From a virus (lineage: Duplodnaviria > Caudoviricetes), in IMG/VR virus record IMGVR_UViG_3300005611_000002, positions 96,001 through 160,000 of that record: a stretch of DNA of 64,000 bases, one strand, 5' to 3'. The notes under the pieces were generated by a model that did not search any database, had not been told where the DNA came from, and saw only the letters and a list, made by a program, of their open reading frames with translations. Below, piece by piece: positions 1-64,000 of the stretch (position 1 is the first letter of the stretch; each line of letters starts with the position of its first letter). Both the position numbers and the translations under genes were made by a program.

Positions 1-189
1 TGCGGCATTCCATTCGCTCACGCTTAAATTTTTATATTGCGGAAAAATGCATTTTGGTAAAATGTGATGCACTTCGCAATAACCGGATAAATCCTTTCTG
101 TTTATAGAGCGCTCAATCAAAGATATATAAATTTTGGTATATTTATTATCTTTAAATAACGGATCATTTTTTAGTATATTTTTATACAT
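1..189 (-). mobile_element. HNH homing endonuclease, N-terminal part (runs off the window)
   Basis: Manually translated (not in ORF track): MYKNILKNDPLFKDNKYTKIYISLIERSINRKDLSGYCEVHHILPKCIFPQYKNLSVSEWNAA. The E-x-HHI-x-P motif is typical of phage freestanding HNH endonucleases; AT-rich. Confidence 0.75.
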
Positions 190-201
190 GGATTTATAAA
201 C

Positions 202-279
202 TCAGTTTTTCTTGCCGTTTTCACTGGCTTCGGTAAGAACTTCGCAGTCCTCGTTGAATACTTCTGTAATCAGTTTCAT
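202..279 (-). pseudogene. 25-codon 5' stub of prohead protease gp21
   Basis: MKLITEVFNEDCEVLTEASENGKKN-stop. MKLITE... is the typical T4-like gp21 N-terminus, at the syntenic position after gp20 and the core proteins, behind a late promoter. Confidence 0.7.
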
Positions 280-301
280 TTGGTAGTTTCCTTTTTGTTT
301 C

Positions 302-309
302 TATTTATC
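302..309 (-). promoter_or_regulatory. T4-type late promoter variant GATAAATA
   Basis: One mismatch to TATAAATA, just upstream of the gp21 stub; the same variant precedes gp19. Confidence 0.55.
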
Positions 310-313
310 ATTT

Positions 314-559
314 TTATGATTTGTATGAAACTGGAGTGCATAGGATATTATTATCGCCAGAAATAGAGTGCGTCTTGATCTTTTCTACAATCTCAACTGT
401 ATTTTCTGGCATCGTAAATGTTCCGATAACAGTATTTGCACCCACGTCTTCGACGGTCACTACAGTATTCGCAGAAGCATATACTCGAACTAGCGCAGAA
501 TCATATACAGTGTTCGCAGTTGAAACTGTAATCTCGGTATTGATTGGTTTAATAATCAT
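314..559 (-). CDS. small head-module protein
   Basis: 81 aa beta-rich ORF, ATGA-coupled to the upstream ORF, between portal and protease. Confidence 0.6.
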   Translation of the reverse strand: MIIKPINTEITVSTANTVYDSALVRVYASANTVVTVEDVGANTVIGTFTMPENTVEIVEKIKTHSISGDNNILCTPVSYKS

Positions 560-2106
560 AGTGCCTCCCTTGCAAAACCTACGATCTCTTCATAGCCTGC
601 TTTATCAGCCATCATTGTATCTTGCATTTTCTTACGGTTTGTTTTATTGAGATCATTAAACATCTGATTTAGAAGTTCGGCATCCTTTTTTGATACAGTG
701 ATAGAAGAACCATCATCAAGCTTCATACGACCTGGTTTTACCGCTTCTTGTAGTGATTCACTCATTTTTTCTTGACCGTATTCGTCACGCTGTACAGGTC
801 TAGTTGTTGTCATGCGTGTACGAGTTACTCCACGTGCATCTGTATACTTGACTGGACGCTTTATTGCAGAACGTGTGACTTCATCAAGTTCAACTTCTTC
901 ACCTAAGACGTCAATCTGGTGAGCTTTTCTAGCAATCGCTCCGGCTGCTCTTTCTGCATTCTTTTTACTTAGACCCTTTTTCATAAGAATTTTACGATGA
1001 TCATACTCCGACGCGCCGCGAGCTTCTGAATCTGTAAATCCTGATTTTTTGTCCTTCTTGTACTTCTGTATAGCTTTGCGCATAAGATTTTTATCTTTTA
1101 ATACGTTTTCATCGAGCTCAGCTTCTTCGCCATACATACTCATATTCATACGGCGATCGCCTTCAACATATCCGTGAAGGGTCATCATCTGTCCGTGTAC
1201 GTGAGCAAGTTTGTTCTGGAACCACTCTTCTGGATCTACACACATATCATCACAGTCATTGAGATAAGACATGATTTCCTGCGCAGCATACATAATAAAC
1301 TGCAGTTGACGGCTCATCATTGGAATTTCTTCCCATGCGTCTTCTGCCATATTTGCTTTATCGGCAAGACGACCTGAAGCAGAAGTAATACCAGCAAGTC
1401 TTTTATTCGCTTTCTTTCTGTTCTTGTCTCCATCAGCGTAGTTACCACGCTTATCGTCGTAACCGGACATTCTAGATCTCTTTGCTAGATCCTTACCTGC
1501 GCCTTTGATATAGGAGTGCAGAGTGTTTGGTGAAAGCTCGTCAAGTTGTTCAACTTCTTCTTTACGAAACTTACGAGCTACACTCCTATCAGCCATCTTC
1601 AAACCTTTTGCGCGCTTGTCCATAGTCTTTGTTTCTTTTGAGATGTCTGCAGACTGAGGACCATTCTTACTACGTAGCATTTTATCAATTGCTGAATTTG
1701 ATGCGCGTTCTTTACTACGGTTAGCTTTTGCTTTATAGCTTTTCATTGCCCGTGGTGTATCAAGAACTTCGTCAAGCTCGGCTTCCTCTTTCACCTTCTT
1801 TTTCATTGCTTTACTAATTGCTTTGCGACGTGCATGTAGATACTTATCTGAAGAATCTACATCACCATCATTATCAATGTCGTCGTCCTCTTTACCTACA
1901 GGATCCATTGCTTCATATACGTCTTCGTCATTGCCTTTTTCATAATCAGCACGACGCTTCGGCATTTTCTTTGTGGATCCTTTGAATGTTTCATCGCCTG
2001 CATGACTATGTGGAAACTTTTCAATCTCGTGTTTTGCCTTGAAATGAATCTCATCTCCGGCCTTTGGTTGTGCAACCTCGGAAAGAAGTTTACTGAAGGT
2101 CTTCAT
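556..2106 (-). CDS. prohead core / internal head protein (gp67/gp68 position)
   Basis: Lys/Glu-rich, with DIDNDGDVDSSD motif and repeated E-L-D-E putative protease sites; follows portal and has its own late promoter. Confidence 0.6.
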   Translation of the reverse strand: MKTFSKLLSEVAQPKAGDEIHFKAKHEIEKFPHSHAGDETFKGSTKKMPKRRADYEKGNDEDVYEAMDPVGKEDDDIDNDGDVDSSDKYLHARRKAISKAMKKKVKEEAELDEVLDTPRAMKSYKAKANRSKERASNSAIDKMLRSKNGPQSADISKETKTMDKRAKGLKMADRSVARKFRKEEVEQLDELSPNTLHSYIKGAGKDLAKRSRMSGYDDKRGNYADGDKNRKKANKRLAGITSASGRLADKANMAEDAWEEIPMMSRQLQFIMYAAQEIMSYLNDCDDMCVDPEEWFQNKLAHVHGQMMTLHGYVEGDRRMNMSMYGEEAELDENVLKDKNLMRKAIQKYKKDKKSGFTDSEARGASEYDHRKILMKKGLSKKNAERAAGAIARKAHQIDVLGEEVELDEVTRSAIKRPVKYTDARGVTRTRMTTTRPVQRDEYGQEKMSESLQEAVKPGRMKLDDGSSITVSKKDAELLNQMFNDLNKTNRKKMQDTMMADKAGYEEIVGFAREAL

Positions 2107-3730
2107 CTTGAGTTCTCCCAGTTTGATTATTTGAATTCTTTTTTCTATTTATAAGTAGCGATTCCTCAGCTTCCTGTCCTGGTTCTTCAGGCGGCGGTTG
2201 GTCACCTTCGAAGTCACTCATTTCTTGCTCTTCGTCTTCGCGTTCTTTCTTCATCTGTTTTTCCATTTCTTTCCAATCATTATCAGACATGTAAAGAACG
2301 TTTTTGACTACCCATTCCTTCGAGAAGTACTTACCGATTTGTTCTTCGACTTCACGTAGAGTTGACATCTTTTCACGAAGAATTTCAGCTTGCTTCAACT
2401 CTTCGAAGTAGTTGTCTTTCATGAAGTCATAACGAATCTGATTTTGTATTTCTTTCCACTCTTCAGGATCCATAATACCTTTCAGTATCAGTTGCTTTTC
2501 GAGTAGAACATCAAACAACTGCGAGAACCGCGCACGAAGTCGACGAATAAACTTACTGAACTTCAATTCATCACGACTAATCTCAGATGCACGACCAAAT
2601 GTATACATGGTCTCTGGTTCTAGTCTTGAGATTGGAACTCGAAGTGACTTATAAAGTTGCCTCTGGAAGTACTGTAGATTTTCATCTGTGCCGAGAGCTT
2701 GAGAATTACCGCCAGCAAGAAGATCAACTTCGGTAGATCTTTCACCACCGCGACGTGGGAACCAGAAGTCTTCAGTCATGGTCATGAACCGGCGCGAGTC
2801 ACTAATGTCGCCAGACGTAGAGTCATAGCGAAGTTTATTCTTGTGACGAACCATCATATCATGTAGGTACTGTTCAGCCTTTGCCTTTGGAAGGTTACCG
2901 ACATCGATGTAGAAAATACGTCGTTCAGGTGCTCTTGTCAGTGTATAGATCACAACGGCGTCTTCGAGCATTCGAAGCTGATTGAGTGGCTTGATTGCAG
3001 GATGCAGGTGACCTAGAACCATTGCGTTGTTTTCGCTCAACAGACCAGATGTGATGCGTGCGATCGAGTCCTTTGCAATACGATAACCTTGAGTAGTTCC
3101 GTCTTGTTGAGTACCTTTAGTACTACCAAAGCCAGCTTCGGAATAAAGATAATACTCAGACTTTACTCGTTTGATCGGTATACCGGAATGTGGATCTTTT
3201 TCACGACGATCCATTTCCTTGACAAGTCTTAACTTACGAGGATCAATATACCGAAGTTCGTAGATACCTTCTTTCAAATTTTCCGGATCAATCATTACGT
3301 GATAATTGAGTCTTCCGTCAACATAGAATCTAGAAAAAATATCATACGCGTTATTTGAAAAGTCAAGAAGAGAAAGTACATTATCAAACTCTTCTGTGAT
3401 TTTTTCTTTGACTTTATCTGGAAGATCGGTATCATCAAGAACTACTTCAACGACTTTTTCATGTGAGTCAACGCTGATCGCTTCATTCACAATTTCGTCT
3501 ACAGCCTGAGTAATTTCAGTCTGCATCGCCATGCTACGATACTTAGTCACGAGCTCAGACTCAGTCTTTGCAGCTCCTTCCATATCCAGCATCATACCGT
3601 AGAAACCGCCGAGAGCGTTTCCTACAGTGATAGCACCGTCATCGTTCGTTGGCTCGACGAAGGACATCGGCTGTTTGCTGATGTCCTGCTCGTCTTCGGG
3701 CCTCTTGATTTCAAATCCAAAGATGCGCAT
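2090..3730 (-). CDS. gp20: portal vertex protein
   Basis: RAPERRIFYIDVGNLPKAKAEQYL, EDFWFPRR and ISRDELKFSKFI motifs. Confidence 0.97.
   Translation of the reverse strand: MRIFGFEIKRPEDEQDISKQPMSFVEPTNDDGAITVGNALGGFYGMMLDMEGAAKTESELVTKYRSMAMQTEITQAVDEIVNEAISVDSHEKVVEVVLDDTDLPDKVKEKITEEFDNVLSLLDFSNNAYDIFSRFYVDGRLNYHVMIDPENLKEGIYELRYIDPRKLRLVKEMDRREKDPHSGIPIKRVKSEYYLYSEAGFGSTKGTQQDGTTQGYRIAKDSIARITSGLLSENNAMVLGHLHPAIKPLNQLRMLEDAVVIYTLTRAPERRIFYIDVGNLPKAKAEQYLHDMMVRHKNKLRYDSTSGDISDSRRFMTMTEDFWFPRRGGERSTEVDLLAGGNSQALGTDENLQYFQRQLYKSLRVPISRLEPETMYTFGRASEISRDELKFSKFIRRLRARFSQLFDVLLEKQLILKGIMDPEEWKEIQNQIRYDFMKDNYFEELKQAEILREKMSTLREVEEQIGKYFSKEWVVKNVLYMSDNDWKEMEKQMKKEREDEEQEMSDFEGDQPPPEEPGQEAEESLLINRKKNSNNQTGRTQDEDLQ
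2146..2153 (-). promoter_or_regulatory. T4 late promoter TATAAATA
   Basis: Exact consensus inside the gp20 3' end, upstream of ORF 556-2106. Confidence 0.75.
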
Positions 3731-3748
3731 TATTTAGTTTATCCTCAC

Positions 3749-4282
3749 TTAGGTTGTAGAAATTCCAGTTGTGCCTTCAACTCTCCATAGATCATACTGG
3801 AATGTTACAGAAAATTCTTCGATGGTATCTGTAGCTTCCCAAGCCATTGGAATTGCATCGATAGCGATTGGATACATTCCTTCAAAGATATAAGTACGAA
3901 GCGGGCTACCGTTCTTACCATATTGTGTAATTAGACCATTTGACTTATAGCTTTGAGGAAGAGCTCTTGTATTACTATCATGACTGTTGATCGCATTTGA
4001 CCAAGCTTCCATTGCGTTGCGCACCAGGAAGTCTTCGTCGTTGATAACAGTAATCGGCCAATCTTCAAAAACTCGATCACCTGCATATTTTACTTGTCGA
4101 CCGAAATATGGTACGATAGTAGAACCGAGAGTCGATCCAGGAAGTGCCGCAGTTTTAGCCATAAATGGTAGCTTCAAGTCTGCAGCGGGTTCAATTGGAT
4201 TTGTAATTTGTACTTGGAATAGCGTGGGGCGAGCACCGCCGCCCACAAGCTCTGACTTAAACTGGTTAATATTGAAAGCCAT
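3749..4282 (-). CDS. gp19: tail tube protein
   Basis: GGGARPTLF, AGDRVFEDW..TVINDEDF, IEEFSVTFQY; follows sheath gene. Confidence 0.95.
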   Translation of the reverse strand: MAFNINQFKSELVGGGARPTLFQVQITNPIEPAADLKLPFMAKTAALPGSTLGSTIVPYFGRQVKYAGDRVFEDWPITVINDEDFLVRNAMEAWSNAINSHDSNTRALPQSYKSNGLITQYGKNGSPLRTYIFEGMYPIAIDAIPMAWEATDTIEEFSVTFQYDLWRVEGTTGISTT

Positions 4283-4300
4283 CGTTATCTCCTTTACTTT

Positions 4301-4308
4301 TATTTATC
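4301..4308 (-). promoter_or_regulatory. late promoter variant GATAAATA
   Basis: Between the gp18 stop and the gp19 SD (AAGGAG). Confidence 0.6.
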
Positions 4309-6184
4309 AAGCAATTTGACCAACAATCTCATCAAACTCAACACCAGTTCTTGTAGCAACGAATGTAAGTTCGATAATATTGATTGATCTTGCCGGTTTG
4401 ATAAAGATGTTTGCTCTAAATTTGTTTTGATCAATTACATCAGGAGTATTTACCGTTTCGTCAGATATTACTCTGAAGTCGATAATACCGCGACGACCTT
4501 GAATGTCCCGTAGGAGAGGTTCCACTAGGTTTTTGAACTGTGTTCTTGTAAATTCGTCATTGAATTCAAATAGGAACTGTTCAGCTGCAGTAGCAATAGC
4601 TTTTTCAACCGTAATGAAGAGACGACGTACATTGATGCGATCGAACGCGCTTGCAAAGCCTTGACCAGTCTTATCACCAAATAGAAGAATACCTTGACCA
4701 GTAATCGAGATCACGGAGTTGATGTCAGATCCATAAAGCAGATCTCTCTGCGCTTTATTTGGATTGAATGCAAGCTTGACTACGTTCTTGATCACGCCGC
4801 GTTTATATCCAGCTGGAGACTCCCAAGATTCAGTTCTTGACGCAAGACCTGCGATATCACCGTTCAGTGGTACCCAACGGTATACATCATTGTACTTGTC
4901 GTAACGATATTTGTATCCACTATCCATAAACCAATATGAAGACGACTGAACTTGATTACGATAAGCAATCGCACGGTTCATCTTTTCATTTGGAGCAGAG
5001 GGTGAGACAACTGCTTCAAGTGGAGGCGAAAGGAATGCAACGCAATCTTTACGATTATCTACAATATTTGAAATGATGTAGTTCGCAAGATTTGCATGAG
5101 CTGGAAGATTATTCCCGTCAAGTGTTGTAGTACCTTTACCCTGAAGAACGAATGCAATGTCAAGTTCTTTTGGATCTGCGAATAAGTCGTAACCTTCCGC
5201 AAGAGCTCCAAGACCAATGGATGCTTCACCAGATCCGTCACCACCACCCTCAAGTGATTCGTAAGCAGTAGCTGCTACTGAAGCATTAATTACAGAAGCG
5301 CCAGCTTCAACCCAAGCAGATCTATTCTCTAGAACTGTTGGATAATAATTGGTTGTACCATCTGATAATTTTGCACCTTCCGTAGCTGAAACATTACTGT
5401 ATGTTTCAAGAATTGTTCCTGCCGTGCCGGTAATTTCTCCGTCTTCGTCTTTGACGATAATGTGAAGAGAACCAGAACTCGGTGCTGAACCAAATAGATT
5501 TGAATATCTCCACTTTCTTTCTACTTTCAGAAGAGAAAGATCAGTTTGTGAAAGCGTATACTTGTTTGAAAATGATACTTCGATGGTTTGAATTGCAGTA
5601 TTTGAGTCATCAACATCTGCGGTCACTGCTCCAACATTAGTTACAAATAATTCTTGATAACCAACAGTGTCATTACCAATTCTTAGCACATCGTTGTCTT
5701 CGAAAGCATTAGAAATCGTGTTTGCAGCATCAGACGCTGGTGTTGCGGTAAATGTAATCGTATTAGCGTTGAATGTAATAGTACCTGAAACGCCACCAAT
5801 ACTTACAACATCTTCTTCGTAATCGCCTGATGTTACATAAGAAACTTCAAGCGAGTTACCAAGTTCACCAGGATATTTTGCAACAAAGTTTGCTGAGTTT
5901 GCAGTCGCAGCGTTTTCTTCAGCTCGAACCACATAAAGTGCGTTTGAATATGCAAGAAAATCTGCTGCAGTAAAGAATGTTTCATAGTTTTGCCATATAG
6001 TATTCGCGTATGGTTTGCCAAAGCGAGCTACAAGCTGATCTTCTGATGTTACAAGAATTGCTTCATTTACCGGACCCCAACGAAACACACCAGCCATAGC
6101 TGCCGGTGGAGTCGCAATTGCGGGAATCACGGCTGTTGCATCAACTTCTCGAACAATCACGGAAGGGCTTACTGAGAATGCCAT
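4307..6184 (-). CDS. gp18: tail sheath protein
   Basis: SPSVIVRE, WGP, GDKT, FDRINVRRLF, IFIKPARSIN motifs. Confidence 0.97.
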   Translation of the reverse strand: MAFSVSPSVIVREVDATAVIPAIATPPAAMAGVFRWGPVNEAILVTSEDQLVARFGKPYANTIWQNYETFFTAADFLAYSNALYVVRAEENAATANSANFVAKYPGELGNSLEVSYVTSGDYEEDVVSIGGVSGTITFNANTITFTATPASDAANTISNAFEDNDVLRIGNDTVGYQELFVTNVGAVTADVDDSNTAIQTIEVSFSNKYTLSQTDLSLLKVERKWRYSNLFGSAPSSGSLHIIVKDEDGEITGTAGTILETYSNVSATEGAKLSDGTTNYYPTVLENRSAWVEAGASVINASVAATAYESLEGGGDGSGEASIGLGALAEGYDLFADPKELDIAFVLQGKGTTTLDGNNLPAHANLANYIISNIVDNRKDCVAFLSPPLEAVVSPSAPNEKMNRAIAYRNQVQSSSYWFMDSGYKYRYDKYNDVYRWVPLNGDIAGLASRTESWESPAGYKRGVIKNVVKLAFNPNKAQRDLLYGSDINSVISITGQGILLFGDKTGQGFASAFDRINVRRLFITVEKAIATAAEQFLFEFNDEFTRTQFKNLVEPLLRDIQGRRGIIDFRVISDETVNTPDVIDQNKFRANIFIKPARSINIIELTFVATRTGVEFDEIVGQIA

Positions 6185-6233
6185 ATTTGTCTCCTTCTAA
6201 TATTTGATGATTGCTTCAATTATATTCTCAGTC

Positions 6234-6241
6234 TATTTATA
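6234..6241 (-). promoter_or_regulatory. T4 late promoter TATAAATA
   Basis: Exact consensus upstream of gp18. Confidence 0.8.
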
Positions 6242-6253
6242 AAATCACTAAAC

Positions 6254-7888
6254 TTAGAAGTCCGACCAGTCAGCCATGAAATTGTTTTTAGCTACTGGCT
6301 GAAAACCGGGTTTTAACTCTTCTTGTTCTGTAACATCACCATCCATTATAAATCCAAATGGAAGCAAATCATCCTCGATTTCTTTTTCTGTCTTTTCACG
6401 AAGTTTTGATAGTGTATTTATATCGGTCATGTCCTTGAAGAAAGTCTGATCGGATAACCAAGCAAAGATTACGAGGTTCATGACTAGGTCATCGTGCCAT
6501 CCAGATTCTGCTTCATACGAAGAACCCTTCCTTGAAAAACGAGACAATTCTTGTATTGTATGATAGTCTTGAATGATCAACTGATTCTGTTCTATCAACA
6601 TTTTCAGCATTGAACATCCAACAGACTTTACGGATTTTGTAGTGCGAATACCGTTATCTACTCTCTTACCAAAACCACTTGAAATACGCTTGCCGCTTCG
6701 ACCTGCGTTTTCTGTGAATAACAAGTTTTCATAACCATAATCCATAGTCAATGTATCAGACACTTGTTCGCCGATGTCATTGATTTCAATAAGAATAGCA
6801 GCTTCATTGTAAAGTTTGCCCATCCTAAAGATAATTGAAGCAAAATCCACTGGTCCTACAAAGTTATCTCGATAAGTACAGACCTGTTTATAAGGCATCT
6901 TCGTACAATCGATGATGTTGAATGTAGAATAGTCTAATCCTTTGCCTCGAGATACATCAACCGTCATAAAGTATACTCGATCTTTTTCAGGTTTCTCATA
7001 TTGATAGATACCATCTTTTTCTGTAATTGGTTGTGAAAAGTCAAGTTCTTTGAGTTTAGCACCTGATATGAGAGTATTTGTGCTACCAACAAAACTACAA
7101 TTAAATTCTTGTTCAAATTTTTCCGCGTCGTTGTCTATTGCAGATAAAGTATCTATTTTCCAAGCTTCGTCACGACCTGGCACTTTATCCCATGGTATTT
7201 CAATATATACATATCCATTTCTACCTTCTTGAGCACCCTTACACGTTTTCCAAAAATGGTTGAGAGAATTTGGCGTAGATGTAAGAAGTATTTTTGTAGT
7301 TTTACCAGAAGAAATTGTAGGATAAACTGATGCGAAAAATTCATCCCAATTTTCAAGGAAAGCTGTCTCATCAATATATAAGAACGAGATACTTTTTCCT
7401 CGAATTGCTGAAGACGAAGAAGCTGAGGCTATAACTTTACAACCATTTTCTAATTCTATAGAACCTTTATTCCACTCGACTACACCTTGTTGTAACCATT
7501 TAGGAAGAGCCTCGTATGCGATTTGTACTCTGTTTAATATTTCTCTTGCAGAATCACCTTTATTTGCTAAGAGTGCTACAGTTTTATATTCATTGAATAA
7601 AACATAGTGAAGGATAATTGCAACCGCGGTGGTAGTTTTACCTGCCTGTCTACTCGAATTTACTACAACTCTTCTACCAGTAGTAATTGCGCTTATAATT
7701 TCTTTTTGAAAATCATATAATTTTATCGGAATGAGACCTTGATCAACGTGAACAATATGAATATATTTTTCCGCGAAATAGATAGGATCTTCGGCACATT
7801 TCATATATTCTTTGATAAGTTCAGGAGTCCATTCTATTTCCTGTTGACTTTTTTTGAGTTGAGAGTTTCCTAAATAACCTTCAGACAT
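6254..7888 (-). CDS. gp17: terminase large subunit
   Basis: RQAGKTT Walker A, YIDETAF Walker B, STPN, DVSRG..DYS, HDDLVM; likely start MSEGYLGN at 7888. Confidence 0.97.
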   Translation of the reverse strand: MSEGYLGNSQLKKSQQEIEWTPELIKEYMKCAEDPIYFAEKYIHIVHVDQGLIPIKLYDFQKEIISAITTGRRVVVNSSRQAGKTTTAVAIILHYVLFNEYKTVALLANKGDSAREILNRVQIAYEALPKWLQQGVVEWNKGSIELENGCKVIASASSSSAIRGKSISFLYIDETAFLENWDEFFASVYPTISSGKTTKILLTSTPNSLNHFWKTCKGAQEGRNGYVYIEIPWDKVPGRDEAWKIDTLSAIDNDAEKFEQEFNCSFVGSTNTLISGAKLKELDFSQPITEKDGIYQYEKPEKDRVYFMTVDVSRGKGLDYSTFNIIDCTKMPYKQVCTYRDNFVGPVDFASIIFRMGKLYNEAAILIEINDIGEQVSDTLTMDYGYENLLFTENAGRSGKRISSGFGKRVDNGIRTTKSVKSVGCSMLKMLIEQNQLIIQDYHTIQELSRFSRKGSSYEAESGWHDDLVMNLVIFAWLSDQTFFKDMTDINTLSKLREKTEKEIEDDLLPFGFIMDGDVTEQEELKPGFQPVAKNNFMADWSDF

Positions 7889-8606
7889 ATTCGAAACCAA
7901 ACCCCAATTCTTTATATGTTTTTCCAACTATTGATTTGTCATAATTATTTTTCAAAAATCCATTTTTTGAATGGGAGAGATTTGTTATTTTCTTTTCATT
8001 TGAATTTATACAATAATCGTATAAAGAACTAGTTCCCATACCAAGTTTTTCACAAGCTTCTTTATAACTTTCAAATTTGCCAAGTGGAGTAATAAAATAT
8101 CCTCTAAATTTTGGATAATCTTTACCTTTAAGTTTTTTCATTTTTTCGGAATGATCGGGTCTGCTTTTTCCATAAAAATGGTTTTTTTCACCAGACTTCA
8201 TTTCGCTTAATTTTTTTCTTGTTTCTTCCGAATGTTTTTTGTCATAAAATGGGTTGTTCGATCCTTTCATTTTTTCGGAATGATCGGGTCTTTTTATGCC
8301 TTTCATGTTTGGAGGCATACCACCGCCTTCGGCTATATTCCATCCTATTTCTTTTTTGGGTCTATATTCAATTTCTTTTTTTACTGCTTCATCTAAAGAT
8401 AAATTTTCATATAGTATTTCATATACTATATCGTCATATTTTTTTATAGCATTAGAAACAGCAGAGTGTTTACTATTATTTTTTCTATGTTCAGAAAATC
8501 TTCTTTTTGTATTATTAGAAATACCAATATAACCTTCTGAAAAAATATCAGAATGACATGTTCTTCTGATCCAATAAACAGAATAATTATTCATTGTCTT
8601 TGTCAC
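7881..8606 (-). mobile_element. GIY-YIG (Seg-like) homing endonuclease with NUMOD3 motifs
   Basis: SVYWI...GYIGIS..RRFSEH..GWN nuclease domain and HSEETRKKLS / RPDHSEKMK repeats; AT-rich; inserted between gp16 and gp17. Confidence 0.88.
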
Positions 8607-9024
8607 CTTTGATCATCTTGAGTAGATCCGCTGTCGACACAATCAAATTGTTGTTCGTCACATTAGTCTGCGCAGCTTCTTTTGGTCCGTTCTTTTCTTC
8701 GATAGCATACTTTTTCTTTGTCGACATCTCCACGAAGTCTTTGTTTGCATCAAGAAGAGTTTTCATCAGATTTGCCGCAACTTCAAACGCTCGAGGAGAC
8801 TCGTATTGTTTGGCAAGGTCGATCATTTCTTTTAGTGAATCATCACCCTGTTCTATGATGTTCTGAATATTTCGTCGAGCCTTTTCGATGTCTTGAATAT
8901 TTTCATCATCTTCAGTATTTGGCGCTGCCGGCAGCTGCTCTTCAACTACCGTTGGAAGATCTTCTTGTTTCGCTTCTTCGAGCGGTCTCAGACCAAGTGC
9001 ACTAGCAATAATATCGTCATTCAT
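8587..9024 (-). CDS. gp16: terminase small subunit
   Basis: ESPRAFEVAANL, TNNNLIVSTADL; synteny. Confidence 0.9.
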   Translation of the reverse strand: MNDDIIASALGLRPLEEAKQEDLPTVVEEQLPAAPNTEDDENIQDIEKARRNIQNIIEQGDDSLKEMIDLAKQYESPRAFEVAANLMKTLLDANKDFVEMSTKKKYAIEEKNGPKEAAQTNVTNNNLIVSTADLLKMIKGDKDNE

Positions 9025-9833
9025 TAGATATCCTCTTCAATTACTCGAATCACTCCCCAATCGTCATCAAATTCGATGTCTGTATATGGTATTGTGTTAT
9101 TTGCGCTTGTTGTTGGTTGACCATTTGCAGTAAGTCCAGGATATACTTGAATGCGCTCTTGTGGATCAGCATTCTCGTCTAGAGTATCATACATATCGAC
9201 TTCAATAAATTTGATAACTTTTTTCTGTCTTTCAGGTCCGAAATACCAGCACTTCATAGTAAAGTTAAGCGTCCATAATACGGACCTTCTTTCTTCAAAA
9301 GAGCCTTCATACAATTCTTCATTTGTAACACCATTGAGCACCAACGGTATATCAATTGGATCTAAATCGTCGATTAGCTTGACAGTTGTTGTCCACTCTG
9401 GCTTGAAAAACGGTAAGATCTGTTCCAATACCTTTACACCATCTTCAGAATACTTAGTCATAATATAGAGTGAAAAATCAAGATTGTATGGAGTAGCTGA
9501 CCACATGAAACTGCGAGAATCGTTCGATTCGGCTTTTAGTTCTTTTCTTAACTTTTGTGTAGAATTAACCTTTCTTGTACCATCATATACCATATTATCT
9601 AATTCGAATGACATGCGAGGAAGAGTAATTGCTGATTTTTTATTTAGTTCTGGATCCTGAGTAATTCTAGCAAGAAACTTTTGAAATGGCCCATATGCGA
9701 TCGGCACTATCATTTTTTGTATTTCGGTATCAGTATTGTCATCTCGTGTGATTGATATCTTATTGAAAAGAGTACCAAAGAGAGCAATATACTTTCGAGT
9801 GGTTGCATTATAGAAATGATTTACGAATGCCAT
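9024..9833 (-). CDS. gp15: tail sheath stabilizer/terminator
   Basis: HFYN..RKYIALFGTLFN, VPIAYGP, LPRMSFE, EQILPFF. Confidence 0.93.
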   Translation of the reverse strand: MAFVNHFYNATTRKYIALFGTLFNKISITRDDNTDTEIQKMIVPIAYGPFQKFLARITQDPELNKKSAITLPRMSFELDNMVYDGTRKVNSTQKLRKELKAESNDSRSFMWSATPYNLDFSLYIMTKYSEDGVKVLEQILPFFKPEWTTTVKLIDDLDPIDIPLVLNGVTNEELYEGSFEERRSVLWTLNFTMKCWYFGPERQKKVIKFIEVDMYDTLDENADPQERIQVYPGLTANGQPTTSANNTIPYTDIEFDDDWGVIRVIEEDI

Positions 9834-9836
9834 GTG

Positions 9837-10520
9837 TCATGCCGTGTTTGCTGTTGGAAATGTAATTGTTTCAGAAAATGGATCGATCTCTGTAAAATCT
9901 ATTATATCATCTCCTTCGTCTTCAAAATCAAAATTCTTGGCAATAGGATCTTTTTCTGCTAGACCTTCAAGTGTACTTATCTGATCTGTTTTTTCTGTAT
10001 CAAAATATGTATCTATATAATCAAATCCAGTACTAAATCTTTCGTTCGAATATTCAAAGAGTTCGCATTTCAGATCAAAAACCTGAAGTGCGCCAGACTG
10101 ATAAAATACACTCTCGTGCTCAACATGAGTAATTTTGAAGAACTTTTGATTCAGTGAAAGATAGATCAAATCACCTTCATTCGGTCTTGTAAGAGTAGTT
10201 TGTACCCTAGTAGCAAATCGTTCAAATGTTCTTCTAGCTACAGTAAATGTAGCAGTATCACGAATCTGTAGTCCAAAGCGAGATAAGAAGTCACCTTCGC
10301 CTTCAAACCCATCAACGCTTTTGACATACATTTCCATTTCATATGCATTGTCAAAGATTGAAAGATCATCTTCATTCAAAATATCATCAACTGCTTGTAA
10401 ACTGCGCGTCAAATAAATCATATCCAGACCATAAATCTGAATACTTTCTATGACTAGATCATCAATCAGTTCTTGCTCATTGAAGTAATCATAATTTTGA
10501 AAGAAGACGTTCGTTGCCAT
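9837..10520 (-). CDS. gp14: neck protein
   Basis: ESIQIYG, FGLQIRD, PNEGDLIY, CELFEYS, PF near C-terminus. Confidence 0.93.
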   Translation of the reverse strand: MATNVFFQNYDYFNEQELIDDLVIESIQIYGLDMIYLTRSLQAVDDILNEDDLSIFDNAYEMEMYVKSVDGFEGEGDFLSRFGLQIRDTATFTVARRTFERFATRVQTTLTRPNEGDLIYLSLNQKFFKITHVEHESVFYQSGALQVFDLKCELFEYSNERFSTGFDYIDTYFDTEKTDQISTLEGLAEKDPIAKNFDFEDEGDDIIDFTEIDPFSETITFPTANTA

Positions 10521-10523
10521 GCT

Positions 10524-11267
10524 TTATCCAATGAAGTTGTAGGTCAGTGGTTGTAGCTTTTGAACGGCTTCTTCTTCCATTTCTTTACGATCAGCTTTCG
10601 CTTCGGATAAGATTTGTTCGCCGTTGAATTGAACTCCACCCACGAGTTGCATATTTGTGAACTTAGTCAAGTTCAAGCCCCATTGCTCACGAATCAAAGC
10701 AGAAGCATAATTTTGTAACCAGCGATCATTCCACACATCAGAATATGCATCAGGATCTATAATATCATATGCTTCCACGATAATGTATTCACCAGGTACC
10801 ATTAGATCTTTTTTGATGTCGATATAAACACGGTTGATGTGTCGATTATAGCGGATCAAAGGTTTACCAACAAGTATCTCTTGAATGAACTCGAGATACT
10901 GCATTGACTGCCAATAGTGTTGAATATTGTAACCAGTGATGTCTTCGAGATTATTCAGCACAAACTGATATTGAACGTTGAAGAAACCGGCGCCAGTAGA
11001 AATAGAAGAACTCAGATCAAAAATACGAGAAATACCAAGAAGTCGTTCTGGCACTTCGATGTAACCGTTATCAATGTCAGTTTGTGTAAGTTGGTGTTTC
11101 AAATAAATGAGCTGAGAACCGCTGTAGTGATAGTCTCTCCAAAAAGAAATTGCTTCATCTACGCGATCATCAACTTGCTCGTCAGATACATTGATCTGAA
11201 TTACAGGTGCACCGATCTTTCGAAGTACATAATCTTTGAATTCTGCTCTTGTCGTTGGCGCTGCCAT
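10524..11267 (-). CDS. gp13: neck protein
   Basis: LRKIGAPVIQINV, WLQNYA, QWGLNLTKF, GGVQFNG. Confidence 0.94.
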   Translation of the reverse strand: MAAPTTRAEFKDYVLRKIGAPVIQINVSDEQVDDRVDEAISFWRDYHYSGSQLIYLKHQLTQTDIDNGYIEVPERLLGISRIFDLSSSISTGAGFFNVQYQFVLNNLEDITGYNIQHYWQSMQYLEFIQEILVGKPLIRYNRHINRVYIDIKKDLMVPGEYIIVEAYDIIDPDAYSDVWNDRWLQNYASALIREQWGLNLTKFTNMQLVGGVQFNGEQILSEAKADRKEMEEEAVQKLQPLTYNFIG

Positions 11268-11291
11268 ACGTGCATCTCCCAGTTTTATTTC

Positions 11292-11299
11292 TATTTATA
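11292..11299 (-). promoter_or_regulatory. T4 late promoter TATAAATA
   Basis: Exact consensus upstream of gp13. Confidence 0.8.
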
Positions 11300-11323
11300 T
11301 CGGAAAGAGTTTGCACTTTTTTG

Positions 11324-11351
11324 TTGACAAATTCTGATGATATGTTATAAT
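11324..11351 (+). promoter_or_regulatory. consensus sigma70-type promoter, antisense to ORF 11382-12140
   Basis: TTGACA (11324-29), 16 nt spacer with TGn extension, TATAAT (11346-51). Confidence 0.65.
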
Positions 11352-11381
11352 AGTACTAACTAAAACAAACTGATAATAGAT

Positions 11382-12140
11382 TCAGTTCCTAATTATATCT
11401 TCTTCTATACAGTTACTACCGTATTGAATCTCTACAATACGTAGTTCATCAGTAGAGTCATTGATCAGTTGATGCCATTGACCAGTACGAATTACTACTG
11501 AATCATGTTTTTGAAGATCTATTTCTTGTAAGTGAGTCTCACGATCACCAACAAGTAACTTACCAACACCATATGATACTATCCAGTATTCGTTTCTCTT
11601 ACTATGCTTCTGAAGACTCAATGCTTTACTCGGTTCTACCACAAGTTCTTTGACCTTAGTTGAAGGACCATCAGCGTGAAGTACTCGATAATATCCCCAC
11701 TTTCTTTCTGTTCTTGGAGTCTTCCACTCAGTCAGTATCTTACTACTCGAATTCATCTTGTGAGTACCGCCAACTCCAAACGCAAACTCAAGTCTTGGGC
11801 TGTTTATCTCATTCTCGGGAATGTTTCCAGGAACACGATCACCACCATTTGCAAAGATGATATGAGAGTTTGGATAGGTATTGAGACTGTGCCGAATTGC
11901 TTCCTTCGAGGATCCATCACTATCATCAAATACAATCACGGAGTCGACCATTGAAAGATTTTTTACTATGTTGACTCTTTCATTGATGTCCATGAATGGC
12001 TGTCCCTTCTTACGAGTCAACCATTCGTTACTATTGATTCCTACAACGAGCATATCACCCAGCTTCTTTGCTTCTTTGAAGTACGCTATATGACCGCTGT
12101 GAAGCGGATCAAATCCACCTGTACATATAACAACTTTCAT
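11382..12140 (-). CDS. cytidylyltransferase-like (RfaE domain II type) nucleotidyltransferase fused to a cupin (mannose-6-phosphate isomerase type)
   Basis: GGFDPLHSGH HIGH motif, FANGGDR, NSSS; C-terminal WG.Y, LSLQKH..R.E.W, WHQL.N, EIQYG..C.EEDI. Confidence 0.85.
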   Translation of the reverse strand: MKVVICTGGFDPLHSGHIAYFKEAKKLGDMLVVGINSNEWLTRKKGQPFMDINERVNIVKNLSMVDSVIVFDDSDGSSKEAIRHSLNTYPNSHIIFANGGDRVPGNIPENEINSPRLEFAFGVGGTHKMNSSSKILTEWKTPRTERKWGYYRVLHADGPSTKVKELVVEPSKALSLQKHSKRNEYWIVSYGVGKLLVGDRETHLQEIDLQKHDSVVIRTGQWHQLINDSTDELRIVEIQYGSNCIEEDIIRN

Positions 12141-12385
12141 TTATAAATTCTCCCTTTAACATAATTATCAGGTTTATCGCATGGGAAGCATAAAATAGTG
12201 TGTCCAGTTTCATGATTGCAATACCACGATTTTCCTCTTTTACCATTTCCTGCTTTATATCTTTGCTCAGGATCTTGAAATTGCTTTAAAGCTTTTTGTC
12301 TTTGAACTTCTCTATTTTTTGGATCATTAAATTATTCTATAGCTTTTTGTTTTAATACTTCGCGAGTTTCTTTAGTATGATTTCT
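12137..12385 (-). pseudogene. degenerate homing-endonuclease C-terminal remnant
   Basis: Reads RNHTKETREVLKQKAIE*FNDPKNREVQRQKALKQFQDPEQRYKAGNGKRGKSWYCNHETG...YVKGRIYK. NUMOD3-like H-T-K-E-T motif and WY..N...KGR tail; internal TAA at 12332-34; no nuclease domain. Confidence 0.65.
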
Positions 12386-12464
12386 GGTAAATCTGAATTA
12401 CTGGAGCGCCTATCTTACGAAGTACATAATCTTTAAATTCTGATCTTGTCGTTGGTTGTGCCAT
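12372..12464 (-). pseudogene. duplicated 5' stub of gp13
   Basis: MAQPTTRSEFKDYVLRKIGAPVIQI(YQKSY*) versus gp13 MAAPTTRAEFKDYVLRKIGAPVIQI: 23/25 aa identical. Confidence 0.9.
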
Positions 12465-12476
12465 TTTAGGCTCTTA

Positions 12477-12806
12477 TTATATCCAATACTTTTCGTTGGT
12501 ATAGTCTTGTGGAATTGGGTTCATAATCTCAATCTCGTCAGACTTAGCGCGGATAAACTTGATGGTATCCCAGATCAATTCCATTGCCAGAACTTCGTCT
12601 CGTTGCTCTTGGGTCCAGTTGGTTTCACCAATGCGCAGTAATTCTGCTGACCGTGCCAACATATTTCTTTGTTTGTATTCTGGTGCAATAGCAAGAATAC
12701 GACGAGATGCTTCTTGTTTGACCATATCTGCGGCGAGTGGAGGTGGGGGAGGAAAGTCACTGTCTGGGACTTCTATGATCTGACCGTTTTTTAATACTTT
12801 TGCCAT
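12477..12806 (-). CDS. putative tail fibre assembly chaperone
   Basis: 109 aa with poly-Pro linker, VKQEASRRI...QRN, PQDY...YW; directly downstream of a fibre gene. Confidence 0.55.
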   Translation of the reverse strand: MAKVLKNGQIIEVPDSDFPPPPPLAADMVKQEASRRILAIAPEYKQRNMLARSAELLRIGETNWTQEQRDEVLAMELIWDTIKFIRAKSDEIEIMNPIPQDYTNEKYWI

Positions 12807-13921
12807 TAGAGGGCCTCCTTGTAGCCGTAGAGGTAAATGGTTCCGGAGGTATAAGTCGCACTACCGCTGTAGAATGTTGCCCTCAACGAATTTACAAGGC
12901 TTGTTGTCGTAAGTTGACCGCGAGAGGTTATTCTATAAAAATCGGAAAAAGCGGAACCAGTTCCCGAACCCATGGTCGATACGTTTGTGGCGGAAATTAT
13001 TAAATCGACCAAAACGGATATGTCCGCATTCAAACCAACTGAAAAGCCTATGCCGCTGTCAGCATCACTATTTGAGACGGCGGTTGATGATCCGCCAATA
13101 TCTGTAGCTGAGCAGTAATTATTATGTGTTGACGTAGATATAAAGGAAGAGCCGCCGTCAGTTGAAAAACGCAATATAGGATAACCGTTATTAGTGCCAA
13201 CATCGTTGAAGACTAACCGAAAATTTTTATAGCCAGAAGGCAAATCAAAATCCACAGCATTGACTGAGGCTGTGATTGTCTCCACTGCCAACAACTCAAG
13301 ACCGCCTCCACCGCCACCGCTACTAGAATCAATCCAATCATAATCAACTCCAGTCCACGACAGCACTTGATTATTTGCTGCGGTAGATGTATTCAAATGA
13401 TTATCTACGTCATTGTCTGTATATGAAGATGTAGTTCCTTGAATACCCTGAGTACCTTGAAGACCTTGGATACCCTGTTCGCCTGTAGTACCTTGAATGC
13501 CTTGAGTACCTTGAATGCCCTGTTCGCCTGTAGTACCTTGAATGCCAAGATCACCCTGAGTACCTTGTGTGCCTTGAACACCTTGAATGCCAAGATCACC
13601 TTGAATGCCTTGTGCACCCTGAAGACCTTGTACACCTTGTACACCTTGTGTGCCTTGAACACCCTGAATACCCTGAAGACCTTGTGTACCTTGAACACCT
13701 TGTACACCTTGCGTACCCTGAAGACCTTGTGTACCTTGAACACCTTGTACACCTTGCGTACCCTGAACACCTTGAATGCCTTGAATGCCTTGAATGCCTT
13801 GAATGCCTTGAAGACCTTGTGTGCCTTGTGCACCCTGAACACCTTGAATGCCTCTTTCTGTGCTCTTATTCCCAAAAGAAATCACAGATGGTTCTTGAAC
13901 GGTTACTTTAATATTCGCCAT
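12806..13921 (-). CDS. collagen-like fibre protein with C-terminal globular domain
   Basis: Roughly 45 G-X-Q/G-X-X triplets, VLSW..DW linker, poly-Gly, C-terminal domain ending SGTIYLYG. Confidence 0.85.
   Translation of the reverse strand: MANIKVTVQEPSVISFGNKSTERGIQGVQGAQGTQGLQGIQGIQGIQGIQGVQGTQGVQGVQGTQGLQGTQGVQGVQGTQGLQGIQGVQGTQGVQGVQGLQGAQGIQGDLGIQGVQGTQGTQGDLGIQGTTGEQGIQGTQGIQGTTGEQGIQGLQGTQGIQGTTSSYTDNDVDNHLNTSTAANNQVLSWTGVDYDWIDSSSGGGGGGLELLAVETITASVNAVDFDLPSGYKNFRLVFNDVGTNNGYPILRFSTDGGSSFISTSTHNNYCSATDIGGSSTAVSNSDADSGIGFSVGLNADISVLVDLIISATNVSTMGSGTGSAFSDFYRITSRGQLTTTSLVNSLRATFYSGSATYTSGTIYLYGYKEAL
13430..13852 (-). repeat. 9-bp period repeat encoding G-X-Q collagen triplets
   Basis: Tandem ccttgaatg/ccttgtgta/ccctgaaga-type units. 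Confidence 0.9.
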
Positions 13922-14274
13922 TATGTCGGCACCCTAGTAATAGTTTCTACTATAAACAATAATCCCTCTAATATCTTTTCAACACTGTTATTGTCATCTA
14001 TCATGATAACGTCGTATTGATACTTTCCTGGATTCAAGTCTTTAGTTTGTTCTCCAGTAATCGTTATTGATATATCATTAGCTGGATCGCCAGCAATTAT
14101 AGAAACGTTTGCATCAAAGAGTTTAGATGTAGAATAAAGTTTTTTTACACTACAATAAAAACTAAACTCATCAGTTATGTTGTAGGTACTATTAGCTGAC
14201 TCCAACTGTAATGTCGTATAAAAGTCTGTACCTTGGTCGATATATAAATTTACTCTTGCGGCCATGTTTCCCAC
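13921..14274 (-). CDS. virion structural/adaptor protein
   Basis: NLYIDQGTDF...L.PGKYQYDV...KILEG motif typical of T4-like fibre-associated small proteins; likely start MAARV. Confidence 0.65.
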   Translation of the reverse strand: MGNMAARVNLYIDQGTDFYTTLQLESANSTYNITDEFSFYCSVKKLYSTSKLFDANVSIIAGDPANDISITITGEQTKDLNPGKYQYDVIMIDDNNSVEKILEGLLFIVETITRVPT

Positions 14275-14290
14275 ACTTCTTGTTTTATTC

Positions 14291-14298
14291 TATTTATA
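14291..14298 (-). promoter_or_regulatory. T4 late promoter TATAAATA
   Basis: Exact consensus upstream of 13921-14274. Confidence 0.8.
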
Positions 14299-14316
14299 TC
14301 TTTTTTACTTTTTTGG

Positions 14317-14345
14317 TTGACATACTTCGTAGAGTGGCGTATAAT
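14317..14345 (+). promoter_or_regulatory. consensus sigma70-type promoter, antisense to the modification operon
   Basis: TTGACA (14317-22), 17 nt spacer, TATAAT (14340-45). Confidence 0.7.
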
Positions 14346-14394
14346 AGAATTAAGGTTCTGAAAGATAACCGTATTAATTCAGTATAGTGTCCAA

Positions 14395-15582
14395 TTATGA
14401 ATAGAATAGATAAGGAATGATATAGTTCTTATCGTTGTTCATATACATCAATCGTTGATGAACAGTGGGTTCACAGCATGTCCACCAATCTTCATAACTG
14501 TCATTTGGATTGAATGCTATATCGTTGGCAACAAGTTTGTATCCAGCATCCTTTAAGATCTTTCTTGACTCTTCTTTAATTTCGTTTCCTAATCGATAAG
14601 TATCATGTTCAAAGTGTATCACTGAAAACTTATAATGATCAAATGGAATTTGCTTTAATATATCAAGTGAAGCTTCATCGCAGTCTATTTGTAAATAATC
14701 TATTTGGTGAGGAGCACAAGATTCGTCTAAAAGTGAACGATAATCAATTTCTGTTGCGTCAGCGCATATAATTGAATTTCTTCTTTTTTCCGAAAATAAA
14801 TAACACGATTCTCGATTTGAGTCAATCGATATTCCTTTCCAATTAAATTGAGTCTCAAGAAGAGCAGTATTATTCGTGTCAAATGGATGACCACTTCCAA
14901 TTTCAAGATAAAATCCTTCTGTCTTCCCATTTAGAAAAGACAGTATAAACATGTCCTGCATGTGTTTCGAATAGTTTTTCTCGACAATTTCAATACCAGG
15001 AAATGGATAGCGATAACGATTTAAATCGCGATCTTTCTTATACATAATTGTGTCTGGGTAACCGAAGCGAGAAAGAAACTCTTTTGGTGCACTTTCAAGA
15101 GGAAATGAACGAGATAATTCTAAAATAATCTCTTTTGACTTATCTATAAGACCTATGTTCCAGCTGCTTTCTGCTATTAAAAGTTGAAAGTGAAGATATT
15201 CTTTTGTTGTATTGTCAACTAATGAACATCCTTGAGTAGCATAAAGAAGACACTCTCTCCATTTCTTTTGCTTAAGATAAAAATTCGCTATCTTTTCATA
15301 TGCAGTCGACTTATTTCCGTCAATTGTAATCGCATATTGCAAAAGTCCTTCGACAGTATAAAACCGTGATCCCTGTTGTGAAAAACAATCTGCACTGTTA
15401 ATAAGAGAAACGTATTTCATGTTTTCGTCGTCTGTCAATTCTGCGGCTCTAATGTAAAAAGACACTGCAGACGCATATTGCTTCATTTCGTGATATGTTT
15501 CCGCTATATTAAAATTTCTAGATGCGTCTGTGGGTTTCATTGCGTAGTTATAAATTGCGTGATTTAAAGAATCCAACGTCAT
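14395..15582 (-). CDS. TPR + FkbM-family methyltransferase
   Basis: Helical TPR-like N-half; QD.F, YLEIGSG...NNT..LE..W.G.SID, IDYLQID.D, FEHD, EDWW. Confidence 0.8.
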   Translation of the reverse strand: MTLDSLNHAIYNYAMKPTDASRNFNIAETYHEMKQYASAVSFYIRAAELTDDENMKYVSLINSADCFSQQGSRFYTVEGLLQYAITIDGNKSTAYEKIANFYLKQKKWRECLLYATQGCSLVDNTTKEYLHFQLLIAESSWNIGLIDKSKEIILELSRSFPLESAPKEFLSRFGYPDTIMYKKDRDLNRYRYPFPGIEIVEKNYSKHMQDMFILSFLNGKTEGFYLEIGSGHPFDTNNTALLETQFNWKGISIDSNRESCYLFSEKRRNSIICADATEIDYRSLLDESCAPHQIDYLQIDCDEASLDILKQIPFDHYKFSVIHFEHDTYRLGNEIKEESRKILKDAGYKLVANDIAFNPNDSYEDWWTCCEPTVHQRLMYMNNDKNYIIPYLFYS

Positions 15583-16586
15583 CAGTTTTTCTCCAATAAT
15601 TTTTCAAAACATGTAAATGGAATTGAGAGTAAGTAAGCAGCATTATCTTGAAATCCAAATGATATAAGAACTCTATCTTTTTGTATTGAAAGACCAGTTG
15701 CAAACTCAATTTCACCTTTCAAGAATGTAAATACATCTGTAGAACGAACTATATTCCAATTCTTATCCCACATTATGATTCTATGCATATACTTGCCATT
15801 CTTTCTTCCATGAAAATCGCCGTAAAGGTCTACCTCATGAGTAATAGCTATTTTGTAATCCTTTTTCCAAGTGACTACTTGTGAGCCACCTCTTAGATCT
15901 CGCGAAAATTTATATCTCTTGTTTTCATCCAATAATGTTGTTGTTGTTGTTTTTTCATCCATATCAAAGTAAACTACTTCTGTTGGATTACACCATTTTA
16001 CCCAATGAAATGGCTCGTCAAGTACTGGCATCCAATTCTTTTCGCAATAACTTGTATTTGGAGCTGGTGCTGGTATTGAATCTCTTGAGAGCTCATGGTA
16101 TTCGCCATCAGCAAAAATTATTCTCGAAAGATCCATTCTTCCAGTTCCTTTATCGTCAATATGATCGCGTCGAACGCCACACAAATACAATTTATCATCC
16201 CATTTAAATAGTCTAGCATCTTCTAAACCAATAAAATTCCACTTTGGTTGAGTATCGTACTTCATTGATACTGGGTATACGCCGACAGTATTTAATTCAG
16301 AATCTAAATGCGCTATGAAATTATTTGTTCTAAGTTTTAGATCATCTTCAGGATGTATGTATTGAAGAGGACCCCATTGGTGAGGAAATCCATTTCCTTC
16401 ACTATGATATAATGTATAATTGACATGTCTTATATTGACAAGGATTGAATCACCATCAATGAAAACAGATGGATTCATCAGCCCCGTTCCACCGCTATTT
16501 TTAGAATCTACAACCAAAGGAACAATAGAACCTCCGTTTTCAATAGCATAGTGGCACAATCCATATAATGATATCTCACGATTCAT
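15582..16586 (-). CDS. five-bladed propeller glycoside hydrolase/phosphorylase-like protein (GH130-like)
   Basis: NPS, GLEDARLF, CEKNWMP, LRGG, IEFATGL, FG.QD motifs. Confidence 0.65.
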   Translation of the reverse strand: MNREISLYGLCHYAIENGGSIVPLVVDSKNSGGTGLMNPSVFIDGDSILVNIRHVNYTLYHSEGNGFPHQWGPLQYIHPEDDLKLRTNNFIAHLDSELNTVGVYPVSMKYDTQPKWNFIGLEDARLFKWDDKLYLCGVRRDHIDDKGTGRMDLSRIIFADGEYHELSRDSIPAPAPNTSYCEKNWMPVLDEPFHWVKWCNPTEVVYFDMDEKTTTTTLLDENKRYKFSRDLRGGSQVVTWKKDYKIAITHEVDLYGDFHGRKNGKYMHRIIMWDKNWNIVRSTDVFTFLKGEIEFATGLSIQKDRVLISFGFQDNAAYLLSIPFTCFEKLLEKN

Positions 16587-17370
16587 AATCTTCTCCTAAT
16601 ACATTCTTTACCTTATTCATATCTGCACATGTATACGCCTGATATTGACTTTTCAATTTCTCTGGAAATGGAATTGTTTTTATTACAGCATCGTGTTTTT
16701 TCGCTACTTCCTCTGCAATTGAAAGAAAACTTCTAGGTTGGCCCGTCCCAATGTTAAATATTCCAGATATATTCTTGTTCATAAATTTTCTGTGATAGTA
16801 ATAAACAAGCTCTATTGGAACGAAATCACGGCAAAAATGCTCGGATCCTTCAAATACTCTTATTCTTCCATTGTTGATTGCTTGCTTTTGAAATGTGTAA
16901 AAAGGACTTGCTTGTTCGTCTTTACAAGACTCGCCTTCACCATAAACATTGAAATATCTAAATCCCTGCTTTATAATACTCACTTCTCTTTTTTGTATAT
17001 ATCTTTCTAGTAAATCTTTTGATCTAGCATAAAAGCTCATCGGAAACGTTTCAGATTCTTCTGAAAAATTGTCTCTGTAAAGAGATGCAGACGAACTCCA
17101 TTGAAAGTTAACATCGTGTTTTACACATAATTCAAATAGTTCTATCGGCCATGAAACGTTAAGATCCATGATCTTTTCTATGTTGTCTTCTGTTGTAGAG
17201 CTCACAGCTCCTGCGTGTACTACCCAGTTGTATTTTTCTATATTCAATAAATTTGGTCTGATATAACCATCTTTTATATCATAACGGTTTACTTTATGAC
17301 CTTCTTTTTCCAAACAGTTAGCAATTTGACTTCCTATAAAACCTTTAGTTCCTGTAACGAGTATTTTCAA
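16576..17370 (-). CDS. hldD: ADP-L-glycero-D-manno-heptose 6-epimerase-like SDR
   Basis: TGTKGFIGS, H.GA.SSTT, SSAS.Y, YARSK, RYFNVYG, RDFV, YQAYTCAD. Confidence 0.85.
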   Translation of the reverse strand: MKILVTGTKGFIGSQIANCLEKEGHKVNRYDIKDGYIRPNLLNIEKYNWVVHAGAVSSTTEDNIEKIMDLNVSWPIELFELCVKHDVNFQWSSSASLYRDNFSEESETFPMSFYARSKDLLERYIQKREVSIIKQGFRYFNVYGEGESCKDEQASPFYTFQKQAINNGRIRVFEGSEHFCRDFVPIELVYYYHRKFMNKNISGIFNIGTGQPRSFLSIAEEVAKKHDAVIKTIPFPEKLKSQYQAYTCADMNKVKNVLGEDYES

Positions 17371-17756
17371 TTTTGACTATCTCCGGGTCTAATACGATAA
17401 TTATCTTTTATTGAGTCAGCTGTAGACACTTCTATAATGGTTCCTTCCTCTACGCATTCAAGTTGATGAGGAACGAGAGGATGATTTCGCCAAACATCAC
17501 CCTTTTTTAGTATTACTTCATGTTCTTTAGAATTTATCGTTTCGATATATCGCAGCTTAAAGAGACCTTCTAGAACATACCATGTTTCGTCCTTTTCAAC
17601 ATGAAAATGCATTGAAAACTTCTTATCTTTCTTAAAGTGCAGAAACTTGCCGCAATATTTGTCGTTTGTAGTCCAAATAAATTCGTGGCCCCACCCCTTT
17701 TCAATATGACCATCATTTCTCATTTTAATATCTCCTTTAAATCCGGTGCATAGCAA
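17367..17756 (-). CDS. cupin-domain sugar isomerase-like protein
   Basis: KGWGHE, YCGK, SMHFH..KDETW, PHQL, EVST..DNYR..PGDSQ. Confidence 0.8.
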   Translation of the reverse strand: MLCTGFKGDIKMRNDGHIEKGWGHEFIWTTNDKYCGKFLHFKKDKKFSMHFHVEKDETWYVLEGLFKLRYIETINSKEHEVILKKGDVWRNHPLVPHQLECVEEGTIIEVSTADSIKDNYRIRPGDSQN

Positions 17757-18562
17757 CCTCTGTGTTGTATTGTAATCCTCGCAGCCATATTAGCAAACGC
17801 AATAGCTTTATCTATGTCTTGTGTTATATGATACATGAACGAAACTGCCGCAAGAAATGTATCTCCAGCACCGATTACATCTATAAAAACTATAGGCATG
17901 ACTGGAAACCAACGTTTGGTTTCTGGTTGAGGATAAAAAACCACACCGTCCTGCGCACAAGTAACAATAGTGTTAGGACAATCACTTGTCCTTGCGTTGT
18001 ATTCAGACTCATTGATCTTTATAAATGCGCCATCAAAACGAGCAAGGTCTTTTTTCTTCGTATCTATGAATACTGTCGCATTTCTTTCTTTTGCGAGGAA
18101 TATGAGAGTTTCAATTTCTTCGTATGAGAGCGTACCTTTGTCATAATCAGAGATGATCACTAAATTGGCGCCCAATTCCGTGATAGCACTTTTAGCTTTT
18201 TCAAATACTTTTTCTTTGTGTTTTGCGCTTAAAGATTCATCTACTCTAAAAAGCTGCTGCTTAAACTTTCGGTCTACATAACGGTTCTTCTTCTCTGTAA
18301 AGTGAGCAGTGAAGATATGGTTTTCATTTAGATCATCGCATAGCTTAAGTATATTGTCATTGACATTTGCACACATACCATTTTTTATGTGCGTTTGAAC
18401 ATGTTTAAAGACTGGAACTGGAGCTTCTGGACTTATTCTTGTAACGTCACCGTAATGATAATAATCCCAACAGGCGTCACCTGTTACTAATACTTTCAAT
18501 GATTTGAGTTGAGGAGAATTTTGTATCTCGTTCAAAGAAAATAACTGATTTAGCATATTCAC
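17720..18562 (-). CDS. RfaE/HldE kinase domain (PfkB family, heptose-7-phosphate kinase-like)
   Basis: RISPEAPVPV, ISDYDKG, DV.GAGDTF. Confidence 0.88.
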   Translation of the reverse strand: MNMLNQLFSLNEIQNSPQLKSLKVLVTGDACWDYYHYGDVTRISPEAPVPVFKHVQTHIKNGMCANVNDNILKLCDDLNENHIFTAHFTEKKNRYVDRKFKQQLFRVDESLSAKHKEKVFEKAKSAITELGANLVIISDYDKGTLSYEEIETLIFLAKERNATVFIDTKKKDLARFDGAFIKINESEYNARTSDCPNTIVTCAQDGVVFYPQPETKRWFPVMPIVFIDVIGAGDTFLAAVSFMYHITQDIDKAIAFANMAARITIQHRGCYAPDLKEILK

Positions 18563-18887
18563 TTCCTATCACTTTTTCATTTCTATAATCAGACCCGACT
18601 ATCATTACATCGGGATTGTAAACCTTGACTATATTTATTAATTCTTCATCAGAGTCGAATACACAAACTTCATCAACGCCCTTGACGTGGCGCATCATTG
18701 TAGATCTAAATTCTTGATTATTTATTGGCCTATTAATTCCTTTACGCTCACGAATTCTTCTGTCAGAATCAATGGCGACTAGTAGATAGTCGCCAGTATT
18801 AGATGCAAAAGTGAGTAGTTGCATATGTCCAGGGTGGAGCAGATCAAATGTTCCATTAACAAAAATTTTCACCATTCGTTCGTCCAA
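18477..18887 (-). CDS. RfaE/HldE domain II, heptose-1-phosphate adenylyltransferase-like
   Basis: NGTFDLLHPGH, DSD.RI...KG..RPIN, GSDY, SSTQII. Confidence 0.88.
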   Translation of the reverse strand: MDERMVKIFVNGTFDLLHPGHMQLLTFASNTGDYLLVAIDSDRRIRERKGINRPINNQEFRSTMMRHVKGVDEVCVFDSDEELINIVKVYNPDVMIVGSDYRNEKVIGSEYAKSVIFFERDTKFSSTQIIESISNR

Positions 18888-19588
18888 TGATTAACTCCAT
18901 TTTCGTTATAAAATTTTCTCTTTTCTATTTCGTGATCGAATGGCGGAACACCACTAAACATCACAGTGTTATAAGGAGGTTCTTCTTTTATTGTAACACA
19001 AAAATTAAATTTTTTGAGCTCATCTCGTAACATACTTATCGTGAAAGATTCATTAATGTGTCCAGTGATTGCAATCATAATGCCATGTAAATATGTTTGC
19101 GGACCTAAGAAATAAATGCTATTTGCACCGCGAGCTCTTCTATTCAAGTTTAGTTTGAGAGTTTCTGCAAAGATAGGATTCTGTGGTGCACTGCACATAA
19201 AATCATGTGAAAAATCATGATCTAAACATGTAGGAAGTACAAGACGTGTTTTATCATTAACTATATCTTCGAGAGAACGATTACATAATCTATCTATATC
19301 TGTATATAAACCGCCTTCATTATAGATTTTAATAAGTCTCCAAACATCTATCTTTTCAACGATATGTTTATGTTCAAGATTTTTCCAATCATTTTTAGAA
19401 AGATTTAATTTTAAATAAGCATTTACATCTTCATCGTCGCTTATTTCGATAAACCAGTCTGGCATTAGATGCATCATTTTATGAACAGTCATATCTAGAA
19501 ATTTGCTATTCATCGAAAGTATATTCTTGTTTTTCCAAGTTAGATGTATTTTCTTGGGTATCACTGTTCGCCTATCAATGTATAGCAA
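18869..19588 (-). CDS. GT32-like DXD glycosyltransferase
   Basis: IPKKIHLTW, D.WR...Y.EGGLYTDID, GP. Confidence 0.8.
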   Translation of the reverse strand: MLYIDRRTVIPKKIHLTWKNKNILSMNSKFLDMTVHKMMHLMPDWFIEISDDEDVNAYLKLNLSKNDWKNLEHKHIVEKIDVWRLIKIYNEGGLYTDIDRLCNRSLEDIVNDKTRLVLPTCLDHDFSHDFMCSAPQNPIFAETLKLNLNRRARGANSIYFLGPQTYLHGIMIAITGHINESFTISMLRDELKKFNFCVTIKEEPPYNTVMFSGVPPFDHEIEKRKFYNENGVNHWTNEW

Positions 19589-20088
19589 AGTAGTAGTTTT
19601 TCTTCAAAGCTGTGAAAAACCCACGGACGATAAAAGACTGCATCATTTTGTCTTACATTCATTACTGTTTCAATTATCCAATCATCTAGATTATGATAGT
19701 CGAATTCGTAGGCGTCAAGAGCAGTTGTTGCTCCAGATACATGGCTATACGTCGTGAAAGTAGTGTCTTCTAGTGCTATAGCAAGACGCCACTCGTTTAG
19801 ATCGTCAAACTCTTCAAAATGTATGAGATTATGATATGGTCTGCGAAAAGTTCCAGATTTTTCTTCATCTAGCTTTACAAAATCCCCGATCATACCACCA
19901 AATACCATGTCCATTTCAGGAAATATCAAATTTAAATCCGCATTTTGATATCCATATGCCATTGGATAATAGTGAATTAAATCTTTAACCGCGTTCTTGC
20001 AGCTTTCAGCTTCGCCTTCGGGAAGAAAGTTTCTGGCGTGTATATAGTTGAGAAAACTTCTGTTAACTTGAAAATTTTTGTTGCTCAT
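19561..20088 (-). CDS. DUF6445-like 2OG-Fe(II) oxygenase-fold protein (divergent)
   Basis: NF.P, SGTFR, IHFE, N.AVFYRPW.FHS; resembles ORF 21060-21665. Confidence 0.55.
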   Translation of the reverse strand: MSNKNFQVNRSFLNYIHARNFLPEGEAESCKNAVKDLIHYYPMAYGYQNADLNLIFPEMDMVFGGMIGDFVKLDEEKSGTFRRPYHNLIHFEEFDDLNEWRLAIALEDTTFTTYSHVSGATTALDAYEFDYHNLDDWIIETVMNVRQNDAVFYRPWVFHSFEEKLLLCYTLIGEQ

Positions 20089-20990
20089 TTTACTAAACTT
20101 AATATCCTTTGAAGATCATTTTCGTAGAATTCCATTGTTTTTTCATTTAGATTATCTGCAAATTCACAATCAATTTGTGATAAACGAATTGGTGAATAAG
20201 TTGGTGCAACTCCGTTTGTGTATATTTTAAAATGGTTTGGATATGATATATTTTCCGCTAATGTTGAGCCAAGTATAACAGTTCCCGGCTTATTGAAAGC
20301 TCTTGCTATATGTTGTCCTACACTATCAACACCGATGAAGTAATCACAATTTGCAATAAGACTCATGTACATACGAAGATCAGCTCCTTTATCGAAAAAG
20401 TTTACTGAATAATCGTCTCCGGGATGATAAAAATCTTTTTCGCCAAAGAATATGACAGTATTATCTCTACTCAGCTGATAAATGAGTTGCAGAGTAAAAT
20501 CTACATCAAGACTTCGATTTGTATTATCATAAGGACGATTGTCAACTAGCTGCATTCCACTTCCATAAGGTTGCAATACGATTGTTCTGCTCTTTCCAGT
20601 TTTAGCTATTGCTTCACTTAAAAGTGTTTTAGAAGCAATCATCTCTTGCTTCGTGATATACATGTTCGGCTTGTCTAGATCACTCGCAGAACCATTAATA
20701 CTTATATCAAAACATTCTGTGAGATGCTTTTTTTCATCATAATATTGATACATCTGGTAAGGCTCAGGATGAACTATACGTCGCCCCTTCATATGAAGAT
20801 CAAAAGTGCCTTTTTGATTTATGTTAAATGTTCTATTTTGAAGTACAGGATGAGCCCAATATAGACTTTCCCACGCCGCAGTTAAAATCCTAAAATCGTC
20901 CTCAGGATTTTCTATCGCATATCTTTCTAGTGCTGGAATTGCTGTAACGAGTCTACCTGCGCCGCCGTCAATAATAAAAGTTGTATTCAT
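20085..20990 (-). CDS. GT9-like (heptosyltransferase-fold) glycosyltransferase
   Basis: GGAGR N-terminal loop, EPY, DYFIGVDSVGQHIARA..KPG.VI.GST. Confidence 0.75.
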   Translation of the reverse strand: MNTTFIIDGGAGRLVTAIPALERYAIENPEDDFRILTAAWESLYWAHPVLQNRTFNINQKGTFDLHMKGRRIVHPEPYQMYQYYDEKKHLTECFDISINGSASDLDKPNMYITKQEMIASKTLLSEAIAKTGKSRTIVLQPYGSGMQLVDNRPYDNTNRSLDVDFTLQLIYQLSRDNTVIFFGEKDFYHPGDDYSVNFFDKGADLRMYMSLIANCDYFIGVDSVGQHIARAFNKPGTVILGSTLAENISYPNHFKIYTNGVAPTYSPIRLSQIDCEFADNLNEKTMEFYENDLQRILSLVK

Positions 20991-21059
20991 TGTCTAGAAT
21001 CTACTCCATGATGTTTAGGTAGACGAAATGTCTATCTATCGTTAATATTTTATTCTTAT

Positions 21060-21665
21060 TCATCTTTCAAACTTCAAAAAGAAAACCTGTGTAAGTCTAC
21101 CATCTTGAATTGATGATCCGAAGTAATCATTAGATTTATGAAACTCATCGCCTTTGTACATGATTAGACGGTTGTATACATTTCCAAACACGTCGATTGG
21201 AGTAAAAATCTTTTCATAATTTGTTCTATCTTCAAATCTGTTAAGTTTTTTCATTTCGTCTATATCAAGAGAATGCCATGCATTGTGATCATTGCAACGA
21301 TAGATAGTAGTGCCAGAAGAAACGGGAGCATTTGGTGTGAGATATAAAACCGCAGCTACGTCAACGTCGTTATCTTGATGTACCCACGAATCGCCATCGC
21401 TTGAAGTACAAACTTGAAAATAACTTTTTATAGATACTTGCGCGTTCATGAAGTTTTTTGTAGCTAAATTGGAAACTTCGGTCAAGACAACATTTGCATA
21501 ATCAATATCTAAATCCATTATGTGATCAGTTCGAACACCTGGCCAACTTGTATGTTGGCCTATTCTTTCTGAAAATTCTTTTGCATTATAAAACTTGTTT
21601 GTTAAAGCCCAGGATCTAATTACGTTTGGATATGGGAAAAAGTTATCAACTACTAAACTTTGCAT
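21060..21665 (-). CDS. DUF6445-family 2OG-Fe(II) oxygenase
   Basis: VVDNFF, WPG.RT, WVHQD (HxD), SGT, YNRLIMY..FH.S, RLTQVFF. Confidence 0.8.
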   Translation of the reverse strand: MQSLVVDNFFPYPNVIRSWALTNKFYNAKEFSERIGQHTSWPGVRTDHIMDLDIDYANVVLTEVSNLATKNFMNAQVSIKSYFQVCTSSDGDSWVHQDNDVDVAAVLYLTPNAPVSSGTTIYRCNDHNAWHSLDIDEMKKLNRFEDRTNYEKIFTPIDVFGNVYNRLIMYKGDEFHKSNDYFGSSIQDGRLTQVFFLKFER

Positions 21666-22980
21666 CTATTATTTCCTTTAATTTCATTAATGGCTCATTC
21701 CATACTCTTGGTTTTTCTTGTCTTAAAATTGTAAGATTATCACCATACCAAGGAGATTTTTCAATACTATGACACCACGTATAGTAAGCAGAAATTGGTG
21801 TAATGACGATTGTTTCTTTTCCCATAGCTGCAGCCGCATGTCCTATTGATGTACAACTTGTTATTATGAGATCAAGATCATTTATTATGCACAATGTATC
21901 TTCATATGAATTCATTACGTGATCTAATCTTGTTAACTTTTCTTCGTATCCTTCAAGTTCATCAAGCCCATTATCTCTCTGTAGACTATATATATCCGCA
22001 TCCAAATTCGAAACCGTGTTGAACATGTCAGAAAACGGTATTGAGCGATGAAGATCTTGGTCATATGATGGATTCCCCTGCCATCTTAAACCAATTTTGA
22101 TCTTGTCGTTTTTTCTTATATGTTCTGAATTACCTTTAGCCGAAAGATATGGTCCGTACCAAAGATCTTTATATTCTAGATTAAGATATACTGGAAGATC
22201 CATACTGTGAACCCAGGTTGGATTTACTTTAGTATCGATCTCAGAAAATGAACTTATTGCTTCAAAGCCACAGCGGCGAAAAACTGAAACATTGTCTTTT
22301 CTTTCAGTAAACCAAATCGGTTTCATACCAATATCTTTGAGATGCTTCATAAATCGAATATTGATGAATTCATCACCTATACCTGCTTCTGCTCTAACAT
22401 AGATTGTTCTACCTTCTTGAGGCTCACCTTCCCATCTTTCAAAGGGAAATTCTGGTTTCTTCCAATAATTTAGTTTTCTTCCTTCAAATAAAAATTTGCG
22501 GAGCCCAGATTGAAACTCATCTCGAAGAAGCTCGTAAGTACCAAGATTAAACCGAATTTTTGTTTTTGTTTTCTCATCAAGTCTTGGATTTTCTAGTTGG
22601 GATCGAAGTATTTTTTCCGCGTTGTTCTTTTGATTTAAAAGAAAGAATGAAAAAGCTTTTTCCATTTGAACATCGGTATCATTTGGATTAATGATCTCTA
22701 ATTGCTTAATCAGAGTCATTGCACGTTCTGGATAGTTTGCATGATTGGCAGTATTTAGAGTGTTGTATTTAACTGAATATGTATCAGTACCAGTGTAAAG
22801 TGAAAGCGCTTTTTCTGCATTGCGATATGCCTTTTCGTACTCTTTGATTTTGAAATAACTCTTTGCTATTTCGTCAAATTGATCAAAAACATTGCTGTTT
22901 CTCGAAAGCGCGTCGAGTAATGTAACTGCGGCGGGTTTTTCTCCCATTTGATCTAACGATATTACAAGATGTTCTATCAT
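21646..22980 (-). CDS. TPR + GT9-like glycosyltransferase
   Basis: TPR-like helices, then W.GE..GRT...EAGIGD.F..RF, IG..WQG, DLIITSCTS..H.A.AMG, SPWY, RQ. Confidence 0.8.
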   Translation of the reverse strand: MIEHLVISLDQMGEKPAAVTLLDALSRNSNVFDQFDEIAKSYFKIKEYEKAYRNAEKALSLYTGTDTYSVKYNTLNTANHANYPERAMTLIKQLEIINPNDTDVQMEKAFSFFLLNQKNNAEKILRSQLENPRLDEKTKTKIRFNLGTYELLRDEFQSGLRKFLFEGRKLNYWKKPEFPFERWEGEPQEGRTIYVRAEAGIGDEFINIRFMKHLKDIGMKPIWFTERKDNVSVFRRCGFEAISSFSEIDTKVNPTWVHSMDLPVYLNLEYKDLWYGPYLSAKGNSEHIRKNDKIKIGLRWQGNPSYDQDLHRSIPFSDMFNTVSNLDADIYSLQRDNGLDELEGYEEKLTRLDHVMNSYEDTLCIINDLDLIITSCTSIGHAAAAMGKETIVITPISAYYTWCHSIEKSPWYGDNLTILRQEKPRVWNEPLMKLKEIIDAKFSS

Positions 22981-23525
22981 TATTTTATCACCATTAGCTT
23001 CATATGTATTTCTGTAATTGCGTTATTCATAGCTCTTGCCATCCAATCTATCTGTGAAGGATCATCAATATTAGATATGATCTGTTTAAACGTGTCATCT
23101 AGTTCATAATTATAACTGACAATTTCAAAATCAACATTAAGCTGATGAGCAAGACCGCTCCAGCTGCTTGTGATATATGATTGAGTCTCGCACCATTTCT
23201 TTGAAAGAGGCTTCATATTCTCAACGGTGATTGGCCGAACATGAGTAAGATCACCTAGAAAAAAGTCATGTCTGGGATGCGGAACATGAACATCGATAAT
23301 TGCTTCATGTTGACACACACGGTAAAGATCTTTTAGAAAATCAAAGAAACCATCACCGATGTGTTCAAAAACGTGATGCGCGATAACTTCGTCGACAGTA
23401 TTGTCCTCAAAAGGAAAAATGTCTTTACCGAGCTGCATCACATAATCTGGACTACAATTAGGATCACTATCAATATTGACAAATCCTGGAAACCTCTTGA
23501 TTCCACTACCTATATTGAGTTTCAT
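22980..23525 (-). CDS. class I SAM-dependent methyltransferase
   Basis: LNIGSG, NID, PFEDNTVD, HVFEH, D.THVR. Confidence 0.85.
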   Translation of the reverse strand: MKLNIGSGIKRFPGFVNIDSDPNCSPDYVMQLGKDIFPFEDNTVDEVIAHHVFEHIGDGFFDFLKDLYRVCQHEAIIDVHVPHPRHDFFLGDLTHVRPITVENMKPLSKKWCETQSYITSSWSGLAHQLNVDFEIVSYNYELDDTFKQIISNIDDPSQIDWMARAMNNAITEIHMKLMVIK

Positions 23526-23534
23526 TTCTGTCTT

Positions 23535-24239
23535 TCATGTAAATGTCGAAAATATTTCTCTTGCGTACTGATGCCAGTCGCGATCTCTACCAGTAATCGT
23601 AGTTTCATCAGGCGCGTCAAACGCATAGAAACCAGTTTGAACTAATGGAAAGATATCAGCCCGTATCAACATATCTGCAGGAGCTGATAGTCCAAATCTG
23701 ATCACGTGTGAAACAAGTTGACGTGCAATCGCTGGATCTATCGCGTATGCATGAGCACGACAAATAAACTTGTAATTCTTTGTTGCAGCAGAATGTGGAG
23801 GAAAGCTCGGCCAACCAGTTTCTAATTGACTATAGTTTCCAAGATAGTTAATCTGATTCCAACCGTCATGCCAAGCATACTTATTGACCATGATTGCGTC
23901 GTGTTCTAAAATAACAATGGGCATATCAATTTTGACGCAACGTGCCCAGAGTGAATAATGACTAAGTATGGTAGCGACTTCTGTGATTGTCAACTTATCG
24001 TTCATCTGTTTAAGAAAACGATAATGATCCTGATCTTTTGCGTGATCTGGATAGATTATAGATCCAGATGTGCCATCAAACGCGTCCCATACATGAAATG
24101 GTTGTTCTACTTTTACACAGCTCTGCTGACATCTATGGGATAACTTTTCAGAAGTTGTGTGATTCTTAAGAGTGATGATATATGCTTCTACATCATCAAA
24201 ATGCATTTTATAATCGAGGGTCTCTACTGTTGGATTCAT
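23535..24239 (-). CDS. GT25-family glycosyltransferase
   Basis: AYIITL, A.DG, SHY.LW..C, VILEHDA, AHAYAI.P, D. Confidence 0.78.
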   Translation of the reverse strand: MNPTVETLDYKMHFDDVEAYIITLKNHTTSEKLSHRCQQSCVKVEQPFHVWDAFDGTSGSIIYPDHAKDQDHYRFLKQMNDKLTITEVATILSHYSLWARCVKIDMPIVILEHDAIMVNKYAWHDGWNQINYLGNYSQLETGWPSFPPHSAATKNYKFICRAHAYAIDPAIARQLVSHVIRFGLSAPADMLIRADIFPLVQTGFYAFDAPDETTITGRDRDWHQYAREIFSTFT

Positions 24240-24606
24240 ATGGTACCTTCACATAATATGTATCATTTTCTTTACAGAAATTATCAATTTCAGAGTAGAT
24301 TGAGTAGTCGACAATTTCTTGCAATTCAACTACCTTCAAGAATTGTTTATGCTCAACAGTATTTATCTCTATGGATACAAGTACACCACACTGATCTGGT
24401 CTCATCCATTCTGGTAGAACATTCTGTGTCCACGCGCATTGATAATCATGACAAGATTGCGGTCTATCTTTGTAGATTGAACATGCTCGATTAACAAGAA
24501 AAACACACGGCTTATGATATCCAAAAACATTACCATAACTATTTCCAACAATATGCCCGTCGCAACAAGCTGTGCATTCGCCGCACGAACGAAAATTCAT
24601 CGCCAA
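24208..24606 (-). CDS. CxxCxxCC (YkgJ-like) metal/Fe-S cluster protein
   Basis: CGECTACC, C.FL, CSIY.DRP..C..Y.C.W. Confidence 0.8.
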   Translation of the reverse strand: MAMNFRSCGECTACCDGHIVGNSYGNVFGYHKPCVFLVNRACSIYKDRPQSCHDYQCAWTQNVLPEWMRPDQCGVLVSIEINTVEHKQFLKVVELQEIVDYSIYSEIDNFCKENDTYYVKVPYESNSRDPRL

Positions 24607-25364
24607 ACCTCTAAGTTTGCAAACTGATTTATAATGTCAGGTGGAATGATATAAGACTTTTGTTTGTATTCTATTTTGGAATGCGTAGAATGCAAACCAT
24701 CCATTTTTATGTTTTGGTCATACTCATCATATGAGACGGATACATTATTAAAGTCATGCTCATAATATGGTTCTTCTATAAAATTGTAAATTGCTTTCAT
24801 AGTGCCTTCGGGATTTTTTGTTAAGACATCGTATTCGATTAGCATTAACATATCTGTATGAGGTCCTGTGAACGCAGATTTTAAAGAGTCATATGGAAGC
24901 TTTACAATTCCGCCGTCAGTCATTAACGCGGCAGCTCTTGTGTATACATTAAGATCGACTTCTTTTGGATACACTGTTGAAATTTTGAATGGATTTTGTT
25001 GATGCATTCTTTCGAACGAGTCAAGTATTCTTGTTATGTCACGAACACAGCATATTACTTTTGTGTATGGATAGATCGACCTAAGTTCTGGAAGTAAGTT
25101 TGTCCAGAGTCGATTTGTATTAAAAACTACAGGCTTTTTCGTATCGTAGTAAAAAGCATCTACAGTTGACTTAACTATATTTTTAAGACGAGTCTCGTCA
25201 AACTCGTTTGGAGGGCATGAGTTACCAGTTTCTATCTGAGAGCGAAAGTGACTAAGAAGATTGTCAGATATGCTTGTATGAAATTTGGGATTCTGCCCTA
25301 ATACAGCAGAGAGTAGAGTTGAGCCAGAACGCGGAAGTCCAGATATAAAGTAGTATTTTTTCAA
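24597..25364 (-). CDS. PAPS-dependent sulfotransferase
   Basis: SGLPRSGSTLL 5'-PSB loop, VRD..RILDSF 3'-PB motif, YD.L..NP. Confidence 0.88.
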   Translation of the reverse strand: MKKYYFISGLPRSGSTLLSAVLGQNPKFHTSISDNLLSHFRSQIETGNSCPPNEFDETRLKNIVKSTVDAFYYDTKKPVVFNTNRLWTNLLPELRSIYPYTKVICCVRDITRILDSFERMHQQNPFKISTVYPKEVDLNVYTRAAALMTDGGIVKLPYDSLKSAFTGPHTDMLMLIEYDVLTKNPEGTMKAIYNFIEEPYYEHDFNNVSVSYDEYDQNIKMDGLHSTHSKIEYKQKSYIIPPDIINQFANLEVWR

Positions 25365-25389
25365 GTATCACCTCTTGCATAATAATTTG

Positions 25390-25397
25390 TATTTATA
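25390..25397 (-). promoter_or_regulatory. T4 late promoter TATAAATA heading the modification operon
   Basis: Exact consensus ~25 nt upstream of the sulfotransferase start (SD GAGGTG). Confidence 0.78.
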
Positions 25398-25403
25398 TAT
25401 AAT

Positions 25404-26597
25404 TTACCAGCAGTCTTCACGGATTGCAGCTGAATTAGAGCTCCCTAGATTTATGCTTCGCCAATTATTTCCACCAGAAATTGTTTGAACTGGACTAGAT
25501 TGCGAGGATGCTGAAATGCCAAGTCCAAGTGCACCATCATTATTACTGCCCCACAACCACAAGCTGCCGTCAGTCTTGATCGCAGCTGAGTGACCATTCC
25601 CAAGACTTACACTTCTCCAGTTAGTTCCGCCGGAAACTGTTTGGACTGGACTGGACTGATTCACTGTTGGTCCTAAACCATTGCCAAGTCGAGTATCACC
25701 ATTATTGCCCCACAACCACAAGCTGCCATCGGTCTTAATCGCGGCTGAATGCGCGCATTTTGATAAACTTAGACTTCGCCAGTTAGTTCCACCAGAAACT
25801 GTTTGAACTGGGCTAGAATGATCTGTCAGCGAATTGTCACCAAGTCGACCATAACCATTACATCCCCACAACCAAAGACTGCCGTCAGTCTTGATCGCGG
25901 CTGAGTGATAAGCACCTAAACTTACACTTCGCCAATTAGTTCCACCGGAAACTGTTTGTACTGGGCTAGACTGACTCGTTGTTGAATTATCGCCAAGTCG
26001 ACCTAGTAAATTACTGCCCCACAACCACAAGCTACCATCGGTTTTGATTGCAGCTGAGTGATAAGCACCTAAACTTACACTTCGCCAATTAGTTCCACCG
26101 GAAACTGTTTGTACTGGACTTGATCGACTTGTTGTTGAGTTATCGCCGATAGCACCACAAAAAGATCGACCCCACAACCAAAGACTGCCGTCAGTCTTGA
26201 TCGCGGCTGAGTGAGTGCCACCTAAACTTACACTTCGCCAGTTATTTCCACCAGAAACTGTTTGAACTGGACTTGATCGATCCGTTGTTGAGTTGTTGCC
26301 TAGTTGACCTCTATTTCCACCACCCCATAGCCACAAGCTACCATCGGTCTTGATTGCAGCTGAGTGAAGCGTACCTAAACTTACACTTCGCCAGTTGTTT
26401 CCGCCGGAAACAGTTTGAACTGGGCTGGATTGATTTGCTGTTGAGTTATTGCCAAGTTTGCCTCTATTTCCATCGCCCCACAACCACAAACCACCTTCGA
26501 GAAAACAATCCTTACGAACAAAAACGTCGTCAAAATCAGCAGATGACCATCCAACAGTAGAGTCAGTGATTTTAAAGTTCGTCGGATTCTTACTCAT
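25404..26597 (-). CDS. RCC1-repeat beta-propeller protein (7 repeats)
   Basis: 7x ~52 aa WLWG-xxxx-GxLG...SSPVQTVSGG.NW.SVSLG-xx-HSAAIKTDGSL. Confidence 0.92.
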   Translation of the reverse strand: MSKNPTNFKITDSTVGWSSADFDDVFVRKDCFLEGGLWLWGDGNRGKLGNNSTANQSSPVQTVSGGNNWRSVSLGTLHSAAIKTDGSLWLWGGGNRGQLGNNSTTDRSSPVQTVSGGNNWRSVSLGGTHSAAIKTDGSLWLWGRSFCGAIGDNSTTSRSSPVQTVSGGTNWRSVSLGAYHSAAIKTDGSLWLWGSNLLGRLGDNSTTSQSSPVQTVSGGTNWRSVSLGAYHSAAIKTDGSLWLWGCNGYGRLGDNSLTDHSSPVQTVSGGTNWRSLSLSKCAHSAAIKTDGSLWLWGNNGDTRLGNGLGPTVNQSSPVQTVSGGTNWRSVSLGNGHSAAIKTDGSLWLWGSNNDGALGLGISASSQSSPVQTISGGNNWRSINLGSSNSAAIREDCW

Positions 26598-27796
26598 TAG
26601 TATTCTCCTTCGTCGCGTATTGCGGCGCTGGCTTCATACACACTTACACTTCGCCAGTTGTTTCCGCCAGAAACTGTTTGAACCGGGCTTGATTGACTTG
26701 TTGTTGAGTTGTCGCCAATTTGGCCAGAAAAATTTCTTCCCCATAACCAGAGACTACCATCAGTTTTGATTGCAGCTGAATGCTGATTACCTAAACACAC
26801 ACTTCGCCAGTTAGTTCCACCAGAGACCGTTTGAACCGGAGAACTTTTATTGGTTGTAGTATTATCACCTAATCTACCAAATGAACCATTACCCCACAAC
26901 CACAAGCTACCGTCAGTCTTGATTGCAGCTGAATGTTGATTGCCTAAACTTACACTTCGCCAGTTATTTCCACCAGAAACTGTTTGAACTGGACTCGATT
27001 GACTTGTTACTGAATCTGTACCAAGTAGACCAATATTACCAAGTCCCCACAACCAAAGACTGCCGTCAGTCTTGATCGCGGCTGAGTGATAAGCACCTAT
27101 ACTTACACTTCTCCAATTAGTTCCACCGGAAACTGTTTGAACTGGACTAGATTGATTTGCTGTTGAGTTGTTACCTAGTTGGCCTAAACCTCCACTGCCC
27201 CACAACCAAAGTGTACCATCAATCTTGATTGCAGCTGAATTACATCTCATAAGACTTACACTTTTCCAATTAGTCCCACCTGAAACTGTCTGGACTGGAC
27301 TTGATTGACTTGCCGTTGAATTGTTACCTAAACGGCCGAAATTTCCTCCACCCCACAACCACAAGCTACCGTCAGTCTTGATTGCAGCTGAGTGATCAAA
27401 TCCAAAACTTGCACTTTGCCAGTTAGTTCCACCAGAAACTGTTTGTACTGGACTGGATTGGACATTTGTTGAGTTGTTACCTAGTTCTCCATCTGCGTTA
27501 GATCCCCATAGCCACAAGCTACCATCAGTCTTGATTGCTCCAATATGTTCTCTTCCTGAAAATACAACTTTCCAGTTAGTTCCACTAGAAACCGTTTGTA
27601 CTGGACTTGACTTATTCGTTGTTGAATTATCGCCAAGTCGACCTATGAAATTTCCACCCCACAACCAAAGACCTGGCGCTTTCATCCAGGGCACCAAGTG
27701 CGGATAGTTTTCGATCATATATTCCTTGGTGACTAGATGACATCCAATGTCTATTCCATCATCGTCGCTGAATCTTGTGCAGATTCTATCAGGCAT
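26597..27796 (-). CDS. RCC1-repeat beta-propeller protein (7 repeats)
   Basis: Same repeat, 7 copies. Confidence 0.92.
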   Translation of the reverse strand: MPDRICTRFSDDDGIDIGCHLVTKEYMIENYPHLVPWMKAPGLWLWGGNFIGRLGDNSTTNKSSPVQTVSSGTNWKVVFSGREHIGAIKTDGSLWLWGSNADGELGNNSTNVQSSPVQTVSGGTNWQSASFGFDHSAAIKTDGSLWLWGGGNFGRLGNNSTASQSSPVQTVSGGTNWKSVSLMRCNSAAIKIDGTLWLWGSGGLGQLGNNSTANQSSPVQTVSGGTNWRSVSIGAYHSAAIKTDGSLWLWGLGNIGLLGTDSVTSQSSPVQTVSGGNNWRSVSLGNQHSAAIKTDGSLWLWGNGSFGRLGDNTTTNKSSPVQTVSGGTNWRSVCLGNQHSAAIKTDGSLWLWGRNFSGQIGDNSTTSQSSPVQTVSGGNNWRSVSVYEASAAIRDEGEY

Positions 27797-28463
27797 TCTC
27801 TTCCTCGTTCTTATCTTGTATTATAATCGCATCGAGCTCTTCGAGTGTAGTACATGCATCTATCTCTGCGGATTTATCTGCTTCCCAATCAAAACAAGAT
27901 TGAATATATTCTGCGCCTTTTGATACTATGAATCCTAGTTCTGTCTTTGATAGAGTTAACCATATGTTATCAGGAAACTTCCATTTAATCGTTTCATTAT
28001 CTTGCATCATAGAATATTTCTGAAGAAATATATTTCGATTGCCACGACTTGTGTCACAAAAAACATCTGTTTCCTGGATATTTAACACAACACCAAGAGA
28101 TTCTTTTTGCCATCTAACACTAGCAGCTAAACTTTTCAATTCGCCTTTCACTTGTGATATTGGTTTATCTACTCTAATCCAAGAAGCAATTGCTTGAACT
28201 TCGGGATTTTCATCATCGTAGATCCAAAATGGACCTTCGTGCCGATGTATCTTTTCGTTAGTTAAATTTTCATAAGTAATATTGCAACGACGAACTTTTA
28301 CTCCTGGAAGAATTTCATACGGAACGCGTTGTTCGTCTTCAGCTGTTACAGTAACTTCTTCTTGTAACTCGTCGAAGATTATGTCTGATATATATCTAGG
28401 TCTCCAGTCAATAGGACCTAGTATGACAAAATTTCCATTATTGTGATCTGTAATTACATACAT
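27789..28463 (-). CDS. DUF4376-like fibre assembly/chaperone protein
   Basis: C-terminal K..A..RW.KE..G, WK...W..L, Q.CFDWE...I....LEEL; embedded among fibre genes. Confidence 0.65.
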   Translation of the reverse strand: MYVITDHNNGNFVILGPIDWRPRYISDIIFDELQEEVTVTAEDEQRVPYEILPGVKVRRCNITYENLTNEKIHRHEGPFWIYDDENPEVQAIASWIRVDKPISQVKGELKSLAASVRWQKESLGVVLNIQETDVFCDTSRGNRNIFLQKYSMMQDNETIKWKFPDNIWLTLSKTELGFIVSKGAEYIQSCFDWEADKSAEIDACTTLEELDAIIIQDKNEEENA

Positions 28464-28476
28464 GATTGAAATATCC

Positions 28477-29475
28477 CTATAGTTCTATTATCTTTGTTGC
28501 AGCTGAGTGACATTTACCTAGACTTGCGCTTCTCCAGTTAGTTCCGCCGGAAACAGTTTGTACTGGGCTTGATTGTCTTGTTGTCGAGTTATTGCCTAGT
28601 ATACCTGTGGAACCAAATCCCCACAACCAGAGGCTACCATCAGTCTTGATTGCAGCTGAGTGATAATTGCCTAAACTTACACTTCGCCAGTTAGTTCCAC
28701 CGGAAACTGTTTGTACTGGACTTGATTGACTTGCATTTGAGTTGTCACCTAGTTGGCCGGATGTGCCGGTGCCCCACATCCACAAGCTACCATCAGTTTT
28801 GATTGCAGCTGAGTGTCCGCCTAAGCTTACGCTTCGCCAGTTAGTTCCGCCGGAAACTGTTTGAACTGGGCTTGACTGACTTGCTGCTGAGTTGTTACCA
28901 ATTTGACCAGTAGTATTACATCCCCACAACCACAAGCTACCATCAGTCTTGATTGCAGCTGAAAGATTAATTCCTAGACTTACGCTTCTCCAGTTAGTTC
29001 CGCCGGAAACAGTTTGAACTGGACTTGACTGAAAAGTTGCTGTTGAGTTGTTACCAATTTGACCTATATTTCCAACACCCCACAACCAGAGACTGCCATC
29101 AGTCTTGATCGCGGCTGAGTGATTATTGCCTAAACTTACACTTCGCCAGTTAGTTCCGCCGGAAACAGTTTGAACTGGACTAGATCGAGCTGTTGTAGAG
29201 TTGTCGCCAAGTCTTAGTCCAGCGCCCCACGACCAGAGACTGCCATCGGTCTTGATTGCGGCTGAGTGATAATTGCCTAAACTTGCACTTCTCCAGTTAG
29301 TTCCGCCGGAAACAGTTTGAACTGGGCTTGATTGATTCGTTACTGAATTTGTACCGAGTCGGCCGTAGGCGCCACTACCCCACAACCACAGCTGTTTACC
29401 GGTAAATAGCTCGATCATTTCTTCGTCTGTGACGAATATGTCTTTTATACAACCACCCTGTGACAGTAATGGCAT
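28477..29475 (-). CDS. RCC1-repeat beta-propeller protein (6 repeats)
   Basis: Same repeat, 6 copies. Confidence 0.92.
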   Translation of the reverse strand: MPLLSQGGCIKDIFVTDEEMIELFTGKQLWLWGSGAYGRLGTNSVTNQSSPVQTVSGGTNWRSASLGNYHSAAIKTDGSLWSWGAGLRLGDNSTTARSSPVQTVSGGTNWRSVSLGNNHSAAIKTDGSLWLWGVGNIGQIGNNSTATFQSSPVQTVSGGTNWRSVSLGINLSAAIKTDGSLWLWGCNTTGQIGNNSAASQSSPVQTVSGGTNWRSVSLGGHSAAIKTDGSLWMWGTGTSGQLGDNSNASQSSPVQTVSGGTNWRSVSLGNYHSAAIKTDGSLWLWGFGSTGILGNNSTTRQSSPVQTVSGGTNWRSASLGKCHSAATKIIEL

Positions 29476-31148
29476 TAATCTTTCACCCTCTTACTTAGAT
29501 CCTTCACTGCTTGAATCAATATCGCAATAAGCGGAGTATAACTAACATAACTTTTATCATCATTCTTTGTTATTAATTCTGGCAAGATCTCTTCAAGCTG
29601 CTGAGCAACAACACCATAGCTTTTAATACCAGTATCTTTCCAATCAAACGAAACTACGTCTATTTCATTGAGTATATTAATTGGATTTTCTATCTCACTA
29701 AAATTTGTTTTTTCCGATATATCCGAAAGCGAGTTAAACTCAGTTGCGGATAGCCTTCCCGTAGAAGGTCTGAAAAATAGTTTAGTTGTACTCGCTTTTG
29801 GTGTTTGTTCACTACCAGCCGCTCCAACAAATACTGGGAAATGATCCGACGCAGTTGAAGTATCGTCTGTAGCTGTAATGCCACCAGAGCCGCCGTCTGC
29901 TCCTTGAATGCCTTGAAAACCTAAATCTCCTTGGATACCCTGAGTACCTTGGATGCCTTGAATACCCTGAGTACCTTGAGATCCTAAAGTTCCATCTATG
30001 CCCTGAATACCCTGGATACCTTGAATACCCTGAATACCCTGAGTACCTTGAGATCCTAAAGTTCCATCTATGCCCTGAATACCCTGGATACCTTGAATAC
30101 CCTGAGTACCTTGAGATCCTAAAGTTCCATCTATGCCCTGAATACCCTGGATACCTTGTGCACCAAGTGTTCCATCGTCGCCTTTGATACCCTGAATACC
30201 CTGAATACCCTGAATACCTTGTGCACCAAGTGTTCCATCGATACCCTGAATACCCAGATCGCCTTGGATACCTTGGATGCCTTGGATACCTTGAGATCCT
30301 AAAGTTCCATCTATGCCCTGAATACCCAGATCGCCCTGAATACCCTGAATACCCTGAATACCTTGTGCACCAAGTGTTCCATCGATACCTTGAATACCCA
30401 GATCGCCTTGGATACCTTGAGCACCTTGGATACCCTGAATACCCAGATCGCCCTGAATACCCAGATCACCTTGGATACCTTGAATACCCTGAATACCTTG
30501 TGCACCAAGTGTTCCATCGATACCCTGAATACCTAGATCGCCCTGGATACCTTGGATACCTTGAGTGCCAGCACCGGTTGCGCCCTGAATACCTAAATCA
30601 CCCTGGATACCTTGTATACCTTGAGTACCTTGAGCTCCTTGTACTCCAGAGAAACCGCGAGGTCCTTGAATGCCCTCTTCGCCTTGTACGCCTTGTGTGC
30701 CTTGAATGCCTTGAATGCCTTGAACACCCTGTGGACCCTTTATTTGTCCGGAATTAATCCAAGTAGTTCCGTCGTATGCCCACGCATCGCCAGTTGCCTC
30801 ATCGATTACTGCATCACCTGCAGTTGCTCCAGGAAATGCAGTATTTAGTGTACTTTGCGGATCGTTAGGCGGGTTTACATTAACATCCGCAACAGATCCT
30901 ATCAAATTAATGCTCGGAGAATAAGCACCTTGAAGTCCCTGAAGTCCCTGAATCCCTTGAGTACCTTGTATACCTTGTGGTCCAGGTGATACAATATTCC
31001 AGCTACTACCATCAGATACTCTAATGGTTGTATCATCAGCATATATAATTGCGCCTTCGTACATGGCTGGATCAAGCTCTATAGGTAGAGCTTGTTTAAA
31101 CGCCGGTCCAATTACTTTAGTTTTGCCTCTTAAGGATTTAATTGACAT
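29475..31148 (-). CDS. collagen-like tail fibre with C-terminal intramolecular chaperone (peptidase S74-like)
   Basis: About 100 G-X-Q/G-X-X triplets; C-terminal SD...K.N, F.WKD, GVVAQ.LE..LPEL, Y..LI..LI.AVK.L. Confidence 0.88.
   Translation of the reverse strand: MSIKSLRGKTKVIGPAFKQALPIELDPAMYEGAIIYADDTTIRVSDGSSWNIVSPGPQGIQGTQGIQGLQGLQGAYSPSINLIGSVADVNVNPPNDPQSTLNTAFPGATAGDAVIDEATGDAWAYDGTTWINSGQIKGPQGVQGIQGIQGTQGVQGEEGIQGPRGFSGVQGAQGTQGIQGIQGDLGIQGATGAGTQGIQGIQGDLGIQGIDGTLGAQGIQGIQGIQGDLGIQGDLGIQGIQGAQGIQGDLGIQGIDGTLGAQGIQGIQGIQGDLGIQGIDGTLGSQGIQGIQGIQGDLGIQGIDGTLGAQGIQGIQGIQGIKGDDGTLGAQGIQGIQGIDGTLGSQGTQGIQGIQGIQGIDGTLGSQGTQGIQGIQGIQGIQGIDGTLGSQGTQGIQGIQGTQGIQGDLGFQGIQGADGGSGGITATDDTSTASDHFPVFVGAAGSEQTPKASTTKLFFRPSTGRLSATEFNSLSDISEKTNFSEIENPINILNEIDVVSFDWKDTGIKSYGVVAQQLEEILPELITKNDDKSYVSYTPLIAILIQAVKDLSKRVKD
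29895..30740 (-). repeat. collagen-like repeat with higher-order GIQGIDGTLG(A/S)Q and GDL units
   Basis: Near-identical DNA blocks, e.g. ccttgagatcctaaagttccatctatgccctgaatac, 4 copies. Confidence 0.9.
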
Positions 31149-31153
31149 GGTCT

Positions 31154-31624
31154 TTAATTATCCTGTATAAACTCTTCTGCTTGTCCCAATGTAAACGAAA
31201 TTGTTACGTCAACCGCGTCGTTTGAATCAGCTTTTGCTTCTAGTACATCTCCATTATAAAAGAATTGCCCGTTCATTGGAAAGAATAGAGTATCGTATGC
31301 TGCAATAGGTATATTGGTAGCAAGTGAAAAGGTCGCTGATACACTTGTGGGAGGCTCAGATGAATAATCATAGAGACGATACACTCTTATATCAATATAT
31401 GCAGTGTTTGCTGTCTTGTTTGACATAATGAGCGGTGTAATTACTTCAGCGACACCTGGTGCTTCTACTGTAGATCCACCGAAGACGAGTTCGGGAATTT
31501 CAAAATTCGGAACTTCAATTAGTGTACCGCCTGAAAAGTTTGTGGTTAAGGTTTTGTTTACTCCAACTGGTTTTGCGTCCGGAGACTGTGTAGTTGATAC
31601 AGTAACTATTGTATTTGCTGTCAT
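31154..31624 (-). CDS. virion structural protein
   Basis: 156 aa beta-rich protein in the fibre operon, translationally coupled. Confidence 0.55.
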   Translation of the reverse strand: MTANTIVTVSTTQSPDAKPVGVNKTLTTNFSGGTLIEVPNFEIPELVFGGSTVEAPGVAEVITPLIMSNKTANTAYIDIRVYRLYDYSSEPPTSVSATFSLATNIPIAAYDTLFFPMNGQFFYNGDVLEAKADSNDAVDVTISFTLGQAEEFIQDN

Positions 31625-33897
31625 AATGCTGCCCTACTGTTTGAAGCTCGACGAGCTAGTTTTCTTACTGAAGATGTGAATGGTCTTCCTTCAAGACGAC
31701 CGGTTCTACCGTTAATTCTGAGACCTTGAGCAAAATATTGGTTATTGAGCTCGTCTGCGCCCGACCATCTTACTCTACCACTTTCTTCTTGTAATACAGA
31801 AGCAGCAGCAGAGATCGGTTGACCGAGTCTTCTGAAGTTAAGTGGAAGTGCGTTTACGTTCACGCCAGCTGAAGCAAGGTTGAATTGGTGTGATAGACTT
31901 TCTACAAGACTTCCAAACGCGAGTGTACTTGGTGCTCTTACACTTGCAATGAGAACGTCATCAATTAGGCCATCTAACATTGCTTCTTCTGACGCAGTAT
32001 TAGCTCCGCCAGAAAGATTTGTGACTATGTAATCTCTCATACGATCCCAAGAGTCTGTAAATGCATCGAGAAGATTAGTATCATTTGGTCCATCGCTAAT
32101 CCAAGTACTTCCATCTGAATAGTAAATTGTTCCTTCATAGAAGTTTGTACTTGAATCATATACAATATAGGAGTCATTTATATCGACAGAAGTTGCTGCA
32201 GGAAGATCTCCAAAACTTGCTACACTATCTATATAAGTAAGATCAGCTGTATTAGCACTGAACACCGAAAAGACATGCTCGCCTTTATAATTGAACAAAC
32301 CAGAAGTAAAAATTCTTGTTGCAACTTGACGACCGACTTTAAAATCATTTGCTATAGATATCAAAAAGTTATTGGCGTCACGGCGTGTGAGTTCTTCATT
32401 AACCGTATTTGCTGAATATCCTTGAGTCACAGTCAAGTAATCCCACATATCGTCTATAATCGTGTTTGCGTTGTCGAGAATAGACTGCGCATAACTTGTA
32501 TTAGCAACGAGACTTGCGTTTGTTGTGTAAGGATTAAATACCGGCGTAGAACCCTTTGCACGCATTGAAATGTCGCCAAATTGAGTACCGGAGTTGTTAA
32601 GTGTAATTTGGCCGCCGTCAAGAGCATAGAAAGCACATCTCGCAAAGATTGAAAGAGAAGAGATACCATTGATACCAGCACCATTCTTTGCTACGTAGCC
32701 AAGACCGTTCTGCGTTCTAGGAGTTGCGCCGAAACATAGAATATATGGGAAGATTGAGTCTTGATCTACTACAGCACGGTCTGCGAGTATCATTCCTCCA
32801 CCACGACCGACTTCTTTATTCGGAAAATCTTCTTCACCGATCGCGTCAATTGTCGCTGTTCCCCCTGAAGAAGAAACAAGCGTAGTGTTTGCGATCAGAT
32901 CTTCGTTATTGTTTCGAATGTAGATTGTTCCGCTTCCAATTTCATCAACTCTAGAAACAACACCAGTTATGCTTGTGTTTGCGATCTCGACTGTGTCACC
33001 AACTTCGAATACTCCTGTAACACTGCTCACATTTACTTCATAACCAAGATCAACGCCGTCACCCTTGCTGTTAAAAGGATTTAATGGAGGAGCAATTTCT
33101 CTTTCAAGATAATTTGAAATCTGGCTACAGTCTCGAACATACGGAGATCTAGTAATTCGAACTCCTGGACGAAACGCAAACGCAAAACCACCGGTTGGAT
33201 AGTCGAAGTTATTTACTTGAAGATTGAAGAATGAGAAGCCTTGAACATAACATCCAGAACCTAGAAGTATACAGTTTTTCTTTTCGTATCCAGAATTCAT
33301 AACAATTGTTGTTGTATATTGTCCAGTTTCTGAAGTCATAGAACAGAAGTCTGGAAGAGCTAGTTCGCCGTTTGTGTAGTAAGTTCCTGGAAGAACAGTG
33401 ATGTTAACAGATTTTCTGTTGAGAATTCCGGGATCTACACTTGCGACTGCAGTCTGTGCTAGTTCAAACGCTTTTTCGAGTGTTGCAACCGGAGCTAAAT
33501 AACTTCCGACATTTGAGTCGTCGCCTTCCACACTGACATAAATCTTCTTGGCTTTCTTGGCAGTAGTTGCTATTTCATTATAGAGTTGTGAATAAGAAAT
33601 AGCGACCGTAGTTCCAAGAGAAATATCTTTCAGATAGAAATAGTCATTATCTTGAATTCCTGGAGTAAATGCTGTATCAACAGATATATTTGGATTGTTG
33701 ATCGGTATATTATTGATGTATTCACCACCATCAATTTTAATCTTATCAAAAACTTCTTGCTGTATTGCATTTACTAATTCTGCGCGCGTAATATTCTTTG
33801 TACCGTCATCGCCCTGCACAAGGTTCACAGTTACGAAAAGATCTTCTGATCTCGTATTACTGCCTGTAATTGTACCTAGTTCTGAAATCTTTGACAT
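31621..33897 (-). CDS. virion structural/fibre-base protein with beta-helix-like region
   Basis: MSKISEL..TKNIT N-terminus; IYVS..GDDSN.G...P.AT...A, V.PG.Y, RSPYVRDC motifs. Confidence 0.65.
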   Translation of the reverse strand: MSKISELGTITGSNTRSEDLFVTVNLVQGDDGTKNITRAELVNAIQQEVFDKIKIDGGEYINNIPINNPNISVDTAFTPGIQDNDYFYLKDISLGTTVAISYSQLYNEIATTAKKAKKIYVSVEGDDSNVGSYLAPVATLEKAFELAQTAVASVDPGILNRKSVNITVLPGTYYTNGELALPDFCSMTSETGQYTTTIVMNSGYEKKNCILLGSGCYVQGFSFFNLQVNNFDYPTGGFAFAFRPGVRITRSPYVRDCSQISNYLEREIAPPLNPFNSKGDGVDLGYEVNVSSVTGVFEVGDTVEIANTSITGVVSRVDEIGSGTIYIRNNNEDLIANTTLVSSSGGTATIDAIGEEDFPNKEVGRGGGMILADRAVVDQDSIFPYILCFGATPRTQNGLGYVAKNGAGINGISSLSIFARCAFYALDGGQITLNNSGTQFGDISMRAKGSTPVFNPYTTNASLVANTSYAQSILDNANTIIDDMWDYLTVTQGYSANTVNEELTRRDANNFLISIANDFKVGRQVATRIFTSGLFNYKGEHVFSVFSANTADLTYIDSVASFGDLPAATSVDINDSYIVYDSSTNFYEGTIYYSDGSTWISDGPNDTNLLDAFTDSWDRMRDYIVTNLSGGANTASEEAMLDGLIDDVLIASVRAPSTLAFGSLVESLSHQFNLASAGVNVNALPLNFRRLGQPISAAASVLQEESGRVRWSGADELNNQYFAQGLRINGRTGRLEGRPFTSSVRKLARRASNSRAAL

Positions 33898-33919
33898 GCT
33901 AGAGAAGCCTTTTTATTTC

Positions 33920-33927
33920 TATTTATA
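33920..33927 (-). promoter_or_regulatory. T4 late promoter TATAAATA
   Basis: Exact consensus overlapping the stop of 33923-35044. Confidence 0.75.
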
Positions 33928-35044
33928 ACTTCATAATGTAGGCAAGTGCGTAATATGGCGGCCTGTTTTCGTGCGACTGACCGCCGCCTATTGAGGCTGT
34001 GTAACCAGTGACTTCGTGGGTGTGTGCGCCAGCTGAATTTGTTGTGAGTGTTTGTGTGCTCTGTTGTTTATCTGAACCACCATCGGCCGAGTCCACAAAA
34101 CTACCTCCACCAAGTAAATAACTATCACTGTAGGTATGCGTATGTGCGCCAGCGGAACTTGTTTCAAGATTGCCTGCGTCATGAGTGTGTGTTGGCATTT
34201 GTGCAAGTGTGAGTGTTACACTATCAGCACCGCCCGTGTTGGCGACGCCGTAACTATCACCTGCACCGACAATGAATCTATTCTGTAGATTTGGCGTATC
34301 GTTATCACCATCACAAAGGGCCCAACCAGACGGAATATCTTCAATACTGCCTGACCACATAATAATACCACCTTGAGGGACCACCCCAAATGTCGAAGGA
34401 ACTTGTACAGTTGTGGCATCAGAAAAATCTAAAGTACCCCCGCTCTCGATAGTAACGTTGCCGGTTAAATCACCGGTTACATTACCCGTGACATTACCAG
34501 TCAAGTTTCCGGTTACATTACCAGTCAAGTTTCCGGTTACATTACCCGTGACATCAGCAGTGACTGTACCGCCTCCACTATTAGTAATAGATCCAGCAAT
34601 TGTTAAATCGCCTGCTGGAGTAAGCTTTAATCTTTCTGCAGCAGATCCATTGTTAATTGTAAAATCTTGAGAATTAAGAAAACCTACATCCCAAGAAACT
34701 GAATCATTATTTAGTCTTAAAACAGGGTTAGCTGAATTGCTAAAAGATTCAATACCAACTCTTTGTGAACTACTTATTATAGTAGGAGCTTCGATTGTAA
34801 CATCTGTACTTGTTGTTTCGATCTTGTCTGTTCTTAATCTCGTTTCAGCTGTAATCGTATTGGCCGCAAAAGTTCCAATCAGCGTTGCAACCTTTGGGCT
34901 TGATACACTTCCCGTTGTATCACCTGGAGATGCAGACGCTGTAAGCACATCTGTGCCAATAAGATTAACTAATTCATTCGTTCTATCAAGCCAAACCTGA
35001 AATGTATTATTTGCGCTGATGTTGATTAAGCCTGTCTTTGCCAT
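33923..35044 (-). CDS. short tail fibre-like protein with tail collar domain
   Basis: TF..W...TN N-terminus; (VTGN/LTGN)n repeat; P.G.I.MWSG..IPSGWALCDG..PNL..RF; three HTH (HxH) motifs; HEN.PPYYALAYIMK. Confidence 0.82.
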   Translation of the reverse strand: MAKTGLINISANNTFQVWLDRTNELVNLIGTDVLTASASPGDTTGSVSSPKVATLIGTFAANTITAETRLRTDKIETTSTDVTIEAPTIISSSQRVGIESFSNSANPVLRLNNDSVSWDVGFLNSQDFTINNGSAAERLKLTPAGDLTIAGSITNSGGGTVTADVTGNVTGNLTGNVTGNLTGNVTGNVTGDLTGNVTIESGGTLDFSDATTVQVPSTFGVVPQGGIIMWSGSIEDIPSGWALCDGDNDTPNLQNRFIVGAGDSYGVANTGGADSVTLTLAQMPTHTHDAGNLETSSAGAHTHTYSDSYLLGGGSFVDSADGGSDKQQSTQTLTTNSAGAHTHEVTGYTASIGGGQSHENRPPYYALAYIMKL

Positions 35045-35224
35045 TTATCTACTTTCCATCTTTTCTATAACATCACATAATCTCGAAAGAGTTTGCTTTA
35101 CATCTTGAAGCTCTTCACCTAGTTTTTCGACCTTGCGATAACTATCTCTTTCCAATTTATATTTATTGAGAGCAGCCGCATCGGCGTTGATAATTGCTTT
35201 CGATTTTTGATCTCGATAAATCAT
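35045..35224 (-). CDS. small coiled-coil virion protein
   Basis: Manually translated, 59 aa: MIYRDQKSKAIINAD...LSRLCDVIEKMESR; ATGA-coupled to the upstream gene. Confidence 0.7.
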   Translation of the reverse strand: MIYRDQKSKAIINADAAALNKYKLERDSYRKVEKLGEELQDVKQTLSRLCDVIEKMESR

Positions 35225-38200
35225 GTGAGTGCAATTCCTCTGTAATCAAGCAGCCTTGGCGCTTTGAATATGTTTTCGGATAGTAACTCGATCTTGATTG
35301 CAAATCGTCGATAACCACTGAATGAACCTAGATCATTGGTATAATTTAGTACTCCTGCGGTTTTGGCGGAGTCTGGCACGCGGTATACAAACTCTCTGAA
35401 ATCATAAATGTTGCTGATCGAAGAATAAGTATTGATACCTTGAGTCAACTCAAGTTCTACCCAATTATTTACATCGAAGACTTCAGGATCATTTGCTGCT
35501 TGTGGTCGAATGTAGACCTTGATGTCAGTTCCGTTTGGTCTATAACCAGTTACGAAGATCTGAAAGTCTTCAGCATCAAGATTTTCAGCAAGTTCTACTG
35601 TCCGCGAAATGTATTTTGCCGTAGTATCAGAAGAGTTTGTGATCTTCCACTGATAGGCAAGGACAGAAGATGTTTCGATGTCAATAAACGGTGTTGATGT
35701 AACATTACTCGCGTTAGCAAGCGATACTGTAAGATCCATAGTCTTAGTTCTAGCAATATCATTTGATTTACTGAAAACTGTCATACCAGTCTTACCAAAT
35801 GTTGTTTTATCATTGAATTGCATCAACTGAGTATAGGTATTTGTAGTATTATTTGGATCAACAAAGGTCCCACTTAAAGAAGTTGAAGTCACACTATCAT
35901 TCGTCCTCATGATCATCGGTTGAATGTAACTAAATTCTATATTGTCCATAGATGTAATTGTAGCAACAGAACTACTATCAAAGCCGTAAATCGTATCACT
36001 TGCTTCAAACTTTCTTGAAGCAGTCGCCGATGAACCTTCGAGTATCATGAAGTTCGGATATCTAAAGTCATAATGACGAAGAGTACCGATAGTCACTGGA
36101 TTACCAGCAGCGTTAGCGCTAAACGACGCTGGACGATCTGCTACGATCACACTTGAGTTCGCACTAACCACTTTGAACAGTTGCTTATTTGAAGCACCGT
36201 CATCAACTAAAATATAATCATCAGTTGCGTATGTTGTTGATAGATTGGTGCCTGTTATTTCATTATTTCCAGGCGATATGCTGACAGTATTTGAAGTATT
36301 AGAATCACTCGGATGAATCGTATAAACAACTTCGCCAGTCTTGAATCTTCCGATATTGTTTTCGGTAGTGATGAACTCGTGATCATTATTGGTAAGCGTT
36401 ACTGTACCGGAAGAAACATTGAAGTTGTGGCGATACAGATTAAACTTGATGTCTTCATCTTGATATGATTGCCAAGCACGGTTGTTAGTTGACGTGAAAA
36501 GAACACCGTCGCCCCAGTCTTGAACAATCGATCTACCTTGATTGTCACCAGGTGTAAGATCGGTGCCACCAACCTTTGATGTAAAGATAAGATAATCAGG
36601 GTTTGCAGCATCTGGTATTACAACTACTGCATATTCTTTTTCAACATCCAAACGAACTGGAGCAGGGAATGTAATTGTAGTTACCGCTGAAGCGTCATCA
36701 GATATACTAACTTCAGAAGGCGTGAGATGTACTCTTGAAAACGGGACGTTCTGATAAGAAGGATAACCGTTTAGAACTTCACGTATTTCTACAGTCACAC
36801 CGTAAGTTGAACTTTTACGTTTGAAGTAAAGATCGATTTTTGAAGCAAATACGGTATCAGAACCTCTTCCCATACCTTGCTTGATAAAGAATGTTTGAGC
36901 AAGTGGATCACCACCATCTTCCTCCCAACGTTCTTCACGTTGTTCTATAGTTGTAATTCTTCTTGTAACGTTACGCTCAGATGTAATCTGCTCAATAAAA
37001 TTAGTAGGTTGACGCGTGGAAGCTGTAAGAGAAGACCTTTCAATTGAGAAATTATATGCTCGATAAGTGACTGATCCGTATGAAGTTGAAGCGCTAGCAA
37101 TGGTATTGTAAGCATCAACGTCAACTATTTCTAACTTTCTATCACCAACAAAAAATGTTTCAGCTGGAATATCAAATACCGCAGTAATTACACCGTTTTC
37201 ATTTGATGTGATAGGATCTCCGAAGTTGCCGTTTCTATGAACTTCTGCAGCGCTATCAACGTCATCGCCTGGAGCAACGAATTGATTTACGTCAACTTCA
37301 TCAAAGAAGAAATAATGTCTTGTATTTGGGCGCAAACCAGACATATATACGTTAACTTCTCTTGGAGCCATAAATGGATTAAAGTTGATATTAGAAACAA
37401 AGTCTCCAACTGGCGTTTCACTTATCTGTTCGCCCGAAACTTGAAGCGTATTAAAGGTTTCTCTCACAGTGTCTGTAAATGTAGTCGTCGTGGTTATTTG
37501 ATTCCCATCTTGTCTACGATTTCTTCCTGTAAGCCGAGAATTAAGAACTTCTCTGCTTGTAGCAGTTAATGGTACTACTTCGTTAATTGCATCTGCAAAT
37601 TGGCTTAATGGTGTTACTAAATCAATATCAATAGAAACTGGATTTGTAGTAACATCGTAAAGTGCGTCGTACTCGGGATCAAGAGAACCAACACCACGGT
37701 ATGAATAGAAGTTACTTACACAATTTCTAAACTCTGTAGCATATGGCTGATTGATAATCGAGACATCTTGATCTCTTGAAAGTGTAGCAGCACGAGCGTC
37801 AGCAGTAGATGGGAATATAGTACCAGAAGAATTACTCTTGTACTTCATATTAATTGGAAACGATTTAACAGCTGGCATCAATGACTTTTCAGCAAAATCA
37901 ATCGCAGCATTAAAATCGGCACTTTCAACGTTTGCTATATTCAGATCATTAAATGGATCAACGATGATACCATTCTTGAATCTGGACAAGCCGTTTTCAT
38001 CGAGAATGTTTAGATTTGTTGTTTCGATTTCAAGAGCAGTAAGAAGAACGTAGTATTTAAGAGCATCAACTTTTCGGTCGATTTTTTCAATGTCTCGCAT
38101 CTTGTATGCTTTTGTACCCTTTGTGGTAACTTTTACTCCATACGCGGGTCTATTTTGAGCATATGCTTCTTCGGGCGTAAGAGCTGGAACTCCGGGTACA

Positions 38201-40638
38201 AAAATTTCTGCAATCTTAAGTTGGTCACCAGTTACACTCGATGGTACTGAATTTTCTGATTCTTGACCCTTTACGATAGCGGTTCTTCCGTAAGAGTCAA
38301 TAGTGACAATGTCAGTTCTATTCAGATAAAACTCGTAATCGAGTTGACCAAATGTATCGTGAGCTGGTGTTAGGACTGTGTTGTTTGCATCAAACGAAGG
38401 CGCAATACTCACACTCGTGCTTGAAGAACTGACTGTTGGCGCTGTCCCTTCTGAAGCAGCATTAGTATATGTGGCACCAGCGATTGGTTCAACAAGTGGT
38501 CTAAAATCTACACAATCTCGAAGATTATAAGTAGCACCAGAAGGTGATACGAAAGGTTGTATTTTGTTCGTTGCTACTTGTCCAGAACCAGTACCGATTG
38601 GATAACTGTCAATTGTAAAGAAATAATCTCCAGTTGTGTCATTCAATTTGAATGCATTCATCTGAACTGTCATATCACCATCAGAAGGAACAGGGCGACC
38701 TGGGATAAACTCGATGTACGAATGGTCGTAGTAATTATTTTTCTGGTTAGTTCTTAATTTGAAACTTGTTGTGACGTCGTTGTTAGCAGCATCAGTAATC
38801 GAAACTACTTCATAGACATCTGGAAAGCCTAGATTGAATTTCGATGATGAAGTAGAATCAGTATTCGCGAATGTACATTTCACATATAGTTCAACTGATG
38901 TTTTAGTAAATGGAGTTGCGTCTGAAATTCTTTTATTCACGTAAACTGTTGCCGTAGCAGAAGTCGTACCAGCAAGTTCTATTTGAAGATCATTGTTAGC
39001 GCCAGATAATGAAGTACTTAATACATCAATTTTTTGATTGGAAGAGTCGACAAACAAAATGTCATCATTGTTTACATTAAAATCTTCTCCAACCGCAGAA
39101 GAAATGATTACTGTATTTCCTGAAAGACCGGTCAATTCTCTTTTTTCACGAACCGGAAGCGAAATACTATCGGTTGACTTGAGACTAACGGCTCCTGTAT
39201 CAAAAATCATGGAGCCGTTACTTGCTTCATTTAAAACTGAACCACTTGCGACAGAAATAACACCCGACGACCCAATGATTTGCTCTACGCCAGAAATTTC
39301 ATTAGATCCATCTAGACGAATATCGAACAAGAAAATCTTATCATCAGTAATATTTCGAACTCTTGCAGTACCGGTATTAGCAGACGCACCATTTTGAAGT
39401 GTAACTGTCGAAAGAGTATCAATCGGAACAACACCAGTATTTGCAATATCAAGAATGTTCAGATAACCGCCGTAATTGAATGAAACTGCTTGATTTGATC
39501 TTTCATCAACTGACGTATTTGCAATTGGATCAATATCAAGAAGAACTTCAGCAAGATTTTCTACTCGATAACCTTTCACATATGCAATACCACTTCCAAC
39601 GGAAGCTTTCAGAATATCGTCTCTTCGTATGACCTTTGTTTTAAAGTCACGCACAATATAGTCACCAGACTCTTCAAATGTGCGGCGAGCCATTTCTTCA
39701 CCCAGTGCATTATATTGTGATACGTCTCTTAGAAAAACGGCGCTGCCATTTGAATATCTTGTAAGCGTAAAGAATGTAGTATCAGCATCTGCGTCTAAAG
39801 TTGGTAGCGCAGTTAATACTGGAATCAACTTCAAGCGATCTGCGCCTGGAGCGTTTTCATTTGTGGATCCATTTGCGTTATCAAAAAGCGATGGGTCTTG
39901 AAGAGAACTAATCAACCTTTCTTCTACGACGTAACCAATTGAAACTCCATCTGGAACATTAGTATATTTTGAAACAACTACCAACTGTTCTTCAGTGAAA
40001 AGGAAATGTCCTTTTTGAAAGATAATACCAGGGGCAGCACGAAGACCAAACGAATTACCAACTGGGTTTGGAAAATTAGTTACGGAAATAGTAGTTTCAA
40101 GTGTCTCAGTCACATTGGTTGTAGTTCCAATGTCATAAGAACTAATTTTATAAATTTCAAGAGTTTCACCACCCTGAAATACCTTATTTCCGGCAGACGT
40201 TGAAGTGTAGTCGATGTAAAAAGTGTTGAGATCTGGATCTCGCGTTTCAAAGCCCCGTGTCGCTGCGATCACTTGCGCACGAACTCCACTCACAAGGCCT
40301 CTTAGTTCATATACGTTGTTTCTTTCATATATTTGACCGCCATCAGAAACAGTATCTGTAGAACCAACATAAACAGCTGGATCAAAACCGCCTTCATTTG
40401 TAACTTTGACGTACTTGAGATCAGAAAGTTCGGTGAAGGTACAACCCTTGATGATTGAACCCTCTTTGTAAATATTGTCTCCAAACTGTTCAATCTGATT
40501 CTGCAGAACAGTTTGAAGTTGAGTCAATTCTCGAGCTTGAACCGCATACGAAGGCTTGAATAGAACTCTGTAATACTGGTTTTCGAGATCAAAATCATCG
40601 AAATAAGGCGCGGTACTAAGATTCGTATTAATTGGCAT
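35221..40638 (-). CDS. large virion structural protein (VrlC/DUF4815-like baseplate-associated)
   Basis: PYFDDFD...YYRVLFKP..AVQARELTQLQ, APGADR, RFKNG..VDPF, DPLAQTF, EDIKF. Confidence 0.88.
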   Translation of the reverse strand: MPINTNLSTAPYFDDFDLENQYYRVLFKPSYAVQARELTQLQTVLQNQIEQFGDNIYKEGSIIKGCTFTELSDLKYVKVTNEGGFDPAVYVGSTDTVSDGGQIYERNNVYELRGLVSGVRAQVIAATRGFETRDPDLNTFYIDYTSTSAGNKVFQGGETLEIYKISSYDIGTTTNVTETLETTISVTNFPNPVGNSFGLRAAPGIIFQKGHFLFTEEQLVVVSKYTNVPDGVSIGYVVEERLISSLQDPSLFDNANGSTNENAPGADRLKLIPVLTALPTLDADADTTFFTLTRYSNGSAVFLRDVSQYNALGEEMARRTFEESGDYIVRDFKTKVIRRDDILKASVGSGIAYVKGYRVENLAEVLLDIDPIANTSVDERSNQAVSFNYGGYLNILDIANTGVVPIDTLSTVTLQNGASANTGTARVRNITDDKIFLFDIRLDGSNEISGVEQIIGSSGVISVASGSVLNEASNGSMIFDTGAVSLKSTDSISLPVREKRELTGLSGNTVIISSAVGEDFNVNNDDILFVDSSNQKIDVLSTSLSGANNDLQIELAGTTSATATVYVNKRISDATPFTKTSVELYVKCTFANTDSTSSSKFNLGFPDVYEVVSITDAANNDVTTSFKLRTNQKNNYYDHSYIEFIPGRPVPSDGDMTVQMNAFKLNDTTGDYFFTIDSYPIGTGSGQVATNKIQPFVSPSGATYNLRDCVDFRPLVEPIAGATYTNAASEGTAPTVSSSSTSVSIAPSFDANNTVLTPAHDTFGQLDYEFYLNRTDIVTIDSYGRTAIVKGQESENSVPSSVTGDQLKIAEIFVPGVPALTPEEAYAQNRPAYGVKVTTKGTKAYKMRDIEKIDRKVDALKYYVLLTALEIETTNLNILDENGLSRFKNGIIVDPFNDLNIANVESADFNAAIDFAEKSLMPAVKSFPINMKYKSNSSGTIFPSTADARAATLSRDQDVSIINQPYATEFRNCVSNFYSYRGVGSLDPEYDALYDVTTNPVSIDIDLVTPLSQFADAINEVVPLTATSREVLNSRLTGRNRRQDGNQITTTTTFTDTVRETFNTLQVSGEQISETPVGDFVSNINFNPFMAPREVNVYMSGLRPNTRHYFFFDEVDVNQFVAPGDDVDSAAEVHRNGNFGDPITSNENGVITAVFDIPAETFFVGDRKLEIVDVDAYNTIASASTSYGSVTYRAYNFSIERSSLTASTRQPTNFIEQITSERNVTRRITTIEQREERWEEDGGDPLAQTFFIKQGMGRGSDTVFASKIDLYFKRKSSTYGVTVEIREVLNGYPSYQNVPFSRVHLTPSEVSISDDASAVTTITFPAPVRLDVEKEYAVVVIPDAANPDYLIFTSKVGGTDLTPGDNQGRSIVQDWGDGVLFTSTNNRAWQSYQDEDIKFNLYRHNFNVSSGTVTLTNNDHEFITTENNIGRFKTGEVVYTIHPSDSNTSNTVSISPGNNEITGTNLSTTYATDDYILVDDGASNKQLFKVVSANSSVIVADRPASFSANAAGNPVTIGTLRHYDFRYPNFMILEGSSATASRKFEASDTIYGFDSSSVATITSMDNIEFSYIQPMIMRTNDSVTSTSLSGTFVDPNNTTNTYTQLMQFNDKTTFGKTGMTVFSKSNDIARTKTMDLTVSLANASNVTSTPFIDIETSSVLAYQWKITNSSDTTAKYISRTVELAENLDAEDFQIFVTGYRPNGTDIKVYIRPQAANDPEVFDVNNWVELELTQGINTYSSISNIYDFREFVYRVPDSAKTAGVLNYTNDLGSFSGYRRFAIKIELLSENIFKAPRLLDYRGIALT

Positions 40639-40648
40639 TTATTGTTCC

Positions 40649-42280
40649 TTAGAATTCTATAACAATCTTGAATAGTTCTCTTGAGTCTTCGGTTCTTTCC
40701 ACGGAAAAAAAGTCGTTCATGTAGTAAACATCGCCCGTTTTCGGTACGTATATTGGATAGGTGATGATCGGATCCCCACCGCCATCGGTATTTATTTGGA
40801 GAAGATCACCCTGTGGGCTGCGTATTGACAAATCTGGATCTATAGAAAAGTTTGTATTTGCTTGGTCTTGGTATGGGCCGTGAAACTCTGATAGATAAAC
40901 AGTATTTGCAGAAATTTCATGCACACGAGCTTCGAATATAGTTTCATTATCTGTATTTACCTGTAATACTAAATCGTTTACGGAAATGGGTTGAACAGAC
41001 GATAATTCTACACTTATACGATTATCGAAGATATCATTATTAGAAGATGTAAACTCTGGATTTTTGACCAATCCAATTTTTGAATATTGATTACTATCTG
41101 GTATTGTGACATTATCCACTTCAGTGAGTTCGGTGAATAACATACAATGTTTACAGCTCAATTCATCTATTAGATTTGAAGCATGACCACCTCTGGGAGA
41201 TAATATTGGTCTTAACGTTGCTCGAACATCAAGTCTATTTTCATCTGTTGGGCTAAATGCCGTAGGATCTATAACATTAGCAATTGCTCTAGTGTAGCCT
41301 GAACCTTTATTGATTGTGGTAATTCCAACTATAGATCCATCAAATACATCAGCTATTGCTCTTGCGCCAGTACCGTCTCCCGTAATTTCAATTCTTGGTA
41401 AAATCTGAAATTTTGTAGGTTTTTCACTACCGGGCGGTGCAATTATAATACTATCTACAGCTGGATTTCCTAATAGCGTAATAACACCTTGACCTTCAAT
41501 TGCATTAAATGTATATGTATCTATAGTGTATACATTTGAAAACCCCGTCAAAGTATTTGTAGCATAAAAACTCTGACCAGAATAAAAACCAGCTATTTCA
41601 GAAAGTGTATAACCAGAAGATGTATCTATGACAATCGTATCAAATGTCCCGTTTATTTCGTTTACACTTTGAACAGTACCTTCAATTTTTTCATACCCAT
41701 TATTTGTATCTTTATTTGTCACTACTATTTCTTCGACTGTTGATGAAGTAAAATCCGCGTTTGCTACAAGAGTATCTGATGTAATTGGAATATAACCGAT
41801 CGTATTGTACTTGTCAAAATCTGAAACACTGATTTCATACATAAATTTCCAGATATATCCATCTCCCATAGAATATATTTGATCCGTTTGCCCCACATTA
41901 TAATTCGGAGAAAACTGCGAAGGTGAGCCGTAATTATTGAAAAGACACTTGTAAACTTTGTAATTATCAATGTCTTCATCTTGTGGATATACTACAGCAT
42001 AGTATCTTTTATCTGCTAAATCTTCTCGGTCGTCGTATTGATCAAAAACAAGTCCTGACTGCCAAGGATAGTTTTTGATCATGTAAAAGAAGTTTTCTTC
42101 CGAGTCAATTTTTTTTCCGAAAATTGTTTTTTCGAGAAAATCGGTTTGAGAAAATAAAGAATTGACTGCGGTAGTTCTAACCGCAGATGATACATGCAGA
42201 TAATAATCATTATTCTGTAGATCATTCAAAAAGAATCTTACAGAATCAGATCTAAATTTACTAGTAATAATATTAGCCAT
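40649..42280 (-). CDS. gp8: baseplate wedge subunit
   Basis: W..G..FDQYDD, YKVYKCL.N, DGYIWKFMY, P.GGH, E.FKIVIEF. Confidence 0.88.
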   Translation of the reverse strand: MANIITSKFRSDSVRFFLNDLQNNDYYLHVSSAVRTTAVNSLFSQTDFLEKTIFGKKIDSEENFFYMIKNYPWQSGLVFDQYDDREDLADKRYYAVVYPQDEDIDNYKVYKCLFNNYGSPSQFSPNYNVGQTDQIYSMGDGYIWKFMYEISVSDFDKYNTIGYIPITSDTLVANADFTSSTVEEIVVTNKDTNNGYEKIEGTVQSVNEINGTFDTIVIDTSSGYTLSEIAGFYSGQSFYATNTLTGFSNVYTIDTYTFNAIEGQGVITLLGNPAVDSIIIAPPGSEKPTKFQILPRIEITGDGTGARAIADVFDGSIVGITTINKGSGYTRAIANVIDPTAFSPTDENRLDVRATLRPILSPRGGHASNLIDELSCKHCMLFTELTEVDNVTIPDSNQYSKIGLVKNPEFTSSNNDIFDNRISVELSSVQPISVNDLVLQVNTDNETIFEARVHEISANTVYLSEFHGPYQDQANTNFSIDPDLSIRSPQGDLLQINTDGGGDPIITYPIYVPKTGDVYYMNDFFSVERTEDSRELFKIVIEF

Positions 42281-42305
42281 TTCGCCTCTAATCGATTTTA
42301 TTTTC

Positions 42306-42313
42306 TATTTATA
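42306..42313 (-). promoter_or_regulatory. T4 late promoter TATAAATA
   Basis: Exact consensus upstream of gp8. Confidence 0.78.
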
Positions 42314-42340
42314 ACCTAAGTTCATTATGTATTTGCTGTA

Positions 42341-44482
42341 TTAGCCGCCGTCGAGAAACTTAAAAGAAAATCTAATATCTCTCGAACGATCAAGATAATC
42401 TTCAATTCTAAATCTACTAAAGAATTTGGTCCCAGAAACATGCATTACTTCGTTATATAGTTCTAAGTATTCGGATTGGTTGATATTAGATATGATCTGA
42501 TAAGAATACTCTTGGTAGAAGTCGCTGTCTTGAATATACTTTGACGCGTTGAAGTAGTCTAAAGACCCACCATCAAGTACATAACCATTTAGATGAGAAT
42601 CCAGTGTCGACCAGAAACCTCCAGTAATCCCAGTGCCCCTACTTTGTATTGTGCCTCGTGCAGCTATTACGCCATTTGAGTCTATAATATCTACGACGTC
42701 CCCATCAGCATATCCGAAGCCAGAATCCAACACCTCTACTGCTAATATCCTGCCAGTAGCAAATTCTGTTCTTGGAACTATTGTCGCGTTAAAGCCGAAT
42801 TCATTAGATCCATAATTGATCGAAACTGCTAATATATTGTAATCATTACCCTTATAAACTAAAGGATCGTCTGTATTGAAACCATAGTATGAATAAGGTA
42901 ATACTGTAAGATTTTTGCCACTAATCGACAAGACCTTACCTTCAGTATCTCCTTGTGATACAATATCTCCAATTGATATTGCAGCGTTAATTTCATCTAA
43001 TGTTATAGTCTGTGAATATCGATCAAAACCATCCATCACCGGATCGTAAACTACAGCAAATACATCATTTTCATAATCTGCTCCAGGGCTGATATTGATG
43101 AATTCTTTGATTGTACCAATTTCAAACGGAGTCAAGTCGAATGCGTCTTCTATCTTAGTATCTATTGTAACAGGATCTGCGATACCAGACATAGCAATAA
43201 GTGCTGGAGGTACGTCATTGTAGTTATTAGAATTGAGAGCTACATTTGCAAAATTTCCTATTACATCTGTAATCAATGAGACATTCGCGGAATTTTCTAA
43301 TTCATCTAGCTTTACGTGTGCCGTATTACTAGTTTCTGGATAGAGAGGACCTGGAGATGAATCGTTCTTTTCGGTAATGCCACCCGGAAAAATATCTGAC
43401 GCAGGTGCTGTAAAGTTTACATCTCGGTCAAGTGTTGATATATTTGAAGTATTGGAAAACTCACTATTTGCGTCCAATCGGAATCCAACGAAATTGTCAT
43501 CGAACCCAATTACGGTTGCCTGATTTCCGAATTGATCTTCAACTCGCTCAAGTACATTGAAGTCAGAATTTTGTGTATTTCCAAAATATTTGATACTTTG
43601 GTTTGATACAAGCAATTTTGTATTTTCTTTTGTATATCCAAAACCTCCGTCTTCAATGGTATAACTGATTTCACCTGTAAAGTTTTCGTTGACATCAGAC
43701 ACTATCAGTTGACAGCCGATTCCTTGAGACCCGGAAATTGTTGCCAAGTCACCAACTGCATTTCCAGTAGTACCTTTATAGTCTTGATCTATGACAACGC
43801 CATCGACAGATCCATATACTCTTCCGAATGAAACAAGAACACCGTCTATTTTTGTAGTAATGTCATCAAAACCGCGGAATGTTCCTTTCATATTATTCAG
43901 GTACAAAATCGGCGTGATGGTATTATTCAAAACAATCAGATTTATCTTATTTACAATGGCGGTTGCCTTTGAAACTGATCCGCTAATTGTTCTTCCACTT
44001 AGGTCTGCATATGTAAAGAGAGTGTCAAGTTCTGCTGAATAGAACCGACCTGAATTTGAGAATAATTGTAGATACGAACCAACTTTCCATTCTGAAGCAG
44101 ATGGTTTTAGAATGTCTCTTGCTGGAAAATATACATCGACTTCAGTCTGAAAGAAAATTCTAAAGAAGAGTTCTAAACCTTCGGTCGTGCCTCTTCGACG
44201 GTAAAGACTCATAATGTTTTTGACTATAAAGCGAACAGTCTCTTCATTGAACGGAAGATCACTCAGAAATTTATTTTTGAAAAAGAGAAGCATCTTCGAA
44301 AGTGTGGTATCAATGTCACGATACTCAAATAGTCTTCTTGCATTATATGTGGATTGATCTTCTGTAGTTTCTAACCATCGATAGTATTCTTCAACGATAG
44401 CAATTAATTCACGTCCATCTTCACGATAGATAGCTGGAAATTGCTGCTCGATGAAAAATGATATGTTCTTTTCTACTTCCAT
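42341..44482 (-). CDS. gp7: baseplate wedge initiator (gp7-like)
   Basis: QFP, DID.T, Y..RGT..G...FFR, IQDS.FYQEYSY, H.SG.K.F; between gp6 and gp8. Confidence 0.8.
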   Translation of the reverse strand: MEVEKNISFFIEQQFPAIYREDGRELIAIVEEYYRWLETTEDQSTYNARRLFEYRDIDTTLSKMLLFFKNKFLSDLPFNEETVRFIVKNIMSLYRRRGTTEGLELFFRIFFQTEVDVYFPARDILKPSASEWKVGSYLQLFSNSGRFYSAELDTLFTYADLSGRTISGSVSKATAIVNKINLIVLNNTITPILYLNNMKGTFRGFDDITTKIDGVLVSFGRVYGSVDGVVIDQDYKGTTGNAVGDLATISGSQGIGCQLIVSDVNENFTGEISYTIEDGGFGYTKENTKLLVSNQSIKYFGNTQNSDFNVLERVEDQFGNQATVIGFDDNFVGFRLDANSEFSNTSNISTLDRDVNFTAPASDIFPGGITEKNDSSPGPLYPETSNTAHVKLDELENSANVSLITDVIGNFANVALNSNNYNDVPPALIAMSGIADPVTIDTKIEDAFDLTPFEIGTIKEFINISPGADYENDVFAVVYDPVMDGFDRYSQTITLDEINAAISIGDIVSQGDTEGKVLSISGKNLTVLPYSYYGFNTDDPLVYKGNDYNILAVSINYGSNEFGFNATIVPRTEFATGRILAVEVLDSGFGYADGDVVDIIDSNGVIAARGTIQSRGTGITGGFWSTLDSHLNGYVLDGGSLDYFNASKYIQDSDFYQEYSYQIISNINQSEYLELYNEVMHVSGTKFFSRFRIEDYLDRSRDIRFSFKFLDGG

Positions 44483-46287
44483 TATTCGTTCTCGATCATG
44501 TTAATCGTAACATCAGTATCTCGAATTACAAAAACTCTACTCTTTGGAGCAGTAATATCGTCTTTGACTGTATTAGCAAAGATCTTGATTGCTGGTAATG
44601 TGTATCCATCTGTAACAAAGTTTACTAAACGAACTTCTCCGTTTTGATAGTTCACAGTTCCAGTATTCGGATTTAGAACTTGAGTATTTACAGTATCACT
44701 GCTGATGATTTGAATATTTCCGAGACCATCATCCTGAAGTAGTGCGCAGATGTTGTTGTAAGAAAACGCCGAGCTATTAATCGCTGGTTTATATTCAGAG
44801 AAACCGCTTGCCGTTCTAAACGGATATGGCTTTACTAATTCAGCAGCAAAATTGAATCTCGGATTTGTTACGATGTTCAAGTCTGGAGAATATTCGATAA
44901 TCGGTTTAGCAGTAATTCGATTACTTAGGATACCTTCATCAGAACTATCAATCGCAGCCGAAAGTCTTGAAAGTCTAAGTGTGGATCCAAATTCATTAAG
45001 ATTATTACTGTTGAATGTTGCTATAGTTTGTCTTACTATGGATTCAAGTTCTGCAGCTGATTTTCCAGATTGTTTCTTTGAATAGTAAACATTGATATTC
45101 GCATTGAGATACAGGAAAAGCGGATCCACAAAGATCGGTTCAATTGAAAGAGGGCTTTTCTTATCGAGGAAATTCGTGTATTCATTTTTGAGCGTATCTG
45201 AAAGCAGTCGATTACCAAGTAGATTTACAGACACCGCTACTCGACCGAATCTAGGCGGATCCAATTCTTCGCCGCCATAAACTGAAATGGATTGAATGTC
45301 TGGAAAGTTTCTCTTCAAAAGTACTTCATAGTCACCAGATGTAACCGCTCTTTCCTGAATTTGAACAGACTTTGGAGCAAAGAAACGAATACTTTCTACA
45401 CTTTCGCGTTCAGCTCCTCCTGTTGCTATTTCAATCGTAGTGGTGTCAGCAGTTTCTCCGTTTGGAGAAGTAAAGCTCGTAGAGAATCGAGAAATACCAT
45501 TTGCTTCTTCGCCGCTGCATATTCTATAACGAACTTTGATATCCTCGAAGTTCTTTGGTTGTTCTCCGTATACGTCTTTACCGAAGTAAATAGAATATCT
45601 GCCATCAAAGTACGGCGCTAGATAAAAGACCTTACTTGTTGGAGTTTTTCCTAAGATATCATTCGCAAAAAGAAATTGGTTTTCGCCTTCTGTAGCTTCT
45701 TCATCCACAAATACTTCGATAGTCCTAGTATCAATATTTTCATTAGTAAGATTACAACGCAGAGCGCCGTCGTCATCAATGAAGAAGCCATCTTTTTCAA
45801 ATCCGTCAAGTATCTCACCTTCATAGAGTACGACATTATCTGCTATAAATCGACCGTCTACCGATACCTTTCTTGCAGAATACGCCTGATCTGTAATAAA
45901 TGAAAATGTTTCACCACCTCCAGAACCGGAAAACTGCGTAAACTTGGGTATCGTAATCACGGCATCATTTTCGGCAGGATCATCAATCGTGACGCGAACT
46001 ACAGCTCTTGCGGATTGCATTGATCTTGGAATATAGTTCAATTCTTTTGCGTGTGACACTATCGAGTTTCTTAATACAGCAGAGTCAAGAAACATCTCGT
46101 TGATTGCCATATTCGTGTAGTAATTATTCATGAATGTATTGTAAGCTAAAACATCAAGTAGGACACTCATGTTCGAGCCTTCGAAGTCATAATCTTTGAA
46201 TTGCGACTGTTCTCTTCTTAAGAACTCGATGAAATTACTTTTGATCGAACTGAAGTCGATATTATTGACTGGAGTTTTGAGTGCCAT
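44482..46287 (-). CDS. gp6: baseplate wedge subunit
   Basis: DYDFEGS..SVLLDVLAYNT, FLDSA..R, Q.RAVT..DY, GGEE..PP. Confidence 0.95.
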   Translation of the reverse strand: MALKTPVNNIDFSSIKSNFIEFLRREQSQFKDYDFEGSNMSVLLDVLAYNTFMNNYYTNMAINEMFLDSAVLRNSIVSHAKELNYIPRSMQSARAVVRVTIDDPAENDAVITIPKFTQFSGSGGGETFSFITDQAYSARKVSVDGRFIADNVVLYEGEILDGFEKDGFFIDDDGALRCNLTNENIDTRTIEVFVDEEATEGENQFLFANDILGKTPTSKVFYLAPYFDGRYSIYFGKDVYGEQPKNFEDIKVRYRICSGEEANGISRFSTSFTSPNGETADTTTIEIATGGAERESVESIRFFAPKSVQIQERAVTSGDYEVLLKRNFPDIQSISVYGGEELDPPRFGRVAVSVNLLGNRLLSDTLKNEYTNFLDKKSPLSIEPIFVDPLFLYLNANINVYYSKKQSGKSAAELESIVRQTIATFNSNNLNEFGSTLRLSRLSAAIDSSDEGILSNRITAKPIIEYSPDLNIVTNPRFNFAAELVKPYPFRTASGFSEYKPAINSSAFSYNNICALLQDDGLGNIQIISSDTVNTQVLNPNTGTVNYQNGEVRLVNFVTDGYTLPAIKIFANTVKDDITAPKSRVFVIRDTDVTINMIENE

Positions 46288-46704
46288 TTATCTGATTCTT
46301 TCTAAAAGTACGTTGAGTTGTATCGGTTGTGCAATGTTAGTGATATAGAAACGAATAGTCACTTCGACCCTATTGTCATCAATTCTTGACTTGACATTGA
46401 CATCAATGAGTTCTGCTCGCGGTTCATATTCTTGAATTGTAATTCTCACTTGCTCTTCAATCATCTTGAGTGCAGCAGGCGTTACGTTTTCGAATAGCAT
46501 TGCACGAATATTACCACCGACCAATGGTTGCATCAATCTTTCACCCTTGTCAGTCAAGATTAAGTTCTTGATAGATTCCTTTACTGCTTCTTCATCACGA
46601 CGAAGCGCAAGATCATCGTTTTTAGGATTCTGTGTCAGATCCTTATAAAGATCAGCATAGAGACTGATACGTTTTTGTCTTGGCGAAAGTAATTGTACTA
46701 CCAT
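46288..46704 (-). CDS. gp25: baseplate wedge subunit
   Basis: AVKESIKNLILT..GER...P..G, YEPR. Confidence 0.93.
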   Translation of the reverse strand: MVVQLLSPRQKRISLYADLYKDLTQNPKNDDLALRRDEEAVKESIKNLILTDKGERLMQPLVGGNIRAMLFENVTPAALKMIEEQVRITIQEYEPRAELIDVNVKSRIDDNRVEVTIRFYITNIAQPIQLNVLLERIR

Positions 46705-46726
46705 GTTCTTTTACGTCCTGTATCTA

Positions 46727-48448
46727 TTATCCAAACCATATTGCTTTATTACCTACTCCTCTTGCATCCACGTGTATAAAGCCAAGACTGTTATATATTC
46801 CAACACCAAAAAGCTTACATTTATTTTGTGCTATATTTCCAACTAGTCTGGCTTCACTTAAAGAAAAGCCTTTCCACCTTATATCAAAAGCTTTAGCACT
46901 AAGATGTCTAGATCTTTTAGCTACACCCGTTCTGCCTCTTCTTATTATACCCGATCTTCGTAAAAAAGTGTTTAGTTTTTCACTTCTATAGGCCGAATTA
47001 ACAATAAAAACCACATTTTCACCTTTTTCTTCTGAATATAACCTTTGCAATCTTATTAAACCGAGTAAAGCAGCCTGCGCACCGTCTTTATATTTCTGCT
47101 TTGTCCAAGCTTCAGCCGGTGTTTGTACTGGTTTATCTAGAGGTAAACCCAATATTCTTGCAGCTTCTCGATTGGCTGCATCGCCCTGATTCGGCGTTTT
47201 ACCCCAAGAAAATTTATTACTGCCTATTTCAAATCTCGGATCTGCAATAAACGTTTCTATTGATGATAATAATCTTTCTAAATCTCTGTTTTCCTCGATA
47301 GTCCAATCTCCGGCTGGTGTTACAGGTTGTGCTGCCGCCTTATCCTTACCATTATTTATTCTTGCTTTTCGTTCTTCGTCAGAATATCTATTAGCACCGC
47401 CTTCTGAAACGGCACTAGAAGTAGCAACACGACCTGATGATCTCAAAACGTTATACGTAGTTTGATAGTCATCAACAAAATCATCAAGCGGCTTCTTTGG
47501 TAGATTGAGTGCAGTTTCAATCTGTCCTGCGAATCCACAAAATCTGTACACAAGAAACTGAATTTCTTCAAGCGAAGGATCTTTGAAAATACTAGCAGCA
47601 TAGTCAATTAAGTTTTCTACCTTATTTTTAAGTCTTTCGACATTTTCTTCTGAGAAAAAAGATAAAGCCTGAGCTCTCAATTCAATAAATCTTCCGATTA
47701 TGCTATCGTTTACAAAAGTTTCAATCTGTCCTATAATATTTTCAAAAGAAAGATTTTCAATGATACCTTTGACTTTGTTAACTGTATCTTCTACAATTTT
47801 CATTACTTGTTCTTTGATTTTGCTAATCAGATTCTTCATAGTTAATTTCTTGGCAAGATCTTCCAACGAGAAATTATTGATGAAGTCAACTGCATCTTGA
47901 AATACCTGTTGAGCGTCATCTACTAAATCAAAAAAGCTATCAATCGCGCCAAAAACGGAAGGCATCAGAGCGCAAAAAGAACCAATTGCGGACTGCGTAA
48001 AGTTATTTCGATAAAAATCATTCAACTGTGATTGCATAAGCGGAGTATTTGAATTCACGAGACTCACAACAGTATTTGGATTCTGTAAAAACTCGTCCAT
48101 ATAGTTTGCATATTCAATCGGTGTAATTGGTATAGGTCGATTCAATCGGTTCTGTAGATCTGGATAATTTGCTAGATTATTTTGAAAGACTTCACGATTG
48201 ATTAATGTATTGTTTATAGCAATAAGACCAGCATCAAATGCTTCTTGTCCGTATTGGTTGACAAACCTATCTATTACAGTTGCTTGCACGTTTTGCTGAA
48301 TATCTGCTGAAACCAGCCTTGAGTACTCTTCTATTGCAGTAGTTGCAAAACTTGGGCGAAGAGTTCCGTCAGGCGAGATATCATTTAGATTTGTGACTAA
48401 ACTCGCGTTTCTTTCTATTTGATCATTTGGATCTTTACATGTTGCCAT
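46727..48448 (-). CDS. baseplate-associated protein with C-terminal peptidase M15-like (Zn D-Ala-D-Ala peptidase fold) domain
   Basis: Helical N-region; C-terminal NSAYRS..N...S.H....AFDI...G.Y..FIHVD.R. Confidence 0.75.
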   Translation of the reverse strand: MATCKDPNDQIERNASLVTNLNDISPDGTLRPSFATTAIEEYSRLVSADIQQNVQATVIDRFVNQYGQEAFDAGLIAINNTLINREVFQNNLANYPDLQNRLNRPIPITPIEYANYMDEFLQNPNTVVSLVNSNTPLMQSQLNDFYRNNFTQSAIGSFCALMPSVFGAIDSFFDLVDDAQQVFQDAVDFINNFSLEDLAKKLTMKNLISKIKEQVMKIVEDTVNKVKGIIENLSFENIIGQIETFVNDSIIGRFIELRAQALSFFSEENVERLKNKVENLIDYAASIFKDPSLEEIQFLVYRFCGFAGQIETALNLPKKPLDDFVDDYQTTYNVLRSSGRVATSSAVSEGGANRYSDEERKARINNGKDKAAAQPVTPAGDWTIEENRDLERLLSSIETFIADPRFEIGSNKFSWGKTPNQGDAANREAARILGLPLDKPVQTPAEAWTKQKYKDGAQAALLGLIRLQRLYSEEKGENVVFIVNSAYRSEKLNTFLRRSGIIRRGRTGVAKRSRHLSAKAFDIRWKGFSLSEARLVGNIAQNKCKLFGVGIYNSLGFIHVDARGVGNKAIWFG

Positions 48449-48457
48449 TTTATTACC

Positions 48458-50377
48458 TTATTCTATTGTAAATCCTGAACCTAAGATATTTCTCACATAA
48501 TTTCTAGTTTCTCTGAATGGCGGTACACCGCCATATCTTTCAACGTTACCCGGTCCAGCATTATATGCAGCTAGAGCGTAATCCCATCTTCCAGTTTCAT
48601 TATACATTGCAGCCAAATATTCGGCTCCAAATCGTAAGTTTTCAGTGGGATTATTAATATCTTGAATTGGAGTAACTCCATAACCTGGTTGTCTGCCTGT
48701 CGCCGGCACAATTTGTGCATAACCCGTTGCATTACTACTCCTATTGAATGCATTAGGATTAAAGTTTGATTCTTGAGCAATAAGCCGCAGATATAAATTC
48801 CTTGGAATACCTGCAGCATCTGCTGCAGCATAGATAGCATCTATTTGTTGTTGTGTTGGATTAGCTCTATCCATGCCTTCTACGCCCGGCGGCAATTGAG
48901 AAAGATCTTGAACGACTGGTTCATTACCCGAAGAACCTCTTAATCCGTCATCGGGGCCTGGAGTGATTTCAGCATTTTCAACTTGGTCATCAGTAGAAGC
49001 CGCACCTGTCGTTCCAACGTTCGGTCCGTTTCTACCACTATTAGAACTCGAGATACTCGTAGATTTTGCAGGTGGTTCTGGCGCTTCAACAGATTTAGAA
49101 GGATCAGCAGCTGTTGCATCTGATGCACCATCAGGAGCTATAGCCCTCCCATCAGCGAGGAAAACTAAGTCGTCGACATTTACAGCCGTAGCATCAATAT
49201 TCACGAGTACACCACCACCAATTTTTACATTATTACCTTTTACTCCAGTAGTATCCGCAGATTCTATTTTAGTATTTTGTGCTTTCAAATTCAGCGTACT
49301 GTCACACTGAATAAAGATGTTATCTCCGGCTTTCATATTGAATGAATTTGTTGCGTCTTGGAAGATTGCAATACCAGACTTGAAATGCATAGACTCGCCA
49401 GTTTCAGCAAATAGACCTTTCGCTGCTTTGAGATTGATACCAGACACGTTTGATTCCATTCTCAATTGAGCACCACGAATTTGAACTTCTTCACTCGCAT
49501 TGATGGTAGATTGCCCGCCAACGCCGAGTATATGATTGCCGTGTACTACTTGAATCAGATCTCCATTGATTTCCTCGATCTTATTGCCGTCAACATAAAC
49601 GTGAGAATCACCCATAATCGTAACTGAGCTTCGACCTCCGATATACACCATGTTGTTTTTGTCATTTACTTCCTGATGATCACCGTAAGATTTATCAGTT
49701 CTTGTTCCATTTGAATCAACTTGAATATAAGATCCGCGATGCCAGATCATCAATCTTTCTGCGTTTGGCGTAGAATCGAGTTCAACTGTCGTTTTATTAT
49801 CAGGTGAACAATAAACATTGTTGTGAGGATACTTTGCGTTATATGCTGTCGCATTTTCTGACCATGATGTAAAGCTTTCGTTGGGCGCGTTTGGGTTTGA
49901 AGCTACTTTTACATCTTTTATACAATTCATTTCATGTTCTAAAGGATGTCCCTCGTGAGGAGATTCTCCAGTAGCAAGAGGATGACACGCCGGTTGACCA
50001 ACGCGTTCCGGCGCTGAGTCTGCGCTTTGAGCCTTTTCATCTTCGTTTTTTGGATGCTCACCTATGCCATCACGGTCAGGATCTAGCGTGTCGCTCATAA
50101 ATGTTGGTATAGTACCAAGTATAAGAGGTTGCTGGGCATCTCGACCGTCAAGAAAGACACCGAATACCCAATGATTTTGTTGTGGTAGTATATTGAAGCT
50201 ATAATTACCAGCAACAACGAGAGCCCATGGTAGATCTTCAGTTGGTATTTGCTCTTTCGTGCCATGCACACCAAACGCTCGAACTTGAACTCGAGACTCA
50301 TAACGAGGATCAATATTGTTTTCTACGATACCAACAAAAAAGAGTGGATTACGGATACCTACACCAGTTTCAAACAT
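48458..50377 (-). CDS. gp5: baseplate hub/spike gp5 with C-terminal soluble lytic transglycosylase domain
   Basis: G.VE..DP....RVQVR.FG.H, LPWA, G.FLDG..AQQP OB-fold; YPHN; beta-helix; C-terminal QESNFNP, GYAQI, AYNAGPG, PPFRETRNYV. Confidence 0.88.
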   Translation of the reverse strand: MFETGVGIRNPLFFVGIVENNIDPRYESRVQVRAFGVHGTKEQIPTEDLPWALVVAGNYSFNILPQQNHWVFGVFLDGRDAQQPLILGTIPTFMSDTLDPDRDGIGEHPKNEDEKAQSADSAPERVGQPACHPLATGESPHEGHPLEHEMNCIKDVKVASNPNAPNESFTSWSENATAYNAKYPHNNVYCSPDNKTTVELDSTPNAERLMIWHRGSYIQVDSNGTRTDKSYGDHQEVNDKNNMVYIGGRSSVTIMGDSHVYVDGNKIEEINGDLIQVVHGNHILGVGGQSTINASEEVQIRGAQLRMESNVSGINLKAAKGLFAETGESMHFKSGIAIFQDATNSFNMKAGDNIFIQCDSTLNLKAQNTKIESADTTGVKGNNVKIGGGVLVNIDATAVNVDDLVFLADGRAIAPDGASDATAADPSKSVEAPEPPAKSTSISSSNSGRNGPNVGTTGAASTDDQVENAEITPGPDDGLRGSSGNEPVVQDLSQLPPGVEGMDRANPTQQQIDAIYAAADAAGIPRNLYLRLIAQESNFNPNAFNRSSNATGYAQIVPATGRQPGYGVTPIQDINNPTENLRFGAEYLAAMYNETGRWDYALAAYNAGPGNVERYGGVPPFRETRNYVRNILGSGFTIE

Positions 50378-51750
50378 TATCTACTCCAGTCATATTTCAT
50401 TAGTTTCAAGTTAGTGGTCAATTCTTCACCTATAATCGTATTATTCACAGTATGAACCAAGTAATTACCAGAAAGTTGCTTATTGAAATCTCTTTGGCTA
50501 TCTGATACTAGTTCCATAATCTTCAGATCAACTACGTTTCCTGGTTGAATATCTAATCTTCCTTTCAGAGTAGCACCAAGAGAAGTAGCGCGCAAGTGGT
50601 GTTGATACGAAACTCTTCGAGCAGTAATTTCTGCCATGAATTGTTCACCTCTCAAAGGTCCTGCTATGTCTCCAACTTTTCCGTAGTCTCGAAACATCAA
50701 AAACTGTCGAGCATTTTCTCGATTGAATGTATCACGAGCATAATCTTCGGTATGAATGTAGGATTCTGTAGTTCTTGGATTACCGCTTGAATCTATATAT
50801 CGAGATCCGTCAAAGTCTTCTTTTCGAAGATCATGACCGAAGTAATTGAAATATCTGACTTTATATTCTCTTCTTGCAAAATCCACTTCTATGATCTTGT
50901 TTGCGTAACCGCCAGATGAAAGATCATGATTGCTATCGACTCTTAATGGATACTCAATTCTTTCGATACTGAATATTTGTTGCTTATAATCATCTGAGTC
51001 TTTGCTAACCTGAGGAAAATACGTAAGTGGAATTTGTTCTTCATTATCCACAGCACGTTTGATTAAAAATTCATCCGAAACAAAATAGTAATCATCAAGA
51101 GTCTCGAAGAATCGAAACGAACATGAAGTAGCGCCTTCATCTTGTATATAAGCTCGAGATGAAAGAAAATACATCGCATCTGCAGGAGTATAATTTGGTA
51201 TGATACCCTTGAATAAATTCTGTGTAGGTTGTAATATAAAACTTCTTTCAGTGTTACCAATCGAGTAACTCTGTCCAGCAAACGGTAAATTAGAAGAACT
51301 TTCATTTTCTAGACTATCAAAATACTTTGAAAAGACTCTTCTCGCGGCTTGATTTATAGAATTGTTTCGTATGGATTCAATTACTCTTCTCTTGCTCGCT
51401 TGAAAGGAAGTGTTAGATATAAAATGCAGATAGTAACTCGCGCCATCATTAGCGTCGTTCGGTGTGACATTATCAATTCGATAAACTTGTAGATTGAGTT
51501 TTTTCTTGGTTTCAAGATCGTTCGATGTAACTACCAACTCAAGTCTTTCTTCACCTCTTAGCGGCGTTCCTTCTAATATTCCAATATTGTCCGTGACCTT
51601 TAAAGATCCGGTAAAAGCAGGCGAATCCATTGATTGAGAAAAGTTGATTTCGGTCTTAACGCCTTCTAATGGAATCGGTGTTCCATCATACGTATAAAGT
51701 CGTAATCTTTCGACTTGAACCTTAGAAGGAGATGAAAGTGAATTAGACAT
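50377..51750 (-). CDS. baseplate hub protein (gp27-like position/fold)
   Basis: G.L.V.D, PLRGEE, F.FFET, G...I.PG.V, LSGNYLV..V; upstream of gp5. Confidence 0.7.
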   Translation of the reverse strand: MSNSLSSPSKVQVERLRLYTYDGTPIPLEGVKTEINFSQSMDSPAFTGSLKVTDNIGILEGTPLRGEERLELVVTSNDLETKKKLNLQVYRIDNVTPNDANDGASYYLHFISNTSFQASKRRVIESIRNNSINQAARRVFSKYFDSLENESSSNLPFAGQSYSIGNTERSFILQPTQNLFKGIIPNYTPADAMYFLSSRAYIQDEGATSCSFRFFETLDDYYFVSDEFLIKRAVDNEEQIPLTYFPQVSKDSDDYKQQIFSIERIEYPLRVDSNHDLSSGGYANKIIEVDFARREYKVRYFNYFGHDLRKEDFDGSRYIDSSGNPRTTESYIHTEDYARDTFNRENARQFLMFRDYGKVGDIAGPLRGEQFMAEITARRVSYQHHLRATSLGATLKGRLDIQPGNVVDLKIMELVSDSQRDFNKQLSGNYLVHTVNNTIIGEELTTNLKLMKYDWSR

Positions 51751-52003
51751 TATTACGAATTGACTCTATAAATTCATCTTCAATTTGCGGTAAAAGACTT
51801 CTATCTACGAGAAAAATCTCGCGTTTATTGTCATTTAACGCTTTTTCATAATCATATACTCGATAAGGTATCCATTCTTCAGGAATGATTCTTTTGATTA
51901 TAATTCTGCGACCAGCTTCTGTTCTTAGAATTACTCGATCTTCTTTGCGAAGAAATATTGTTCTGAAGCTTTCGGGCGATAACTTGATCTGATCTACTGC
52001 CAT
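51743..52003 (-). CDS. gp53 C-terminal half encoded as a separate ORF
   Basis: YDYE..LND.KR.I.L motif of the gp53 C-terminus; own SD (GAGGT) and ATG. Confidence 0.7.
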   Translation of the reverse strand: MAVDQIKLSPESFRTIFLRKEDRVILRTEAGRRIIIKRIIPEEWIPYRVYDYEKALNDNKREIFLVDRSLLPQIEDEFIESIRNNV

Positions 52004-52005
52004 AT

Positions 52006-52383
52006 TTATACCTCTTTATAATAGTATACTACATTATCTTCTATCGTTTCGTTTTGCGTCCAGTCTACAACTTCGTAACCTGTTTTTCTCGACTCTGCAG
52101 CGTATTTTTGTATCAAATACTTGTGAAAGTCTTCTTCAGCAAGCGGCCACTGATGATATGGATCTACAATATTGTTTGCTAAATACACTAGCCAAGTATA
52201 GTCTGTTGAGCCGTAGTAATAGTATGCAATATCCTCTGCACGTTCTCCTTCTTTGATGGTGTATGGAAGAAATAACAGTGGGTTTGTCGTGACACTCTTG
52301 AGAAATTTATTTCTACGAGTGATATCGCGAGCATTACGCCCCTGATAATTTATGATTGGAAAGTTTTCAAAATATTCTGACAT
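52006..52383 (-). CDS. gp53: baseplate wedge gp53, N-terminal half
   Basis: YFENFP.I.Y, Y.IKEGERAEDIA..YYG...W...ANNI.DP..QWP LysM-like region. Confidence 0.85.
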   Translation of the reverse strand: MSEYFENFPIINYQGRNARDITRRNKFLKSVTTNPLLFLPYTIKEGERAEDIAYYYYGSTDYTWLVYLANNIVDPYHQWPLAEEDFHKYLIQKYAAESRKTGYEVVDWTQNETIEDNVVYYYKEV

Positions 52384-52397
52384 GTTTTTCCTATAAT

Positions 52398-53492
52398 TTA
52401 ATAAGGACCTGTTCTTGTCGGATCTGCTGGTAATCCTGCTGGGGTACTTGTAATATTAGTTTCAGCCCCGGCGCCGCCATAATCTTCTGCGGTGTGAATA
52501 TCTAGTTCCATGAGTTCTATATTGAGTGCAACGTTTGCGGGTTTACCACCCTTAAGTATTGAAACAAGACCACTGGAACCGTATTCTACATTTACTGATC
52601 GAATCATCGAAGATTTGAATTTCATGAAATAATCAGGATTTACGCCGAGAAGATAAATATCAACAATTGCTGGATATCTGAGATATGCTTTAAAATTTGT
52701 ACCGGTAAATGTTTGATATGTTGGAAGCGAAGATACTTTCAATTTTTCTACAATACCTTTCAATCTTTCTGATTCGTCGAAACTTTTTGGCGCGAGAGTC
52801 CAACTGAAAGAATGTTGCTTTAATTCAACACCTTCAAAGGCAAGAGACGCTTTCGGGTTTATTGTCGAACCGAGAGCTCGATCTGCAGCGCGAGAAATAC
52901 CAGGCGCGAAACGGTCTATAGTAGATCTAAGTAGATATAATACATCCCTTGAAGCATCGCCAATTGAAGTATTTAAGATACTTTGAAGCTGCGGCCCAAG
53001 AGCACCGATACCCTGAGAAAGAACATCTTCTAAATTTATATTTGCAGCTTGGCGACCAAGTGACTGAAATTCTTGAGGTAAACCTCCAACAGTCAAATTA
53101 GATCCTTGCAAATCTTTAGCGCCTTTTGCAAGAGCTTCACCTAAAGCAGTCTCAATGACACCCTGAGTAATTTTTTCTACATTCAATATGTCAGTATCTC
53201 TTAGATTTGCTGGAATTGGAAGCTCTATTGCACTAATCCCAGTGGTAAGAGCTCTTCCTGAACCGCCGGCAATTGTCTCTCTACGAACTGCAGAACCACT
53301 GGTACCCAAGCTTAAAAGACTCTGCTCACCAGCTCTTGCATTTTCGTAAGAATATTCTTTGAATACCATCAGCATAGTATGCGCACCGAGGTCAGAAGGA
53401 AAGCTAATCAAATCCGAATACGAAGATCTTCTTCGTTCTCTTGACATTGCTTCTTCTGGTCTTCTGCCAACACTTAAATCTTGATAAGGCAT
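52398..53492 (-). CDS. gp48: baseplate tail-tube cap
   Basis: FP.DL, IELP.P, NP....FEGV.L..HSFSW.L.PKS..ES, YP, L...EL. Confidence 0.82.
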   Translation of the reverse strand: MPYQDLSVGRRPEEAMSRERRRSSYSDLISFPSDLGAHTMLMVFKEYSYENARAGEQSLLSLGTSGSAVRRETIAGGSGRALTTGISAIELPIPANLRDTDILNVEKITQGVIETALGEALAKGAKDLQGSNLTVGGLPQEFQSLGRQAANINLEDVLSQGIGALGPQLQSILNTSIGDASRDVLYLLRSTIDRFAPGISRAADRALGSTINPKASLAFEGVELKQHSFSWTLAPKSFDESERLKGIVEKLKVSSLPTYQTFTGTNFKAYLRYPAIVDIYLLGVNPDYFMKFKSSMIRSVNVEYGSSGLVSILKGGKPANVALNIELMELDIHTAEDYGGAGAETNITSTPAGLPADPTRTGPY

Positions 53493-53505
53493 TTTGATCT
53501 TTCTA

Positions 53506-53531
53506 TATAAATAAGTTCAAATGTATTTATA
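53506..53531. promoter_or_regulatory. pair of oppositely oriented late promoters at the strand switch
   Basis: TATAAATA on + at 53506-13 (toward gp4) and on - at 53524-31 (toward gp48). Confidence 0.8.
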
Positions 53532-53548
53532 TCAAGAATGAGAGATAA

Positions 53549-54706
53549 GTGGTAAAGTCATATAAAGGAAGATTTAGACCAAAGAATCCCGAGAAATACA
53601 AAGGTGATCTCACCATAAATAAATTGTCAGTCGCGGATGGGGGTCCCACTGACTCTATGCTTAAACAATTCACGACGAAAGGAACACAGCTTATGTCTAT
53701 TTATCAGTGTAATATATGCAATAAGTCATTTAAATCTTTAAATGGGTTAGGAAAACACGTTTCAAAATCTCACGACACCACATCTGAACAATATTATAAC
53801 AATTTTCATCTTAAGCCCAAAGAAAATATTTGTCAAAATGAATGTGGTAACAAAACTGATTTTATAAGTATCACATTTGGATATAAGAAATATTGTAATA
53901 CATGTTCTAGAAGCTTAGGAGCAAAAAAACATCGTAAAAGACTAAAAGAAGATGAATTAAAGTTTAAACAATTTTCTGACAAGGTTTCTGAAAATCAAAG
54001 AAAAATATGGAAATGTCGAGAAATAGACGGTACTGCTGAGGAAATAAAAAGTAAAATAGGACAAACAATATCTAAATCCAGAACTAATATGACAAAGGAT
54101 GAAAGATCTAAAAAATTTGGATGGTTAAATAAATTAGAAGAACACGAAAGATTAGAAAAAATAGAAATTATCACTGAGCCGCTGAAAAATTTTTGGAAAG
54201 ATCCAAATAACAGACTCGAAAAAACGGAAGTGATAAAACGAAGAAGTCATACCATGAAATCTAAAACAAAAAGTAAAAAAATAGAAATTGCAGAAAAAAA
54301 GCTTATTAAAAGATATGGGTTGACAAAAGAAAAGGCTAAAAAATGGTATGATAATAAATACGACAAAGAATCATATTATAAAGCAGTTTGGGAAATAACC
54401 AATTTATCTTATTTTTATTGCTTAGGAGATATTGATCCGCTTAGATTGAGGGGCAAACTGCACAATGGTATAGTGTACGTTCTAGATCACATTTTAAGTA
54501 TTATGCAAGGATTTTTAAATGATATAGATCCTTATATTATTGGCCATCCTTGCAACTTACAAATTTTGGAAAATGATGTAAATTTATATAAATCAGCAAA
54601 TTGTTGGATTACTTTCGAAACTTTGAACGAAAATATAAAGCGATACAACTTACAACATAAAAACAAATTATATATGAAAGTTCTACAAGCAGATGGCACG
54701 CTATAA
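53549..54706 (+). mobile_element. zinc-finger + C-terminal HNH-type homing endonuclease, in frame with a 20-codon gp4 5' stub
   Basis: Stub VKSYKGRFRPKNPEKYKGD. Probable own start ATG 53693 (SD AAAGGA); CxxC-x12-H-x4-H finger, further Cys pairs; C-terminal LDH..SI..GF...IIGHPCNLQIL...N..K; AT-rich. Confidence 0.8.
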
Positions 54707-55157
54707 TCAGGGTAGATTTCGCCCCAAAAATCCCGAGAAATATAAAGGAGATCCCAGCCGCTGCTACTATCGAAGTTCTTGGGAGTTCAAATTTTTTCGC
54801 TATGTTGATCAGCATCCTGATGTGATATGGTGGGCTTCAGAAGAGTATGTCGTGCCCTATATGTCTCCGATAGACGGAAGAGCGCATCGGTATTTTCCTG
54901 ATGTTGTCGTGAAAAAGAAAACGCCAGAAGGGACTACTGAAACTGTTATGATCGAAATCAAACCAAAAGGTCAGACGAGACCGCCCGATCCGCGAAAAAA
55001 GAATGCAACAAAAACTGGACGAGTTTCTCGCAAATACATAAACGAGGTCAAGACATATGGAATTAATGAAGCAAAATGGCGTGCAGCAGAAAGATATTGC
55101 GCTGATCGTGGGTGGAAATTCATGCTCATGACTGAAGATCAGTTGGGAATTAAGTAA
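54693..55157 (+). CDS. gp4: head completion protein (TnsA-like nuclease)
   Basis: GRFRPKNPEKYKGD, YRSSWE, W.SEE, HRYFPD, IEIKP, N.AKW.AA. Confidence 0.95.
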   Translation: MARYNQGRFRPKNPEKYKGDPSRCYYRSSWEFKFFRYVDQHPDVIWWASEEYVVPYMSPIDGRAHRYFPDVVVKKKTPEGTTETVMIEIKPKGQTRPPDPRKKNATKTGRVSRKYINEVKTYGINEAKWRAAERYCADRGWKFMLMTEDQLGIK

Positions 55158-55765
55158 TGGCCGCAAGAGTCTTTGACGATATTCTCTTGAAAGGACTTCG
55201 TTCTGGTCAGGTTCCAGCGCGCACTCAAGCAGCACGTGACTGGTATCGTGATCAAGCAAAACAAGTACGAAAGTCTGAAGTGAATGATGCGAAACTGATT
55301 CGTGAAATGGGAAGAGATCGCTATGAAAGCAGATTTCGTATCGGGCACATGTATATGTTTGGTTACGATCCAAAGCACAAAAAGACACTTCCTTACTATG
55401 ATAGGTTCCCGCTGATCTTTCCAATCAATCGCGCAAAGGGTGGATTTCTCGGCATCAACTTTCACTATTTGCCGCTTCAGTTAAGAGCCAAACTTATGGA
55501 CTCTCTTTATGATGTGACTTCAAATGATCGATATGATGAAAATACTAAGCTTAGACTTTCATACGGAGTGCTGAACGGTGCTTCAAAATACAAAGAATTC
55601 AAACCTACTATCAAACATTATCTGTCAAAACACGTTCGAACAAAAATGACATATGTGCATCCAACTGAGTGGGATATTGCAATTTTTCTTCCGACTGCAA
55701 GGTTCGAAGGCGCAACACAAACAAAAGTCTGGGCAGACTCCAGAAGAATTATAAGAGGACGATAA
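55157..55765 (+). CDS. gp2: DNA end protector protein
   Basis: YDPKHK.TLPYYDRFPL, GINFHYL, K.YL, VWADS. Confidence 0.95.
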   Translation: MAARVFDDILLKGLRSGQVPARTQAARDWYRDQAKQVRKSEVNDAKLIREMGRDRYESRFRIGHMYMFGYDPKHKKTLPYYDRFPLIFPINRAKGGFLGINFHYLPLQLRAKLMDSLYDVTSNDRYDENTKLRLSYGVLNGASKYKEFKPTIKHYLSKHVRTKMTYVHPTEWDIAIFLPTARFEGATQTKVWADSRRIIRGR

Positions 55766-56539
55766 ATGCCTTTCAATATCAACGAGTTCAAATCCAGACT
55801 TGATCGTTATGGTGGTCCTGCAAAGACTTCACTCTTTACTGTCGAGTTGACCGGACCAAATATTCAAGATAATGAATTGCTATTCTTTTGTAAAAACGTG
55901 ACACTTCCGGGTATTGATGTCGAAACTATTTCGTATCGTCAAAATGGTATTGATCTTCCACAGTCAATGCCAACTGCAATCAATCGAGAACCACTCAGCT
56001 GTATCTTCATGCTCGATTCCGAACATCGAGTACTCAGTTTCTTTCACACTTGGATGCAACGCGTAGTTAATTATAGCACTCAAGGCGGTAACTTTGCTTC
56101 CGTCGATGATCAACTGCCATATGAACTTGGTTATAAAGATGAGTATTCTTGCAGAATGGTTATTAAATACTATAGTAACGATGCTGCATCAACCGAAACC
56201 AAGTTTTATGAAGTCGTGTTAGATGGTGTATTTCCGATCACAGTTCAAAGTATAGATCTTGCTTGGGAAAATAATGACAGTTTTGCTACACTTCCTGTTG
56301 CGTTTACTTACAGTAGAATTCAGTATTCGTCAGAAATAAGAGGAATACCTTCGGAACGAAATACTCGCGGTAATGGGCTTCTCGATCTTATATCTAACAT
56401 TGGTCAGGTAGGCCAGCTCGTCAACCAACAGCTAGTTCCACAAGGTATTCAGGATGCCATAAATACATATACACGCGTTACAAATTCCTTTAATAACTTC
56501 ACAAATAGAATTAGAAGCCTATCAAACATTTTTAGATAA
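55766..56539 (+). CDS. gp54: baseplate-tail tube initiator (gp54/gp19-like)
   Basis: Tube-fold motifs: LF.V, C..V.LPG, FF..W, Y.DEY, FP..V..I.L.W, V.F.Y. Confidence 0.75.
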   Translation: MPFNINEFKSRLDRYGGPAKTSLFTVELTGPNIQDNELLFFCKNVTLPGIDVETISYRQNGIDLPQSMPTAINREPLSCIFMLDSEHRVLSFFHTWMQRVVNYSTQGGNFASVDDQLPYELGYKDEYSCRMVIKYYSNDAASTETKFYEVVLDGVFPITVQSIDLAWENNDSFATLPVAFTYSRIQYSSEIRGIPSERNTRGNGLLDLISNIGQVGQLVNQQLVPQGIQDAINTYTRVTNSFNNFTNRIRSLSNIFR

Positions 56540-56554
56540 TGGAGAAGATATAGA

Positions 56555-57262
56555 ATGTCGAAAAAACTGCCAAAAATTGATCTGCCGCTATTTGAGCTTG
56601 AATTGCCGTCGTCTGGTAAAAAGATCAAGTATCGTCCTTTTACAGTAAAAGAAGAGAAGATCTTGCTTGTAGCACAGGAATCTGATGAACCAGAACAGAC
56701 TGTGCTATCCGTCAAGCAAATCGTGAACAACTGTCTTGTAGATATTGATGTTGAAAAACTTGCAATGTTTGATCTTGAATATGTATTGTTGATGCTTCGT
56801 TCAAAATCGGTTGATAACAATATCAAGTTTGCAATCAAGGATCCTGACACAGAAGAAACAGTTGAACTTGAAATTGATTTGAATGAAGTCAAAGTCACTC
56901 GAGATGATGAGCATTCAAATCGAGTAAAAATCAATGATGACTATACACTGTTTCTTCGATATCCAACAATTGAAGAGTTTATCAAAATCGCAAGTGCTGA
57001 CCAGAATGATCCTCTTGTAAATTACTTCATTATGATTTCTTGTCTTGATAAGATTGCTTCCGACGACGATGTATATAAATTCGAGGATTATACTGACGAA
57101 GAAATTGATGACTTTATGGAAAATCTACAAGGCGATGTCCTGAAAAAGATCCAAACATTCTTTGAGACGATGCCAAAGTTGAGACACGAAATGAAGTACA
57201 CGAATCAAGACGGTAAGGAACAGACGTTTGTAATTGAAGGAATGCGAAGTTTTTTTATCTGA
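56555..57262 (+). CDS. gp26: baseplate hub assembly protein
   Basis: LPKI..P.FEL.LPS, YRPFTVKEEKILL, FDLEY..L.LRSKSV, FFETMPKL, EG..SFF. Confidence 0.93.
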   Translation: MSKKLPKIDLPLFELELPSSGKKIKYRPFTVKEEKILLVAQESDEPEQTVLSVKQIVNNCLVDIDVEKLAMFDLEYVLLMLRSKSVDNNIKFAIKDPDTEETVELEIDLNEVKVTRDDEHSNRVKINDDYTLFLRYPTIEEFIKIASADQNDPLVNYFIMISCLDKIASDDDVYKFEDYTDEEIDDFMENLQGDVLKKIQTFFETMPKLRHEMKYTNQDGKEQTFVIEGMRSFFI

Positions 57263-57432
57263 TGCTGTGTCACATCAGTCTGAGTGAATACTATAGAATG
57301 GTTTTCGCGTTGGCACAGCATCACAAGTACTCGATAAGTGATATTGAAAACTTAGTACCATACGAACGAGATCTTTATTTTGCAATGCTAGTCAATTACA
57401 TAGAAGAACAAAAAGAGAAGAGCGGAAGATAA
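57262..57432 (+). CDS. gp51: baseplate hub assembly catalyst
   Basis: Manually translated, 56 aa: MLCHISLSEYYRMVFALAQHHKYSISDIENLVPYERDLYFAMLVNYIEEQKEKSGR. Confidence 0.88.
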   Translation: MLCHISLSEYYRMVFALAQHHKYSISDIENLVPYERDLYFAMLVNYIEEQKEKSGR

Positions 57433-59229
57433 ATGGCTGAAGAAATTGTAGATCGCCTCAAAGCCGAAGGGCAACTGATTCGTAATACTGGTACGAACTC
57501 GATTCGAGCTGTTCGCATACAATTGGATAGGTTCGAAGAAATCTTTGAAACTATCTCTGAAAACATTTCCGCTCAGACACAGATGATGGCGAGTATGCTT
57601 GACGTTTCCGCGGATCAACTCAAGATAAGTGAAGAAACTGCTGAGAGAGAAGAAGCTCGTAGGCAAAGAGAAGAATTAGCTGAAGATCAGACAACGACAC
57701 CTTCACCAGATACTACAAGAGATGATTTACCGGATAAGAAAACTCGCGAAAGTAGAGGTTTATTTGATTTATTGAGAGGCGGCACCGGATTTCTAAATAA
57801 ACTTTTAATGGGTGCTCTGTTTGCTGGTGGCGTTTATGCTTTAGGTAATGTATTTAAGGGTTTTATTGATGCGAAAATAGGTGAAAGTGAATTTACTAAA
57901 GGCCTAGCCTCTGCAATCAATTGGACTGCAATAGGTTCTATTTTTGGATTAAAGTTTGGACTTTTACTTGGAGCAGGCAATATATTATCTAATATATTTG
58001 ATTTGCCTGAAGTAACAAAAAAGATTGGAGACGCATTTGGTAAAGAATTTACTGATAATCAAGCAGAAGGAATTGGAACTGCACTTGGTGCTGCGTTAAC
58101 AGCTGCTTGGTTAAAAAAAGGCGGTCTTAGATTCAAAATTATTGGAGCTCTTATAGTTGCTACAGAACTTCTAGGAAACAATATGAAAGATTGGTTAATA
58201 GACCAGGCTGGAGTAAATCCTGATTGGGCTAACACTACAGTCGATGTTGCTACTCTTGGAATACAGGGAGCTCTTGCTGGTCTTGGCATCGCCGGGGTGG
58301 TTGGAATGGCTGCTATTCCAGCACTCATAGCTGGTGGTGTTGCTGGTTTGGCAGTTGGAATTGGTATAGCGGCAAAAAAATGGCTGGATAAAAAAGCTAA
58401 AACAGAATTAGAAGGGTTCAATGCAGCTTTAGATAAAGCTTTTGAAAGCGGAAATCCACAAGATGTTTTAGATGCAATGATTGCTAAAAACCGCGCGGCG
58501 GCGGCAGCGGAAAGAGCTTCAGTTCAAGCACAGGATAATTATGAAAGAGAAATACAAACGAGAAAAGCAGAGCTTCAATCCGCAATGGAAAGGGCCGCAG
58601 CTCAGGAAATTGAAGGAGAAGGGCTTGTAACTAGAAAACTTGGTCAAATTCAAGCCGCGGAGGATTTTAAAAGTGGAGCATCAAAGTATAATTCACTTAT
58701 TACTGCTTTAGGCGCTATAGCAAGATCTGATATAACACAAGATATTGCTAAAGACCTTGGAAAGGAAGGTTTAAGTTCGTTTTTAGAACAGACTTTAGAT
58801 GAAATAATTAGAAATAATCCAGATTTAAGAACTGATAATGAAACGCGTGAAAAAGTTATAAGCAAAGTTCTGTCTGATTATAGTTTCAGAAGAGGTACTA
58901 AAGGTTTCCAAGACTTTGGCGACGCATCATTCGCAATACTCCATGGCCGTGAAGCAGTTGTACCGGAAGAAACTCCTGCCGGTAGATTTCTCAATCAATA
59001 CTTTACAAACGAATGGATGCCAAAAATGGCGCCGTCTTCTGATCTCGCAGATCGAGTATCTACTGCAGCTGGAGGTATAATCAATATGCCGGTCATAGTC
59101 AACAATTCGCCGACAGTAGCACCAGTAGTGAATAACGTACAAGGCGGGCCAAATGTTACCAGTACAAATGTATTCGGTTCTGGTGGAAGCCGTTCTGGAA
59201 CATTCGGTTTATCTAACGCTATAAACTAA
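57433..59229 (+). CDS. tape measure / gp29-like hub protein
   Basis: Follows gp26-gp51; coiled-coil, Gly/Ala-rich hydrophobic helices, LHG.EAVVP motif. Confidence 0.7.
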   Translation: MAEEIVDRLKAEGQLIRNTGTNSIRAVRIQLDRFEEIFETISENISAQTQMMASMLDVSADQLKISEETAEREEARRQREELAEDQTTTPSPDTTRDDLPDKKTRESRGLFDLLRGGTGFLNKLLMGALFAGGVYALGNVFKGFIDAKIGESEFTKGLASAINWTAIGSIFGLKFGLLLGAGNILSNIFDLPEVTKKIGDAFGKEFTDNQAEGIGTALGAALTAAWLKKGGLRFKIIGALIVATELLGNNMKDWLIDQAGVNPDWANTTVDVATLGIQGALAGLGIAGVVGMAAIPALIAGGVAGLAVGIGIAAKKWLDKKAKTELEGFNAALDKAFESGNPQDVLDAMIAKNRAAAAAERASVQAQDNYEREIQTRKAELQSAMERAAAQEIEGEGLVTRKLGQIQAAEDFKSGASKYNSLITALGAIARSDITQDIAKDLGKEGLSSFLEQTLDEIIRNNPDLRTDNETREKVISKVLSDYSFRRGTKGFQDFGDASFAILHGREAVVPEETPAGRFLNQYFTNEWMPKMAPSSDLADRVSTAAGGIINMPVIVNNSPTVAPVVNNVQGGPNVTSTNVFGSGGSRSGTFGLSNAIN

Positions 59230-59262
59230 AAGAGTCAACCAGCTGACCACCAGTTGACTCTT
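59230..59262. terminator. hairpin between convergent genes (probable bidirectional terminator)
   Basis: aagagtcaac ... gttgactctt 10-bp inverted repeat right after the tape-measure stop. Confidence 0.6.
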
Positions 59263-59311
59263 GATGTTTGATATAGGATACTACCAAAAGTAGGTTAGTG
59301 TTGACTACCGA

Positions 59312-59767
59312 TCAACTGGTTGACTCTGTGAGCAACTCAGCATCCAACTGCCGTCCAATCGGTATCTTTTTCGGTTTCTTCTCTTCTGGGATGACATTCT
59401 GAAGTCGCACCGTCAGCATGCCCTGATGAAGTGACACACCTTCGACTTGAATGGTATCCGCGAGAGTAAACTTGCGAACAAAACTTCTTGCTGCGATGCC
59501 GCGATGCAGATAGTCAGGAACTTCATCAGCTTCTTTTACTTCTGCTTGAATAGTCAGAACTCCATCGTGAAGTTCGATGTCAAAGTCTTCTTCATCAAAA
59601 CCAGCGACAGCGAGCTCAATCAAATACGAGTCGTCTCCAGTTTTGATGAGATTGTATGGAGGATAATTTGTTGCAGTTCCAGTATTTTGCAACTTATTGA
59701 TCAGACTATCAAATCCAATGAAAAATGGATCGTTGAGAAGGTCTGTATTAAATCTACGTGTATTCAT
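59312..59767 (-). CDS. hsp20: small heat shock protein Hsp20 (IbpA-like)
   Basis: NYPPYNLIK, IELAVAGF, YLHRGIA.R.F.R.F.LAD, G.L...L...PEEKKP..I.I. Confidence 0.95.
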   Translation of the reverse strand: MNTRRFNTDLLNDPFFIGFDSLINKLQNTGTATNYPPYNLIKTGDDSYLIELAVAGFDEEDFDIELHDGVLTIQAEVKEADEVPDYLHRGIAARSFVRKFTLADTIQVEGVSLHQGMLTVRLQNVIPEEKKPKKIPIGRQLDAELLTESTS

Positions 59768-59851
59768 GTCTTGTCTCCTTGTTTAAGCGAGTTTATATTA
59801 TGCCGTCATTTGACCGGCGAGTAATTGAGAACCCTATCGGCGTTCTCGTAG
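59764..59851 (-). promoter_or_regulatory. ROSE-like RNA thermometer in the hsp20 5' UTR
   Basis: Two upstream hairpins, then CUCGCUU-aaac-AAGGAG, in which UCGCU pairs with the SD leaving a bulged G. Confidence 0.7.
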
Positions 59852-59859
59852 TATTTATA
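59852..59859 (-). promoter_or_regulatory. T4 late promoter TATAAATA
   Basis: Exact consensus directly before the hsp20 leader. Confidence 0.75.
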
Positions 59860-59879
59860 TAATCATCTTTGAGAAAATG

Positions 59880-60116
59880 TCAACCCCCTACGTAATTTTT
59901 TGGGCGATACCACACCTTTTGATTGTGTATTTTACCAAGAAGGTCATGTATTTTTCGCATTTTGTTCTCGGTTCTTTGTATCGAAAGTTCATCTCTCATG
60001 ATACTTTCGGAATACATCAATTTGTGATCAGCGAGTTTTTTCAATTCGCTTCTCAAGGCGTTTTTGATGAGTTCAATATCATTAATGTCAAGCCTGAAAG
60101 TTTTGTTCGGACTCAT
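59880..60116 (-). CDS. hypothetical protein
   Basis: 78 aa with good SD (GAGGTG), same strand as neighbours. Confidence 0.65.
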   Translation of the reverse strand: MSPNKTFRLDINDIELIKNALRSELKKLADHKLMYSESIMRDELSIQRTENKMRKIHDLLGKIHNQKVWYRPKNYVGG

Positions 60117-60183
60117 AGCACCTCACATGCAAAGATCTTCATAATGAATCGTGTAAGCTCGATGCTCACTACGATCTACGGTT

Positions 60184-60789
60184 TTATTGCTCATTAAGTT
60201 CATCAGCCATTTCATGATTTCTATCCCTATGTCCAGCTTCATCTTCTCTTACTACAATTACTACATCACGTAGTGTTGCGTCTTTCGGTAATTTCCAATA
60301 ATCAATCGCAATCTGCGGAGCAGGAACGTTCTCGATCTTGCCACTGTCAATTTCAGAAAGAAACTCGGTGTATGAACGGACAGCCTCTTCTTCGAAGTAA
60401 CCAATGATACGATGTGCAGTCTTTGGAAAGAAAAAGTATATGATTGCGTAAAATGCTACAAAAAATGCTTGGGCTATCAATATGATAAGACGCTCAAGTA
60501 AATTTGGTTTTGCTAATTCGACAAACGTCATGAGGTGCATGCGTTCGTTATCTGCTTCATCGAGTAGTTCTTTGATCCAACCGCGGTCATCTTCCATACG
60601 GCGAAGAGACTTCAGATGTAATCCAGCTCCTGCAACCATTCCTGGAACTGCAGCTACAGTTTCTAGAACCACAGCACGATGTCCATATCTTTTTTTGAAA
60701 AATGTATCTGCAACAAAGCGAAGGGCCTTTGTGAAGCCCAACGCGATCCTGTCAGAAACATCCTTTGGAACGTGATGTTTCTCTGTCAT
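60184..60789 (-). CDS. aox: alternative oxidase (di-iron ubiquinol oxidase)
   Basis: [34 protein letters not shown]: all four iron-ligand motifs, with AOX-type rather than PTOX-type signatures. Confidence 0.93.
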
Positions 60790-60792
60790 GTA

Positions 60793-61014
60793 TCAATCCT
60801 TTTTGGAAACGAATGAATACATTTCTTTCGCTTTTGCCATTAACTCATCCATAGAATACATCTTATAAGCTTCTTGGACCTCTTCGTATGTTTTTTTACC
60901 TTGCTCGTACATATCATTCATAAGCTGCACATTTAAATTGTGTTGCGCATCCATGTAATCTTTAGCAAGCTTAAGCATATCTGCTCTAATTTCAAAAGGG
61001 TTCTTGTTAGTCAT
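60793..61014 (-). CDS. hypothetical phage protein
   Basis: Likely start MTNKNPFEIR at 61014 (SD AGGAG); ends AKEMYSFVS. Confidence 0.7.
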   Translation of the reverse strand: MTNKNPFEIRADMLKLAKDYMDAQHNLNVQLMNDMYEQGKKTYEEVQEAYKMYSMDELMAKAKEMYSFVSKKD

Positions 61015-61072
61015 TGTAGTTCTCCTGTGTTGTGTGTAAAGTATTGGAGTAACGCATACCATTGCGAAACTC

Positions 61073-61591
61073 CTATTCGCCAGTACTTCCGAAACCGCCT
61101 TCGCGGTCCGTTTTCTGAGTGGGCGCCTCAGAAATCTCTTCAAAGATGTAGTAGTTTGTTCTTTCTAACATTGCTTGAGCGATACGATCACCTTGAGTAA
61201 TTGTGATAGGCCCATCTGATGTGTTATAAAGTAATACGTGTGTTTCGTGAATGAAGTCACTGTCAACTACACCGACACCATTTGCTAGCATCAGACCTTT
61301 CTTCAAAGCAGTTCCTGACCGCGCATAAACCTTGAGTACGTGATCTGGTTCAATATCAAAGATCAGACCTGTTGGCATCATGACTCGATAACCAGGATGC
61401 ACCTGAATACCGAGTTTCCCGCCGTAGTTCTTGACTGGAACCTCGACTTCTTTATTCCAAGGATTATATGTTTTGACCTTTGTATTTGGAGTGAAGCAAG
61501 CTTTCAAGTCAAAGCAAGCCGATCCTTGAGTTGCAAATTGTGGAATTTCAGCATAATCATTTGTCTTATAGACTTTCAAAGATGGTGTCAT
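61073..61591 (-). CDS. dut: dUTPase (trimeric)
   Basis: GSACFDL, PTGL, RSG, GVVDSDF, GDRIAQ, REGGFGSTG. Confidence 0.95.
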   Translation of the reverse strand: MTPSLKVYKTNDYAEIPQFATQGSACFDLKACFTPNTKVKTYNPWNKEVEVPVKNYGGKLGIQVHPGYRVMMPTGLIFDIEPDHVLKVYARSGTALKKGLMLANGVGVVDSDFIHETHVLLYNTSDGPITITQGDRIAQAMLERTNYYIFEEISEAPTQKTDREGGFGSTGE

Positions 61592-62007
61592 TATTTACGT
61601 GTTCCTATGTTGTATTTAGCACAGAGTTCCCAGGTACCTTTTTCTTTGTGAGAAAGTACCTTGATTTGATTGAGAGGAGCAATTGGATCTTGAACCTTCG
61701 AAGATTGAATGACTTCAATTAGACCCCACTCTTCAAGTAGATTTACAATTGTATTTCGTCTTGCTTTATCTTCATACGCAAACGTATTTTCTTTACCGTC
61801 AAGTATGAATAACTCTTTGAAATGAAGAATTGCATACCGACCTTGCTTGTGTAAGATATGACAAGATTGATAGAGTTTTCGGTCTTTTCGAGAAGCAATT
61901 CCAATGCGTGTAAGTGTCTCTTTGACCTTTAGAAAATTGTCAGGTTCGGGTAGTCGGATCTCTACTCCGACTCCTCTGAAAATATCTGTTCCCATAACGC
62001 GTTTCAC
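61591..62007 (-). CDS. regA: translational repressor RegA
   Basis: FLKVKETLTRIGIAS, LYQSCHILHKQGRY.I.HFKELF.LDG, KYNIG; start may be ATG 61995. Confidence 0.96.
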   Translation of the reverse strand: MKRVMGTDIFRGVGVEIRLPEPDNFLKVKETLTRIGIASRKDRKLYQSCHILHKQGRYAILHFKELFILDGKENTFAYEDKARRNTIVNLLEEWGLIEVIQSSKVQDPIAPLNQIKVLSHKEKGTWELCAKYNIGTRK

Positions 62008-62059
62008 CTTTATTTTTATTGTTATTCATGGTGTTTTCTTCATAGAGATTACACGTTGA

Positions 62060-62067
62060 TATTTATA
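62060..62067 (-). promoter_or_regulatory. T4 late promoter TATAAATA upstream of regA
   Basis: Exact consensus in the gp62-regA gap, followed by an A-rich leader. Confidence 0.65.
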
Positions 62068-62070
62068 AAA

Positions 62071-62475
62071 TCACTTATTGACACCGCCAGTTTCCATTTT
62101 GGCATGGACCTTCTTCAGATCTTCTTTTGATAGAGCTTTGAGAAAAAGCTTGGCAACAGTACGATTGCAAGAATATACATGTTGAATGGTATCAAGGTCC
62201 TTGTCTTTATCGGCTTTGTGCCATTTTGAGAACCGTTTGCGTGGACGAAGAACAGATCGGTAATAATCAAACTGTGCACGTGGAAACAAGTGAGCTCTTT
62301 GATTCATCTCGTTCGCGTGCAATATTGTGTCGTCAAAGAAAGAAAAACCACGATTTACGATGTAGGCGTTGTATTCTTTTTCAGTCATTTCTGGGTGTTC
62401 TGATTCTCCAATCAGATCTTTCTTGCTGTGAGATACAGCATTCATGAAGTCAAATGGTGTATGTTCTTTTGTCAA
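62071..62475 (-). CDS. gp62: clamp loader small subunit
   Basis: PFDFMN, Y..YIVNRGFS...DT...ANEMN, RKRFSKW.K, GG end. Confidence 0.92.
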   Translation of the reverse strand: MTKEHTPFDFMNAVSHSKKDLIGESEHPEMTEKEYNAYIVNRGFSFFDDTILHANEMNQRAHLFPRAQFDYYRSVLRPRKRFSKWHKADKDKDLDTIQHVYSCNRTVAKLFLKALSKEDLKKVHAKMETGGVNK

Positions 62476-62644
62476 TATCTTTCTCCACGTATTCAGCTAA
62501 TTCATCAAATTCTTGAGCGCATGGAGGGCACGCGTAAGTTTTATGCATGCCCTCGGCAGTATTCATGTTGATCGTGAATGCTTTTTTCTTTCTGGTCTTT
62601 CTTTGACAGAATACGCATTTCACTTTTTGATCACGAAAGAACAT
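62450..62644 (-). CDS. small zinc-ribbon-like protein
   Basis: CVFC ... CPPC; 64 aa between gp44 and gp62. Confidence 0.55.
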   Translation of the reverse strand: MFFRDQKVKCVFCQRKTRKKKAFTINMNTAEGMHKTYACPPCAQEFDELAEYVEKDIDKRTYTI

Positions 62645-62645
62645 A

Positions 62646-63602
62646 TTACTTGAACGAACACTCGATGAGGATTTCGGTCAAGAATGCGACCAAATTGATT
62701 TCAGCATCAGCCACAAAGTTTGCCTTGTACATATAGTCCGCCAACGTTACACAGAACCCAGGCATACTTTTGTGTTCAATCTTGTCAGTTGCAGCATCAT
62801 AGATACGGCGGAACATTTCATTCATGTCTTGATCACTATTCGCAGCGACCCACTTGCGCATCTCGGTAAAGTTCTTGTTCTTGAGAAGTACAAAAAGTTC
62901 GTCGATACTTTCCTGTTTTAGATTGACGAAGATACCCTCGTCGATACTACCAGAAGCAGCATAAGACTGCAACTCAGTCAGTACTCGACGAAAATCTGGA
63001 AAGTGGCGTTCAATGACTTTTGCAACAACTTTTTGATCGTAGTCAACATTTTCATTGTTGAGAATTGCAATCACACGCTTGAAGAATTGAGCTGCGAGTT
63101 TTGGCTTGTCCCCGTTTTCGATGCTGAAGTCAACTTCGGAAAGTCGAGAACGAAGCGGTTCAATCATTCGATTCTTGAAGTTACAGGTAAAGATGAAACC
63201 GCAGTTTTTCGAGTATTCTTCGATAAAGTTACGAAGAGCAGGTTGAACATTCGCTGCATTCAGATAATCGGCTTCGTCGAAGATTACATATTTACGTCCA
63301 CCAGAAAATGAAACAGCAGATGCGAAACTTGAGATTTCATATCGGAGTGTATCAATACCGACATTCAATGAACCGTTCTTTACGATGTAATCACAGCCAA
63401 GTTCTTCTAGCATGGCCTTGGCGATGGTAGTTTTACCAACACCAGGACCCCCTGCTAGCAATAAGTTTGGAACACTTCCATCTGCTACAAACTTCTTGAA
63501 TGTATTTTTGGTGCGTTGAGGTAGAATAGTATCTTCAATAACACGAGGACGATACTTCTCTACCCACAACACTTCATCAGTTTTATAATCAATAGTCATC
63601 AC
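62646..63602 (-). CDS. gp44: clamp loader large subunit (AAA+)
   Basis: WVEKYRP, GGPGVGKTT, DEAD, SR, FPDFRR. Confidence 0.96.
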   Translation of the reverse strand: MMTIDYKTDEVLWVEKYRPRVIEDTILPQRTKNTFKKFVADGSVPNLLLAGGPGVGKTTIAKAMLEELGCDYIVKNGSLNVGIDTLRYEISSFASAVSFSGGRKYVIFDEADYLNAANVQPALRNFIEEYSKNCGFIFTCNFKNRMIEPLRSRLSEVDFSIENGDKPKLAAQFFKRVIAILNNENVDYDQKVVAKVIERHFPDFRRVLTELQSYAASGSIDEGIFVNLKQESIDELFVLLKNKNFTEMRKWVAANSDQDMNEMFRRIYDAATDKIEHKSMPGFCVTLADYMYKANFVADAEINLVAFLTEILIECSFK

Positions 63603-63626
63603 GACTCCATAATATAGTAAATAAGA

Positions 63627-63839
63627 TTATTCAGCAGGTGTTTCTTCAGTGGTTTCTGTTTCTTCCTCTTTTGGCATATTTGCTTTTACGAAGGTTTCAA
63701 TCTTGTCTCGAATAGTGCCAACTGTTGCAAGCTCACTACCTTCAAAAGAACCTCTTTTAGTACACGTATCAATAATGTTGACCATAAGTGCGAGATCATT
63801 AAGTGAGATACCTTCTTGTTGTTCAGCTTCTTGAGTCAC
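63627..63839 (-). CDS. hypothetical phage protein
   Basis: DL......ID....RG.F.G.EL..VG..R; probable GTG start at 63839 with SD AAGGAG. Confidence 0.65.
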   Translation of the reverse strand: MTQEAEQQEGISLNDLALMVNIIDTCTKRGSFEGSELATVGTIRDKIETFVKANMPKEEETETTEETPAE

Positions 63840-63840
63840 A

Positions 63841-64000
63841 TTAGTCTCCTTTTTTGAAGGTAGATTTTGTATCGATGCCGACAAAATATGTTACATCGTC
63901 ACCTTTGAACTCAGAAATACCCTTGGCGCAAAGAGTTACGTGATAGTCTCCAGGCAGAAGTTTGAGATTGTCAGTCTTGACAATGATGGTAAATTCATCC
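63841..64000 (-). CDS. gp45: sliding clamp, C-terminal part
   Basis: Manually translated: DEFTIIVKTDNLKLLPGDYHVTLCAKGISEFKGDDVTYFVGIDTKSTFKKGD*. NLKL.PGDY motif; synteny with gp44. Confidence 0.88.
   Translation of the reverse strand, partial: DEFTIIVKTDNLKLLPGDYHVTLCAKGISEFKGDDVTYFVGIDTKSTFKKGD

Follow-up and report, generated by a model that had tools for sequence, protein, structure and literature searches.

Among the precedents for the system described here is FlmG, whose TPR domain binds its protein substrate, flagellin (PMC7591256). Another is TibC, which heptosylates an adhesin. Mycobacteriophage virions are glycosylated, according to work cited in PMC12619734, and mass spectrometry detected an RCC1-like protein in virions of phage GAP32 (PMC5259590); the RCC1 proteins of the phage studied here may be virion components. 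Other roles have also been assigned to phage sugar genes: cyanophage papers take glycosyltransferase and heptose-type genes as host-surface modifiers (PMC12801897), and phage gene clusters with a nucleotidyltransferase and a GT-B enzyme, some of them close to structural genes, put one or two heptoses on 5hmC (bioRxiv 10.1101/2023.12.21.572611). No published description of a fibre-decoration cassette such as the one proposed below was found in the literature. The locus belongs to an uncultured, T4-like phage from water and lies in a window of 64,000 nucleotides (the whole stretch of DNA that was analysed), where an enzyme operon sits inside the tail-fibre genes. On balance, we find it somewhat probable that this late cytoplasmic cassette modifies the phage's own fibre-module proteins, with RCC1 propellers as the most probable acceptors and collagen-like fibres as possible additional ones.

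The operon consisted of 15 enzyme ORFs, all on the minus strand (14395-25364), which overlapped at 12 of the 14 junctions when longest-ORF starts were used, in agreement with the mostly overlapping 15-gene arrangement between G-X-Q fibres and propellers put forward in an earlier sequence-only reading. It was flanked on one side by three RCC1 propeller genes and a collagen-like fibre gene and on the other by a second collagen-like fibre gene, being placed between two late structural operons. The late promoter previously proposed for it was also recovered: the T4-type motif TATAAATA (25390-25397, minus strand) heads the operon inside a 39-nt gap, with the TTG start of the sulfotransferase gene 26 nt downstream, and 30 of the 54 copies of this motif in the genome were found in non-coding DNA, which represents 6% of the genome, a strong enrichment. 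Another late promoter motif (14291-14298, minus strand) heads the next structural operon, and a perfect sigma-70 consensus promoter (14317-14345, plus strand, 12/12 hexamer matches), one of 14 found genome-wide, is directed antisense into the enzyme operon, so early expression of the latter is expected to be opposed. No membrane segments or signal peptides were detected in any of the 15 operon proteins, nor any multi-spanning protein able to flip or ligate a glycan in the genome; the data support soluble enzymes that form part of a late structural module.

The flanking structural genes were all encoded on the minus strand as well. RCC1 beta-propeller a (397 aa; 25404-26597; PF25390, 228 bits) lies directly upstream of the operon, and beyond it come propellers b (399 aa; 26597-27796; PF25390, 217 bits) and c (332 aa; 28477-29475; PF25390, 189 bits, RCC1 x6), the WD40_RLD profile scores of the three ranging from 189 to 228 bits. 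Between the last two, a DUF4376 tail-fibre-associated protein is encoded (224 aa; 27789-28463; PF14301, 1.5e-10; phrog_10508 "tail fiber protein", 2.1e-13), whose gene was present in 26 of 40 related loci with 8 kb or more on each side (full-flank loci). The first collagen-like (G-X-Q) fibre protein (557 aa; 29475-31148; PF01391, 7.9e-47) ends in a Peptidase_S74 intramolecular chaperone (PF13884, 2.4e-11), a domain found in only one of the two collagen-like genes, and contains 102 G-X-Y triplets, 15 of them with Thr at X. The second one (371 aa; 12806-13921; PF01391, 1.2e-24) contains 47 triplets, 13 with Thr at X, and is accompanied by an LtfC-like fibre assembly protein (117 aa; 13921-14274; phrog_3304 "L-shaped tail fiber protein assembly", 9.5e-12; weak match to PF23926) and by a 109-aa ORF (12477-12806), the last of the fibre operon, for which family searches gave no match. 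The triplets of both genes added up to 3 Pro and 1 Lys. Hence, their description as Thr-containing and nearly devoid of Pro and Lys was accurate, and for this same reason the collagen-style hydroxylation that had been proposed is unlikely.

Neighbourhoods were compared across TPR-GT9 loci, named after the TPR-fused GT9-like transferase of the operon, which amounted to 35 phage lineages after de-duplication. In 31 of the 35, an RCC1 gene was found no more than 10 kb from the TPR-GT9 gene; the small methyltransferase and the sulfotransferase were each that close in 28 of the 35, with the four genes mostly co-directional. The same gene order was found in the cultured cyanophage S-SRM01, and the cultured carriers of TPR-GT9 infect Synechococcus. 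Over a baseline of RCC1 matches in only 15 of 50,697 GenBank phage records, four distinct phages in these records carried TPR-GT9, three of them with RCC1 genes, adjacent in all three. In bacterial genome assemblies, 20 of 38 lineages had GT9-domain homologues close to RCC1 genes. The complete chromosome of B. bacteriovorus Bd16 showed GT9 and methyltransferase genes directly 5' of two RCC1 proteins of ~1,080 aa, and a homologue of the small methyltransferase directly 3' of the GT9 gene. These RCC1 proteins bear twin-arginine signals, typical of proteins that fold in the cytoplasm before being exported. Collagen-like genes, defined by 8 or more G-X-Y triplets, were far rarer neighbours than RCC1, present in only 8 of the 40 full-flank loci; they recurred together with RCC1 in loci L022, L027, L028, L068, and L071, whereas in the collagen-bearing lineage that lacks RCC1, helicase and exonuclease genes separated them from the cassette, and the Bdellovibrio loci checked (L103) contained RCC1 proteins and no collagen-like gene.

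The recurrence of RCC1 genes in phage lineages, the bacterial pairing and the GenBank carriers point to the propellers as the best-supported candidate acceptors, in place of the collagen Thr residues that had been suggested as O-acceptors, and propeller a is the best-supported candidate among them. The data also support a cassette core formed by TPR-GT9, the methyltransferase, and the sulfotransferase that accompanies fibre-module genes in numerous phages; modification of virion proteins accounts for this better than work on LPS does. This pairing of enzymes with fibre genes, seen again in numerous phages and in some bacteria, makes it probable that the cassette decorates fibre proteins of the phage itself. 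The initial preference for virion decoration over LPS remodelling was thus retained on the basis of the late module, the soluble enzymes, and the core linked to fibre genes, whereas the parts concerning collagen as acceptor and hydroxylation were not kept as first stated.

The TPR-GT9 enzyme (444 aa; 21646-22980) combines an N-terminal TPR superhelix with a C-terminal GT9-fold glycosyltransferase. Its AF2 model (pLDDT 92.9) and the conserved GIGDE and TSCTSxxHAAA motifs agree with the TPR fusion already noted for one of the GT9-like transferases, and the best structure matches of residues 185-444 were GT9 enzymes, with Z of 15.6-17.0 (3tov, 17.0; WaaF, 16.4; WaaC, 15.7; TibC, 15.7). We propose that it is a protein-directed initiating transferase. 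The second GT9-like protein (301 aa; 20085-20990; phrog_8954, 3.7e-78) lacks TPRs and conserves GxDSxGQHxARAxxK; its PF01075 match (8.8e-4) covers only the C-terminal motif and GGAGR replaces the N-terminal GD of GT9, which makes this putative identity one of the weakest assignments. A GT25 glycosyltransferase (234 aa; 23535-24239; PF01755, 56 bits, 6.5e-15), a GT32-type DXD glycosyltransferase (239 aa; 18869-19588; PF04488 Gly_transf_sug, 38 bits, 2.6e-9), and a five-bladed propeller enzyme of predicted GH130/GT108 fold, mannoside phosphorylase- or synthase-like (334 aa; 15582-16586; pLDDT 96.0), were also encoded. The top Foldseek matches of the latter were all GH130 or GT108 (E 1e-9 to 1e-7), and its relatives elsewhere are fused to GT2, GT17, GT25, methyltransferase, and radical SAM domains.

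Regarding the tailoring functions, the PAPS-type sulfotransferase (255 aa; 24597-25364; PF13469, 58 bits, 1.6e-15) conserves the GLPRSGST loop, and its TTG start is preceded by a GAGGTGA ribosome-binding site. Next to it, a CxxCxxCC protein (132 aa; 24208-24606) with eight conserved Cys, whose family gave sub-threshold PF03692 matches in six of six tested members, probably binds metal or Fe-S. Methyltransferases were of two types, a small SAM-dependent one (Methyltransf_11; 181 aa; 22980-23525; PF08241, 24.7 bits) and a TPR plus FkbM-type fusion (395 aa; 14395-15582; PF05050, 25.7 bits, several TPR matches). The DUF6445 protein (201 aa; 21060-21665; PF20043, 6.2e-9) is a probable 2OG-Fe(II) oxygenase, judging from its conserved H96xD98...H176...R190 residues. 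A 175-aa protein (19561-20088), with its gene in 23 of the 35 phage lineages and often amid RCC1 genes, shows a conserved HxE...H triad and a weak Atlas match to 2OG-FeII_Oxy_3; it could be a cupin- or 2OG-like metalloenzyme, the motif being the sole basis for the putative 2OG assignment. With this protein and the second GT9 as the weakest cases, nearly all the enzymes listed in the sequence-only reading were recovered by HMM, conserved motif, or fold.

Sugar-donor genes were represented by a HldE domain I-like PfkB anomeric sugar kinase with a conserved GAGD motif (280 aa; 17720-18562; TIGR02198 rfaE_dom_I, 1.8e-45), a HldE domain II-like sugar-1-phosphate adenylyltransferase (136 aa; 18477-18887; TIGR02199 rfaE_dom_II, 7.8e-30), and a HldD-like SDR epimerase with conserved GxxGxxG and YxxxK (264 aa; 16576-17370; TIGR02197 ADP-heptose 6-epimerase, 4.1e-57), these being their best NCBIfam matches, all three under the cut-offs. 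A metal cupin (129 aa; 17367-17756; PF07883 Cupin_2, 27.5 bits; PF01050, 6.5e-4) with a conserved HxH...E...H motif, whose gene travels with those of the kinase, transferase, and epimerase across loci, may be a sugar-phosphate isomerase that replaces GmhA. The genes gmhA and gmhB, reported as missing from the window, were likewise absent from the complete 194.6-kb genome, so the predicted ADP-heptose supply held only in part: the kinase, adenylyltransferase, and epimerase genes are there, covering three of the five steps of an incomplete pathway. As heptose genes were present in only 14 of the 35 phage lineages, the sugar moved by TPR-GT9 need not be heptose.

Modification of the host LPS and glycosylation of DNA are weaker rivals of fibre decoration. 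In the former, the enzymes would act late in infection, decorating the LPS core or another host glycoconjugate with heptose and further sugars, sulfate, or methyl groups, perhaps to keep the progeny from sticking to debris or to block superinfection, with the fibre genes as mere neighbours. HldE, HldD, GT9, and GT25 are classic LPS-core families, WaaC and WaaF match the TPR-GT9 catalytic domain no worse than TibC, GmhA and GmhB would be supplied by a host with a heptose-containing core, and similar cyanophage gene sets have been read in this way (PMC12801897). However, neither the association with RCC1 in phage lineages and Bdellovibrio chromosomes nor the fusion of TPRs to a transferase and to a methyltransferase would be explained, and an early protective role fits poorly with the late promoter and the antisense early promoter. 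Heptose is not known from the LPS of Synechococcus, the host of the cultured carriers. We regard this explanation as unlikely. Glycosylation of modified cytosines in the phage DNA seems very improbable, even though the 5hmC-heptosylating clusters provide a precedent, a C5 cytosine DNA methyltransferase and a short protein of the thymidylate synthase family are encoded in the genome, and the two Fe(II)/2OG-type proteins of the operon would fit. That methyltransferase is ~41 kb away, those of the operon belong to the FkbM (TPR-fused) and Methyltransf_11 types, the TPR-GT9 catalytic domain resembles GT9 enzymes and not the T4 beta-glucosyltransferase, and a role on DNA would leave the RCC1 link in bacterial chromosomes unexplained. 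We know of no case of DNA sulfation. A Tet_JBP search gave no match, an absence that counts for little as the search controls were also silent.

Gene adjacency is a functional link that does not fix the identity of the acceptor, and adjacent RCC1 genes fit substrates or partners alike. The propellers could act as lectin-like receptor-binding tips with the cassette's own glycan as ligand, or as enzyme scaffolds, the acceptor being another molecule: the collagen-like fibres, as in the first proposal, a different virion protein, or a free glycan. Thr-rich collagen-like genes flank the operon and recur with RCC1 in the loci listed above, and BclA, a collagen-like protein of the Bacillus exosporium, is O-glycosylated on Thr. 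Nevertheless, the scarcity of collagen-like genes near the cassette, their separation from it in the lineage without RCC1, and their absence from the Bdellovibrio loci checked make this possibility quite unlikely.

Under decoration of the fibre-module proteins, the promoter at 25390 and read-through from upstream late promoters would transcribe 15 translationally coupled genes alongside the fibre genes. A four-gene block would yield an ADP-heptose-type donor, with the metal cupin isomerising a sugar phosphate, the PfkB kinase phosphorylating C1, the adenylyltransferase activating the product, and the HldD-like SDR epimerising it; the GmhB step would be provided by the host, as would GmhA unless replaced by the cupin. 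The TPR arm of TPR-GT9 would grip a folded fibre protein, in parallel to FlmG with flagellin, and the first sugar would be transferred to Ser or Thr, as TibC does on its adhesin. The glycan would then be lengthened by the second GT9-like protein, GT25, GT32, and the GH130/GT108-like enzyme, and tailored by the sulfotransferase, both methyltransferases, both Fe(II)-type oxygenases, and the Cys-cluster protein before the decorated proteins assemble onto the tail. If so, a sugar coat on the tail could tune host binding, solubility, or protease resistance.

Beyond the region 12477-31148, a second nucleotidyltransferase, fused to a PMI-type cupin, was found on the minus strand (252 aa; 11382-12140; PF01050, 1.8e-19; PF01467, 1.7e-14), with additional matches to TIGR02199 (1.2e-20) and TIGR01479 (8e-19).

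The source genome is a complete IMG/VR virus record of 194,645 bp (39% G+C) bounded by direct terminal repeats, and T4-type neck and baseplate genes are present in the window. Its neck protein shared around 51% identity with its counterparts in Sinorhizobium phiM12-like phages, cyanophage neck proteins being more distant, and a megablast search of the operon against GenBank phages returned zero matches, so no near-identical phage was found there. Every gene from 9.8 to 35 kb lies on the minus strand. The ORF map and HMM searches confirmed the gene content and layout described in the sequence-only reading: the 15 ORFs of the operon run from 25364 to 14395, overlapping at 12 of the 14 junctions, with gaps of just 9 and 69 nt at the remaining ones. 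Upstream of them are three genes encoding RCC1 propellers (RCC1a, 25404–26597; RCC1b, 26597–27796; RCC1c, 28477–29475) and an intervening DUF4376 tail-fibre-type gene. The two flanking fibre genes encode G-X-Q collagen-like proteins in which X is often Thr and Pro and Lys are nearly missing, one of the two ending in a Peptidase_S74 chaperone domain. All 15 operon proteins are soluble and no multi-spanning membrane protein is encoded in the genome; hence, the phage would be unable to export a glycan unaided.

The late motif TATAAATA was found between RCC1a and the sulfotransferase gene, within the 39 nt that separate the stop codon of the former from the TTG start of the latter. It lies 26 nt upstream of this start, which is preceded by a GAGGTGA ribosome-binding site. 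Across the genome, 30 of the 54 copies of the motif fall within the 6% that is non-coding, typically 17–40 nt 5′ of a start codon, and this enrichment near starts indicates that it behaves like a genuine promoter element. Additional copies at 33920, 14291, and 11292 each head the adjacent structural operon. The position of the motif and its non-coding enrichment uphold the late promoter placed at the head of the operon, and expression as a T4-type late unit is well supported as a predicted timing. No convincing terminator was detected between the RCC1 genes and the operon. Two perfect sigma-70 promoters (TTGACA-N16/17-TATAAT), of only 14 such sites in the genome, are located on the plus strand at 14317–14345 and 11324–11351, antisense to the late genes. 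Each has a T-rich stretch on its 5′ side and stands back to back with a minus-strand late promoter (14291 and 11292, respectively).

The family of the 444-aa enzyme TPR-GT9 (21646–22980) gave 729 matches at E <1e-5, with at least 150 relatives in IMG/VR, and 80 loci were fetched and de-duplicated at 70% identity into 35 phage lineages. Counted by lineages with a neighbour at 10 kb or less from TPR-GT9, RCC1 genes led with 31, followed by a small methyltransferase and a sulfotransferase (28 each), the 175-aa protein (23), the Cys-cluster protein (15), heptose genes (14), and GT25 (12). For comparison, an RCC1 match was detected in only 15 of 50,697 GenBank phage records; four distinct GenBank phages carry TPR-GT9, three of them also RCC1, and the genes are adjacent in all three. 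The common order, mostly on a single strand, starts with fibre and RCC1 genes, continues with the enzymes, and closes with the 247-aa and neck genes; the cyanophage S-SRM01 shares it. S-SRM01 and BUCT-ZZ01 are both cultured carriers. In this window the cassette brings along a heptose-type supply of its own, cupin included, as well as four further glycan-building enzymes and the two collagen-like fibres. Co-occurrence of the operon with collagen-like fibres, which had been proposed as a check on the sequence-only reading, proved inconstant: such genes were found near the cassette in just 8 of the 40 fully flanked loci, far less often than RCC1. In one lineage lacking RCC1 (L030 and the near-identical L031–L036 and L052), the collagen genes are set apart from the cassette by an exonuclease and a helicase gene. 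In L030 (118–6851 and 9971–13522; IMG/VR 3300042562_003539), collagen-like proteins of 539 and 1,707 aa are encoded about 3 kb upstream of a block of TPR-GT9, sulfotransferase, and double GT25.

In cellular genome assemblies, homologues of the GT9 domain were found chiefly in Bdellovibrio relatives and Saccharibacteria. Of the 38 lineages, 20 had RCC1 at 10 kb or less, and short contigs were frequent among the rest. A few of these “cellular” contigs are plainly phage DNA (L082, L102), which is not the case for the complete chromosome of B. bacteriovorus Bd16 (CP168971; L103, 9875–18141), where genes for a TPR-less 336-aa GT9 homologue and a 188-aa methyltransferase are followed immediately by those of two RCC1 proteins. 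The latter (1,091 and 1,073 aa) each consist of several RCC1 propeller domains, with seven and five RCC1-like-domain stretches, respectively, and both carry SRRAFL twin-arginine signals. Because Tat export takes proteins already folded in the cytoplasm, this route fits modification of the Bd16 RCC1 proteins by soluble cytoplasmic enzymes.

The Pfam search of TPR-GT9 yielded just a weak TPR_14 match and none to PF01075 above the cut-off, and among PDB sequences both the protein itself and a profile of 41 homologues recovered only TPR matches, the profile finding no GT9 chain. Its model, built with these 41 homologues (pLDDT 92.9), presented a TPR superhelix at residues 1–170 followed by a GT-B domain. 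OGT and SPINDLY headed the whole-chain Foldseek search because of the common TPR plus GT-B architecture. When aligned domain-wise, the catalytic half was closest to 3tov (Z 17.0), WaaF (16.4), WaaC (15.7), and TibC (15.6–15.7), whereas non-GT9 GT-B enzymes reached at most 12.6, with UDP-GlcNAc 2-epimerases as the next class. A GT41 identity was consequently dropped, as the OGT match concerned the TPR part only (Z 12.9). The motifs GIGDE and TSCTSxxHAAAxGK are invariant, and we take them, by eye, to be the N- and C-terminal GT9 motifs. The predicted fold and these motifs place the enzyme in GT9 at fold level, so the TPR-fused GT9-like transferase of the sequence-only reading stands, though below detection by the Pfam GT9 model. 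ADP-heptose may be its donor, and is a candidate only, with heptose genes alongside in 14 of the 35 phage lineages. A complex prediction of TPR-GT9 with RCC1a scored 0.00, which is no answer, neither for nor against binding.

Regarding sugar supply, the best NCBIfam matches by far were HldE domain I for the kinase (1.8e-45), HldE domain II for the adenylyltransferase (7.8e-30), and HldD for the epimerase (4.1e-57), although all three scored below the equivalog cut-offs (155.5 vs. 345, 103.6 vs. 181.5, and 193.7 vs. 274.6 bits, respectively). The kinase GAGD and the epimerase GxxGxxG and YxxxK motifs are conserved among homologues. The absence of gmhA and gmhB, pointed out for the window, extends to the complete genome, where neither GmhA (SIS fold, PF13580; control matches in 11 of 14 genomes) nor GmhB (HAD fold, TIGR01656; control matches in 14 of 14) was detected. 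A 129-aa cupin (17367–17756) with a conserved HxH...E...H metal site travels as a block with the kinase, transferase, and epimerase in related loci. By analogy with the conversion of fructose-6-phosphate to mannose-6-phosphate, this metal cupin might stand in for GmhA as sedoheptulose-7-phosphate isomerase, and the 7-phosphatase step, for which the genome holds no candidate, would be left to the host. Outside the operon and its fibre genes, immediately before the 247-aa and neck genes, a second HldE domain-II-like nucleotidyltransferase is fused to a PMI-type cupin (11382–12140, minus strand; cupin 1.8e-19), the transferase profile matching in the first half only. This nucleotidyltransferase-cupin query matched within the heptose block of three related loci (L004, L044, and L045); a separate cupin gene was not detected in L004, suggesting a fusion of the two in that locus.

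Several known systems resemble parts of this cassette. The LPS-core ADP-heptose pathway (GmhA, HldE, GmhB, HldD, WaaC/WaaF) provides the nearest families for the kinase, adenylyltransferase, and epimerase and the nearest folds for the transferase domain. However, GmhA and GmhB are missing in the phage, scores are sub-equivalog, kinase and transferase are separate genes, a metal cupin lies between kinase and epimerase, the transferase bears a TPR, and the genes are located among fibre genes. The pairs TibC/Aah with TibA/AIDA-I (PDB 4RAP, 4RB4) share a soluble GT9-fold enzyme and, as proposed for the phage, its location beside the gene of its substrate, a folded repeat protein modified in the cytoplasm before exit. 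TibC aligned with the phage enzyme across about 241 residues (Z 15.6–15.7), WaaF and 3tov being slightly better, but it lacks a TPR domain. In addition, TibC has a four-Cys iron site, which is impossible in the phage family, where C376 is the only invariant Cys among 41 homologues. The BAHT neighbour is an autotransporter, while RCC1 propellers and collagen-like fibres, in which no autotransporter domain was found, surround the phage gene; the BAHT donor is heptose, only a candidate here. BAHT membership of TPR-GT9 was rejected on the iron site and the neighbour.

In the flagellin O-glycosyltransferase FlmG of Caulobacter crescentus, an N-terminal TPR binds the protein substrate and the C-terminal domain is GT-B, both being needed (PMC7591256). 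According to its published description, this soluble enzyme, acting before export, shares the two-part design of TPR-GT9, but it has 596 aa instead of 444 and moves pseudaminic acid onto flagellin (PMC7591256). O-GlcNAc transferase and SPINDLY (GT41) have the TPR plus GT-B architecture in common too, although the phage catalytic half is nearer to GT9. Virion glycosylation itself is already known in mycobacteriophages (PMC12619734), whose own transferases, encoded beside structural genes, glycosylate their own virion proteins (Freeman et al. 2023, cited in PMC12619734). These systems differ from the present one in host and enzyme family, act on capsid and tail-tube C-termini, and are not known to include a sugar-nucleotide supply, sulfation, methylation, or an RCC1 partner. 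By analogy, the phage system would act like TibC/TibA and FlmG/flagellin. No paper on an RCC1-linked cassette was found in the literature.

On balance, the genomic evidence leans slightly towards the cassette modifying the phage's own fibre-module proteins. From the virion-decoration reading, the link to the fibre module remains, whereas the emphasis on collagen Thr as acceptor shifts to the RCC1 propellers. Collagen-type prolyl/lysyl hydroxylation followed by GT25 galactosylation was discarded, since the triplets hold just three Pro and one Lys. The RCC1 proteins could also, less probably, be pathway partners rather than acceptors; gene adjacency does not separate the two. Remodelling of host LPS by the operon enzymes would suit the enzyme families, agrees with the published view of cyanophage “cell wall” genes (PMC12801897), and is compatible with the solubility of the proteins, LPS-core enzymes being likewise soluble; it nevertheless leaves the RCC1 linkage, the TPR fusions, and the late/antisense promoter layout unexplained, and we consider it unlikely.

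Heptose hypermodification of DNA does occur in other phages, and genes for a cytosine C5 methyltransferase and a short protein resembling thymidylate synthase are present in this genome, but they are some 41 kb away from the operon, and the sulfotransferase, the TPR domains, and the bacterial RCC1 loci would be unaccounted for, which makes this explanation scarcely plausible. A genome-wide Tet_JBP search gave no match, but its controls were silent too, so this result carries no weight. The methyltransferase and thymidylate-synthase-like genes are located past the window end (162216–163184 and 166585–167190 of the complete genome), the second encoding a divergent 218-aa thymidylate-synthase-family protein beside a dCMP deaminase. 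Thymidylate synthase and pyrimidine hydroxymethylase are both candidate functions for this protein, and the pair hints at modified DNA in this phage.

Modification of the fibre module can be extended, tentatively, to a broader proposal: a widespread aquatic phage family, together with predators like Bdellovibrio, might coat their RCC1 propeller adhesins with a glycan that carries sulfate, methyl groups, and heptose, the donor here bypassing GmhA via the cupin, and this coat, in addition to the protein surface, would help to set which hosts are bound. Explanations of phage host range usually look to the amino-acid surface at the tips of tail fibres. If coating of fibre-tip propellers by the phage's own enzymes is common in aquatic phages, sequence-based host-range prediction, fibre engineering, and fibre structure work would miss a layer, and the “LPS” or “cell-wall” genes of large cyanophages would need a fresh interpretation. 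Protein heptosylation and protein-glycan sulfation would likewise reach viruses, beyond the adhesins of a few pathogens.

Among the operon enzymes, HMM searches confirmed the sulfotransferase, GT25, Methyltransf_11, a GT32-type DXD transferase, the cupin, the PfkB kinase, a cytidylyltransferase-like enzyme, the SDR epimerase, a TPR-FkbM methyltransferase, and DUF6445. PDB sequence searches with the 301-, 334-, 201-, and 175-aa proteins gave nothing useful. Regarding the second of the two GT9-like transferases proposed, the 301-aa protein (20085–20990), its PF01075 match (8.8e-4; 19.1 bits, cut-off 22) covered the C-terminal motif alone, and its family keeps GGAGR at the position of the catalytic GD of GT9 enzymes; it is thus classed as GT9-like only. 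BLASTP detected no significant similarity between this protein and the 444-aa one, so they are not recent paralogues. DUF6445 (21060–21665) conserves H96, D98, H176, and R190 (HxD...H...R) in a set of only seven sequences, that is, the iron triad and the basic residue for 2OG of a predicted 2OG-Fe(II) oxygenase. The 175-aa protein (19561–20088) conserves HxE...H. In many related phages its homologues are located between RCC1 genes and not among the enzymes, a position that suggests a direct tie to the propellers. The 132-aa protein (24208–24606) presents eight conserved Cys and repeated sub-threshold CxxCxxCC matches; its likeness to the flagellin methylase FliB, a far bigger protein, is at motif level only (CX2CX2CC vs. 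CX4CX3CC; PMC8598068) and serves as a lead only.

Finally, the 334-aa protein (15582–16586) is a predicted five-bladed propeller (pLDDT 96) whose best Foldseek matches were all GH130 phosphorylases/synthases and Leishmania GT108 mannosyltransferases, including 9erg, 5b0p, 7fir, and 6q4w (E 1e-9 to 1e-7, TM 0.5–0.6), whereas PF04041 was absent from its Pfam search. The GH130-like enzyme of the sequence-only reading is therefore retained as a similarity of the modelled fold. Members of its family are often fused to GT2, GT17, GT25, FkbM or MT24 methyltransferases, TPR, or radical SAM-SPASM domains, which points to a role in building glycan and not in degrading it. The family comprises about 1,900 representatives, mostly viral, and its domain goes undetected by Pfam.
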